The position numbers were made by a program, and so were the translations under genes. A stretch of 63,555 nucleotides of DNA, counting the filler, from Lenisia limosa (taxonomy: Eukaryota > Protista > Breviatea): assembly GCA_001655205.1 (NCBI GenBank). It is 12 parts of 12 records of this genome, joined end to end, with 100 filler letters (N's around TTAATTAATTAA, not from the genome) between each part and the next. Parts side by side here need not be neighbours in the genome. Positions count along the whole stretch, not along the records: positions 1 to 8,481 come from LPNZ01004141.1; positions 8,582 to 10,928 come from LPNZ01003475.1; positions 11,029 to 13,156 come from LPNZ01005530.1; positions 13,257 to 22,663 come from LPNZ01003278.1; positions 22,764 to 32,408 come from LPNZ01009819.1; positions 32,509 to 40,776 come from LPNZ01003246.1; positions 40,877 to 42,412 come from LPNZ01002527.1; positions 42,513 to 49,680 come from LPNZ01009327.1; 4 more parts are not named here. One strand, given 5' to 3'. Below the pieces are notes generated by a model. The model made no database searches, had not been told where the DNA came from, and saw nothing but the letters and a program-made list of their open reading frames with translations. This document shows, piece by piece, positions 1 to 63,555 of this stretch (the stretch's first letter is position 1; the number at the start of each line of letters is the position of its first letter).

Positions 1-169
1 AAAGGTATAATCGGAAACACCAAACAAAAAACACCAAGCAATCACAAACACGAGCAACCAACGCTAAAACTAGACAAAAACCAGATGAAAAATACACACA
101 AAAAAAAATGCCGAGCCAGCCTTTGAAGAGTCCTACCACCGCTCGTAAAAATACAAACCTGAGGGTCTT

Positions 170-3100
170 TTCCTCATCAAGGGCTTCTTCAAGACTCGAA
201 ATTCTGGAAGGTCAATGGAATAGTGGTGATAATAATTAACCTGGTATATATCTCTCCCATATCCTCGATTTATTTTTTAAAAAAATCCAGTTTTTATCAA
301 TTGGACACAGCCAACCTGTCATTGAACTGAAGGGCAATGAGTTCGTCTCTCCTCCGAGTCTCTTCCTGCTCCTTTTTCCGGTCTGTTATAGTCTATGTGG
401 TGAATGGGGTTGGGGATAGGGAATTATAATGGTGGTGGAAATATGTGATACTTAAGGCTTCCCTGCGGTCCCAAAAACCCCGTAAATCTCGATAAACCCT
501 CGATAAATCTCGATATTTAAACGGTCTTTTTCAGACCGTAGGGAAGCCCGAGTGTACCCCCCCCCACCTCCTTCAACCGNNNNNNNNNNNNNNNNNNNNN
601 NNNNNNNNNNNNNNNNNNNNNNNNNNNNNNNNNNNNNNNNNNNNNNNNNNNNNNNNNNNNNNNNNNNNNNNNNNNNNNNNNNNNNNNNNNNNNNNNNNNN
701 NNNAATGATTACATCATCAGGGTCTGGCACGCGACCAAGGGCGCTGCGCGTCGGCGTGCCAGGGCGAACTGCGTCAATATCGGCTGTTGGTACCCGGGTA
801 AAGTCAGAGGCCGGTTCAAGGACGTAGCCGCGGTCGGAGGTACGCGGCCGTCTTGAGATGTATTTGTCATTTCTTTCACTAGTTCGGTCATTTCTGTCAC
901 TTCCATCACTGCTAATTCTGTCACTTCCATCACTAATTCGGTATGACGTGGCAGGGCGAGGACCAGATATACGCCTATTTTGTGTCCACGCGTCAAGACC
1001 GTAGGGTGATGGCGGTGATTGGTGCGATTCTTCTGAAAGGAGGATGTGAGAAAATGAAAAGTATGATTATTATCTTCAGGAAATGAAAAAGGGAAAAATG
1101 GGATTTCTATGTTGAAGGAATTAGAAATTGAACAGGTGAGAAAGAAATGTCAAATTCTACATCATAACGGAGATGTTTCATCAAAAAGATTATCATTTGG
1201 AAGCAGTCCACACCATCATGCTTATAAAGGAAATGTTGTCGTCAAAAAAGGAGTAAAATTACTAAAACAATGATATTTATCAATACTTATCAAGAATTCA
1301 TCGATACGTTTTTATTTTTGGAGCGAAGTAAACTCTAACAATAACCCCCAAACCTGGTGGTGACGCAATCCTGACTCGCGCGGGCGTACGGTCCTGTGAC
1401 GCCATAAGGCTGCGATAAGACACATCAGCATCATCTTCATCCCGACTGTCCTCCCCATGAATGTCATAGTCGGTTTTAGTCGCGTAGACCAGGGCTGATG
1501 ACGTGTCACCTTGTCGGATCGGCTTGGAAGTGAAGGGAACTGAACAGCCGGCAGTATGCACACGCGCGCGACTTGAGCGTGGTGGCGTTTCTCGTGCAGA
1601 TGGAGCGGTGGGGACCCTGCAACAGTAACCAATAGCGTGGGCTATACAAAAAAGAAGCCATTTTGATTGTTCTAATCCAATTACATCACAACACCTTTTG
1701 ACACCCTTCACAAATGAGTTATCGAGATAGCTATATCGAGGATTTATTGAGAATTTATCAATAATTGTAGTCTTTGACTCAGTGAATCNNNNNNNNNNNN
1801 NNNNNNNNNNNNNNNNNNNNNNNNNNNNNNNNNNNNNNNNNNNNNNNNNNNNNNNNNNNNNNNNNNNNNNNNNNNNNNNNNNNNNNNNNNNNNNNNNNNN
1901 NNNNNNNNNNNNNNNNNAAAAAGTCCTATTATACACTGACTATGATAAGTCTTGACCGATTTTCCTTGGATAATCACAGAGCAAATTGGTCAAGACCTAT
2001 CCCGAACACTGTAAAACTATCAGTCTGAAATGAAGCCTACCTTGTTGGCGTGAAAGGTCTCCTAGAATTGCCGTCAGGTTGTGCGGTGTAACTTTCATCA
2101 AGACGGCCGGTACGGGATGGGGGGCCTAGGTCCGGGGATGGCATTGACATGGCCGNNNNNNNNNNNNNNNNNNNNNNNNNNNNNNNNNNNNNNNNNNNNN
2201 NNNNNNNNNNNNNNNNNNNNNNNNNNNNNNNNNNNNNNNNNNNNNNNNNNNNNNNNNNNNNNNNNNNNNNNNNNNNNNNNNNNNNNNNNNNNNNNNNNNN
2301 NNNNNNNNNNNNNNNNNNNNNNNNNNNNNNNNNNNNNNNNNNNNNNTGGGGGTTTTGAGAACTGCAGTGGTTCACAGTTTAAAAAGCCGCTGTTGCATAG
2401 TAAATCGATAATGAGGGCGTGAGAATGGGTGAGAATAGAGATTTAGACGGATGGTTCACTTCAGCATTCACCCAATTACCAGAAGCGATGCGATAAGATG
2501 GCTTTGGGCTTCCATAGCGCTGGTTCATACTAAATTATTATGCTGGTTCATACAAAGAGTTATTCTGGTTTATACACAAGAGATATGATATACTACTGAT
2601 TTTTGTAGAGTTATGCACTGTTTTTTATAATAGGAAGTTATGATGACTCATTCTACTGATGGTTTATCATAGGGAGACACGCTGAAGTGTGCTCTTTGTA
2701 TTGATTCAGATTTTCCATTTCTTGTGGTGTTCATAACATGTCACAGAGTTGCATGTGTTCATAACATGTCACAGAGGAATACATGGGTTTTAATGAATGG
2801 GGTTTACCAAAAAAAAGAAACAATCTGTTTCTTTCTATCATATCATATGATAAGATCCTTATCAAGGGATTCACTTCGTGCAAAAAAGACGGAGTTTCTC
2901 GATGAATCCACCAAAGATATCGAAATTTTACTGTTCTTTTCGGATCGGAGTGAAGCCTAATTTTATATGATATCCTTATATGCTTATATGCTTATTTTTC
3001 CTTATCGATAAAACAACAGGCCATAAACGGAAGAAAGTCACGGACCTCGAAGCAAGGTCGCTGAGTCGGTCGCAGGTGGAGTAGCGCAGAGATGATGATG

Positions 3101-6100
3101 CGCTTTCGTTGGGGTGGAAGCCAGCTTCACCTGTCTGGTTAGCTGGGGCATACATTACTGGGGAGGGGGGTTGGAAAATGTATGAAACAAAGTGTCCAAA
3201 ATCAACTCTGTTGGCTGACAACACACAAGGGTTGATAATAACAAAACAAACACAGCCCAGGCCAGTCGCTTCCGAAGCCCCGGGGTATGTTAGGGGATAG
3301 ACAACATATAACTGGGTGTACAATTAATGGAAAATAATACCAAGGACTAATGCCAATTGTAATGAAATGATTGTGTACACATTTGAGTATGTACTCTATG
3401 TGGGTATGTGGGTCTTTATTACTGATTTTAGCTCAAAAACAACCCTAATGGGTCTGGCTAAACACCACCACTGACACTTACCTGGGGGATTGGGAGCGTA
3501 TGTTGGTGAGATGCGGCGTGGGGGTGAGGATGGAGTGGGGTCATAGTGCGGCGGCGAGTGGGAGGCTTCGGGCCCGGCGTGACCTGTAGGGTGACCAGTG
3601 GATCAATGGGGCCAAATTCACCCAATCATTTGCCTTATACACAGCTTTCTATGTGCCTCCCCCATTGATACTCCCCTTGTCATAGTACCCAAGAAATGGG
3701 AATTATATTTTATCGTATCCCCATGTACAGTGACCGGGATAAGTCTTGACCGATATTCCTTGGGAATTCAGAGCAAATCAGTCAAGACTTATCCCAGTCA
3801 CGGTATTATTTCGTATAATACCCAGATTATATTTAATAACATACGTCGATGGAAACTGGAAGATGCCCATTTCATATCCTCAGCAGCTGCAGCTCTCTCA
3901 AACTCCTCGTCCAATGGCGTACCAGGGGGGTGTCTACGGGGTAATGGGGAGGGGGATATGAGATTATTAGACGCAGTTTAAAGAAGTTACCCCCCAGCAT
4001 TACGTTTCTATGTAGCTCCCNNNNNNNNNNNNNNNNNNNNNNNNNNNNNNNNNNCATGATATCAGATTCAGCCTCGTATTCTCCTTCAATTTCTTCATAC
4101 TGTGCGACTTCTTCCTCTTCATATTCTACAATCTCTTCTCCAGAATCAGCAATTTCCTCTTCATATTGTTTTTCTTCCACGTAGTTGTCCTGTCCTTCAT
4201 AAGCTTCTTCCTCTTCATATACTTGTCCATAAACTACTTCCTCACCATATACTGCCTTTTCATCTTCTTCTCTATACGCTTCTTCCTCATAAACCTCTTC
4301 CTCTTCATATTTCTCTCTTCCATCATCATCATCAAAAGCGTCAATCTCATCATAAGCTTCATAACCACCCTCCTCTTGGCTCGGAGTCTTCTCCAACCCC
4401 TCGTCAGCATTTTCATTGAAGTCCACAACCTCATCCGACTCAAAACTCCCGTCTACGCCATGATCAAGATCGTCCAGAGCCCCGCTTGCGGATAGGGATT
4501 GGTATGACGATGACAACCGGTGCTTCTCAGCCGCGATTTCTTCGATCTCCAGCACGGCACTACTTCGCTGTTTCCGAGCCGAGGTTGGGGCTTTTTGGTC
4601 GATGACAACGCGTGGGGGGGACTAGATGTGTAAATATGCGATCAAAAGGGTTTCGAAATGACGGAATTTCGTGACAAGTTCAAGAGCAATAGTGACATGT
4701 ATATATGATATCCATGGTCTTTTCAAGGGTACGTCAAATAAGAAAATTCCTAATATGGCACCGTCAAAAAGACTGAAAATCCATACCAAATATTGATAGT
4801 GGCATTGTCTGTTTACAAGACATTTCGTTTTGGGAAGAAAACCCGTGAAACACCAGTCTTTACTTTTCATACTATATGTATGCAACCATAAGCCCCAATC
4901 AGAACTTAAAGTCGCTTTTTTAAAAAACCCTAACTAAATGCCAGAAACAAACTCTTGATCATATACCGATATTACCAAAGTGAAGCCCACCCCAGGATCT
5001 TCAACCGTAAGTCCTCCCATCGCCTCATCGAGAGATACGATCTTGATGGAAGAGCTTAGACTGGCTCTTTCTTCAGGCTCCTGTAATCGTCATTTGGAGC
5101 AAGGAGTTTTGTTAGTGTCGAATTTCTCCGTTCACATCATCATGATTTTAGGAGATGATGACAAACAATCATATCAATTCCCCAATGGCCAAAACTTGAT
5201 AGAACATATCGCAATCTGACATATTCTTAGTATCATTTTCTGAATAGGAAGAATATGATAACTAAATAATGGGACGAATGCCCTACATTTTGGGCTGCTC
5301 TTTGGAACGACTGCGCAAGAGCCGCATCTTCAAGTGGGTACTCCTATGACAATTAATACTAATCCATTGCAATTATTTACAGCAAAGCTATGAGTGGCTA
5401 AAAATTGCAAGGAGACCAGGTAAGATATGTTTTCTTTTATTTATTGTGATCTCTTATAAGCGTAATGTGGACGGATTCGGGAAACAACCTTGCTTTATTT
5501 CGCATCTCAATATTATGAAGAGGGTTCTTACAATTGTATTTGGGCTGGAGATCGGAATGCTACTCGAGCCCTCGACCGCTTCATCCTATAAACGGAAAAT
5601 AAGAAAAGTAGTGTGCCATTAAGCGGACGCAGTATTTAAAGAACAGTGTCGGTTATATGTTCGTTATTCAAAGTTAAACCCTTAGTAGGGTTAGGTGGTA
5701 CAAATATTCGTTATTATAACTGAACTGGAGAGCTATGGACTCCTCTTAGTAAGGTGTTTCGAGTTTCTTGCGTATCACAATCGGATCATCATTCCCCTCC
5801 ATCCTTACTACAATTCCTAAGAAGTAATTTATCTTTTTAAATCCTCCATTTCCCAAAACAAAACTTAAACATCCCAGACCCACATTGAACAATTTGCGCT
5901 GGGTGTGTCTTGAAGGAGTCCGTGACTGCCTCGGTTCTTGCTGCAGCCCGGGTTCTGCAGAGGCGGGGGTGACGCCCTAGTATGTTAAAGTGGCTCGGTT
6001 GAAGGCCAAAGAAAACTTGACTGATTTAGACTTAGTCTCTGTAAAACAAATTATTACCCACAGTTGAAGGTGGAGGAGCAGCTATCTCGCGTATCTTCTT

Positions 6101-6370
6101 AGCTGAGACCTTCCGCTTAACAAGGCGTGAAGGGGTTGTGTCAGGCTGAAATATAAGGGGGGTTAAGTAAAAATATTACATAGTAGCTCTGATATGCTAC
6201 ATGTAGTATTTTATGATATATTCCTTCTAGAATTGGCGGCGGGGGAGGGGTATTTGTTTAGTGGTAGCTTGGCCCCCGAATAGAGTCATATTGAGGTTTG
6301 GATGCTGAGTCTCTCATACCTGGGTGGATGGCGCGTAGACGGCTCTGCGGGGGAGTCGTGATTGATCCAT
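170..6370 (-). CDS. Multi-exon hypothetical low-complexity/coiled-coil protein (partial; may extend to ~8100)
   Basis: Series of open minus-strand exons bounded by AG/GT, e.g. ~305-365 DRKKEQEETRRRDELIALQFND, 704-1035 Ser/Arg/Asp-rich, 2041-2155, 3057-3157, ~4992-5080 EPEERASLSSSIKIVSLDEAMGG, ~6062-6150 PDTTPSRLVKRKVSAKKIRE. No recognisable domain. Confidence 0.6.
455..549. mobile_element. MITE family A copy (diverged)
   Basis: GGCTTCCCTGCGGTC...GACCGTAGGGAAGCCC inverted ends with a TCGATA-rich core. Confidence 0.75.
1934..2011. mobile_element. MITE family B (Tc1-like) copy
   Basis: TA|CACTGAC..GATAAGTCTTGACCGAT...GGTCAAGACCTATCCCGAACACTG|TA. Confidence 0.82.
2866..2957. mobile_element. MITE family A copy
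   Basis: GGGATTCACTTCGTG...CGGAGTGAAGCC. Confidence 0.75.
3158..3281 (-). repeat. Intronic repeat family C, ends at the splice acceptor
   Basis: GAAGCGACTGGCCTGGGC..TCAACCCTTGTGTGTTGTCAGCCAACAGAGTTGATTTTGG..TTTCATACATTTTCCAACCCCCTCCCCAG, then an exon. Confidence 0.85.
3728..3803. mobile_element. MITE family B (Tc1-like) copy
   Basis: TA|CAGTGACCGGGATAAGTCTTGACCGAT...GTCAAGACTTATCCCAGTCACGG|TA. Confidence 0.88.
4055..4621 (-). CDS. Large Glu/Tyr-rich acidic exon of the same gene
   Basis: Open frame RVVIDQKAPTSARKQRSSAVLEIEE...YEEEEVYEEEAY after a tag acceptor at ~4622; runs into an N gap. Confidence 0.75.
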
Positions 6371-8356
6371 CTATTCAGTCAGATTAGGAAAATAATATCG
6401 TGAGCACTCAGACTGCATGCATAGTAGAGACATACAACTCTCCGCAGTTTAGGGATTGAACTCTGGTGCTTCGTTTATTGATCGAATGTGGTGACATTCA
6501 TAGGAATAAAAACACAATATCCACACTGATTCCTCATTATTAGGCGTACTTATATATCTTTCTCTATTCATAGCCCACAGCATACTTTATGTACATGTAG
6601 TACATTTCTTGTATATTTTTGGGAATCAGATAGACGGAAGCAATGAATTCACATAAGGTTGTTTTAAAGTGTGATCTTTATGGCTTTTCTGTGTTCCCTG
6701 TTTGTTTCTCTTTCTTATTTTTCAAAAGCTATAACTCACATTATTTGTTGAATACTTGAGCATAGGGATATGCCTCCTAGTTCATTGCATATCCAACAGA
6801 GGACACAAACTCGTTTTAAAGTTCATATTAGAAGAAAAATCAACAAAATCCCCCGCTAACTGTAAGATGCTAGCTGAGGAGGTCCGAATGAAACCAGAAG
6901 GCCCTAAGATCTAACAAAGGAATCCCTACTTATCCATATTTCTGTACTTTAATGATTATAAAACACGTGTTTCTCTAGTTTTGCGCACTAAAGAGGCCTG
7001 GAAGCAGCGAAAAATAAAAAACACTTATTCACGGTCGCGCAAGACCCTGTCTGTTTGTGTTTGATTCCCATGTGATTCCCCTTGCTTCCTCTTATGTTCA
7101 TAAGAGATTAAATAAGAAAGTTAAGAAGAAAGGAAATCGCAAAGTCCCCAATTGAAGAAAACTTGGTGGATTTGGGGAGGAGGGCCACTGGCACTATGGA
7201 GTCAGCGAAGCCTGAGTCCGTAAAGCTTCGTCCGGATACTTATGGCGACTTCTGTGGGTTCTAGGATCCGTTTTGGGCTGCTAACACTGTGATGTGATGA
7301 AATTAAGCCTTTTTTGCATTCATATTTTATTAATATTTTTGTATAATTATTATTATTTGTTTTTACGTATACTTGGCTTGGGATACATATTTTGCTATGC
7401 ATGGTGCTTTACTCCTTTTTAATTACATGTGTGTACAAAGTGGCGTTGTGCTGGTGCAATATTGTGACATTCCAAGTTTGAGCAACAGACAAGGAAATGA
7501 AATTACGTTAGCTTTCTTCATACAATGCCAATTTTACACCCCCAGACTACGTCCTGCAAGTTTTCGAGGTCAACGGCAGCGGAAATAGTGAGGCGTCTTA
7601 CGTGTGGTTCGAAGGCTCTGACCTTGCCGTCTTGAAGAAGTGGGAGGGTATTGTGTTGATGCAACAGCAATATAACTGGTGTATATGACACAACAATCAG
7701 ATCCTAATGGACATGGAACAAAAAAGCATATTACAGCAATCAGATCCTAATGGGTATGGAACAGCATTACAAAATCATCCCAACTCCCCCCATAGTATTA
7801 AAACTAACCAATAACCCCGCACAAACTAACTACCCACAATATTAAATATCCAAACTAACTAGTTTTCTAAAGCCCCACAATATCCAAGCTAATTAATATG
7901 ATATACCAGATCAATATCCAAACCTAACCAAGCAGTGGGGAAGCCCGTTTCCTGGAGCTAAAACTCGAGGATTGGGCGCCCCCCAGGGACCCGGACATAG
8001 ACAAGTGGGTCGCAGTGCTCTACTGCCGTCACCGGATGTCGACCGTATTTGCCAAGGGTTGGGAGGGGTTGAAATATGGGGGTGGGATTGGACAAGAGAT
8101 GTGTTGTCTGACTNNNNNNNNNNNNNNNNNNNNNNNNNNNNNNNNNNNNNNNNNNNNNNNNNGGGAGGGGGGGAGTTAACGATATCATTCATTTTCAAAT
8201 AACAGGGGGGATCGAGATTGAATGATAATAAATATTTTGTTCTGGGGTGTTTGCATGGAATCTATTCATCAAAGGAGGATTATTCGGTTCGTGATTAGTA
8301 CCTTTGCTCCAATATTCATCATCGAAATTTCCTTCGTTTTACGTACGCTGGAGTGA

Positions 8357-8481
8357 TGGGATGCGGTGCTGCAGAAGCGATTGGCCTGGGCTTTGTTTCT
8401 TGTGTTGTTAGCAACCCTCGTGTGTTGTCAGCCAGCAGATTTGATTTGGGCATTTTTGTCAGCCAGCAGAGTTGATTTGGG
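8357..8481 (+). repeat. Repeat family C copy (preceded by family D; host strand unknown)
   Basis: TGGGATGCGGTGCTGCAGAAGCGATTGGCCTGGGC... to the scaffold end. Confidence 0.85.
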
Positions 8482-8525
8482 NNNNNNNNNNNNNNNNNNN
8501 NNNNNNNNNNNNNNNNNNNNNNNNN

Positions 8526-8537
8526 TTAATTAATTAA
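8526..8537. other. Artificial scaffold-concatenation linker (TTAATTAATTAA between N runs)
   Basis: Identical 12-mer with stops in all six frames inside ~100 nt N spacers. Also at 10973, 13201, 22708, 32453, 40821, 42457, 49725, 51432, 53824 and 61180, splitting the window into 12 unrelated scaffolds. Confidence 0.97.
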
Positions 8538-8581
8538 NNNNNNNNNNNNNNNNNNNNNNNNNNNNNNNNNNNNNNNNNNNN

Positions 8582-10811
8582 TCAACCTCTGCGATGTTGA
8601 CGACTTCCAAGGAGTGCTTGAATTGGACCACTACCTCAGTTTGGCCAGATCAGAGATCCAGATCTCAATCCGTCTCAACGAAATCAGCTCCATCCACAGC
8701 CTCTTGCTGGAAGTAAGGAGGGGGGTACATTTACTATTATATGATGACTAGGGCTTCCCTCCTATCCCAAAAAAGACTCCCGATAAATCCTCGATAAATA
8801 TCGATGTTTTGATGGTTTTTTTCGGACCGAAGGGAATCCCTAATGATGAGGCTCACTTAACATTATACGATGATGAAGGATGGGGCTTTTCTTTCGTTAA
8901 ACTTCCAAACGATGGGATGCGGTGCTGCAGAAGTGATTGGCCTTTGTTTGTTTTGTTGTTGTTATCAACCCCTTGTGTTGTCGTTGATTTTTGTTTCATA
9001 AAGTTCCCAATTTTACCCCCCTCACGCTGTAGTTCCAGAGCAAGCTATGCAAGAACAAGGACCGCCTTTCACACATTCTCGAAGACCTTGGGCCTGCAGT
9101 GGGGGGTTAGACATAGGGAGCCCAGTGTGGAGATTATTGTTTTTTTTTTTTTTTTTNNNNNNNNNNNNNNNNNNNNNNNNNNNNNNNNNNNNNNNNNNNN
9201 NNNNNNNNNNNNNNNNNNNNNNNNNATGAGAAAAAAAGAAAAAAAAAAATGCTATGATTACAAAAAATCTCATAAAATCCTCTCACAATTTAGTCTGAGA
9301 AGATTCCTATGGCCGAGAACAAGAGCGTTGTCCTTGACCTTGCCTCAAGATGGGCCCAGAGCCTCAAGGTGGGAGAGGTGGCGGCAAAGTGTGTTGAAAG
9401 TGTATATTAGGGCTTCCCGACAGTCTCAAATAGACTTTTTCTCGATAAATTCTCGATAAATATCTATATTTTACCGGTCTTTTTCGGACTTTTGTTAAGC
9501 CCTGTGTAAATAATGAGCGGTTATCTATCATATTCCATCAACAATAATGATGAAACATTTCTGTCAGTAATAATGGTACATTTCTGCTAACATTTCTGCC
9601 AACATTTCCATCATAATGAACGCAGACCTCTTCTGCCGGCAACCAATCCACCTACTCTACCATCCTGCAGAACGTGGTATCCGTCGCCGTATCCGTGGGG
9701 GGAAGTTCACTTTTTTGTTTTTTGAACCAGTAGTTTTTTAAAAAAGAAGCTTAAAGCTGTGTTTTTAGAACAGTTTTTTGAAAATAGAGGGGTCATCTAC
9801 GAGTTCAAAAACAAGTGGACCTCATATTTAGACAAGCGCCATTTACCCCTTTTACCCCCTGTCGAGATCACCCTCTCTCCCAAAAAATAATAATCAATAG
9901 AGATGACCGATTGCAAGAAAACGAGTCAGCTCTTGACCATATATCCTCTTACTGTGCCCCCCCTCCCATTTTTCTTCTTACTGTGCAGTGCCAATCCGCC
10001 CCCCTCTTCCACTCGTGTATGGCTGAAGACGTCATAAAGACTCTCGAGGAGGTATGCTTGTTGGGTGATATTGTTTTTTTTTCAAAAATGGGTTAAGCCT
10101 ATTGTAGAGGAGGGAAGAATGACGTGTGATAGTGTTGTTTGAAAAATAAGTAAAGAGTACTGTAGTGGTACTTAATGCGGAACTTAGTGCGGTACTTAAG
10201 GAGGGAAGGCTTCCTGTTGATTGGTGATTGATGTTTCTTGTACAATAGTAGAAATGACTTGGTAGTTCCCTCGTTTTGCTCTCTCTCTTTCTCTCTCTCT
10301 CTCCCACCCCCCATCATCACCATCAATCTCTTTTTACATGCGGTGCTACAGAAGCGACTAGCCTGGTCTTTGTTTGCTTTGTTGATTCCCTCGTGTGTTG
10401 TCATCCAACAGTTTGTTTTGTTACATAAATTTTCCTATTTCACTCCCCCCCCTCCCCCCAGCAAGCCCAAAGCAACTTGCCGAAGGTTGCAACACCAGCC
10501 ACCAAGGCCCTTCAACTCATTGGCATGTACAGTGACGAAGATAGCGTCGCGCTCAAGGCTGATAACTACGCTACTCTCCGAAAGGACGTGGAATTGGTGC
10601 GTGGAGAAACTAAACTGAACTGAACTGTTTTTTTTTTATCAACCCGTGTGTTGTCAGCCAACAGAGTTTGGGCTTTTTTGTTTCATAATCTTCCCAATTT
10701 TACTCCCCCCCCCCCTAGGAGCTAAAGAGTCTGGACGGGCTTCGTGACCGTCTAGCGGAGGAACTGGCGTCACTGAAGAGCGTTTACAGCGACATTGATG
10801 ACCACCATAAG
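8582..10811 (+). CDS. IQGAP/Gap1(Sar1)-related RasGAP, C-terminal (RasGAP_C-like) region, partial
   Basis: Spliced exons LCDVDDFQGVLELDHYLSLARSEIQISIRLNEISSIHSLLLE / FQSKLCKNKDRLSHILEDLGPA / SEKIPMAENKSVVLDLASRW / ...DNYATLRKD / ELKSLDGLRDRLAEELASLKSVYSDIDDHHK match, in order, motifs I recognise from the IQGAP-related GAP family. Confidence 0.85.
8751..8840. mobile_element. MITE family A copy, TA-flanked, intronic
   Basis: TA|GGGCTTCCCT...AGGGAATCCC|TA. Confidence 0.8.
8913..9032 (+). repeat. Intronic repeat family C, ends at the acceptor
   Basis: TGGGATGCGGTGCTGCAGAAG...TTCCCAATTTTACCCCCCTCACGCTGTAG, then a RasGAP exon. Confidence 0.88.
9410..9502. mobile_element. MITE family A copy, intronic
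   Basis: TA|GGGCTTCCCG...TTAAGCCC with the family core. Confidence 0.75.
10338..10461 (+). repeat. Intronic repeat family C, ends at the acceptor
   Basis: ATGCGGTGCTACAGAAGCGACTAGCC...TTTTCACTCCCCCCCCTCCCCCCAG, then an exon. Confidence 0.88.
10588..10718 (+). repeat. Family C copy that is a complete 131 nt intron
   Basis: GTGGAATTGGTGCGTGGAGAA...TCAACCCGTGTGTTGTCAGCCAACAGAGTTTGGGC..TTCCCAATTTTACTCCCCCCCCCCCTAG; removal joins RKD|ELK in frame. Confidence 0.8.
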
Positions 10812-10832
10812 GTGGGCCGTCCATCATATTCA

Positions 10833-10928
10833 GGGCTTCACTTCGTTTCGAAAAAAGACGGCATTTCTCAATAAATCCTCGAAAACTATCGATATTTTAA
10901 CGGGGTTTTTCGAACCGAAGTGAAGCCC
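10833..10928. mobile_element. MITE family A copy
   Basis: GGGCTTCACTTCGTTTCGAAAAA...TTTTTCGAACCGAAGTGAAGCCC. Confidence 0.9.
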
Positions 10929-11297
10929 NNNNNNNNNNNNNNNNNNNNNNNNNNNNNNNNNNNNNNNNNNNNTTAATTAATTAANNNNNNNNNNNNNNNN
11001 NNNNNNNNNNNNNNNNNNNNNNNNNNNNGGGGTGGGGGGATATGATGTGTATGATATATCATATAATATAGACGGACCTTAACCAAGTCTTTCAGTACCC
11101 AGGTGCCATCAGGGGGTACCGAGCCGCTGCTACAGACCATGGATCCCATTCTCCCTTCGGTTTGGCCAAACTCTCTAAAAGGGTTAATTTCAGGACTCTA
11201 TGTGATTAATTGTTTGAAGAAATGAATTTAAAATTTGAAACTAAAGAGTCTGAAAAGAGGTTCTAGTTAACAGTTATAGTATATCATATTCATACAT

Positions 11298-11302
<5 letters not shown>

Positions 11303-11330
<28 letters not shown>
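11303..11330. repeat. (GA)n microsatellite
   Basis: Direct reading. Confidence 0.95.
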
Positions 11331-11333
<3 letters not shown>

Positions 11334-12823
11334 TAAAACAANNNNNNNNNNNNNNNNNNNNNNNNNNNNNNNNNNNNNNNNNNNNNNNNNNNNNNNNNNN
11401 NNNNNNNNNNNNNNNNNNNNNNNNNNNNNNNNNNNNNNNNNNNNNNNNNNNNNNNNNNNNNNNNNTATTTGCTTACAACTGCACACAGCTTTCTGCCTCT
11501 CCAGCGCACACAGTATAATAACAAGAAAATATACAAGCCTTCGCTTTAATGATGTAATATGATTTTTGTTTCATCTCTGCATGTAATTCCGCAGATTAAG
11601 ACCAGATTGATGAAAGAGTTGACTCATAATCTGATAGTGATGATTTTGAATACTGTGTGACTCATGACAATATTCAAAATCATCAATATCATCATTTTCA
11701 GGATACATCTCTGAATATAAAGAGCTTCTATTTGCGAAGACAAATCCCCATTAAGCCTATTTTATCCGTTATAATATTGCTCACATTTTGGCAGAAGCCA
11801 GGAAGACGACCGTGAGAAGCACAACAAGACACAGCATAATGCTAAGTGTACTGGGTTCAAGCAAAGCGGATAATTACGAGAAGTGCGATTTCCACAGTCA
11901 CACAGTATATCTAGTTAACACTTAACACCCTACTTAGGCTTTAGGCGATTGAGATTTTTTTTTTTCGTCTGAAGGTTAATATGTAACAAATGTAACTTAG
12001 TGTCAATTTTCAACAGATTCCCCAATTCCCCAATCTCCAATTTCTCTTTACCTTTACCACTAGAAGTCAAATAAACAAGCTTACCGAGGCTTGTTCGTCT
12101 TTCTTCCAAGATCAGTGGCAACTATTCAGACTACGACGACTATAACCAATGTAATTGGGTCGTTGGGAAGAGAGGCTTACTGCTATATATACATATATGT
12201 ACTTTCAGTATTCTTCTCCTTGCTTACCACAGTCATTTTGACAAGGTGTTTCTAAGTTATCATATTTCACTTTGTGGGTCCTTCTCTGCGTCCTCCTTTC
12301 CCATGGTTTTGTGAGTGAGAGATTGGAAGCCTCGTTGTTGCTTCATCAATGGCAAATCGCATCTTACTTGCTTCATCAATGGCAAATCTCATCTTGCCCT
12401 AGTCTAATCTCTCATTCTTTCAGACAGTGTATTTTCTTAAATCACATTTATCATTTCACCCAGACTGAGCTTGCTTGTTTGTAGTATTCAACCCTCGTGT
12501 GGTTGTTGATAACAGAGTTTATTTTGGGCTTTTTTTTTGTTCTGCCAGCTACTATAATCCGATATCTCTGAGAAGAAATACAACCTTGTTTTATTTATCA
12601 TCGCTAATTATAAGTTCACAGACGGAAGGGACCCGGTTATTTCTGGCCCCTTAGACTACTCCTACTCAAGCCCTTCTGTTAAACAAAGATCCAACATGTA
12701 AGCGTGGTGTGTGTGAGTGTTTTTTTTTTTTTTTTTNNNNNNNNNNNNNNNNNNNNNNNNNNNNNNNNNNNNNNNNNNNNNNNNNNNNNNNNNNNNNNNN
12801 NNNNNNNNNNNNNNNNNNNNNNN

Positions 12824-12928
12824 TGCAGAAGCGACTGGTCTGGGCGTTGTTTGTTTTGCCCTTGTGTGTTGTCAACTTGATTTTTTTTTTGTTTCATAAA
12901 TTGTCTTTGTTTACTCCCCACTGTCAGT
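12824..12928 (+). repeat. Repeat family C copy
   Basis: TGCAGAAGCGACTGGTCTGGGC...TTTACTCCCCACTGTCAG; a partial copy lies at 12486-12548. Confidence 0.8.
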
Positions 12929-12948
12929 CATTAGATTTTAGATAGAAT

Positions 12949-13069
12949 AGACAGATGGGTAGTAACAGATTTTAGGTGAACTTGACAAATGGGCAGTCAC
13001 AGTTTTTGGATGAATAAACAAAGGAGTAGTAACAGATTTTAGGTGGAATAGACAAATGGGCAGTAACAG
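12949..13069. repeat. ~34 nt diverged minisatellite, ~3.5 units
   Basis: Unit approximately TAGACAAATGGGCAGTAACAGATTTTAGGTGAA. Confidence 0.75.
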
Positions 13070-13133
13070 TGCTGACCCCAATATCGACACCACCAACTGG
13101 TCCAACAGCATTGAAGTTGTTCGCAGCAAGCAG
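13070..13133 (+). CDS. Probable exon of an unidentified gene on scaffold 3
   Basis: AG/GT-bounded open segment ADPNIDTTNWSNSIEVVRSKQ. Other candidate exons at 11096-11180 and 11796-11882 could not be phased. Confidence 0.3.
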
Positions 13134-13365
13134 GTGCATGAAAGTGAGGGGGGGGGNNNNNNNNNNNNNNNNNNNNNNNNNNNNNNNNNNNNNNNNNNNN
13201 TTAATTAATTAANNNNNNNNNNNNNNNNNNNNNNNNNNNNNNNNNNNNNNNNNNNNGGGGGAACGATGTGTTTGGGGAGAAGGAAAGGATGATGTGTTGG
13301 AGGTGGGGAGAAGGAAAGGATGACACAAATGAAAGGATTGCTTCTCTCTGCATTCTAATGTACTC

Positions 13366-16300
13366 AGGGCTACTTTAAAGTGGACCTCTCTTGCAGTAAA
13401 TGTGACAGCAGCGCCAACTACCTTCTTCCCATTTGCATTTTTGCGGTTGTGGCCTTCCTGGTCTTCCTCTTTTTTAACAGGTGGGAGATTTGAATGTATT
13501 TCAATATTCAAACGAATTTTCTGGTTAAAATTCTCAAAAAGCAAAGCAAATCACGTGTCCTGAATTTGATTATTAAACTCTTTGCCACAGCTACCGTCCA
13601 AGCCAAATTGAAACCTTCGGAGCTGTTCGTCTCTTCTTCAACTTCCTCCAGGTCACAGCACTGTATTCTTCGTTCCTTGTGGGTTAAGGGCTACTTTTTG
13701 GAGTAAGATTTTGTACATAAGATATTTATAATTACCTGCCATTTCATAATAGTAAACATATTTGCTGATAGTTTACTGGAACATGAACTTTGAATACAGA
13801 TAGAAAGAGTAGCAGGGGGTTTCTACTGACGAGCTTGAGGCAAAATAATACAGATATTACCACAGTGATCTCATATATAACCGACAGTATAATATGATTG
13901 ACTATAATTCATGTATGTTATACAAGTAACCAATATTCAAAATGAGTCAATTTCTGATGATAGACCCTCAATCTGTCCTTCATAAGTTTAACTGCCTTCA
14001 GGTGAATTGGCCAGAAAGGGTGAAAGACGCCTTCCTTATCCTCAGTATTGTGAATGCCAATGGTGAGGGAGACTGGCAAAATATCATGTTTGTTTCAACA
14101 CCAAAAAACGTGGCGTTGGGGCCTTTGTTTGTAGAAAATGATGTTCCTATAGACATTGTTGACTTTTTCTCAGTTTTTGAAACTTTTTGAGTTTGTTTTA
14201 TGTCTCAAATATGTATAGTCAAAGCTCCGGACATCATTCAAAATTCCCGGACACATCAAAACTCCTAGACAGCTTGAGTTTTTCCCTACAAAATCACCAT
14301 AAACCACCCAAAAACCCTATTTCCCTTTTGTTTTCGAAAGTAATCTCAATCTTAATTAAAGCATGAAACCCCAATTTAACATATTGTCGGGTCAAAACCA
14401 AATTAAGTCCCTGAGCTCTCTGTTAATGGTCCAAATACTGTCAAAAACAAGCAAAAACCGTTATAAAAGGCCACATTCAAGGAATAAATGGCAACTATCC
14501 GGGAAAGTTTACCCCTTGTAGACAGTGCTATTTTGAGCAATTTTCTCTCAAAATTCACCATTACATAGCCAAAGTAAAGTGGAACCCGGAACCAAATACT
14601 CCGAGGGGTGCAAATTTTTGTTTCTTAACACTTAAAGAGGGTAAGATTCAGAAAAAAATCCTGTGAAAAGGCAAAAGGGGGACCCCCGGGAGACCAAATT
14701 CACGGATTTTTGACGTTTGCTCAAAATTGAAAAAAAAAGTTAGGGAACATTTGGAGGACCATTTCTCTTTGTATCTGTCGAAACAGATTTCCAAAAAACA
14801 CTAGCAATGGCCTATACAAGGCATTAACTTCAAGCTGTCCGGAGTTTTAATGTGTCCGGGAATTTTGAATGGTGTCCGGAGCTTTGAGGACCCACATATA
14901 TGTGTATGCCACAACCCCCCACAACCCCACTTACCCACTTTTTTTTACTTCGCTGACCGATGTAGTCGAACTAGCCGCACCAGAATGCGCTCTAAATAGG
15001 AATTTTACTTACTATGAGAAGGTAGGGATGGAACAGCATCACAAGAGGAAGACATAGGTCACATCTCCGATGTCGTCGATACTAATCCTCTTATCCCCTT
15101 ACGTCGACCGTATTCTCATGAAGGGAAATGTTTTTTTTACCGGCTTGTATATTTTATTTAGAAAAAACATGGGGTTAGCGGCCTCCTACAAGCACGTTTC
15201 TTACTTTACAGTTCTTCCTGAAGCTTCTATTTCCCGTGGCGTCTGTGGTGCTGGTTTTCCTTGTATTTCTGTTGACCAATCTGCTGACATGGGTGTTGAT
15301 AATGTCTGGTAAAACTCCCGCAAGGTTGGTACAAGCTCTTACACGTGATGCATAACGTTATACTATTATTTTGTAAAGGATCCTTTATTATTCTTTTTTA
15401 CTATTTCTGTGTGATTTATTTTAGTTGCTACATTCTCATTAGAAAGCCTTCATAAATGAATGAATCTCACAAAAAAAATCATATCATCTGATCCAAAAAA
15501 GCTCGCCAATATTTCCCTAATATTTCCTTCGCAAATACATTTGCCCTCACACTTGGCAGTGCGCCACCCAAGCCCTTGAAGCCCCTAAAACATCTCTTGT
15601 GGAGAATATGTACACCATTTTCCAAGGATGACAGGAAGCATCTCAATTACGCCTTGCTCAGGACAATTGCTGTGGGATGAGGGATGGGGACTTTAATTAA
15701 AAAAAAATGTTGGTGGCTGTGTCTACCTCCACAATTATTATATGTGTTAGTTATGTTTATGTCGCATCCTGGTATGGTTGTGGTGACATTTTGCTGATAC
15801 CACCTCCAGAATATTAACATTCTCTTCTACTTGCCGCTGGCACGCACTGTTCTCGAGTACTTCGACTGCACTTTGGTAGGCGAAGGGGGGGGGCAACTCT
15901 TTCGTTAGAGCACACTCAACTTTCAACTAAGCAAACTCTCTTTCTTACAACATGTATACATTTACAAATGATAAACAATCACACTACTCTCCCCCTGTCT
16001 TAATTCTCCCTCACGTTTCCTCCATCCAACTCCCCTCTTACTCCCAAGCAACCTGACGGTAGTTTGGTGCTCGATGCTCTTCCTGATATCACGTGCTACG
16101 AAGGAAGCTACAACATCTATTTGCCTGTAGCTATTGTAGGTGGAGGAATCAGCTTTCACAGCAATATATGATATCCAATAATCCCTAACATTGCCATCCT
16201 TATATTACCCATAATACATCATTATTATCTCGCTTATCAACCTCTCTAAAATGGCCAAGCAGAACACGTTTGCTATTAATTGTCTTCACTTGGTTCCGAA

Positions 16301-17797
16301 AAGACTGAAAATATTTGATAGATCCTCGATATTTTTCGGAGAGATGGGACGCCCGATATTGATACAATTCACCGCCTAGCTTGCAGCAGTTTTCTTTGTG
16401 GGCATAGTACCAATGGTAGCTATTGTGGCAGTGACATGGGCCCTCAAGGACCCCTACCATCACAAGCGATATGCCTTATTCAGCTTCATCTACGCAAGGT
16501 GTGGGGTGAAGAGGCTACGGGTACGTAATTTTGATCACAATAAGCGTTGTTGTCTTTCTATCTCTCTGATATAACAATACCTTCATGTTTTATGTCAATA
16601 CCTTCATGTTTTATGTCAATTTGAGATTTTTTTATATTAATAGTCTTCACCGAATCTAGATATCACACAAGCTGGGCATACTGGGAAATTGTGATAATGA
16701 CGCGGAAGCTGCTGGTGGTTATTGTGGTCCTCTTTCTGAGCACGTAGGAGGGGCTAGTGAATTATCATTCACGTCACTTCACTTTGCTTTTATTATTAAT
16801 GTTTTTATTTCAAAGTTTTACAGCACCAATCATGTTTCACTTTTTACAGACGAATACAAATGCAAGTTTCTGCGGGGTGTGTTCTGCTTACACTATCGCT
16901 TTTCCTGCACCTCCACAGCCAGCCCTTCAGAACACCCCTCTTTAACTTCCTTGTGGGGATGTATATGTATACCCAGCCTGTAGTTGTTTTTGGACCTTTT
17001 GTTTCTTTTCTACCGCCGCCAAGCAATGATATAATATCCTTCCTTCACCCCACCCCCCAATAATGGGATGTGGTGCTGCAGAAGCGACTGGCCTATCAAC
17101 CCTTGTGTGTTGTTAGCCAGCAGAGTCAATTTTACTCCCTCAATAATACTCTCCATCCTTTACCCTCTCTCCCCAGGACGGACTGGGTTTAGTCGGTAAC
17201 TCTGTGATCTTGATGATCGGCAACACCTACCTTGGAAGGAGTGAAGTTGTTGACGAGGCGCAAGTGGACTACGAAGATGATGTGAGGGGGTGCGATCATA
17301 CCTATTTCTCTAAATTGTTTATTAAGAACAAAAATTACATTACTCTCAGTTTCAGGCTTCTGTATCTTGGGTTCTTTTTTTTGATAACATGGTATATAGT
17401 GTGGTTTCTCCTTGGATTTCCTTCGCATATTCCCATATTTACATGTATGATATAATATATTACATAATGTAAATATTAGCGCTATTCTAATTACCTAGTC
17501 GACAATCCTCCTGTTGGCAGTGTTTGCAATCCTCGTGACAATTCCCCTCATATTCACCATATCAATGCTGGTGTCTTTGCAGGATGGTAAAGCGGGGAAG
17601 GGTAATGCCACTTTTATGTTTTCATTGTATTCACTCTGAGGAAGTAATAATTATCACATTTCTAATTATGATATGTTTTATGAATGAAATTTTTCTGATA
17701 ATTTTCCAGCTTCGAAACATAAGAGCTTTGAGACACAAAGAAAAGAGGCGTTGGCAGAATTAGAATCACAGGATACAATTGGGTTTGAGGATATGTA
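13366..17797 (+). CDS. Multi-pass membrane protein (C-terminal ~7-8 TM region after a Cys-containing ectodomain), 5' partial
   Basis: Exons GYFKVDLSCSKCD..LLPICIFAVVAFLVFLFF / GAVRLFFNFLQ / VNWPERVKDAFLILSIVNAN-VELAAPEC / FFLKLLFPVASVVLVFLVF / LFYLPLARTVLEYFDC / DGSLVLDALPDITCY / RYALFSFIYAR-YHTSWAYWEIVIMTRKLLVVIVVLF / QPFRTPLFNFL-DGLGLV; stop after GFEDM. The WP..N..PEC and YWE..RK pattern is typical of large protist multi-TM proteins. Confidence 0.8.
14216..14887. mobile_element. Non-autonomous DNA transposon (~670 bp) with ~60 bp TIRs, inside intron 14063-14965
   Basis: Left TAGTCAAAGCTCCGGACATCATTCAAAATTCCCGGACACATCAAAACTCCTAGACAGCTTGA is the near-perfect reverse complement of 14829-14887. 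Three internal (T)CCGGACA repeats per TIR, TA at the left end, no internal ORF. Confidence 0.85.
17064..17140 (+). repeat. Intronic repeat family C (internally deleted), ~35 nt before the acceptor at 17176
   Basis: TGGGATGTGGTGCTGCAGAAGCGACTGGCC-TATCAACCCTTGTGTGTTG..AATTTTACTCCC. Confidence 0.82.
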
Positions 17798-17869
17798 AGG
17801 TGAATATTGTTGTTAGTTTCAATATGGTATTGCATGTTTCTGTTTCTATGTATTATTATGATGTTCAAA

Positions 17870-20412
17870 ATTCTTGGATGTTTTGTATCTCAGACCCCCT
17901 GATATTAGCGTAAGATTCTTCTTTGTTAAAGAAACTCGTTCATTCACCCGAGAATACTCGAGACAATAGTGTATTTACAACTTTGAGAAACCCACTTGAG
18001 AACTAACAACCCCCATGAACCATTTAGACCTGAACAACACACTTTCCATCACCTTTGCAAGGTTCACCTCTGAACTAGTCAGAAGAAATGACAAGGGAAT
18101 GTTTGCAGTATAACTAAGGTCATTCCAAGAGATATAACAATAGAAATGTCAAAATCAGGGCACTTTGTTTACCTTGGTATCTGTTTGACTTGAGTGGCTG
18201 TAAATGAACAAGTTTCGTCGACCACGGCTCTGAACAGTCAAAAACAGTCAAACGATACAAACACCAACAAGATTGTTGTTTTTCACAAGGTTCAAGAGGC
18301 ACCCTCTCGAGTAAAAGACCAATTTTATGTGATGTTGTTACAATATTGAAAACTCATGTTTTAGCAAATTGAACACCATTTTATTTTCAAAAACTTAACA
18401 GACCATGGTCCCACAGACGCATTTTCTGTTTGGAAAGACGTCTGTATTACTTTCGCTGTAGATCCTTTCTTCAATTCAAAAGCCGCTAAATGTGAGGGAA
18501 AGTACACGCGAGGCAATAGGGTAAGAATTAATCAAGCCATTCATGGATACCCCAAACAAAGCCAAAGTCCCAAGCACAATAGCTTACCACTGTTTCCAGC
18601 GCAATACATCTAAAACAATTAGTTTCTCACTTATTCGGAAATTTGTAAAAAGGAGACGGGGTATTGGAGAACGTATTGATGAATCAGTATTCTTACCCAT
18701 GTTTTGCTGTTCCCATCAGACATAAAGCTTGAACTGCGCATCTGAAATGACAGTAAGAAAACTCTAAAAACAAGGAATCCCACCTTGATCACGGATTCTT
18801 CATTATAATAAAAAGAGGCATCTGCGTTTTTCAATTCAATTTGAGAACTAAACCGTGAGAAAAAGCACCAATACTCAAATTCATAAGGTTCAACCTTTCC
18901 GCTTCTATTTGACCTAACAACAGTTCTCCAGTCATCGACACATTACACTATTACGGTGAGAGTTATTTCCGTTCCAATCAGAAATTATCTCGCAAAATTT
19001 GTTTAGCGTACGGATATGGAGGTACATGTTGGAGCTTTACCTTGTTAAAATGGAAAGTGGCCGAAGATTTCACTTGGTTTTCAGATGATAAACGATCAAA
19101 AACAACCTCAGTACCTTCAAACCTAAAAGAAGATCAAAATAAATATGCTGCCTATTGCATACTCTGAGAAGGAATTCTCCTGGGTCATTTTGGTTGTTTG
19201 CAATTTTGCCCTTTTCCCTGTGATTGTTACCACAAGATAAGTTGCAGTTCTTCAATGAACAGTAATTTATTTTAAATGTGATACTAACATGAGGGTTTCA
19301 CTGAAATGGAATTCCCCAAAATATGTGATGCATATTGAAGAATATTAAATTGAGTAAAAGAAATAAGAATCTTTTTCAGTAAGCTTTTCCACCGTATCTT
19401 ACCATTCATTGAAATGCCCCCGATCAGTGAAGAAGAAACCTCTAGTTCAGCCATTGGGTGGTTCAAGACAGCAAAAAGCCCATTGTAATTTCTGACTCTC
19501 TTGAAGATGTTAACCTCAAGTCAGGGTTGTACATGTCAAATATTATTGATTTAAATTAATTTTGGTTATTGAAAGTGAGATACTACCTCTTAATCACTAA
19601 AAATATTGCCTTTACAAGTCACCGACTGAGTTTGTGACTTGGATTTTGACAGGTGAATTAGAAATAAGAGAAGCGGATCCGAAACAGTCGATGACGGTAC
19701 TCTGGGGGAATTACATCTTAAATGTCATATTCTAATTATTATAGGAATTAAACAGCTCTCACTGATACGTCAAGGGAACCTGATTTGACTGTGATACATT
19801 GGGGGTCTTTTTTCTGTGGTGTAAACTTGTGATATCACCTTAATGCCATGTGGTTAAAGAAGTCGATTTCAGTAAAAATAGGGCACTAGCATTCAAAAAA
19901 TGCTTTCAGATTAAAAAAATGACCTTTTAGCATATTTTGACTCAAAAAGGACAATTTTATCAGGGTCCAAACAGAGTGGAAAGATACAAGAACCACCCAA
20001 CTGCATACTGATCCCAAGATGAACTCGACATTCATAAACTGAACGGAAGACTTGTTGTCAACAATAATCTGTGGACTTGGGCCGTCTGAGTGCATAAAAA
20101 TAGAATAGAGATGACAGGTATATATGAATATTTATAATATTGCAGCCAAACTTCAGCAATCAAAGTTATCAAGAAAATGTATGGAAAATGGAAAAGGGTG
20201 GTATCTATTTTGACAATGTAGGCTGTAGGTCAGAAACCAAACACCATATGACTCCACAAACCAGAGCTAAACTTGAGACCAACAATTGAAGCACCGTCGA
20301 TGATGAGATCGGGCGAGGTAATGATGAAAGGCTTGAATCTGGAGGAGGAAGTAGATAGCAAGTAAATGGTAAAAGCAAGACAATGGGTATATGAATTGTT
20401 AGCTTTCATCAC
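17870..20412 (-). CDS. Multi-exon hypothetical protein, possibly secreted
   Basis: Short minus exons (SQIELKNADASFYYNEESVIK, MRSSSFMSDGNSKTW, MYCAGNS, HPMAELEVSSSLIGGISMN) with GT/AG boundaries. Possible hydrophobic N-terminus at 20412; gene limits uncertain. Confidence 0.4.
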
Positions 20413-21277
20413 TCAGTCATAATTTATCTTCTTATATACATACAGAAAGATCCCCACTACGTTTGGTTGTACTCTGTGGTGTAATTTGCACTAACCGAGA
20501 TCAGAAACTAAAGCGGGTGATGTGAGGAATTTGGGGAATGTTGGTTGGGTTGAGCAGTGGAGAGTGAAAGGAATTGTTGGATTGCTAGATTAATTTTCCA
20601 GCAAAAATTAAACAACTAAATCTTTATTTTGTCATTTCAGTTTTCACATAAAATAAACATGACATTGGGGCAATAAATGGGGCTGGAGTCAAAAGCGGCA
20701 CAATCATACATAATACCCCGCTTTCCGACATACCTTGGTGTGTGCATGTTTATTGGCAAAGTCTATGGCCTGGTTGAGGTTCATCTTTTCGTTAATGAAC
20801 AAATTATGGCGGTCTACGGCACAGGAAGCACCAAGAAGAAAACTGAGCACAAGAACTAGGGATAGATAAGATAATGACATGATGGACGTGTGACGTGTGN
20901 NNNNNNNNNNNNNNNNNNNNNNNNNNNNNNNNNNNNNNNNNNNNNNNNNNNNNNNNNNNNNNNNNNNNNNNNNNNNNNNNNNNNNNNNNNNNNNNNNNNN
21001 NNNNAAATATATGTCACTAAATTCACAATCGGTGACAGGGTATTGTAATGACGTCAGTTAAATTGTAAGGGTTCATGGTTCCGGCTGTAAGTTCAAAACT
21101 AATGTGCTGACGTCATGATGTCTTGGAATTCAAATGAATCCAACCATCGCACAATTCATGGGGTGTATATGGTCTTCCTTATCCATGGCACAATTGTACA
21201 ATCAAATAAAAGTACTATTAATTATATAATAACACAATAAGGACCTAGAGAGATATAAGAGACTCAGATCAAGCATC

Positions 21278-22536
21278 ATGTCTTCCAAGCTTCTCTCAGC
21301 CTTGTTGCTTATTTGGCTGTTCATTCAAGCCCCGGCTTATGCCTACCAATACCTCTACCAGTTGGGCGGGAGAAGGATGGGGCTGGATTCTGGTTGCAAA
21401 TGGAGTATTGATGTTTCTAGTTGGGTTTATATTGAAGGTTATGCAACCTTTATTTCATTCTTTCAACAAAAATATATTCATTCCGATTAGGATTGATGTA
21501 TGTCATGATAACATCACAGGGACGCAGGAGGAGACGTTGTCACCAACGCAGGAGTAAGCGATATATCGATAGTCCCGAAGAGCTACGTTGACTCTCAGGT
21601 GATGCTCTGGGTGAAGTGTTTGTGAAGAAGGCTTCAATTAAGTCGAACCATAGCTTGACTTTTCGAAGACTACTAAGTAAATTGATTGAATACGGAATAT
21701 TGCACTCCTTTTCAATGTTCTTTTTAGATCGGCGCTATTCAAGAAACCTTAGCCAACATCACTGCCCAGCTTAAACTGGTGAGGATCTGTTTCATTACCC
21801 CCCCCCCCCNNNNNNNNNNNNNNNNNNNNNNNNNNNNNNNNNNNNNNNNNNNNNNNNNNNNNNNNNNNNNNNNNNNNNNNNNNNNNNNNNNNNNGTGAAA
21901 TGCTTTATAGCCACCCCCACCTTAGTCAGTAATAATATTTTTTTTTAGATATTTTATGTTAAGGGATAGGAAAGGGTTTTTTTCGTTAGGAATGCGGTGT
22001 TTTTCTGTCGCTTCATATTTCTTGAGAATAATTAGCTAAGTGTTATGTACGTCCTCATGTTCACTTACATTCTAGCTCAACGACAAAGTGTTCCCTACTT
22101 ATTTAAGCTGCCAAGACGCCTATGATGCAGGTTTGGAGTCCCCATTGCTGAAGCAGGGTGTCTAAAAAATTCTTCGATAGGTATTAATATTTCACTGACA
22201 TTTTTCGGACCAAAAGTACAACGGATCTTTTGGATATTTGCTTCTGCATTGTCGGTTTTGGCAGAGTAATCACGAAATGATTAACCTCGCCACAAGATGT
22301 CTTGAAATAGTCATTTGCTTTTTTTTTTTTTAATNNNNNNNNNNNNNNNNNNNNNNNNNNNNNNNNNNNNNNNNNNNNNNNNNNNNNNNNNNNNNNNNNN
22401 NNNNNNNNNNNNNNNNNNNNNNNNNNNNNNNNNNNNNTTTCTACTTTTGGGCTCAAGTTCTTGTGTTGGTCTAATCATCGCAGGTGAACGTGATTCTGGT
22501 CATTTCACAATTGCTCTCGACGGAATATCCACAAAT
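21278..22536 (+). CDS. Secreted protein with the start of a fibrinogen-C-like domain, 3' partial
   Basis: Signal peptide MSSKLLSALLLIWLFIQAPAYA. Exons IGAIQETLANITAQLK / LNDKVFPTYLSCQDAYDA / GERDSGHFTIALDGISTN, the last two joining in phase (22130 to 22484) to give SC..D..G..SG.F.I..DG. Confidence 0.6.
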
Positions 22537-23101
22537 GTGAGATCATGGGGGTTGATCTTTGTATACCGTGACCGGAGGAATTCTTGACTGATTCTTGACT
22601 GACACATGATCCGATTTCCTTCTTTCTAAATCAAGACCAACAAAGTTGTTTTTTTAGATTAATNNNNNNNNNNNNNNNNNNNNNNNNNNNNNNNNNNNNN
22701 NNNNNNNTTAATTAATTAANNNNNNNNNNNNNNNNNNNNNNNNNNNNNNNNNNNNNNNNNNNNTTGGAGCTGCGTCATAACTGGGGTGGGGGTGGGATGT
22801 GTTATTTACTGAATCCCTAAAATCAACTTTTTTCGTGTTTATATTTCATAATAGAACAAATATTTATGATGATGTCATATCATCATATGATATAGTAAAA
22901 TACTGTAGAAGAGCAATAAAACAAGGCCATCGACACCATCACGCTTATCAGCGATATAATATTACAACTGTACATGAGCCCCCCCCCCCCNNNNNNNNNN
23001 NNNNNNNNNNNNNNNNNNNNNNNNNNNNNNNNNNNNNNNNNNNNNNNNNNNNNNNNNNNNNNNNNNNNNNNNNNNNNNNNNNNNNNNNNNNNNNNNNNNN
23101 N

Positions 23102-26020
23102 AGTTCGCGCTGTTCCATCTGCAACCTTTTCAGCGACTGTTCTGCAGCCGCAACCGACATTTCTCGGTCCTAATATGTATTATGTTTTATTTAAAATTCA
23201 TTTCCATTACTCTTTCAAAAATATCATGGATTGATACAATGCATGCATTATTTGAAATTTACTCATTATCATTTTACTATGATAATAATCCAAATTTGTA
23301 TTCACTCCGGTCAGGGAAAGCCCGGAAAAATATTGATAGTTATCGAGGATTTACCAAGATAGTCTTCGGGAGCGAATGGAAGCCCTCATTCCAAATAGTC
23401 ATGAAATAGTGTTGAAAAAACCCGAATAACTGACAAAGTAGATGAAAAGATACGCTCCACAACATACAGTATTGGGAAGAGCCNNNNNNNNNNNNNNNNN
23501 NNNNNNNNNNNNNNNNNNNNNNNNNNNNNNNNNNNNNNNNNNNNNNNNNNNNNNNNNNNNNNNNNNNNNNNNNNNNNNNNNNNNNNNNNNNNNNNNNNNN
23601 NNNNNNNNNNNNNNNNNNNNNNNNTGAACCAGGTGTATGATAGTATATAGCTATACTACATGATATATCATACGATATAGATATCCATATTATCCATATT
23701 GCTAATATTCTTAAACGAACATCCAAAAGACAGTAATGAGTATTAAATAAAACAAGGAGCTTAAAAGAAAATACATTTCACCCAAATAATGAATATTGTG
23801 TTCAAACTGTATCAGGCAAGCGATTTGTATGGATTCCCCTTACTTGTGGACTTGACTGCTGCACTTGGGGGTTGGCTGGGGGGGGGGGGGNNNNNNNNNN
23901 NNNNNNNNNNNNNNNNNNNNNNNNNNNNNNNNNNNNNNNNNNNNNNNNNNNNNNNNNNNNNNNNNNNNNNNNNNNNNNNNNNNNNNNNNNNNNNNNNNNN
24001 NNNNNNNNNNNNNNNNNNNNNNNNNNNNNNNNNNNNNNNNNNNNNNNNNNNNNNNNNNNNNNNNNNNNNNNNNNNNNNNNNNNNNNNNNNNNNNNNNNNN
24101 NNNNNNNNNNNNNNNNNNNNNGGTATTTCTATGTATGCGAAACATTGTCATTTCAAAACATTAACTCAGCTAATCAATTAGATCATTAACATTCAGCCAA
24201 TCAAATACATCATCGCTCTACCCACCGGAGGGGTTGAAAGGGGACATGGACGGCGTTTTGAAGGGGTGCGAGCGGGCGGGTGTGGGTGAGGCTAAACCAT
24301 TAGAGTACACTAGTAAAATGACGTTCTAATATACAGTGACCGGGATAAGTTTTGATCGATATGCTCTATGATTTCCCAAGGTAAATAGTTCAAGACTTAT
24401 CCCGGTCACTGTACGAATTAATGACACATGATCAATGCTCCTATAGATAATTAACTGAAAAAAGTGACTCCTCAGAAGGCTTCGGCCAGATATTAAACAG
24501 TGAATACAGATATAGAAAAAGGCTTCTCTTAAATAAATAGTCAAATACTCTGAAACGTGATAGTGTGAACGGCTTCACCCCCCTTCCCCTCACCCGCAGA
24601 AAGCCTGGCATGAAGAGCGGCAGCCGAGTTATTCTGAGGGTGGGGCAAAGGGACAGGGGCGGGAGCTGGGAGGGGTTCTAGAAAGGAGTGAAAGCCTGCA
24701 ATCGATAATTGTCAAGAATTTATTGAGTAATCATTGCATTGCAGCCTGGGCTTCACTTCGGTTTGATTTCTCAATAAATTCTTGAAAATTATCGATATTT
24801 TACCAGTATCCTGAAACCGAAGTGAAGCCCAGGCTGCAATAGAAAATAAGTTGAGTGAGTATTACGGTGTTGAATCACTCCCTCCATCCCTTTAAATATT
24901 ATATCATTTGCCAAATTAACACAAGAAATAGCAGACGGTACCCCCCTCATACCCGGGTTACGGAGCTCCACCAGCTCAGCCTCTCGCTCTGGGTAATGAG
25001 AATTCATGTGATGAGAAAAAAAAAATAGATACTATCTGGCCGAAGACGCCCATGCTACTATCCCCAATGCACCTCATTCACCACCTCTAAAAATTCATTC
25101 AACTATTATATCGCGATCTAAATCACTCAGCAATCACACCATCCAATTAAGAATTCTCACTATCCTCAGCAATCATACCATTTATCATGGCAACTAGCTC
25201 GGCAGTCGGTAAGTCTGTCAAGGTCTTTTTCGGGGCCTACGGGGTGAAATCGTAATATAACTGCGTATTGTGGGTTTCCCCTCCAAGACTAGGGCTTCAC
25301 TTCAGTTCGAAAAATACCAGTAAAATATCGATAGTTTTCGAGGATTTATCGAGAAATTCTGTCTTTTTTTGAACCGAAGTGAAGCCTTTCCAAACACTCA
25401 CCTCGCGGGTTTGAGGTGGAAAGCGTTCACGAAGATCCTGTCCTGGAGACACCTGAAAGTATTACATATACTATAAAAAGAAGATATAGCCCCCACTATT
25501 GCCTGACCAAGGCTTATTTATTGCTTTCAAACCCTTGTACTTCCAAATGTTTTGCTACATTACATATACNNNNNNNNNNNNNNNNNNNNNNNNNNNNNNN
25601 NNNNNNNNNNNNNNNNNNNNNNNNNNNNNNNNNNNTTGAGATCACGGAAGGAATCATGAAGCGGCCCGGGGTACCAGGGTTCTTTGACGGGGTACCGGGG
25701 TGCTTTGACGGGGTACCGGGGTGCTGTTTGACAGTGGGTGGCGACTCGTGAATACCTAGACCGTGAAGATCGTTGTTTCCAATTCTCAATACAGTTGATA
25801 TCTTGTTATTAACAACCCTACACTCCAAGATCCCTCCCAAATCAAGCATGCTATACCCCCCACCCAGGCCGGCCATGGGGTTGGACACCATACTGAAAGT
25901 CCCATTTGGCGCGGTCGCGAGATTGTCCTGAACACTCCGTCGGTCCACAAACGGCGACCGCCCGGTCCGGCGGAATCCGAGCCCCGTGTCAACCGGGCCA
26001 CTGGCTCGTTGGTACCTGCG
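23102..26020 (-). CDS. Multi-exon hypothetical Pro-rich/coiled-coil protein (partial)
   Basis: Minus exons RASGPVDTGLGFRRTGRSPFVDRR.., HPGTPSKHPGTPSKNPGTPG, VSPGQDLRERFPPQTRE, EREAELVELRNP, NNSAAALHARLSA, DREMSVAAAEQSLKRLQMEQRE with GT/AG boundaries. Confidence 0.55.
24334..24411. mobile_element. MITE family B (Tc1-like) copy
   Basis: TA|CAGTGACCGGGATAAG...CTTATCCCGGTCACTG|TA. Confidence 0.9.
24748..24830. mobile_element. MITE family A copy (internally deleted)
   Basis: GGGCTTCACTTCGGTTT...AAACCGAAGTGAAGCCC. Confidence 0.88.
25292..25386. mobile_element. MITE family A copy
   Basis: TA|GGGCTTCACTTCAGTTCGAAAAA...GAACCGAAGTGAAGCC. Confidence 0.9.
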
Positions 26021-26820
26021 AGGTAAACAGGGGGGGGGGGGNNNNNNNNNNNNNNNNNNNNNNNNNNNNNNNNNNNNNNNNNNNNNNNNNNNNNNNNNNN
26101 NNNNNNNNNNNNNNNNNNNNNNNNAAATGTGTATATATCAGACCAAAAAAATCAACACTGTTAGCAAAAGGGATAGTGTATGGAACAATAAAAATTAAGA
26201 TTAACACAAGAAAAGAGTTTAGTTTGTAAGAAAAGATGTGGAATGAAACCAAGAGATACGAAAAAACAGAAAGAGGCCCAACAGCAAGGTGAACAGTTGA
26301 ACTATAAATCTTAAGGAGATGATTACAAAATAAGAAGTGAAATTGTCTTTATTCATGTCAGCCAAAGATGACCAAAAAGATAACGGAAATGGTAATGCCT
26401 TACTAATCATGCTCAATCGAAATACAGTTGCCGTGGTAAATATAATAGGAGGTTTCCCCAGAAAAGCGGTCATGACTTAATAAAGCCAGAGATGCTCAAT
26501 GGAAATAGCCTATTTCTGCCCTTGATAGAACACTGTATCAAGGTAGCATATCAATCTACCTCATATTTTCTTACAAAGTAAAGAACAGAAGCCCATAAAA
26601 TAACCCAGAAATGCACAGCCCCTTCAAACTGTGAGGAGGACGCCGCTGGGGAAGTTAGAGGGAAAAGGGGAATCTCGGAAAGCCTACCCATTTCGTGATC
26701 AATATCAAAAGAATGTGAGTTTGGAACAAAGGTAGACCTCATTGCCGCGCTCTGATCACATACCACAAAAACGTTTTTCCAACCTGGTTCTGAATCTTAC
26801 AAATATATACTTGTATGTAG

Positions 26821-29800
26821 ACGAAACGACAAACGCCTCTGATGAATCGTCCGCAAATTCAAAAAATGAAAATTTGTTTTTAATTGACAAAATCAAGGGG
26901 ACCCGCAGGGACTGTTCCGCTTTTAAGCGCGGAATTTCTCGCATTTTCCGCAAAGCCACAAAGAAACTCAAAAAACAAGCCAATATGTCATTAGAGAAAA
27001 AGAAGGCAGATTTGCGGCTGAAGTTGGACAAAATGGGGCACCATAAAGGTAAACTCCTTCCTGTCGAGCCTACTGACCTATTTAGAATTGTCGTATGCAA
27101 TTGAGTCCCAGCTGAAGGTGCTAGAGACCGAAAGAAAGGTTCTCCAAAGAGAGCACATCGGTATGTGTTGTCCCGTTCCTGTTGTGGATAACAGCTGTAG
27201 CCCTCATGCAACTCCAAGAGTTTGTTGATGCCGAAGTTAACAGTCTCTCAGTTTCCACCACAGAAGTAGGCAGGGTTTCATTTTCAACTCGCCATGTAAC
27301 AAGTAGTTTGCTTCCTCACGAATTAGCTCACAGCCCTGCAACAAGAGCACGAAGATGCCTTCGGGGAGCTCATCAGTCAGCATGAACGCGTTTGTCAGTC
27401 CCTCAGAACAATCCTTTATCACAAGAAAACTACTGGTTTGCCAAGCTAGAAAGCTTCGCTTGGAATCCTGTACATCCGACATATTGTCCAGGGTTTATCG
27501 AACCTTTGTGGAATTGATACTGATTGTATTTAGATAAGGCACGTAAGGATTTTGAGGTGGCTGAGAAGAAGCTAACCAAGGTTTGTAGGTTTGTTCATAG
27601 TGGCTTGTTGAGGTAGCAAGAAATACACGACAAATAGTCTTGACCGCTTTTTCTGAAGGGTATACTGATCGAAATCGGTCAAGACGTACCATCTTACCAT
27701 TAAACAAAAACCCGATGGAAAGGGAAATAATCGGGGCGACATTCACGTTCAATAAAAACTAGATAATTTTGCTTTTCATCAGACTGTGTCCGGTCAATAT
27801 TAGATCCTGTAGGTGGAGATGTATTTATTATCATATCAAATAAGCATATAGGCTTTATTCCCTTTTGGTTGTAGTTAAGGTTGGCTTAGCCTTTATTCAT
27901 CCAGGCTCGCAACAAGCTTGGAGCGAACAATAAGCCCGAGAAGCAGGCGGTCCTCGAAACAGAAGTTCAGGTTGGCGTGTGGCGTTGGACTTGCATAGAT
28001 TTCGCATACCCTACTCGTCTTCTTTCTCTCGCTCCCTCGTTATCTTGACCATCATATTAAATTGCCACGTGTATAAGGGATTTTGCTTTTGTATTAATTA
28101 ATCAAAATCACTTTCCCTCCATTTCTAGCGCTCTTCTTATACATCATATCCTTGTAGAAATGAGAAATATCCTTTGCAGTAAAAGGCACTATTGAAAGAG
28201 GATCATAGTGATTCAGCGGATGCAGTAAATTTTAAAGGCATAACGCTGTTCCCCCCCAGACTGCCCTCAACTACCGGGATGAAGTGAAGGATACATACGA
28301 CCATGCTGCGGCGGCGTGTTCTCAGCTTGTGAGTTTTGGGGATCCAACAACAGAACTTTTTGCTAAATCCTCAATTTTTATCCATATTTGCACGCTTCTT
28401 CTTGTCTAGATTGAAGTAGTGGTTACACCATCAAAACCATGCTTTCGAAGCATAAGAAGGACACTAATACATGACCTTGTACTAAATATATGCAACCCAT
28501 ATGTACTATATATACATATATCGTAATATAATAATATAACTCCTTAGACCTCTGGTACAGTCAAGGAAGCCTTTGTGATATACCACGTGGCCCGGGCCGC
28601 CTTTTTCCACAAAGCTGCGGGTCTGGCTGACCAGTCCGCCGCCATAGCTGATGCCATGGATGCTGAAGTCTCATGTGGGCGGGTTGTGATAATATTTTGA
28701 CTGCTTTTCAAAATACTGATAAACTGTTGATCGAAGTGCAGCCGTAATATGACAATTCAGCCACCTTTGCCGCCTCTGCAACCCTTGATGATCTCGAACC
28801 TGGAGCCCAGACCGGGGAGGCCGGTAGCGCAATGTTCCAGGCAAAGTGGGGGGGGGGGGGGNNNNNNNNNNNNNNNNNNNNNNNNNNNNNNNNNNNNNNN
28901 NNNNNNNNNNNNNNNNNNNNNNNNNNNNNNNNNNNNNNNNNNNNNNNNNNNNNNNCACTCATCATCATATCTTAAAATTCAATCATATGGCATTTTACCC
29001 CAGAATCTGTTTAATGGATCTGTTCAATGGATCTGTTCAATGGATCTGTTCAATGAATTTGTTAAAGAATCTGGTTAATGATTGGATAAGGGTCAATTTG
29101 TACATTTTTTTTCTCTTGACGTGATAAAAATTAATTATTTACCAGGGCCATGTTCGACTATGAAGCTCAAGAAGACAATGAGTTGACCTTCTACGAGGAC
29201 GATATTATTGACATTACCGTCACTTTCCAGGTTTGGGGGACTTGCAGTAAGGCTTCACTTCGGTTCAAAAAAGGCCGGTAAAATATCGATAGTTTTTGAA
29301 GATTGATCGAGAATGTCTTTTTTCGAACCGAAGTGAAGCCCTAACTAAGAGGCTTCAAGGCTGGCTTTTGGGCTTCTTATTGTTGTTGTTGGTTCGGAAC
29401 CTTACAACCAATAACTGACATTGGGAGGAAAGTAAGTGGCTGACTTACTATGTGGCTCAATTGAAGGTGTTTTGTGGGCACTCGTCCTCGCCTCTCCAGC
29501 CATTTTCAGTACTTTAAGAAGGCAAAATGTATTTAACAAATTAATGACACACACTTCTGCTTCTTTGAGCAGCAAAACTTCAGCAAAACTTTGATATATC
29601 CATTTGCTTTGAACCTGTCTACAAAAGCCTTGCTGTATCCATTTGCTTCGAACCGTAGACCGGTCTGCCCAACTTTGATATATCCATTTGCTTTGAACCT
29701 GTCTGCAAAGCTTTGCTGTGTATCCATTTGCTTTGAACCTGTCTGTGATGCATGTTAAAATAATTACGGCTTAATAGGCTTTTTTACAATTGATGAGACC

Positions 29801-29905
29801 TCTTACATCTGAAGATGGCAAAAGTTAAGCCCGTCTTGTAACTCTTTAGGATGGCTGGTGGAAGGGTAGCATCAAGGGCAGTGAAGAGGGTCTTGTTCCT
29901 TCATC
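26821..29905 (+). CDS. BAR-like coiled-coil plus C-terminal SH3 domain protein
   Basis: SH3 split over exons 29148-29230 (AMFDYEAQEDNELTFYEDDIIDIT) and 29850-29905 (DGWWKGSIKGSEEGLVPS). Upstream helical exons DKARKDFEVAEKKLTK/ARNKL../TALNYRDEVKDTYDHAAAACSQL/..YHVARAAFFHKAA resemble BAR helices. Confidence 0.75.
29250..29341. mobile_element. MITE family A copy in the SH3-splitting intron
   Basis: TA|AGGCTTCACTTCGGTTC...CGAACCGAAGTGAAGCCC|TA. Confidence 0.9.
29590..29746. repeat. Intronic complex tandem repeat
   Basis: TATCCATTTGCTT(T/C)GAACC occurs four times with variable spacers. Confidence 0.8.
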
Positions 29906-31152
29906 GTAGGGGGGGGGGGGTACNNNNNNNNNNNNNNNNNNNNNNNNNNNNNNNNNNNNNNNNNNNNNNNNNNNNNNNNNACTTTAGCCCATTGAAGGCG
30001 GTATTAATCCTCGAATTATCGATATCACTGATCTTTGTTCGAACCCAAGTGAAATAATTATCTCACTTTTCAGGTATTTAGAGCAAATCTAAGGTATTTT
30101 GGGTTATTTGTTATTGTTTTCGTCTTCTTGTCTTCTCTATTCTTCTAAAATGTACTTTATTTGTTCTGTTGTTTGAGTTTTACACAAAACACCAGTTCAC
30201 CGTATACCATGAGTCGTGGGCACAATAGGCTACTTTGCTCCGCAGTTCTGACAATGTTTTTACAATCAATGACACGTTTGTCTGATATTATTTTAAAGTG
30301 CGTTAAACTTTGACGCAGATTGAGCAGAAACCAAGCTAAAGGTATAAAACTTGTCAACGTAATTCTGACCTTGACGCCTTGCTGACAGTCAACAGCTTCT
30401 TTTTTGCAAGGGACTTTGCTTTGTGATCAGTAGCTTTAGCCAAAAAGAGCCTAATTGACCTGGGTGTCCTGGCTTTCAAGGAATCTAACCCCGAGAGTCA
30501 CCATGGTCCTGACTTGCTACCCATGTGGTTTGTTGATTGTGTGTATAGCAAGTTGAATAATATCAGGTTATCCCAGAAACTGTTTATCAGTCGGTTGCAT
30601 AGTCAAAACAAATATATCTCCTTTTGGAGGTGAGCAGGTTGACCTCCAAAGCATTTCATTCGTTCGGTGAAATAAAACACACCACCACTGCACCACCACA
30701 CCACCAACACACAGACAGTGCTGGAGGTCGCAGAACAAAAGGGTAGGCAAGATGACGTATAAGGAGCCTAATATCGTACACAAAATCTTCTTTGCATTTT
30801 GAAACGCTCAGCAACCCTGAGTTGGGCCGCGGAGAGTCCAAAAGTTGGTGACCAAAAAAGCAAAAAAAGATTTTGTGAACAGTGAACGATATAAGGCTCG
30901 CTCCATTCACTGACGGCATGACATCTTACATTATTAGTAATCTCTAATTGACTAGATATTCTAAGATGTATAATCTATTTTGTCAGAATTAATCTCATAT
31001 AAATGTATAATAATTTATTCAATCTTATAATTTATTTCTTTCGATACTTACAAAAGCCAAATAACAAAATTTACGAATTTAGACAGTATTTAAGCAAAAA
31101 AAATTGAAATCCTCTATGTGAAAGTTTCTAGTATTTATTTGGTAGTGTCACA

Positions 31153-31697
31153 ATGGATCAACCTGTTGCCACTCCAAAGGTGCAGGATCCTGAGCTTTTA
31201 AAGCCAGATTCAGTCACGGTTTCCCAGGTATTTGGCGCTCTTCGCTATTCCTGCTTTGACAGCGTAAAATTCAAAATTAACCTTCAATTTAGCAACTTGG
31301 AACTTCAAATGACGATTGGAAATTTGTGAAGAAGTCCTTGAGCAAAGCAAGAGCAAAGGACATGGATAACCTTTTTCAATACCCTGTTAGTTACGAAAAG
31401 CTTAACCTTTTGGACTATCCCAAAATTGTAAAGGTTCCCATGGACTTTTCGACGGTTGAAAAGAATGTGAGTGGATGTTGCTCCCTGGTTTACGTATATT
31501 TGGATATGTTGACCGGAATAAACGAGGAAAATGGCAGATTGAAACCGTTTCATCTTTTTTTGTAGATCGAGTCGCACTACTACAACAGCCCTGCAGCGGC
31601 CTTTAGGGACATTTTAAGGTGTTTTGACAACTGTTTGTTGTATAATGGCCTTGAGGGAACCTCACGAGGCTTCGGACAGCGTGCAAAGACTTTGAAG
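31153..31697 (+). CDS. Bromodomain-containing protein, N-terminal exons
   Basis: Exons 31153-31227, 31293-31466 and 31566-31697 give FQYPVSYEKLNLLDYPKIVKVPMDFSTVEKN-IESHYYNSPAAAFRDILRCFDNCLLYN, the canonical bromodomain pattern. The gene probably continues downstream. Confidence 0.87.
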
Positions 31698-32548
31698 GTT
31701 TGTTTCATATCTTTTCTTTTGACATGAGTGACTGATTGGGTGTGATTCGGGGATGCTTAAGTGGGTTATAAACAGGTTATTTACATGAAACAAACGCCTG
31801 AGGTAGGAAATCGTTTATTCCGTGCGAACCTTGCTTGAGAATATGATCCTTCCCAACAAATCCATGGTTCACGTTTGGTATTATCAAATGTTAATCCACT
31901 TCAACTCTCTTATTTTAGCCTCAGTATATGTTCTAAGGTCACAATAGCTAAGGTAAATTTCAGCATTTCCACATTGTCCAGTACTATTCCCGAACCCATT
32001 TTTAATCTATATTGATATATTATTCCCAGAGTTCATCTTTTGCTCTTTGAACTGCATATAACGGCACCTCCTTCCACTTTCTAAAGATATCAATATTCTC
32101 TCAATCATTTGCCTTTCTAGGGTTTCTCTTCAGGCCGAAAAGGCTTTTACGATATGTTGCGGTCTTTTTGGGACTGAAATAAATGCTTCTATTGAAACAT
32201 CACTTTGTGTATTAAAAAATGGCAACTGGAACTGAGTGCCTCTTCTTATCGAGCGCTATTTTGTTGTAAATCATATAAACCCTTGGTTGTGAGGGAGCCA
32301 ATGTATCTAGAGCAACACTAGCCATATGCCTTCCTCCACACAGCCCATCCCTGACACTAACCATATGCCTTCCTCCATACAGCCCATCGCTGACCCTCTG
32401 TAGCTGATNNNNNNNNNNNNNNNNNNNNNNNNNNNNNNNNNNNNNNNNNNNNTTAATTAATTAANNNNNNNNNNNNNNNNNNNNNNNNNNNNNNNNNNNN
32501 NNNNNNNNGGGTAAATAACCTGGTCTCTTAGTCAGCCCTGCCTCAAAC

Positions 32549-35500
32549 TTTGCCTTCGTGACCGTTGAGAGTGTAGAGAGGCTTGCGACACCTTGCATCA
32601 AGAATACGGACATTACCGTCGTATGAGGAACAGGCCTAGGATGTCAGACAAATAGCTGGTCGAGAGAAAACATAAAAACCTGTGAAAAAGGAGATGAAAA
32701 TGAAGAAACTGAGGAATGATAAAACCGCTCATGTTCATTTGAAATGTCAATCAATTTCGGAGGCGCTTTCAATTCCTTGCAGAAAAGCAACACAAAAACC
32801 AGCCCGTACCATAATCTGGGGTTCAGAAGAGCAAGCTGCCACAGCCGACATGATGCCACCCGGGGCCTGGATTTCAGTCTTCGAAACATGTCCGCCTGGG
32901 GGGGGGGNNNNNNNNNNNNNNNNNNNNNNNNNNNNNNNNNNNNNNNNNNNNNNNNNNNNNNNNNNNNNNNNNNNNNNNNNNNNNNNNNNNNNNNNNNNNN
33001 NNNNNNNNNNNNNNNNNTTGCACAGAATGATTCACCCCATACGGGCAATTCTCGCATCCCATGTGCGGAGGATACCGTCGTGATGCACAGTGGACACAGC
33101 GAAGTTGTCGGTCATAGTGGCCGCCATGATGGCCTTGGGCGACCGCTGAAGAGTCAATGTTACCAGGGTGGCTGGTTAGCCGTGCAATGCTCTTAGGAGG
33201 GGAGTAGGGTAGGAAAGGAATAAGAAGAAGTGCAAAATACTCCTCATTAACCCCTCCTTAAAAAAAAAAAAATCAACAAAAGCCAGCCCTCTCACGATGA
33301 CGGCGGTGGTGGCGCCAGTCTCCACGTCCCAAACGCGGAAGGTGCAGTCCATTGAAGACGTCCACAGCCGCTCAGGCGTGAAGCCCTGATGATGTAAGCA
33401 GTGGAGAGAAGCCTTAAGTGGAGGGAAGCCTTAAGTGAAATCAAAACTTATCCCAGGTCAGTGTATATCGATATACTAAGACCCCCCCTCTCACAATCGA
33501 GGTGATTCGATCGGTGTGTCCTCTCATCGAATCAGCAGCAAACTAAAAGTGAGAACAACAACAAAAAAAAAAAAAAGATAATCATAGAAGAGATGTTAAA
33601 AAGAAGAATCNNNNNNNNNNNNNNNNNNNNNNNNNNNNNNNNNNNNNNNNNNNNNNNNNNNNNNNNNNNNNNNNNNNNNNNNNNNNNNNNNNNNNNNNNN
33701 NNNNNNNNNNNGCCCTGCTGGCGGCGGCAGTGGTGACGTCACCTATCTTGTAGATGTTGACTGCACCGCTTTCGTCTCCTGTGGCGATCTACGAGATCAG
33801 GTGGCTTGTCAAATAAAATTCATTGTTTTTACTTGCTGCAGCATCTGTCCAGAATCCCCCCTTCCTCACACACACACCCCCCACAGTTTTCAAGGATTCA
33901 CTGACAGCAATGGCGGTGACAGAAGCGTCATGCCCTTGCAGCTTACCAATGGGGGTCATGGTCTTTCCGTGGAACTGCAAAATAAAGGATGAAAAACAAC
34001 CAAATTTATCCCTTTTTTCAACCATCCTGGACCCTGTCTACACCATAACGCCTATAAGAGATACTGGATTATTAAAGTATCATATAATACTATATAACCA
34101 ATCATTTGCCCTACTCTGAATACATAGACAACACCTTCTTGGCCGGCCACACAGACCAAAGACGAGGCGTCCTGAAGGGTTACAAGTCTCATTTCCATGC
34201 AAATCTGGTGATGATTGACAGAAAGGTGAAAGCAACTTCAGCTGGTAATAATTATACTAAATGCACCAGTATACTATATCATATATCATAAATAGTACAT
34301 ATTACCTATAGACCACACTGTACAACTTAAAACCCAACAAAGTTAAGTAACAAAATCAACCCGCTCAAGGGACTGAACCACCCCCCACATTAATTTTCTT
34401 CGTGACAATGCAGGTCAAGGCATCAGTTGAGACCGGAACGGTCAGGAGGAGATTGGAGGCCTTGGAGTAGACCCGAAGAGCCCCGTCATAAGACACCGTC
34501 ATAAATTCCGAACTATTAGGAAGTGAGAAAAATTATTACGGCTGCTGCTGGCTAAACTGAAGAAATGAGAAACGCAAAAAAAAGTTGTATCTTAACGAAG
34601 CACAAATGTTTCAAAGGAATATTGTTATCAAATTGTGACGCTGACGAGAAATTACCAAATATAACTACTTAAGTAAGTATTATGGGGAATGAGAAACAAA
34701 AAAATAGGAAGTACTAAATGATAACCCATATCCACTATTGATATGATCATGTCCTAGACTTTCGAGTCGAAATGATGAACGAAGAAAACACGAGGGTTTA
34801 TCCCGAGTTTATCAGAGTATCATTGAGACTTGTCGGTCAATTATCATACGAGTGGATATGAGGTATCATATCAGTGCGTGGAAAATGATAGTTCACACGT
34901 GTAAAAATGATCCAAAAAGTGATATGATATATAGAAATGAGAAATACCACCACCAACCTGTGTAGCCTGGAGGAGATACCTGACACCCAATCCTCATGGG
35001 GAATGTCAGGTCTGGTTTCAGGCTCGGAAACAAGTTCGTGGTACTCGATTTCAAGCATTCCTTCCTGGGGAGGGGGGGTCAATATGGAAAATTTGGGTGA
35101 TAAACATTCATAAGCCAAAAACCAACGATATTAGTTACCTCGGCTATATTAGCTTTATCATACATATCATTGCATATAGGGCATAACTTCGGTTAAAAAA
35201 AGACTGAATGTCTCTTAAATCCTCGAAAACTATGAATATTTTCCCAAGTTTTTTTCGAATCGAGGTGAAGCCTAATTGTCATAAAGAATACTATCCAAAT
35301 GAACTCAAAAAAAAACAATTATTCAAGACAAACCATCAAGCCTCAAAGATACTCCTCGAGATGAACAGACCCAAACCCCTTACCTCGGTGAGGTTCTTCT
35401 CCTTGAGATATTCGGCCAGGGTTGTGACAAGGTACTCGTTACCGATGAGGAAGCCAAGCTCAAGTGAGGGCTGGTCTGAATGATGAGTCAGTGAAGGAAC

Positions 35501-35796
35501 AAGAGACCTTTTGTTATCCCAGGGCTCCATCATACCGCCTTCCTTCTCCTCCTCATCTGACTCGTCTGGCTTTAAAGTATCACAAATCAGCTGAGTGATC
35601 TCTTTTGGTCCAAAGTCAACAGGTGCTGTGAAAGGGGCTGGGGGGATGCGAATTTTGGCATCTTTTGTCGTGAGTTTGATCTAAAGAACGTCAGAAACGC
35701 TTTGAGCGGGCGTAGGAACGTGAGAAGGAGGAAGGAGCAAACCTCAACGACAAGCTCTTCGCCGCTCGGCACTTCCTCCACATGCTCTAAATCCAT
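32549..35796 (-). CDS. WDR12: Ribosome biogenesis protein WDR12/Ytm1 (NLE domain plus WD40), 3' partial
   Basis: IKLTTKDAKIRIPPAPF..ITQLICDTL / LELGFLIGNEYLVTTLAEYL / LEIEYHE..PHEDWVSGI / TVSYDGALRVY / GHDASVTAIA / TSSMDCTFRVWDVETG / HDGILRTWDAR / SSYDGNVRILDARCRKPLYTLNGHEGK follow WDR12 motif order. Confidence 0.85.
35179..35272. mobile_element. MITE family A copy in a WDR12 intron
   Basis: TA|GGGCATAACTTCGGTT...CGAATCGAGGTGAAGCC|TA. Confidence 0.8.
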
Positions 35797-35880
35797 TGTG
35801 TAATAAGACAAAAGCTATGTTCTTAGCGACCTAATCTGATCAAAAAGAAAGATTCTTTGAAAATTTATACCTAAATACTC

Positions 35881-38678
35881 ATGGGGGGTGTTATTAGAAA
35901 GAGTCTTCCTCCAACATTGTTTCTTGAGACCCCCTCTCTTACTGCTACCTTGTGCGTTTTAATACATTTCTTCTCTGTTAAAATTAAACGATTCATTGAA
36001 CGGAATTGGGGAATCAGTCGTCAGGTGTGCCGTATCTAGATCTTCTTCCTTTCCCCCTCACAACAGAAAAGCGCAAAGAAACTTGATCCAGCCAATGCTG
36101 GTGGGTGGATGATATTCTCTTCCAATTTCTGGGTTGTTTCACGTTTTTGACTCCCCAGCCTGAAACGAAGAAGCGGAAGGCACAGGCACAGGCTGCATTG
36201 AAGCCGGTATGTGGGGCATCTTTGTGAAAGTCGGGAGTAGTATGTCATGCTATACCTACCCGAAGCTGTTATGTTGTCTCATTTAGAAAAGAGATTGTTT
36301 TTGATCAAACTACCTTAACTTTCTGCGAATTCCCAATAAACAATCTCCTTGGATACGCAGTTTCATTTGTTGAGCTCTGCAACGGACATATCGTGTATTC
36401 TGAAAACTTCTTCCGGCATCAGCAACGTCATACTTTATAGGTGCATTGCTGGCACCGCATAAAGGTCAAATGTGGAAGTTCGTACTTGTGGAGGTGGAGG
36501 AAAAGACAGGATGAGGTTGGTGTGGAATATACCTTCTGTTCTCGCAATTGCCTGAAACGACCAGTGTATAAAGTGTTTTGAAGGGGATTCAGCATTTTAT
36601 AATATATTGAGCCCATATGAATCCCTAGCAAATCAATTAATATCTCGGCCTGCTAATGTAATCTAACGGAGTGTTTTTGCTGCTCACGTATCTAGAAGAA
36701 CCACCCCATCCCGGCAAGGCCTCACTCGGTATGCCTGTGATTGGGACTCCTTGTCTGGACTTTGGAAACATATTGCATATTGAGAATGTCGCGAATGATA
36801 ATATTAATGAGTGCATTAATACCTGTATAAAAATAAGCCCATGCCGATATGTTGAACCGTTCATCTATGTTTTCACCTTGAGCAAATCGTATTGAGTTTT
36901 TGTTCAAGTTTACCTGTAACATCACCAGTCATTGCCCCTCAAACAAGCCTTAGCTCGTGAAGCCCAAGAGGTATGAATGAGGCTTCAACCTTGTCAAAAT
37001 TCAGGGTTGTTGAGTATAAGGTTATTATTTCTTGTTTCTCGTTTGACACTGGTCTTATTATTTCGCGTTATAAATGAGTATTAGGCAGAGCTTCACTCTA
37101 ATCTGAACAAGAACGTTAAAATATCGAAGATTTATAGAGCAGTTTGGTTTTTTGGATTTTGCCTTCTTTCGCAATTACTGAGAATTGAGTTTATTGTACA
37201 GGCTAAAATGGCCAAAAAAGCAGCCTTTCTCAAGAACCTTCCCTCAAGGAGCTACGATCAGGTGATCTGGAGGGGGGGGGTATTGAGTGTTTTTCACGGT
37301 TTTACTTAGATATACAAGACCGTTTTGTCTTTGTTGATATAATCTTTGTTGATGGCTTCATCCAGATACCTCAAACCGCATAACAGTACACACAATCCAT
37401 TAATAGTGTAGGCCCAGCGCCATCCCTCATCGGTCAAACAAAGTTGGCCCGGCCTCTACTATCAATATCAATCAAAATGAATTGTATTCATACACAAGAA
37501 ACAGTTGAGGCAAATTTTTAGGAACACAGTCATTGCTTCATCACAGTCATATCTGTTGTTTACGAAGTTAGATTGGTGATATTTTTATTTAATTACTATT
37601 ATCAAGATCCATTAAATGATGGTTTTGATGACTTGGGCGAGATACCTTTTTTTTTTTTTTCTCAGTTCCACCATTAATCATAATAAATAATATCCTCGTT
37701 TACATTTCAGCAATCTCAACCCCCGTGGCGNNNNNNNNNNNNNNNNNNNNNNNNNNNNNNNNNNNNNNNNNNNNNNNNNNNNNNNNNNNNNNNNNNNNNN
37801 NNNNNNNNNNNNNNNNNCCCCAAAACCCCAGGCCTTATCCGTCCCTAAAGCGCCCTCCACTCCCCTTTCTGCTCCGTTATCAACACCATCTTCGGCAGGT
37901 CGGCTTCGGTTGCGGTTAAAGCTTCACTTCGGTTCGAAAAAGACCGGTAAAATTTGAGAATTCTCGAGGATTCATCGAGAAATTCTATCTTTTTTGGAAC
38001 TGAAGTGAAGCCCTAGTTGCGGTCTTCTGTTGGAGTTTTTTGATGTTATCACTCCTTATCTTAGTCGATAAGACCGAAATGTAATAGCCCCCCTTATGAT
38101 GTAAAGTTAAGACCCAAGCTTTTCCATACCGTGTTGGGTTGTTTAGGAACCATCAGCCGTGGCTCCTTAGGTTAAGCATTGTAAAAATAACTATTGAAAA
38201 TAATAACAGTACCCTCATTCCGTATTTTTCTTTCAATAGATTATTCCAGTTCTGGTGCATTTCTAGGTGCAATTATTGAAAAACAATTGCAAAATTTGAA
38301 GTTCAACATGAACTCAATTTCAGACACTTCAATTCAAATTCTGTCAAATTTCTTCACGAAATATATTGCACGGAGCCCTAATTTGACCCCTTCTAGGAAC
38401 ATCACAATCTGCGCCTCCGGTCATGTCGTCTGGAATATCGCTCCCGGATCGACCACTCATTGCGCAAATAGCGGTGGGGGGAAAGGTGCTTATCAATCTG
38501 GGTGTTGAGTTTTTCGGTCACTTTATTTCTCTCATCCACATAGAGTCCCCTTTGAGCTGTTTTGAATTGAATTGGACTCACAATACAGCAGCCGCAGCCA
38601 CAGCCCCAGGTTTTGGTTCCAAGTGCACCATCTCCAAGTTCAACTCCCTCGAGTGGTATTTCGGCGCCTACCTTATAA
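35881..38678 (+). CDS. Multi-exon hypothetical protein with Pro/Ser-rich C-terminus
   Basis: Candidate ATG at 35881; exons PETKKRKAQAQAALKP, AKMAKKAAFLKNLPSRSYDQ, ALSVPKAPSTPLSAP, QPQPQPQVLVPSAPSPSS. The start codon is inferred. Confidence 0.45.
37919..38013. mobile_element. MITE family A copy
   Basis: TA|AAGCTTCACTTCGGTTCGAAAAAGAC...GAAGTGAAGCCC|TA. Confidence 0.9.
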
Positions 38679-38837
38679 GGCAACTGTATGGTTTCTAATG
38701 GATTTTTTTAAAGTGTAATATGTTTTATTTTCTATGTTTTGTATAATAATATAGCCTTTGTCATTTGTGAAATGTGAAAGTGAATAAATAAGCTGAAATC
38801 TGACCATAATAAATAAAACCTGGGCGGGGGCATCAAG

Positions 38838-40635
38838 AGGGGTTCATGGGGTAGGCCAATGGGTCGTCTTCAAACACTGGGGTGTTAAAAAAAGGAAGTG
38901 GAAAAAAATGCATATTAAAATATGTCACAATGAAATATGAACAAAATCGAAGAACTTACCTCCCTTGGTCTTCTGATGAGGCAAAGTGACCACCAAAGAG
39001 TACGCCAGAGCCACAGCCATAATGTTGATGATGTGGTGGGCAAGGAACAAGGGATACGGCAGCGAAGGGCTGTTGCCTAGATTGGCATACACCTGGATGT
39101 CAACAGGATGGAATGGTACTCTCTCGCAATTCCCAATAACATGACAAAGTGTGATAGAAAAATCTATCCAAAATATGAACATATAGAGTCAGTTTTACAA
39201 TGGAACTCTGGGCCTGTGTACAAATAGAGTGTACCCCGCCATACCAAAGGGTGTGAAGTGGCATAGGGATCCTCCGTGAAGGCGACAATTGTGTAAACCA
39301 CCATACAGACCGCAGAGAGCCATGTCAGAACGAGGAAAAGCCCGAGCTGCACAAAGAGGGGAAACTGGGGGATGAGAAGAAGGCACAGACAGGGGGGCGC
39401 AGATCTGGGAATTTTGATGATATTTTTTTCTGAGATCTATTCATACATAGCCATGTTACTAGATGATATTACATAATGTATCTTATCAAATACTCTGTAT
39501 GAGTCTTATTAGATGACCACCCCAGACAAACAACACCACCCACCCTGGAATAAGACGCCCGGCGCGGCCAGTTGAAGAGCAGCGAAGACGTCAGGATGAA
39601 GGGCATGCTCAGCATTGCGGTCCGGGTTTTGACTCCAAAGGGGATTTCTCGTCGTAGGGTCTGTCAGGGTCACGAAGGGGTACGTACTCATCACAAAGCG
39701 AATCACTTAAAACTCTAAACCTGCCAAAAACTTGTTCTCACAAATATGAAGACAAAAGTTATCAATGGGGGGGTAAGAAGACAAACGTTATCAATGGGGG
39801 GGTAAGAAGGGACAAAAAAAGTCTCAACACAGAGGTATTCTCTCCTCCTCCCTTCCTTCTAGATCCATCCAATAGCAAACCAGGAACAAATCTGGCTCCG
39901 GCGTCATGACGTCATGGTCTTGGTTGGTCTCGGAAGCGGCCCCACTTCTTCCGAGTTCCGTGAATTGAGCCGAATACCGACCTACGCTGACCTCCCGGCT
40001 GATTTTGAAGGACATGCGGACCAAAACAACCTCCTTGTTCCTGCAGGGGGGAGTAAAATTGGAAAAATTGTGAAACAAAAAAAGCCCAAATCAACTCTAT
40101 TGGTTGACAACGCACAAGGGTTGACAACAACANNNNNNNNNNNNNNNNNNNNNNNNNNNNNNNNNNNNNNNNNNNNNNNNNNNNNNNNNNNNNNNNNNNA
40201 ACTATAATACAGGTTTTGATTGTTTACTATTTCTTTTGCCCCCTACGTATCTACGCCATCTTCTTGTGCAAAGCGGACTTTCACCCCATTGGCCCAAATG
40301 GTTTCTTCTGACCATGTGTTGTCCTGAAAGTAAGATACGAGGGAATGATTGGTATTTGCTATACAAAAAACAAACGGCACATCAACTCTACTTCAGAATA
40401 GAATCTCATCTTCAAACATTCTCACCGAGAGGTCTGGGTTTTCGGGGTAGATTTCAGAACTGCGTTCATCATTCTGTACCATTGTAGACTCCCCTGAAAA
40501 TTAAGCACAAAAATAAACTGGCATTTGATACGAGTGCGATCCCATTAAATATTTAAATCTTTTCAGCATTCACATACCAAGATAGTAGTTGCCTAATAGG
40601 GAAGAAATGTCCTCAGTCCCGTCGTATCCGTAGAT
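38838..40635 (-). CDS. Multi-exon membrane protein, unknown family, 5' partial
   Basis: Exons IYGYDGTEDISSLL, DNTWSEETIWANGVKVRF, NKEVVLVRMSFKISRE.., hydrophobic VSLFVQLGLFLVLTWLSAVCMVVYTIVAF and PLFLAHHIINIMAVALAYSLVV. Confidence 0.55.
40041..40132 (-). repeat. Intronic repeat family C, ends at the acceptor
   Basis: TCAACCCTTGTGCGTTGTCAACCAATAGAGTTGATTTGGGC..TTCCAATTTTACTCCCCCCTGCAG, then an exon. Confidence 0.85.
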
Positions 40636-40682
40636 CTGCGGTGCTGGCTAAAAAAAGTGACCCCATTAGAAACGGGAAGTAT

Positions 40683-40745
40683 GGAAGTATGGTAATTTGT
40701 TTATGGTATCCCTATGAATTTATTTGTTTCCCAAGTTTTTTAATG
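40683..40745 (-). repeat. Intronic repeat family E
   Basis: About 65 nt core (..GGGATACCATAAACAAATTACCATACTTCC) shared with 61312-61377. Confidence 0.75.
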
Positions 40746-41136
40746 TACATTACTTCTTACCCCCCCCCCCCTAGATNNNNNNNNNNNNNNNNNNNNNNNN
40801 NNNNNNNNNNNNNNNNNNNNTTAATTAATTAANNNNNNNNNNNNNNNNNNNNNNNNNNNNNNNNNNNNNNNNNNNNATAATAATAATAATAATAAAAAAT
40901 ACAGACCTAATAAATAAAAAAGGTTATATCTGGTAGTGTTGATATCGCACCCCTCTCTCTGTTGTTTTTCACTGTAAACCATATCCCCACCCCCCACGAG
41001 TTGATGGCGACACAGGTACTGGTGAGGGGCTAAAACTGTTCAAAAAATGTCTAATAAATTGAATTATCCGATATATGTAGATTGTAAAAAACCATAAAAA
41101 ATAGATATTGCAAAAATGTTATAAGCCGAATACGTA

Positions 41137-41232
41137 GGGCTTCACTTCGGTTCGAAAAAAAACTGAATTTCTCGATAAATCTTCGAAAACTATCGATATT
41201 TATCGGGGTTTTCAGAAACCGAAGTGAAGCCC
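41137..41232. mobile_element. MITE family A copy
   Basis: TA|GGGCTTCACTTCGGTTCGAAAA...AAACCGAAGTGAAGCCC. Confidence 0.9.
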
Positions 41233-41252
41233 AACCAATAATACCCCCCCAC

Positions 41253-42308
41253 CTAGGGGTGGTGCGTGTTTTGCCAGAGGAGGCGACGACTTTGGTGATC
41301 CTGTCAATATGGCTGGAAAGCTGACGATGCAATGCGGCCATCGTATCATCGGTAACTATGCAGGAAACAGGCTGGGACGTTACAAGGGTTACCGGGGGTG
41401 TTATGATGATTGTAATTTGAAGAGAGGGATAGTATTATGATGATTACTCTATGATATAGAGATAACATATAATAGCACTAAAAGAGAATATTACTTTGAA
41501 TGGAGTATAATATAGAGATGAGAAACAAAACAATATCTGGCCAAAACCGTCCACACCATCACGCTTATACGAGATATGATATGTCTAAAAGCATAATATT
41601 TATGCACCTAATCATTTGCCTTACAGTTCTGTACTCTGTACACGCAGCTTTCTGCCCTAAAATTGGGCTATTTATTGATAACTCCTCGAAAACTATCGAT
41701 ATTTTACAGGTCTTTTTCGGACCAAAGTGAAGCCATAACTAGGAGACTGGAATAAACTCCCACCTGCTCCACCGTCTCGCTTTTTGTCTTGGTCATAGCC
41801 ATAAAGAACTCATTGAGGCGTCCTTGGTTTCTCTCAATAAACGGGTTGAAGGGTTGCATGAAGGACTGCAGAGTTATTGTTTGAAGAGCAGAAATTATAA
41901 CAATAATAAAATCATAAAGATAATAATAAAATCATAATAAAATAATCGTATATCATATATCATCTACTAATCATAAAATAATAATAATATAAACAACTTT
42001 AAAGAAAAAAAAAAACAAAAGAAACAGAATATTTGTTAATAACATAAAAATGTCCACAGCTTCACAATTCCATCTAATAGTATCTTTAAACCAACTTCCA
42101 GCACCCAAACATCTTTAAACATTTTTAAGCATCTTTTAATATCAAACATTCCCACACCCCCCGAACCTCCTTATGCTCAGAGAACAACACGGCGTTGGCA
42201 AGGTTCTGCAGGACTTTAGTGATGAGAATCAGGCCGCGTCTGATGACCGGGGGCACTTCATCCACTAGGCCGAAACCGTCCGGAGCCACAATGGCGGGGC
42301 AGAGCAAT
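41253..42308 (-). CDS. RasGAP domain protein (neurofibromin-type), fragment
   Basis: LLCPAIVAPDGFGLVDEVPPVIRRGLILITKVLQNLANAVLFSEHKE / SFMQPFNPFIERNQGRLNEFF is the conserved C-terminal RasGAP signature region. Confidence 0.88.
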
Positions 42309-42512
42309 CTGGAGATTTAGAGGCAGAGTAATCTAGAGATTAAATGGGGGGGCAATTTGTTGTACTATTTGGGTTTAAATAGGGTGAAAGGTGTGAGTGT
42401 GTTGGCGGCTGGNNNNNNNNNNNNNNNNNNNNNNNNNNNNNNNNNNNNNNNNNNNNTTAATTAATTAANNNNNNNNNNNNNNNNNNNNNNNNNNNNNNNN
42501 NNNNNNNNNNNN

Positions 42513-43717
42513 ATCAGTGTCTGGAGAGCCACATTCAACACAAGCAGTCTGAAAGGAGTAAAATTGGAAAAATTTTAAAACAAAAACTAGCCCAAAATCA
42601 ACTCTGTTAGCTGACAACACACGAGAGATCAGAACAAAAAAAAAACAAAGCCCAGGCCAGTTGCCAGTAAGATACTGTTTCTCTTTGTTTTGTTTTGGGA
42701 AGTTTGTGAACAAAAACCCCAAAAGCAACTTTGTTCAAAATATTATGAAATTGGTGAAAAACACTATTACTAGTGACAGGGATAAGTCTTGACCGATACG
42801 CTCTGTGATTTACCAAGGAAAATCGGTCAAGACTTACCCCAATCACTGTATCTAGGGTGGAAAGAGATGATGATGATAAAGAAAAACATATTATACTACA
42901 TAATACTATTACTATTTCTATGATACATATCATAACATCATATCATATCGGCATATACTATATACGGGGGTACAAACCTGGTTTTTATTCGGCCGATCAT
43001 GCGTGTTGAAGCAATAGGAGCAAGTGAGATCGGACCGAATAGGAATCGGCTCTAGTTCCTCAATGGGACACGTTATGACTTCTACTGTGGGGGGAGTTGT
43101 GGTGTCCCCGTCAGAGCGACTGGGATGTAAAATGGAATATACTGCATACTGTATAAGTGTNNNNNNNNNNNNNNNNNNNNNNNNNNNNNNNNNNNNNNNN
43201 NNNNNNNNNNNNNNNNNNNNNNNNNNNNNNNNNNNNNNNNNNNNNNNNNNNNNNNNNNNNNNNNNNNNNNNNNNNNNNNNNNNNNNNNNNNNNNNNNNNN
43301 NNNNNNNNNNNNNNNNNNNNNNNNNNNNNNNNNNNNNNNNNNNNNNNNNNNNNNNNNNNNNNNNNNNNNNNNNNNNNNNNNNNNNNNNNNNNNNNNNNNN
43401 AACTCTGTTGAAGAAATGAAAAAGTATGAGACAGAAAAAAAAAATATACATGTATATCTAAAAAATGTTTCATTTTCTACCCTCTCCAACATGTCATGCT
43501 CATAGATCTCGCGAGAGCTATACCCATCTGACGTCTCCAATAAATTTCGAGTTAAATTCTTAATAAACTGTTCCACTGATTGTGAAGATAAATGGTCGTT
43601 TTGAGGCTGGAGTGACTCCATATTCCAGGTGGTGGTTCCTGCTGAGGGGTGGCTAGTGAACGGTCCTGGGCTTCTTAGAGCGGATTCCTCGGCAATTGGA
43701 TCAGGCCGATACATCAT
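42513..43717 (-). CDS. Protein with a probable ArfGAP-type zinc finger start (CVECGSPDTD), fragment
   Basis: Exon 42513-42548 TACVECGSPDTD resembles the CxxCG..P.W ArfGAP finger but is cut by the scaffold end. Upstream exons lie at ~42978-43118 and ~43470-43717. Confidence 0.45.
42549..42664 (-). repeat. Intronic repeat family C, ends at the acceptor
   Basis: ACTGGCCTGGGCTTTG..GTGTGTTGTCAGCTAACAGAGTTGATTTTGGGC..TTCCAATTTTACTCCTTTCAG, then TACVECG. Confidence 0.87.
42770..42848. mobile_element. MITE family B (Tc1-like) copy
   Basis: AGTGACAGGGATAAGTCTTGACCGAT...ATCGGTCAAGACTTACCCCAATCACTG|TA. Partial copies at 27634-27687 and 33440-33463. Confidence 0.85.
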
Positions 43718-44417
43718 TGCGTCACAAGCTGCGTGGTGTTACTATTTCAAAAGTAATATGTCAGAAACGCGAAANNNNNNNNNNNNNNNNNNNNNNNNNN
43801 NNNNNNNNNNNNNNNNNNNNNNNNNNNNNNNNNNNNNNNNNNNNNNNNNNNNNNNNNNNNNNNNNNNNNNNNNNNNNNNNNNNNNNNNNNAACCCATAAC
43901 CCCCCAAAAACACCCAAAAAAACCCAGAAACACCCAAAAAAAAAACTCGAAAACAACTGAAAACACCTGAAAACACCTGAAAACAAAATATCCTCAGTGG
44001 CTACTTGTAATCTAGTGTAATGCTGATGTCTTCCTATTTTAGTTTCAAGTAATAATAGCAAATCCCGTATCAGTTAAAAAAAAATGGAAAAGTGATTCTG
44101 GAATCCCGCAGAATAGACAGCCGAAAACACCCCTCAAATAAAACTGAAGAACACCCTAAACCCCTATAAATAAAACCTCAAAAACAAACTTCAAGTACCC
44201 CGAAAAAACCAAAAAAAAAATCACAACCCCGGGNNNNNNNNNNNNNNNNNNNNNNNNNNNNNNNNNNNNNNNNNNNNNNNNNNNNNNNNNNNNNNNNNNN
44301 NNNNNNNNNNNNNNNNNNNNNNNNNNNNNNNNNNNNNNNNNNNNNNNNNNNNNNNNNNNNNNNNNNNNNNNNNNNNNNNNNNNNNNNNNNNNNNNNNNNN
44401 NNNNNNNNNNNNNNNNT

Positions 44418-44488
44418 CTGCTGGCTAGAAATACACGAGGGTTGAGAACAACAAAGCAAAGCCCAGGCTTGCAACACCGCATCCCATA
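44418..44488 (-). repeat. Repeat family C, 5' half (runs into a gap)
   Basis: TGGGATGCGGTGTTGCAAGCCTGGGCTTTGC..TCAACCCTCGTGT. Confidence 0.8.
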
Positions 44489-44664
44489 ACTCGGTAAAAT
44501 GGAATGAAAAACAAAACAAAGCCCAGGAAATCTTGAAGAATATTGATAGTATATACTATACTACATCATGATAGTATATAATTACATATGATATATGAAC
44601 AGTACATATCTAGATATGTATGTAATTATTCTATTCGAAAAAGGCGGTTTGAAGTAAACATTAG

Positions 44665-44943
44665 CCCATTCCCTCAGCACCCCCAACCATCCAGCCGCAG
44701 TCATCAGCGTATTGCACTGCAAAATTAGTAGGAATTTCAAAGGACGTTACACCTAACAGATAAAGAGAATTCAATGCACACAAATACCACTATCATATAT
44801 ATCGATAATATATCATATACTAGCACATCTAAACCCCCACATACCACGGTACAAACATTAAACTCCACATCCCCTGTTGTGCATTCGGTTTTCACGATAC
44901 CGTCACATGTGTGACCAGAAGGACAGTCTACAGGGAAATGATA

Positions 44944-44981
<38 letters not shown>

Positions 44982-47900
44982 GAAGAAGAAGAAGAAGAGG
45001 AAGAGGAAAAAGAAGAAGATGATGATATATGTGATGGGTCAAAATGCGGATCACTGGACAAAATGTGGATCATTTTTTTAAAATCCGGTCGGAAAAAATG
45101 CCCAGAAAATGTAAATTTTTGATTTGTTTTTAAAATGTATAAACCCCCCCATATAAACTATCAATTTCCTTATAAGGCAAGTTGAAGTTTATCTTTTATT
45201 TTGCTTTTTGGGAGTGTTTGCCCAATTTTCTCTTATGGCATCATCTTTATTAAAAGTATTTTAATGTCAAATAACACAAGGCCACTGTAAAATGAAGTAA
45301 AAGAAAGATCAAAGGATAAACACCTAAAACCCTAAGGGTTACAAGGTGGGCCTTACATTTTTGACAAAAATGCGCGTTGCGCGCGCAGGCAATTTATGAT
45401 TTAGAAAAAAAATTCAAAGAGAAGCCTATTTAAAGTTGTTAATTTGTACATCTACATGTATCCTTTATTACATACATTAGCAGTGTAGAAATGGTCTCAG
45501 GCCAATTCTCTGCAAAGGAGAAAAAGGAAGGAGAGGCGCTGAAGCGTATTAAACGGCGTATTACCAATTTTGAGAAGATGTCCAAACAAGAACAGGTAGA
45601 TTCCCTGTAAAAGCAGGCCTCGTCACAGAATGTAACGTTTTTTCAGCGTTCCCTCCCTTTCATACGCTCTGAGCATCCCTCAGTCCCGCATCTCCATCTA
45701 CATCAAGGCCAATCTCTCCAACACCATTGTTGATGCCCCTGAAAGTGGAAGAGGAACAAAATTTCCGGAGTCCCTTCATGGTGTCCTTGTCTCTTGGATT
45801 TGCGAGTTCCAGCACGACAGACGTCCACCACAACTTCGACTCAAAGTAAGGTTTGAACAAGGATCATGTTTTAGATGGTTTATATTCTTCTATTTCCCCC
45901 AAATCTCCGCCACATCCATCATATTTCTTCACACTTTAGGCGTCTGAGCTGGTTATGCGACAATGGAAAGCCTGTCAACTTCTCTGCCAAGTGGGCTCAG
46001 CGCTTTGCACATACGCATGACTACCTCTTCAAAGTCCTGGTTGGGGGGGGGGGGNNNNNNNNNNNNNNNNNNNNNNNNNNNNNNNNNNNNNNNNNNNNNN
46101 NNNNNNNNNNNNNNNNNNNNNCTTTATTTAATAATCATAGACCCCCAACTCTGTCGACTCAGGTCGCTTTGATGCCACCTCCGAGGAGAAATTGATGCAG
46201 CACTACGACAATCTTTCCGCCTCTTTTCTGAGCTCTACTTCCACCCCAACTTTGTCTTCAACGAAACAATGATCGAAGTCTCTGCTGGTGACCGCAGGCC
46301 AAAGTTCTTGCCCCTTCGGAGGCCAGAATGGTCTACGTCAATCCTCTTCGTATGTATGACTCTCGTCGTGACTAACAGGTTGGTATCCGATTGTGCAATT
46401 TTGTGAACATAAACATTGTATATGGTCAAAAATAGTCTCTTTTTTTTTGTCCTCCCCTCACATCCCCCAACATAAAAAGTCAACACTTTTAATAAATTTA
46501 GCTCAAGTGGAAAATACGTTCCCCCACTGGTACTTCTGTCCAACAAGACCGCTGCTGAGGAGAAGATCACGGATTGGTACGACGCCTACACTAAGTCCAC
46601 TGCAAAAGGACGGCAATAAGCAATGGAGAATAATAATAATATTACTGTCGTTTCTCTTTTTATTGAATAAATTCATATTTTGGTAATTTGTTTCTGGATT
46701 TTGTTAAATTGTATTTATGCTTGTCCCAAAAATGAACGACCCACGTCAATGGTATTATTATCACACTTACCTTTAAGACGTGTGAGTCCTTCACATACTG
46801 GGCTCTCTACGTCTTCATCCCCCACGTCATCGCAGAACGTAACCGTCTTGGTGTTTCTCCAGAGACCTGGGCTCTTCTTATCATGGACGGACACTCTTCA
46901 CGATACGCTGCCTTCGCCCTGGAGCAGCTGTGTGCTCACAAAGTCCACGTTTACATCCTCCCATCTCACACCTCTCACGTTCTCCAACCAGTCGACCGGA
47001 TGACATTCGGTGTCATGAAGGGTAGTGTTCGCTCATCTCTTTCATCTCTCCTCAACAAGGCTCCTCTCATCACCCCCGGATGCTCAAACGCAATGACAAC
47101 TCGCTGTAGAGTTCTTCAGGCTTCATGTCGGTATGAAAAAATTGCTTTAATCTCCTTTTTTTTTTACCTTAAAATTTCTCACTGTAGAGCTTTCAAGATT
47201 GCTAGTGACCCTTGTCTTGTCTTTTCTGCCTTTCAAGCTGCCGGTCTCANNNNNNNNNNCACTGAGGACGCTATCACCATTTCCCCATGGCAAGTTGTCA
47301 AACACCTTCCCGACCCTGACGTCGCCTTCACCATCCCCTCGCACCACCCTCTACTCCGCCCTCCTCACCACTGACGAAGCCAATGCAGGATATGCCGCTG
47401 CCAAGCCGATCGACAACACTGAGGCTGATTGGGCCCTTATCAAGCAGTACATCAAGAAGATTGACAACGCCGAGCGTGAGACCTTCGTCAACAACTTCAC
47501 CAATAACACTCTTCCCTGGTCGACCCGTGCCATTGTTGAGCCACGACCAGAAGAATTGACCCCTGAGGAGAATGTGCCCCGATCCGCCAACATTGAGACT
47601 CAGTCCATCAAAGAGATGATGCTTGAAGAAGCAAACAATTGAGTTTTGATGACTGTTGAATTGTTTCTGTACAGAGGGTAGTGAATTCATACTTTAACTA
47701 ATATTTTTAGAACCGCCGCCTCGCTGATGAGAAGAAGAGGACCACATTCGCTCGTGAAACTGTATGATACGGAAGGAACGATTTTGATATCAAAAAAAAT
47801 TCGGTTACTAATCCCCTTAGATTAACCAAGCTCAAGAAGGAGACCCAAATCCCACATGACAAAATTGGCAATGTTTCAGCCTAACATTTTTATGGCCGAT

Positions 47901-49655
47901 ATTAAAATTATAGACTCAGCCCAAGACTCTTAAAAAGGCCCCTGTCGAAAAGCCAAAAACGGTATGTACTTTTAAGACATTTTTGAAAACTATTTTGTTT
48001 TGTTATCAGAACCTGACTGGCTTAGACTCAACGTGCGAAAGCACCTGTTCGTCAAAAAGCCGCATCGGAACCCGTGCAACAAAGCGTTGATATGATACGT
48101 TTTATGGTTATTGTTGTCATTGTTATCCAGGTATCTATTTATTATAGCATATGTTTTCAATGAAAATGTGAAAAAGTATGTGATTTCTGTTATTGTATAG
48201 AACAAATGGGAGTTTCAATCAAATAAATAAAGTGTAAACACATTGTCAACTTTTAAAAACAATCCTAAAAAAAGTGATCCGAATTTTGTCCAGTGATCTG
48301 CATTTTGACTAATATATATGTATATATAAAGACGATGCTAATAATAAGAAAAAAGAAAAGTGAAAAAAAGAAAAATGAAAAATGATGACAGATAATGATA
48401 AGTAAAAATGCCCCCCTCGCCTCAAACCAATACAGGCTGGACGCGAGTACTTCCCATCAGTCACCGGGTATTTATCAAAAGAGAAAGAATACGGATAGTT
48501 GTCTGAACGATACTGCGTAGCCGCACAATTCGTCTAAATTGAATTTTAAAAAAATACATAGAAAATAAACACCTGGGTCCAAAAAGATAAACTTTTTGAA
48601 TACTCCTTACAAACACCTTTTTAAAACTCCCCACAAATCAAACACCAACCCCACCCCCCTCCATAAACAACTTTTGAAAAATACTCCCAAAAATCTGTTT
48701 TGAATTCACCCCACAAACCACTTTAGAATACTCGAGTGAGACGGACACAGCTCGATAGTACTGGAACACTACCAGAGTTAAACTTAGAGAGTGGAGGANN
48801 NNNNNNNNNNNNNNNNNNNNNNNNNNNNNNNNNNNNNNNNNNNNNNNNNNNNNNNNNNNNNNNNNNNNNNNNNNNNNNNNNNNNNNNNNNNNNNNNNNNN
48901 NNNNNNNNNNNNNNNNNNNNNNNNNNNNNNNNNNNNNAAGCCGTCCGTATCATTTCTCAGGATTATGTAGTTAGAGTAAAACATTAATTCACGCAATCAC
49001 TTGGCTTACTGTGTGCCTCCCCATCATACCACTACAATACTGGTCAGTCAACGGACCAACGAAAATCCTTCGGAAATTTCCCACACCTGAAAGTAATTAA
49101 GTGGGGAAATGTTGTTTTTTGTTTTGTTTTGTTTTGTTTTGTTTTGTTTTGTTTTGTTTTGTTTTGTTTTGTTTTGTTTTGACAGTTTATCTCTCACAAC
49201 ATGGAAGTTAAAAGTAATAATATGTGAAAGAGAAACTAAAACTAATTCAGTGAAATAGAAACTATAATTCAGTGAAATAGAAACTAAAACGAATTCAGTG
49301 AAATAGAAACTAAAACTAATTCAGTGAAATAGAAACTAAAACTAATTCAGTGAAATAGAAACTATAATTCAGTGAAATAGAAACTAAAACTAATTCAGTG
49401 GAAGAGAAACTATAATTCAGTGAAAAACTAAAACTAATTCAGTGGAAGAGAAACTAAAACTAATTCAGAGGAAGAAACTAAAACTAATTCAGAAGAAGAG
49501 AAACTAAAACTAATTCAGTGAAATTGAAGCTCAAAAACAACACACAACCTTCTCTCCTCTACACAGCTCTCAACTCCCCCATCATACCATTCACACTTAT
49601 CGCCATTTTGCCGGCCATACTATCGGCCATCGAAAATGTGTGCCAGTATATTCCT
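44665..49655 (-). CDS. Cys-containing multi-exon protein (surface-protein-like) hosting the pogo element in an intron
   Basis: Minus exons DQGIYWHTFSMADSMAGK, TNCAATQYRSDNYPY..RPACI (~48431-48535) and DCPSGHTCDGIVKTECTTGDVEFNVCT (~44845-44928) flank the transposon. Confidence 0.5.
44940..45025. repeat. Compound (GAT)n(GAA)n microsatellite next to the left TIR
   Basis: Direct reading. Confidence 0.95.
45037..48311 (+). mobile_element. Fot/pogo-like (IS630-Tc1-mariner) DNA transposon, ~3.3 kb, TIR-bounded
   Basis: Left GGTCAAAATGCGGATCACTGGACAAAATGTGGATCATTTTTTTA (45037-45080) matches the reverse complement of 48266-48310 (AGTCAAAATGCAGATCACTGGACAAAATTCGGATCACTTTTTTTA). Each TIR holds a direct repeat and the pair encloses a DDE_1 transposase. 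The TSD is not clear. Confidence 0.85.
45491..47880 (+). pseudogene. Intron-containing DD35D pogo/Fot-like transposase, decayed
   Basis: HTH/CENP-B-like GRGTKFPESLHGVLVSWI and KWAQRFAHTH; SSGKYVPPLVLL; ESFTYWALYVFIPHV..ALLIMDGHSSR-35 aa-LQPVD..FGVMK; FSAFQAAGL. In-frame TAA at 45608, apparent frameshift at the T run 45638-45643, first catalytic Asp apparently missing (FVFNET). Confidence 0.8.
49117..49181. repeat. (GTTTT)n microsatellite
   Basis: Direct reading; a similar (AAAAC)n tract lies at 54253-54317. Confidence 0.95.
49229..49524. repeat. Minisatellite with mixed ~20/26 nt units, about 12 copies
   Basis: Unit GAAACT(AAAACT/AT)AATTCAGTG(AAATA/GAAGA). Confidence 0.9.
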
Positions 49656-49911
49656 TGGTCTGGCGGGGGGGGGGGGGGGGNNNNNNNNNNNNNNNNNNNN
49701 NNNNNNNNNNNNNNNNNNNNNNNNTTAATTAATTAANNNNNNNNNNNNNNNNNNNNNNNNNNNNNNNNNNNNNNNNNNNNATATGCATATAGTATATCAT
49801 ATCATAGTGTATATAAGTGATATATAGTACAAGTATATCTATATTTCCATATGATAATATCGTTCTGGGGTGTCAGGCCATGCTTTACCATCAACATAAC
49901 CCCCACCACAG

Positions 49912-51191
49912 GACCAGTATTAGCCATCCTCATCCGAAGGGCTCCGGAGTCCGTATCGCCCATTCTCGGCCAGGTGGTGTCCGCCGTCGTATCCTGGCTC
50001 GAGGTGGAAGGCGGTTTTTATTTTTTTTTGGATAAGAGAAATATTATATTATACTAACTTTACGCACATATTCTTCATCAAAATGTCCTTCGTTTTACTC
50101 CACCCCCCCACCAGAACCAGGAAGCAGGCTTACATTGCCAACTGAGCATGTTGATGGTCATCGCACAGCTCGTTCTGGCGAACACCAACCAAACTATCGA
50201 TGTGGGGGGGAGTGATGGTAGTTGTATTGGTTATGCAAGAAGTGATGATGATGGTGGTGGTGGTGATGATGAGGATGATGATTGTGATAATTATGACGAT
50301 GATAATGACGATGATAGAAGTGATGATGGTTTCCATTTCTTCCATCCCTTTTCACTACCAACACAAGAGATTCTACTGATAAAACTTTGATACTTTTCGG
50401 GAATTGTATCGAGCATTTAGTTTCTTTTAACCAGGGCTTCACTTCGGTTCGAAAAAGACTCGCAAAATAGGATTTATCGAGAAATTCAGTCTTTTTTTAC
50501 CGAAGAGAAACCCTTCTTGTAACCAAAGCGAAGCCCTACTAACACGACAGTTTCTCGCGTCACAAACTACCCCACAAGGCAAGAATGTTCTCACTGTCGT
50601 TCTCACGTGAGTTTGCCTACTAGTTTTAAAAAAATTAAGAACATATTTGGGCTTCCCTGTGTACGAAAAAGACCGGTGAAATATCGATATTTTCGAAGAT
50701 TTATCGAGTATTTATGTCCTTTGTTTTACCCCCTCCCCCAGTTCATGGAAAAGGCACCATCAATCTTCCATCCGCCTCTATATCAAGAAACTCCTGTAAG
50801 TGGATGGAGGGGTCTAAAGGAAGCTTACTCTTTTTGACACCATTCTTTAAGCATAATCGACTTTTATGGAAAATCTGAAGCATTAATTTTATTCAGGTTT
50901 TATTAATCTTTTTTTTTTGTCATGAATTTTCCCTACAAAGTTGATTTTGGGCTTTTTGTTCATTACTGTTCCAATTTTGTCTAGTTTTAGCGTTGGTTGC
51001 TTTATTATTATTATTGTTATTATTATTATTATTTTTATTTTTATTTTTAGTTTCAGATTATTCGGTTCATGATTGGCACCTTTACGCCGATATTCTTCAT
51101 CGAAATCCCTTCGTTTTACCCCCTTCCCCCCAGAACATCAGCACTCTCCACACTCCTCCTCTCCGGGCACCCTAGTGTTTTGGCGTGTCAG
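49912..51191 (+). CDS. IPO9: Importin-9 (HEAT-repeat karyopherin), internal fragment
   Basis: In-phase exons GPVLAILIRRAPESVSPILGQVVSAVVSWLE / NQEAGLHCQLSMLMVIAQLVLANTNQTID / FLASQTTPQGKNVLTVVLT / SWKRHHQSSIRLYIKKL / TSALSTLLLSGHPSVLACQ follow importin-9 C-terminal motif order. Confidence 0.75.
50057..50114 (+). repeat. Intronic repeat family D, ends at the acceptor
   Basis: ACTTTACGCACATATTCTTCATCAAAATGTCCTTCGTTTTACTCCACCCCCCCACCAG, then an importin-9 exon. Confidence 0.8.
50434..50536. mobile_element. MITE family A copy in an importin-9 intron
   Basis: GGGCTTCACTTCGGTTCGAAAAAGAC...CAAAGCGAAGCCC|TA; a half copy follows at 50649-50710. Confidence 0.82.
51056..51133 (+). repeat. Intronic repeat family D, ends at the acceptor
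   Basis: GATTATTCGGTTCATGATTGGCACCTTTACGCCGATATTCTTCATCGAAATCCCTTCGTTTTACCCCCTTCCCCCCAG. Other copies at 8278-8342 and 62890-62937. Confidence 0.82.
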
Positions 51192-51324
51192 GTGGGTTGT
51201 ATCCATAATTGACAAAAATGAGGAACGGTTCAATGCATTGACATTGAGTTGTATTATATATGGCGTTTGGGGGGGGGAGGTCCAAATTTGAAACTTTTTT
51301 GGATGCCATATGCTGGGGAAGCAC

Positions 51325-51370
51325 GCAGAAAGCTGTGTGCACAGAGTTGTAAGGCAAATGATTGGGTGAA
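51325..51370 (+). repeat. Intronic repeat family G
   Basis: GCAGAAAGCTGTGTGCACAGAGTTGTAAGGCAAATGATTGGGTGAA; reverse-complement copies at 3617-3650, 11467-11496, 34097-34118 (partial) and 41605-41655. Confidence 0.75.
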
Positions 51371-51584
51371 TTAATACTATACTATAANNNNNNNNNNNNN
51401 NNNNNNNNNNNNNNNNNNNNNNNNNNNNNNNTTAATTAATTAANNNNNNNNNNNNNNNNNNNNNNNNNNNNNNNNNNNNNNNNNNNNTGTTGCCATAACG
51501 GACTATTTGGTAAGACATGACAGACAGCATTGAATGAAAGGTCACTGCCTTTCTAGTTTTTGAAGACAAGGAGCATGCAAACCT

Positions 51585-53555
51585 GTGGCGCGGCAACAGG
51601 GTTGAAAATGGGCTGTTGTTGGGGTTGTTGGAAGGTAGACTGGGGGGCCAATGCAGCGGCAACAGCAGCTGAAAAGTGTCATTTGTAAGGATTATGGGTG
51701 GAAAGCAAAAAGAAATACCTAGTCATGTTTGTTTGTATCTTTTGTATACAACAACAAAACAGCGCTGCATACCAAGAGCACCAGGTTGCTGGAGTTGTTG
51801 GTAGAGCTGGGGGAACATTTGCATGAGACCCATGGCTCCTTGGGGCTAAAAGGTAAAGGCGAACTGTACTGTGACCCCACCCCAATACCCTAATGACAAA
51901 ACAAAACGAAACAAAAAGTCCATTCTCACGTTCAGCTGAGGGACAGTAGCGGTGGGCATGGGCATGGTGGGTTGGACAGGCATCTGCATTGGCACAGCTG
52001 CCTGCTGGGAAATGGGTGAACAAAGCTAAAATTGTATCTGAAGAAAATCGTATGATATAAAGACACCATGTTGAATCCTACCGCAGCTGCAGTTTCTTTT
52101 TCTTTGTCAGTGTCAGCAAAACGGACAACAAGGTTCTTTTCAGATCCCTAATGTTGAGGGGTTAAGATGAAGGAAAGTGTGCCTTATCTTAAGCAAAAAC
52201 AACAACAACAAAAAATTATACTATGTACAGTATGCTATCCCAAAAGAATAATGGCCCACGGGAAGACTGGTGGAGCCATTGAGAAGAGCAATGGCGCGCT
52301 CAGCCTCGCCCTTGTGGTCCATGCGCACAAAGCCACATCCTGGGGGGTGAAGGGAAAAGCAAACAACCTGCAAAGGGAAAATTCTTATGCTATATCATAA
52401 AACATGGTTTATGAGGAATGAAGGGAAGCTTTTATATTGCGGGTTTTGGGTCACATATTTCTCAAAATCGTACAAAAAGGAGACGTTTGCCACCCATCAA
52501 CGGCTAATCCATATAACCGTCTTTAAGAAAAGAAGAAAAAAAAAATTGAATTTGACATAGCAAAACAAAAAGTAAATTATAATAAAACAATAAGGGAGAG
52601 ATAGAATATATCTTTTCAATCCGCGCTTAAACACTAAAAGATACAGGTCAAATGAACAGTGAAAAATCGCACTTGGTACAATCATGATAAGAATAATAGA
52701 AAACGAATTTTTAGAATAATAAAACAAACAAAAACAAGCCTGCTTGCTTCAACTGTTTTTTTTTTGAAAAAAAAAAAACCCCCAGAGGGTGAGAAACTGA
52801 GGTAAATGAGACAAAGAGCAAACCATTCAAACAAAACAATCAAACAAAAACAATACTAAAGCGAACCCTTAGAAGTTTGATCAGGGCGTTTCATAAGAAA
52901 AACGTCACGCACGGTACCAGCTTGGGAAAAGAGATTGGAAATCTGAAAGCAAAGGTAAAGGCAAGGAACACAATAAGGGGGAAGGGGGGCTTGTGAGATA
53001 AACCTCTAATCAAATAAAGAGAAAACTAATCAGAGAAAAATAATAATAATAATAATGAATTGAATTAAAGAAGAAAAAAAATCATCAGTTGCCATGATAC
53101 CTCTTCAGCAGAGCAACTGGGAGGAGCAAGGGCGAAGAAGATTTTGAAGGAATCAGGTCCTTCCTTGTTAGCCCAACGAACTTCGCAGGGGCGTGTCATC
53201 TGGAAAGAAGCTCAGGAAAACAGCCACAAATGTCATGAGATTGCTTGTTGAGAGAGATGTTCCCCGTTAATAACCCACCAACCGAAGGGAATGTGAATTT
53301 GCCGTCCATAGCTTCTAAGCACGCGTCAGCAGAGGCTCTTCTTTTGAACAGACAAAAACCACATCCTAAAAAAATGATTGTAAGCTCATGTTTTGGTCAA
53401 TTTACCCTTAGAAACTTGTGTAGCAGAATCTTTGAGGATAATGACTTCAGCAACTTCACCAAAAGGTTCAAGAACTGCCTTCATATCTTCTTCCAAGAAA
53501 GATCTCGGAATTCCTCTCACAAATAGTTTGATACCAGTATGTCCTAAACCGTTTG
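51585..53555 (-). CDS. CELF/Bruno-like RNA-binding protein (RRM1, RRM2, Gln/Pro-rich linker), partial
   Basis: IKLFVRGIPRSFLEEDMKAVLEPFGEVAEVIILKDSATQVSKG / MTRPCEVRWA..KIFF / GCGFVRMDHKGEAERAIALLNGSTSLP / NLVVRFADTDKEK are diagnostic CELF RRM motifs. Confidence 0.85.
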
Positions 53556-53889
53556 AGCTTAGGAAGTACAGAATTGAAAATGGGGAAAAGAAAAGCAGTC
53601 CCCTAATTACCTTCCATTTTGACTCACAGGATATGAAAACAAAATACTTGAAGATATTGAAAACAACCCACCGAAACCAGAAAAAAATTTTGCTCTTCGG
53701 TTGGTTGGGTTGGGGACTACATAAAAATTATGCCACGTTGACGCCTTCCTCTTTCCGTTTTCCCGTCTCCCCCCTCCCCNNNNNNNNNNNNNNNNNNNNN
53801 NNNNNNNNNNNNNNNNNNNNNNNTTAATTAATTAANNNNNNNNNNNNNNNNNNNNNNNNNNNNNNNNNNNNNNNNNNNNCCCCCCCCCC

Positions 53890-56800
53890 CCACCCGGGTC
53901 AACGACCCTGTCGGTTCACGTAATTCGGCTTGAGTGACTCTCTCATCCGCATCCTCCTGGATCAAGGCCCGCTCATGTGCAAGACGCACAGCCATTTCTT
54001 GCGCCAATTCCAGGCGGATGGCGTCCCTGTGCGTGTGAAAATGGTGTGTGGGAACGGTGTGATGATGTACAGTGACCGCGATACGTGACTAAAGATAGAG
54101 CTGAATATTCGTGCCATGTGAGAATGGTGCATTTGAGAATTAGAGCTTCACTTCCGGTTCCAGAAGAAGACGGAATTTTCGATAAATCCTCGATAAATAT
54201 TGATAATTAAAAGGTCTTTTGGAACAGAAAGTGAAGCTCAAGTGAGAAAGGAAACAAAACAAAACAAAACAAAACAAAACAAAACAAAAACAAAACAAAA
54301 ACAAAACAAAAACAAAAAAGCTCTACAATACGATATAATATCATTAAACGTAAAATAGTGATGTCACATCCTACCTGGAGCAATCAACATCCTCAAGAAC
54401 TTCCTTCGTGATTGTTTCAACCAATTCTCGTCGCAGCGTCTCTGTAATTTCGACCCGTAGTTCTGCTGAAAGTTGTTCTTCAATTTCCTGCGGGGTGGGG
54501 ATAAGGGCATTGGAGAGCATAGGAGTGAAGAAATACAGAATTACTATAAAATGTATACTCGCCTCCCCCCAAACAATAAGCAAATAGAAAACATCCCCCC
54601 CCCCACCTGTCGGATNNNNNNNNNNNNNNNNNNNNNNNNNNNNNNNNNNNNNNNNNNNNNNNNNNNNNNNNNNNNNNNNNNNNNNNNNNNNNNNNNNNNN
54701 NNNNNNNNNNNNNNNNNNNNNNNNNNNNNNNNNNNNNNNNNNNNNNNNNNNNNNNNNNNNNNNNNNNNNNNNNNNNNNNNNNNAGTGAAAGTGAATGTAA
54801 CATAAGAATAAACAAAACGACAAAAGAATAAGCTGTTTAATAAAGAAACAGACGAAGTAGTATCATACCGATGCAGTCCAAACCATCAATGCCCTTGAAT
54901 ACAGCTACAATTTCGAAGACTTTCCATCAATGTAGAAGTACGTCTTATGAAATAGCGTTCAAATTGGTTCTGTCTTTTCCAGAAGAACAAAAAGGTTTGT
55001 TAAAACGCCTTTTACCTTGAGTTTCATAATTTATTTTTATTGTGTTTGGAGTTTTGGAGTTTTAGAGTTTGGAGTTTTGGAGTTTAGACTTTTTGAATGT
55101 GAGCTGCTAACCTCAGATAAGAGGTTCTTTAAGGCATTTGACTCTCAGCTCAGCAGCTAGAGTGCACTCTTCACCCCCGGATACAGAAGGAAAACTGTAC
55201 GGGTTGCTTTCTTTTGCTTATTTAAGTAGACTGTGCACAAATCCTCCCGTTTCAGATTAATTCCAAAGAACGGCTCCACCGACCTCGGGCCTCAGCAAAA
55301 CCAGAACAATATCATGAAGCTCAAACCTGGGAAAGATGCTGAGCCGAATCGTGAGTAAACGGCTTTCGACATCCTGGAATGCCACAACCTCATGGACGGG
55401 AAGCACGGTTTCTCCTAGACATTTCAAAGGCCTTCGACACCACCCTGAAGGAGGGCATCATGAGGGCCTCGACAGGCTAAATCCCCCCAAAAAGGTCCGA
55501 AGCCTCCTGGAAACCTCCTTGTCGGGAAATATAGCAAGGATTAAGACACTGCCGACAACCTCTCAAGGGATCACTTGTGTTTGGCTATAGGGCCTTTAAA
55601 AGAACCCATAGACAAAAAGGTAGGCCATTCGTCTTTTTTTTTTTTTTGCATTTTATTTGTCGAAGTAACCCCCACTTTTCGCGTCATGACCGCATCTAAG
55701 CGTATCAACTCAAGTAATGGATCTGTTGACTGAATCCGGGGAGACCTCAACAACAGCGCTACTGAAATTGCTCGTCGAGTTGAGAGAGACAGAGTACAAA
55801 AGGATGCATCCCCCTGAATTTGATGACCTAGAGGCCCTTGCACTCTTATCATCTTGTGCGATTGGTGTCGACGTTGAGAAGGCGTATGGTTTAATATACT
55901 ATTCTATATGAGATGTGTATTAATAACATAGCTCTCCGAGGACTGCCACAAGATGGTTCGCCATTGATACTACCCTGAACGTCTTAAGCTCGTGGATGAA
56001 GGTAAGGTACCCTTTGAATAGTAGTTCTCTCTTACCTTATAGGATTTCTTAAACCCACATTCCAAAGTTCTCAGAAATTAATTTCACTGAAATCAACAAA
56101 GTATCCCGCATATTCAGCGCCTTGCCATGGATGGAATCTGCATGCAGGAATGTTGATTTGCAACCTCGTTTCGATATTGTTTCCAAAAAAGACAGTATTC
56201 AAATTGGTTCATTGAACGCCTAGTATATGCACAACTCTCTACATGGGGAATATCGGCCTGTGCGGTCCTCTCACGGCTCTGTTTCGACGTGTACAAGGCT
56301 TCTATATTCTTTGTTTATTGGCCATACTTTTGTCACCACATTGTGGCAAAACGACACCAACAAAGCTTCGATGTCGGTCACGGTCTAAAAATTGTTGACT
56401 CATTACCTCTGGACCCCAAATGTTTGCTCCCAATTAAACCTGCAAAATAGTATAATAAGGTTTGGAGTCGTACAGATTCAAAAATCGTTTCTTAGTGTTG
56501 AAGAAGGTACCAGGTGATTTTCCTGAGGAAGTTGGTGCTCTTCTGAGCAGTGTTATTTTTGGACTTAGTTGATCTGGTTCAATATTTATTCTCGAAGGCA
56601 GCACTCCACAATGCCAAGGCCCTCTCGGAGTTTGTCTCCAGTCACTCCGCTATTTCGTGCCACGCGAGCCAGAATGAGCTATTTTCCTCCATGGAGATGG
56701 TGGGGGGGGGGNNNNNNNNNNNNNNNNNNNNNNNNNNNNNNNNNNNNNNNNNNNNNNNNNNNNNNNNNNNNNNNNNNGGCTCGCCTAATTTCTCATTCAG

Positions 56801-59800
56801 CTTCATAGACAGATGTGCTCTGAAGAAATATCTTTCTCGATCCGTTATTGTGTGTATCATATCAATTGCGAATGTGCGTTTATGAGGTGAGGCGAGAATA
56901 TTTAGTTAGCTTGGAAGAAAACCCCATGCCAAAAAAGTAAAAAAAAAAGGTAAAGAAAAAAAAAGCCAGGAATGAAATGAGAATAATACCAGCAAGCAAA
57001 AAGACAAACAAGAGGGTTTTTTAAAATGACGGAGAGACACATGTAATGGTGACCAACCTCGCGCGAGGCGTGGGGGGAAGTGGAGTAGTTGGCGGAACTA
57101 ATGGCCGAGCTTGTGTCGAGGACTGGAGAGTCAGAGCTGAAAAAAGCCATTTCTTTTTGCAAAAATGCTCATACTTGAACAAGATTCAGTAATAAAGCAA
57201 TAAATTTATATTTGTGAATGTCACCGTGTTCAGACACCGTGTCATTGCCCTGTGCTATCTCACCCACTTCTCGTCTCAACGGAGAGGCGGGGATTTGACC
57301 GGAAGACTGACTGCGCAAGAGGGTACTCAGGTCAGATGTTGATGTACTAACTCTAAATGAAGTTAGCTGAAATAAATTGAGTTAGGGATAGTTCGTATTT
57401 ATTGCAAGACTTCAACAGAAAAGGTTCTTTGAATGAGAATTTAGTCAGAGATAACAATGATTAGATCACACCCACTCTTCAATCTGCTTCGTGGTGTTGA
57501 TTTCTGATATTCGTCTTAAGTGTCAAGTGAACATACGAATATTGATCAAGATTGGGTAAAAAAATATAAATCAATTCATGAATCCTTAGAATGGTGATTA
57601 TGTATATCCTCACAGTTGGGAATAGGTATCACGGAGGCTTGTTTCAAGCGTCTTGATGCGCCCGGTATAGGCCTCTGATCGCTTCTTGTACTCCTCCACG
57701 TCTTTGCTATAAATAGATTAAATTAGAAGAAGGAGATACTACTGTTGTCAGCAGGACTGATTTGAGAACTAAAGTGAATAAACCGAAATGCCGAAAGAGG
57801 TGTCGCTGAGTGGGGGTACATAGACAAAAGGTCATTTAAACACGGAGTAGTTGAGGAGAGATAAGAACAACGATTTTGAATCCAAAATGCCAACACCAAA
57901 TGACCCCACATAAGTTTGTCAATCTGTCTGTCCTTGGCATCCATCAACTGTCTCAAATGGCTGTCATCGGCTGGATACGGCGGTGAAGGAAGATTCCAAT
58001 TAATTTGAGTTTGGTTATCAAAAAAGAAGATGAAAGAAGAACCTCATTAATTTGACTTGTGAGAACAGGAGTGAAATGGTTGAAGAGAAGAGGAGATATT
58101 GAGACCAGAGTTCGTACAGCAAATACTGCTGAAAACATTTGGTTACTATCCAAAAAAAAAAAAAAAAATTGTTAACGNNNNNNNNNNNNNNNNNNNNNNN
58201 NNNNNNNNNNNNNNNNNNNNNNNGCAGCAGCAACATTCAGCGCAACTCCTCCACTTGATGTCGGTTTACCTATGACGCGATTTGCTGAATGTGAAAGAGT
58301 ACATGCATTTAACATATATTATTTTGTGTATTATGACATTCAATGTAGAAGTGATGGATGTCAGATCATACAATATTTTATGAGAGAGTGTGATAAGATA
58401 CGAATGTAAACATATATAGCTATATCATTATTATACATATAGTATTGGGTTTACTCCATCATTTTCTAATTCATTAATAATAACAGAAACCCAATTTCAA
58501 AACGCAAGAAATAGGTTTAAGTGGTTTTTAGGTGAACCCCAAACCTTCGATGGGTGGGGATGGCTCCGGTTCTGAAACACAATAAGAAGAGAACGTGTAG
58601 AAAACACATCGTATCGGTATATTCTTTTATCTATGACATATTCACCAAATAATACTATTAATATATGATATTATGGCAACTTCAATAACCAATAACGAAA
58701 GAGAATCCTTGTAGCAAGCAATGCTCATACCTGGTGGGCTCTCCGGCATTTTCAGGGATACTGGTGCGGGGAGTGAGGGGTCTTCAAGAGGAGTGGTAGG
58801 GGGACGCGACTCTACCGATTCTGACGCTGCTTTGTGTCAAAGAAAGGATGGGTGGCTGGTGTTTCAGTTCAGTTTTTTTCAAAGATACCTTTTAAATTTC
58901 AGTATACTATATCATATCATATGCATGTGTGTATAATATGTATCGATTTATGTATTAGTAATAATATATCATAAATAAATAAATATTTATAATATGATAT
59001 AGTATACGTAATATATGAATATTTTGTTTCTCTCTTCCCCTCAATCAACTGCACACTTTTGAAAAATAATACACAAAACAAAGAGCATATTCACCCCTTC
59101 CCAGAAAATTCGCATTTCGAACCTAGTAAGTCAGTGGGATCAATACGTTCATCATTAAACGGTAGTGATGGCGGCCGTGAGTACCCCAGCTAGAGAATAT
59201 TAGCAAGGCTATACAGGAAAGCAATTGATGATTTTGATATTTTACCAAATTTATTGTATTTTCCTTTTTAACCATTCAGGCAAACCACAAGAAGGTCTTT
59301 GTCGGAGATATTTGGCAGCTTCTCAAGCGATCCGCTTATAGAAAGCTCAGCTCTGGGGAATTGAGACTAGTGGTTGTGGAGCCAAATATTAAACGCAATA
59401 CGAGAACATGAGGAAAAATCAAGCTTAAACGACAACACCATACCTGCCCCCCCCCCCAATTAATAAAAATAACAAGAAGTTGTAAGAGAGGGAAACAGTA
59501 AGAAATCCAACCTTGGAGGTTGGATCGTAAGGGAGGGGATCAGCTTTGGTGGTAGTCTCTTTTCAATTGGTTTAAATCTGTCAGGTCAGATACGACATTG
59601 AATTAAACATGATCAGATAGGTTTTTGATTTCGTGAAAGCCTGGCAGTGTCAGTCAGGGAAGTTAATCGGAGTATAAAACCCAATCACATCTTAACATAC
59701 ACTTTGCAACTCAACAGCCACATTGAAAGAACAAGGGATATGAATCATACTAAATATGATATTATCATAGATACTATGAGTAATATTTGCATATCATACT

Positions 59801-61105
59801 GATATACAATTTGTATTATACATGTATCATGTATGTGATCCCCCCAACTCTTCTCTTCGCTCCAGCTCAGCCTCGCGAATCTGGTCGAGCTTGTTCATGA
59901 CGGTGTTAGACGCCTCGATAATACCCTCGTGATACACTCGACGCCGGGCAACTACAGGAGTTTCAGTAAGAAAAAGGGCAGTGATTGTATTCAGCTGCTC
60001 TTATTTAGAGAACGCAGTTCATAGGTTATGGCCCAGAATTTTCAACCTTAAATTGTACCAACCTTCATAAACCGCCTTTTTGAATAAGTCTGGCATGGCT
60101 TGGATATCATAGAGAAGTTCAATACGCTCATGGAGAATAAAAATTCCTAGAGTGGTAAACATCTCATCTACAACTTGATAGAAAAACGCAATATACTAGA
60201 TTACAAGGGCTTCACTTCGGTTCGGTAAAATATCGATGGATTTCATGGATTTATCGAGAAATTCAGTCTTTTTTCGAACCGAGGTGATTTGATTACCCTT
60301 CCACTAAAAAACACAGATCCCCCCACCCCCCACTCCGAAAACAACAAAAGCAAAACAGAAAACAATCAAAATCATCTCGCAGACCTTTTTTCACTGCATT
60401 GATGCGGTCCTTAAGCCTAAGAATGGCCTCGTTGTTAATAACCATTTGCTTGAGACCGTCATGGATCTTGGTTTGTACGTTGAACTGCAAGGTAAGTGAG
60501 GAATTTGGATGTTTCGAAAATGATAGTTGAATCAACAAATTAGAAGCGCAGTTACCATTGTTAGTATTGGCAACATCAGATTTCCCTTATGAAATAAAGG
60601 TTAATCTGTATATTACTGATAGAAAGGGAGTAATATTGGCAAACTTTTGAGAGGGAGATCTCTTGGGCAACTTGGTAGGACTTCTCATCAAGTTCTTTCA
60701 ACTAAGCAGTAAGGACCACACAACTTGCGAAATCAGAAATATCAATACCAAAAAGAGAGAAAAACACGATGATTTGACAATATAGGGAATCGATATTAGG
60801 GCTTATTTGAGAAGTAGAAATCAATCAGTTAAAAAAAAAGGAGGGGGTGGTGCTGCCAACATTATCAATGAAGGGATTTACAATAATATACATGTACATA
60901 TGATATATAATATAATATGATATACTATATAGTTCCTCCAATTGTTCTTTATTTCATATGGAATACCTACACCCTAAATATCGATACCTCTTGGCTCACA
61001 AAACCCCTTTACCTGTGGCAGGAGAGCCGCGTGAACACTTCGAATCTTTTCGAATGCGGAACAGAGCTCAGCAATTTTGACTGTGGCTGTGGGGCATTAT
61101 TGGGG
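53890..61105 (-). CDS. Large multi-exon coiled-coil protein (5' exons weakly reminiscent of a DH/RhoGEF domain); may be more than one gene
   Basis: Minus exons AFEKIRSVHAALLPQ / LKELDEKSYQVAQEI / IIEASNTVMNKLDQIREAELERREE / KDVEEYKKRSEAYTGRIKTLETSL / EIEEQLSAELRVEITE. Linkage across 54500-57040 is inferred. Confidence 0.45.
54143..54239. mobile_element. MITE family A copy
   Basis: TA|GAGCTTCACTTCCGGTTC...AAAGTGAAGCTC. Confidence 0.82.
55236..55560 (+). pseudogene. Degenerate non-LTR (LINE-like) reverse transcriptase fragment
   Basis: Across frameshifts: RLIPKNG, KMLSRIVSKRL, DILECHNLMDGKHGF, LLDISKAFDT..EGIMRA, DRLNPPKKVRSLL..ARIKT. This matches the order of LINE RT motifs (LIPK, K..+..RL, Q.GF, D+SKAFD). 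Confidence 0.6.
60207..60290. mobile_element. MITE family A copy (right end degraded)
   Basis: GGGCTTCACTTCGGTTCG...TTTTTCGAACCGAGGTGA. Further degenerate or half copies at 23297-23385, ~37087, 41683-41734 and ~63168. Confidence 0.8.
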
Positions 61106-61311
61106 ATAAGAGGGGGAGGTATGTTAAGTACAAGGNNNNNNNNNNNNNNNNNNNNNNNNNNNNNNNNNNNNNNNNNNNNTTAATTAATTAANNNNNNNNN
61201 NNNNNNNNNNNNNNNNNNNNNNNNNNNNNNNNNNNTACAAGGTATAATACAAAGATGAACCATTGGGGGTGGGTAGCTTTTATACTTCTTTTTTTTGACA
61301 AGAGAAATAGC

Positions 61312-61377
61312 CATTAGAACTCTGGAAAAACAAATAATAAATACATAGGGATACCAGAAACAGATTGCCATACTTCC
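61312..61377 (+). repeat. Intronic repeat family E
   Basis: CATTAGAACTCTGGAAAAACAAATAATAAATACATAGGGATACCAGAAACAGATTGCCATACTTCC. Confidence 0.75.
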
Positions 61378-61438
61378 GCGCCCACACACTTGGCACCCTT
61401 TATTAGAACTGCATTTTTTTTTTTTTCACATTTCCAAG

Positions 61439-63381
61439 GAATCTCGTCAAAAACAGGATGCTGAATCCAACCCCCTCCCCTCAGTTCCCTCCGCCCCTGC
61501 CTGCAAACCCCCNNNNNNNNNNNNNNNNNNNNNNNNNNNNNNNNNNNNNNNNNNNNNNNNNNNNNNNNATTAAATAGCAACATCACTTACTACCACCATG
61601 AGACACTCCCTCCCCCCTTGCGCTTTATTGTCTCAAAGCCGCTGTTTGGGTGTATTATGTGTTCTTTGATCTTGAAATTTATTGTCTCAGACATTAATCG
61701 ATTTATTTCTTTTTTTTCTTTTTTTTCTTTTTTTTTTTTGTTTGTTTTCCTTTTTAACCCCTCTCCCCAGTCCTAGAAAACAGTGACAACACATCTGCAG
61801 CCAGCTCCCCGAAGGCGGCCGAGGTTTGTTGGTTTTCTTGATTGGGTGAATTATCAAAATCTCTTGTAAACGTAATGATATGGATTCCATTACAGTTACA
61901 TGGTTTCCTAAGTAGCGGCAGTTTAGTTTGTTAAACTTTCATGAGTGGTAAATCCTAAAAGTAAGAACGCTAAAAAATACCGCCTTGAAGATAGTATGTA
62001 CAGAAACCGCCAGTTCTTTCTTTATGAACTAATAGAAGCCAACAAAGCAGCACTACAACCGCGAAGAGTAGTTGTTCTATGTAGGGGAGACGACCTTTCT
62101 CTGCTTCATTCCTGATCGGAACCATTGTCTCAACCATATTGGTGCAGAAGGTGGCATTTCTTGAAGGAATGGGAGTACAGAGAGGCATCGTGCAATATCC
62201 AATGAAACATAAGACGTTGGCGTTTTCCCGATTTCTCTCATGAAATATTCGACTTTTTGTTTGTAACTTTTTCATCCGTCGAATAGAACTGTCTTTTCCC
62301 AACCACTCAGCTCTGGTCCTCACAGAGATACACGACTGGGCCAGAGTTGGCCTTTGGTATACAATAATAACAATGTTACAATGGAGGGCTTACTCCAGTA
62401 AGCTTACTGGAGGGCTTTTTTGGAGACCTGCGAGTTTTCAATTCTAACATTAAGCTCGAGGAGTCGAGTTTACAACTTTTGTCTTTCGCTCTCAAAACGA
62501 AAGTTTACAATCACCGCCACCTTCCAAAACAACGCCATCGAAATGATCCTCTGAAATGGATATACTGATCATAGAAATGTAATTAAGTCCGCAAAAACGG
62601 GGGCTTTTATCAACACGAACTTCTGCAACAGTCTCATTATCACTGACTCCCGATTTCTCGCATGAAATATTTGTTCATTACTCTAGTTGAATAAATAGGT
62701 GCAAAATATTTGAAATTTCCACTACCTCAAGTTGGTAGGCCGGTGATAACTTGAGCCAACAGAGTTGATTTCGGCTCTTTTTGTGTTTTCTGTCAACAGA
62801 GTTGATTTGGGCTTTGTCTTCATAAATTTTCCAATCATCTCCTCCNNNNNNNNNNNNNNNNNNNNNNNNNNNNNNNNNNNNNNNNNNGACACCTTTACGC
62901 CAATATTCTTCGCCAAAATAAATATCCTTCGTTTCACTCGACTGGCCGCCTTGGCTTTTGTTTTGCTGTTTTCAACCCTGGTGTGCTGTGCAAATGTTTA
63001 GCTCACAAAGTTGATTATAGGTATTTTATATTTTTTTTGTGTGTTTCATAAGATTCACGCCCCTCCCCCAGACCACCAACAGTTTCACTGAGTCACCCTG
63101 TCCAAAGCCTTCAATCCCCTTGCCAAATATCGCCAGAAGCGTCTCAGTTGAAAAATGTTGGTTATTAGGACTCACTTCGATTCGATAAACTATAGAAATT
63201 TATCTAGCTATCATAATTTATCACTAAATTTCCCACCAAAATTCCTTCTTTTTGCTGTTCTTCCCATTTTCCCTATTTATTGTCCCTTCTCCCACTTCAA
63301 TTTCATTCCATGCAGTCAAACCGGTCGCATCAGATAAGGCCGTCATTGCTGATGACCCCTTGGCTGGTCTATGTTCGTGGT
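61439..63381 (+). CDS. Exons of an unidentified Pro/Ser-rich protein on the last scaffold
   Basis: AG/GT-bounded open exons ESRQKQDAESNPLPSVPSAP, VLENSDNTSAASSPKAAE, TTNSFTESPCPKPSIPLPN (63071), VKPVASDKAVIADDPLAGLCS. Confidence 0.4.
62941..63070 (+). repeat. Diverged family C copy ending at the acceptor
   Basis: ACTGGCC..GCTTTTG..TCAACCCTGGTGTG..AAAGTTGATT..GTTTCATAAGATTCACGCCCCTCCCCAG, then an exon; another copy at 62755-62845. Confidence 0.7.
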
Positions 63382-63555
63382 AGGAGAGGGGGGGGGGCGC
63401 CCAGAGTGGTTTCTGTTTGATAAATAATTAAAACCCCAAAGTCGATTTTTTAAGTAGTTATCCTGATTTTTTATTCACCTCGTATTCATACAAAATCGAT
63501 CTTATATTATCCAGGGATGTTTTTTTTTTTGGTTTTTTCACGATAATTTCTTATT

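Follow-up and report, generated by a model that had tools for sequence, protein, structure and literature searches.

The window analysed here is a 63,555-nt stretch of Lenisia limosa DNA joined from 12 scaffolds, and it carries a dispersed non-coding repeat, family C, which lies in sense orientation just upstream of an intron C-run and AG. A profile made from 14 copies and run with nhmmer over the window (E <= 0.05) returned 17 matches; once merged, these give 14 loci spread over 8 of the 12 scaffolds and confirm the repeat reported in a preliminary description of this DNA. On reversed sequence the profile returned 0 matches at E <= 0.5. Eight further matches were recovered in contigs of the same organism outside the data of that description (G001, a contig bin filed as a bacterial MAG, where the family C pattern also gave 3 matches), and pattern scans of metagenome and viral contigs gave 0. 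Pairwise identity between copies has a median of 0.81 (range 0.66-0.91, 88 pairs). The length first put at ~120-130 nt is corrected to about 140 nt, with the start at TAYGCTG (8344), approximately 10 nt upstream of TGGGATG. The genome-wide copy number is probably in the thousands.

Three introns on the + strand, all GT-AG, are covered by an RNA contig. Intron i1 (8713..9032, 320 nt) contains both a family A MITE and a family C copy at 8908-9016, with 16 nt from TTTTAC to the AG, and the RNA contig connects 8712 to 9033. Intron i5 (10052..10461, 410 nt) holds a copy at 10338-10443 whose 5' end abuts TTTTAC, with 18 nt from TTTCAC to the AG, and the contig begins the exon after this AG. Intron i6 (10597..10718, 122 nt), whose joint the contig spans, is nearly all family C (10605-10703) and is the sole candidate for a whole-intron copy. 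The contig covers seven exons, its span of 632 equals their spliced length of 632, and one frame of it is open for 210 codons. The acceptors at 9032, 10461 and 10718 are thus used, in 3 of 3 cases testable with RNA (one contig from one run, which does not cover the out-of-sample exon L009:280-432). Seven AGs had been said to open the next in-frame exon; three now have RNA support, and the other four are hand calls. Those at 3158 and 42549 have an exact GT-AG joint and an open frame, that at 40041 spans a gap, and the one given as 63070, whose G is at 63071, has no known donor.

On the - strand, the copy at 3171..3282 (model 22-134, nhmmer E 5.7e-33) is followed by a C-rich run and the AG at 3159-3158, in the hand-called host intron 3481-3158. 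The copy at 40053..40132, its 5' part cut by a gap, is followed by a C-run, the AG at 40042-40041 and a hand-called exon. The pair at 42558..42735 comprises a 3' fragment (42735-42695) and a 5'-truncated copy (42664-42558), with the AG 9 nt on at 42549 and a hand-called host intron at 42977-42549. At 44417..44493 a copy cut by a gap at its 3' side has its 5' end immediately after a TTTTAC belonging to a family C-like fragment. On the + strand, the copy at 8343..8481 has a full 5' end and an internal duplication and is cut by the scaffold end, while that at 12824..12914, cut at its 5' side by a gap, is followed by CCCC and an AG 13 nt on, with the hand-called acceptor farther downstream at 13069. 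The copy at 17060..17135 has an internal deletion and is followed by a second TTTAC/C-rich tract and, 41 nt on, by the AG at 17176 of the hand-called intron 16953-17176 (GT-AG joint, open frame). Two gap-cut 3' fragments lie at 62753..62835. Two fragments lie apart from acceptors, one at 12463..12535 (5' end 3 nt past TTTCAC, no acceptor adjoining) and a 3' fragment at 50933..50977, within intron 50796-51133.

A second family, D, behaves like family C. Three of its six matches end in a C-run and AG, two are joined to family C and one is cut by a contig end. On the + strand, family D at 50054-50098 leads through a C-run to the AG at 50114 (unit 50054..50114, hand-called intron 50004-50114), and that at 51047-51119 leads likewise to the AG at 51133 (unit 51047..51133). 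The match at 8266..8342 ends in TTTTAC and stands head-to-tail with the family C copy that follows, and in the unit 62889..63071 family D (62889-62937) continues into a family C copy truncated at its 5' side (62939-63058), followed by a C-run, the AG at 63070-63071 and a hand-called exon. Head-to-tail joints of C and D units occur at TTTYAC. A 3' tail common to both families beyond this hexamer was rejected (p 0.09-0.72, 5 copies).

The reported sense bias is upheld: all 20 host-readable loci are in sense, 3 by RNA and 17 by hand, the hand-called strands having been assigned with the strand of the repeat known. Counted over about 12 independent genes, the bias has p 2e-4. The copies at 8357, 12486 and 12824 are probably sense as well, because hand-called + strand exons surround them (near 7546-8057 for the first). 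A Pfam search of the hand-called host exons matched none of them, and searches of protein, representative, PDB and Pfam collections returned no homologue of a host protein or exon. Donors had no antisense copy next to them, despite GT plus G-run sites outnumbering C-run plus AG sites by 93 to 49 in a crude count.

The enrichment at 3' splice sites holds, also out of sample. A C-run with YAG lies within 50 nt of the 3' end in 7 of 10 window matches (background 5.8%) and likewise in 6 of 7 G001 matches (background 4.0%), compared with 4 of 47 family A MITE ends (Fisher p 3e-7). Of 14 C-runs linked to the element, two copies supplying two runs each, 9 have a YAG in the next 8 nt, against 65 of 294 other runs (p 0.001). 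Genome-wide, the 173 contigs that extend past the 3' part finish in a C-run. The earlier wording, in which TTTTAC and C-tract run straight into the AG, is right about adjacency but not about contact: the terminal hexamer stands 9-18 nt from the AG in the six claimed cases that bear it, with differing spacer sequences, the 3158 copy has no TTTTAC and the 42549 copy has no real C-run. Over all loci measured, the AG lies 9-41 nt past the end of family C, with variable spacers. Since its position is not fixed and it is absent at head-to-tail joints, the AG is most likely the host's, and the contribution of family C is a branch-site-like motif and a T-rich tract.

The 5' side differs from the 3' side. 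In eight host introns, similarity among 3' ends is 49.4 against 17.3 when shuffled, whereas among 5' ends it is 13.0 against 13.1. About half of the family C copies are 5'-truncated; 12 of 25 matches begin at model position 31-100, and 2-3 stop short at the 3' end. The element's own 5' part is present in 11 of the 25 and lies inside the intron where the intron is known. Contig depth, which is no copy-number estimate, is 676,556 for the 3' core and 341,885 for the 5' core. Genome-wide, 5' ends adjoin a pyrimidine tract and not an exon: the consensus drawn from 192 contigs upstream of the element has 22 of 23 pyrimidines and ends in CTCC. In 7 of 15 cases a TTTYAC stands no more than 6 nt ahead of the 5' junction, against a background of 0.8%; this test is post hoc, and in 4 of the 7 the hexamer is the end of a family C or D unit. 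The start of i6 resembles the element's 5' part (p 0.017-0.024 for the intron only, 0.003 with 10 exon bases), a likeness that is the best of 18 introns tested and not significant after correction. The exon-edge duplication that had been proposed as a check was not found at the host introns (p 0.14). A 5' end suggested at L038:1182 proved to be a chance match.

Assignment to a known element class was examined from several sides. Target-primed insertion often leaves a target-site duplication (TSD). The copy-specific TSD score was 10.8 within copies against 10.3 permuted (p 0.20); the 13 copies compared have diverged by about 20% and sit in low-complexity targets. Neither TTTYAC as a copy-specific TSD nor a long TSD at 17060 was supported by this test. 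Terminal inverted repeats (TIRs) were not found, the one resemblance being a gapped inverted match of 5-7 nt seen by eye, and complementarity between intron ends, or TIRs, noticed by eye only in i1, was also left unsupported. The initial statement that family C has no TIR and no clear TSD is supported. Eight folds yielded no stable RNA structure (z -1.4 to +1.3, level with shuffled sequence), and Rfam and folding gave no known RNA family or conserved snoRNA-like fold. ARAGORN predicted 0 tRNA genes and none of the 7 weak Rfam matches falls on a copy, which leaves a tRNA or Rfam origin, and a Pol III head derived from tRNA, 7SL, 5S or snRNA, unsupported. By eye there are no convincing Pol III boxes, and apart from the C-run there is no poly(A) or simple-repeat tail. 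Helitrons have 5' TC and 3' CTRR ends and a 3' hairpin; family C has no 3' hairpin, and its ends are TAYGC and TTTYAC. A candidate reverse transcriptase remnant at 55318-55587 is an RT-like stretch without Pfam support. Fungal introner-like elements reportedly lack TIRs and TSDs. With introners family C shares its presence in introns of unrelated genes, 3' boundary similarity and splicing (3 of 3 tested); similarity at the 5' splice boundary was not found, with one borderline exception at 10597-10718. Truncation at the 5' side with a fixed 3' end was found, as in SINEs and non-LTR retroposons.

The labels introner-like and acceptor-donating are not supported, similarity being confined to the 3' boundary and intact 5' ends lying inside introns after a pyrimidine tract. 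The stated fallback, a secondary insert retained near acceptors, fits better than an introner, but the copies are placed more tightly and more one-sidedly than a passive insert would be. The favoured explanation, at a probability of about 0.5, is that family C is a non-autonomous retroposon-like element that enters the likely branch site and C-run of existing introns and restores the motif, taking the place of their likely branch signal and making no new introns. TTTYAC would contain the branch adenosine, and a partner enzyme would begin at the 3' end of the element RNA and copy it into a target made up of TTTYAC and C-run, which would give both the fixed strand and the 5' truncations. The intron, its donor and its AG would belong to the host. 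Each copy would bring its own TTTTAC ahead of the host C-run and AG, so that the intron would still splice and the target would be renewed for the next copy, and such renewal would produce the C-C and D-C arrays. Against this retroposon reading stand the lack of a copy-specific TSD and of a partner in what was searched, the missing tail (other than the C-run), tRNA or Rfam head and convincing Pol III boxes, the possibility that 5' loss reflects later deletion with selection keeping the 3' part, and the donor-like word G-TAYGC with which two full-length copies open.

Random insertion followed by selection is an unlikely alternative. Antisense and mid-intron copies would have been purged or have decayed, and sense copies at intron ends kept as branch site and pyrimidine tract. 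Selection is known to shape the orientation of mammalian transposable elements (TEs) near exons (PMC3088655, in excerpt), the median identity of 0.81 makes the copies old enough for sorting, the introns examined are short (122-429 nt) so that any insert lies near an end, and a few copies do lie away from an acceptor (12463, 50933, L016:3168). Yet the same introns tolerate family A MITEs of comparable length, which show the signature at only 4 of 47 ends, the mammalian acceptor-side zone is described in the same excerpts as TE-depleted and not filled, and selection leaves unexplained the 5' junctions right after TTTYAC and the pyrimidine/CTCC flank in 192 contigs.

A decayed introner, in which each copy was formerly a whole GT-AG intron with 5' ends masked by later indels, is less probable again. 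Intron 10597-10718 with its element-like start and the G-TAYGC opening of both full-length copies speak for it, as do the false negatives that secondary insertions cause in introner screens (PMC9860276, as excerpted). Against it, the eight host introns have no common 5' sequence, the element's 5' part lies inside introns, the exon edges carry no repeat, the AG spacing and spacers vary, and the i6 likeness is the best of 18 tests. The letter preceding TACGCTG in the 192-contig consensus is C, not G, and full copies starting at a GTAYGC donor were rejected on that ground. Comparably improbable is targeting without reverse transcription, by a Helitron-like or site-specific DNA element or by ectopic gene conversion between intron ends through TTTYAC/C-run microhomology. 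The absent TSD, a 3' end that is fixed where 5' ends vary, and the head-to-tail joints also suit rolling-circle elements, helitron-derived introners without TSDs are described (excerpts of PMC12130899), and conversion would explain strand and position without an enzyme of the element's own; however, the 8 folds gave no 3' hairpin or other stable structure, the termini mismatch Helitron ends, and conversion would not readily produce the defined 5' end that hundreds of contigs share.

For comparison with known systems, the available text of Gozashti et al. (2022, PMC9860276; 2025, PMC12130899) defines introners by similarity reaching both splice boundaries, filters out secondary insertions, attributes about 5% of classified families to non-LTR retrotransposons and includes some families without TIR and TSD. 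Introners and family C are both short and repeated, carry 3' splicing signals and occur in unrelated genes; family C matches at the 3' end alone and uses the host donor and AG. Fungal introner-like elements, as excerpted from PMC3609843, reach hundreds of copies, decay in sequence and length, and are whole introns with stable predicted structure, while family C is mostly an internal part and has no stable fold in the tests made here. With SINEs and 5'-truncated non-LTR retroposons, including R2 and Tx1 (PMC3747384, in part), family C shares 5' truncation, a fixed 3' end and a strand-fixed preferred target; it differs in having no tRNA, 7SL or 5S head and no TSD or partner found, and its apparent target is a spliceosomal 3' signal instead of a multicopy RNA gene or microsatellite. 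Mammalian intronic TEs show a similar orientation bias near exons, and antisense Alu carries cryptic acceptor signals, but these TEs are depleted next to acceptors, where family C is concentrated (PMC3088655, same excerpts). In stwintrons (PMC8469720, in excerpt) an insert likewise splits a splicing signal, for instance the branch point; that insert is itself a spliced intron, whereas family C is mostly donorless, without sign of separate excision.

Narrow phrase searches with partial coverage of the literature, a weak test, found no element that targets branch sites. Mobile elements normally avoid intron 3' ends, and a family that gathers there in a single orientation and restores the branch-site motif would be a new kind of safe haven. 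It would mean that the ends of introns can be replaced with no new introns gained, and that similarity at one intron end only, a pattern discarded by introner screens, can conceal an active process. A wider proposal, doubtful at present, is an element class homing to spliceosomal branch sites, in which unrelated families (C, D and perhaps E) would insert strand-specifically, give pre-existing introns a new branch site and rewrite a large share of intron 3' ends, perhaps even the C-run acceptor grammar; occasional donor capture would yield a whole intron (10597-10718), a step so far missing on the way from safe-haven TE to introner. Since copies probably number in the thousands and a second family acts alike, the genome makes it possible to test targeting directly against selection, and to test how a TE gains the signals that an introner requires. 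On a different scaffold, a RasGAP exon has 12 matches, one of them named (from a fungus, at 64%).

The family C profile was built from 14 copies, nine in the window and five in G001, a GTDB bacterial MAG bin that holds stray contigs of the same eukaryote, some with family C. At a cut-off of E≤0.05 it matched 17 sites in the window and eight in G001, with zero matches in the reversed sequence. The 17 window matches collapse to 14 loci on 8 scaffolds, which, with the further copies in G001, bears out the repeat reported in the preliminary description. The unit, which begins with TAYGCTG and ends with TTTYAC, is ~140 nt long and has a median pairwise identity of 0.81.

The window contains 59,206 non-N bases on 12 short scaffolds of an intron-rich eukaryote. 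Public runs with its sequence were X1 (type unrecorded, DNA-like in behavior, 0.92 of words) and X2 (poly-A RNA), both as contigs and from one study; X1 is possibly the source of the window and thus gives no independent support. The G001 contigs were material unseen in the preliminary description. All 58 of contigs C39-C96 were taken, and 21 (84 kb) were treated as eukaryotic, mainly by low ORF cover. The X1 check among these covered L009 only, which showed zero differences across 226-440 at single-copy depth, indicating the same organism. On one family C copy, 5,860 X1 contigs were placed, of which 1,809 continue into other sequence; at two junctions per copy, this suggests about 900 loci or more genome-wide. 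Judged by a density of one per 4-10 kb, the copies would run to thousands; we infer both figures.

Readable 3' ends were defined as reaching model position ≥120 without a gap, and 8 of 25 matches whose end was short or gapped were excluded. Among the remainder, a C-run and then YAG occur within 50 nt of this end in 7 of 10 window matches and 6 of 7 G001 matches, against 5.8% and 4.0% of random positions, respectively. Although five G001 copies helped to train the model, it stops at TTTYAC, ahead of the C-run. The palindromic family A MITE (~95 nt, often TA-flanked, e.g. 10832-10928, 29248-29343 and 41136-41232), with 24 window loci plus G001 contigs and the highest contig depth seen, served as control, and only 4/47 of its ends show C-run and YAG. 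Because the C-run is possibly part of the element, the test was also conditioned on it, YAG falling within 8 nt in 9/14 element-linked runs vs 65/294 others. Orientation is sense in each of the 20 loci whose host could be read, three by RNA and 17 by hand-called exons, the latter being weaker evidence since the strand of the repeat was known beforehand and several donor coordinates are off by at least one base; L013:1449 and L016:3168 in G001, unreadable for host strand, were left out of the 20. The 3' splice-site placement stands out against random background, also in the unseen contigs, and the sense bias is likewise supported.

C-run acceptors are also present without the repeat, often with A immediately before the run, so the C-run grammar is partly the host's. 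A G-run after GT is a C-run on the opposite strand, and a crude count gave 93 of these vs 49 C-runs with AG. With such G-runs at least as common and no antisense family C copy seen, a bare C-run preference is insufficient, although assembly gaps, frequent at C/G-runs, could conceal some antisense copies. Across the window, many introns begin with GT and a G-run and finish with a C-run and AG, with many assembly gaps at these runs. Near the donor of intron 8713-9032 lies a G-rich 10-mer whose exact reverse complement recurs near the acceptor.

One X2 RNA contig aligns as six exon pieces on 8582-10811. A seventh exon, 9989-10051, was obtained by subtraction and has RNA depth; the seven sum to 632 nt, the exact contig span, with one frame open for 210 codons. 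The six introns in between all have GT-AG borders, three of them ending in family C (9032, 10461 and 10718) and the other three without it. These junctions confirm use of the AGs proposed at those three positions, the sole claimed acceptors that could be tested.

The identification as introner-like was not supported. Passages of PMC9860276 and PMC12130899 provide a working definition of introners as similar at both splice boundaries, with secondary insertions filtered out. Among eight GT-AG host introns (three by RNA, five by hand), the final 70 nt resemble one another (49.4 vs 17.3 shuffled), the first 40 nt show no likeness (13.0 vs 13.1 shuffled), and no repeat was found at the exon edges (p 0.14). 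An AG lies 9-41 nt beyond the terminal hexamer in 12 copies, with spacers that may be a pure C-run or, at the other extreme, unrelated sequence, and head-to-tail joints without AG occur at 8342, 44494, 62937 and L009:5346. For the 192 X1 contigs that leave the element at its 5' side, the consensus reads TACGCTG after 22/23 pyrimidines ending CTCC (agreement 0.49), a flank unlike an exon end, part of which may be tandem family members. At the 3' side, the consensus of 173 X1 contigs ends in a C-run (agreement 0.59), within which its 30 letters stop, leaving the AG beyond its reach genome-wide; 114 contigs beyond 10715 give a weak hint of AG (agreement 0.36). Family C shares with introners 3' splicing signals only and is not a member by similarity at both ends, nor is it filed as a SINE, MITE or Helitron. 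Intron 10597-10718, nearly all family C and with a start resembling the element (p 0.017, best of 18 introns), favors a decayed introner, an origin we nevertheless consider improbable.

About half of the family C matches lack the 5' part and few lack the 3' end, and contig depth over the 3' core is twice that over the 5' core. Truncation at 5' with a fixed 3' end is a hallmark of target-primed reverse transcription, according to a passage of PMC3747384, and family C is accordingly read as copied from its 3' end; spread at the DNA level or by conversion seems quite unlikely. Selection after insertion could retain 3' parts, mimicking 5' truncation, and would account for placement and strand. In mammals, as part of PMC3088655 describes, selection yields orientation bias near exons, but TEs are depleted beside acceptors, unlike family C; in this genome, family A is tolerated mid-intron. 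Selection alone therefore seems insufficient, and we regard it as doubtful.

Our preferred reading, with a probability of roughly 0.5 and with branch use inferred from sequence, is a targeted secondary insertion that proceeds via RNA. Starting at its 3' end, a non-autonomous family C element would be copied into a target of TTTYAC and C-run, presumably on the sense strand of intron 3' ends, which would fix its orientation. The TTTTAC of the copy, a putative branch site, would precede the host's C-run and AG, so that splicing would survive and the target be renewed. Of 15 copies whose 5' junction could be read, 7 have TTTYAC within 6 nt upstream, vs 0.8% background; the motif was picked after viewing the data and, in 4 of the 7, is the end of another C or D unit. 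Counting against this reading, no target-site duplication (p 0.20) or Pol III head was detected on family C, and searches for an RNA fold and a mobilizing partner of family C likewise found none; the preliminary description had seen no clear duplication and no obvious Pol III boxes. A narrow literature search found no branch-site-targeting element, which is weak evidence of novelty.

Family D (~85 nt, sense) behaves like family C in placement, with matches at 8266-8342, 50054-50098, 51047-51119 and 62889-62937 in the window, L030:407-324 and L039:3031-3075. Three of these six end in C-run and AG, two are joined to family C, and one is cut by a contig end. The TTTYAC at the end of family D, followed either by C-run and AG or by a family C copy, is all that C and D have in common. 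By eye, the acceptor at 50741 also carries a D-like end. The sequences at L009:4341-4463 and 61337-61385 may represent a third family, E, of which only the 5' part recurs in the window; the copy in L009 finishes with CCAGTTTTAC, followed by a C-run and AG. Acceptor-like ends with decayed family C-like sequence lie at 7508-7545 (+), 35107-35065 (-) and 60659-60620 (-) and at L009:5848-5909. For the three window sites, chosen after a fuzzy search, likeness to the 3' end of family C has p 0.09, 0.003 and 0.007, respectively; further intron ends may derive from family C.

A palindromic MITE-like family of ~75 nt (3730-3805, 24335-24412, 42774-42850, 1935-2012 and L009:597-671) accounts for the weak miRNA matches to Rfam at 3725 and 24315. 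A DDE_1 (pogo/Tc1-mariner-like) transposase fragment at 46736-47248 (+) (Pfam E 1.5e-7, introns apparently present) is a candidate mobilizer of the TA-flanked MITEs. Pfam gave no support for reverse transcriptase at 55318-55587 (+), which we took to resemble a non-LTR reverse transcriptase motif. Other Pfam domains include a bromodomain (31293-31562), an NLE domain (35339-35680), RasGAP (42128-42316) and two RRMs (53199-53727). A dispersed repeat of ~580 nt at 14214-14790 is 82% identical to L019:3797-4359, and a tandem array with a unit of 22-26 nt occupies 49224-49535.
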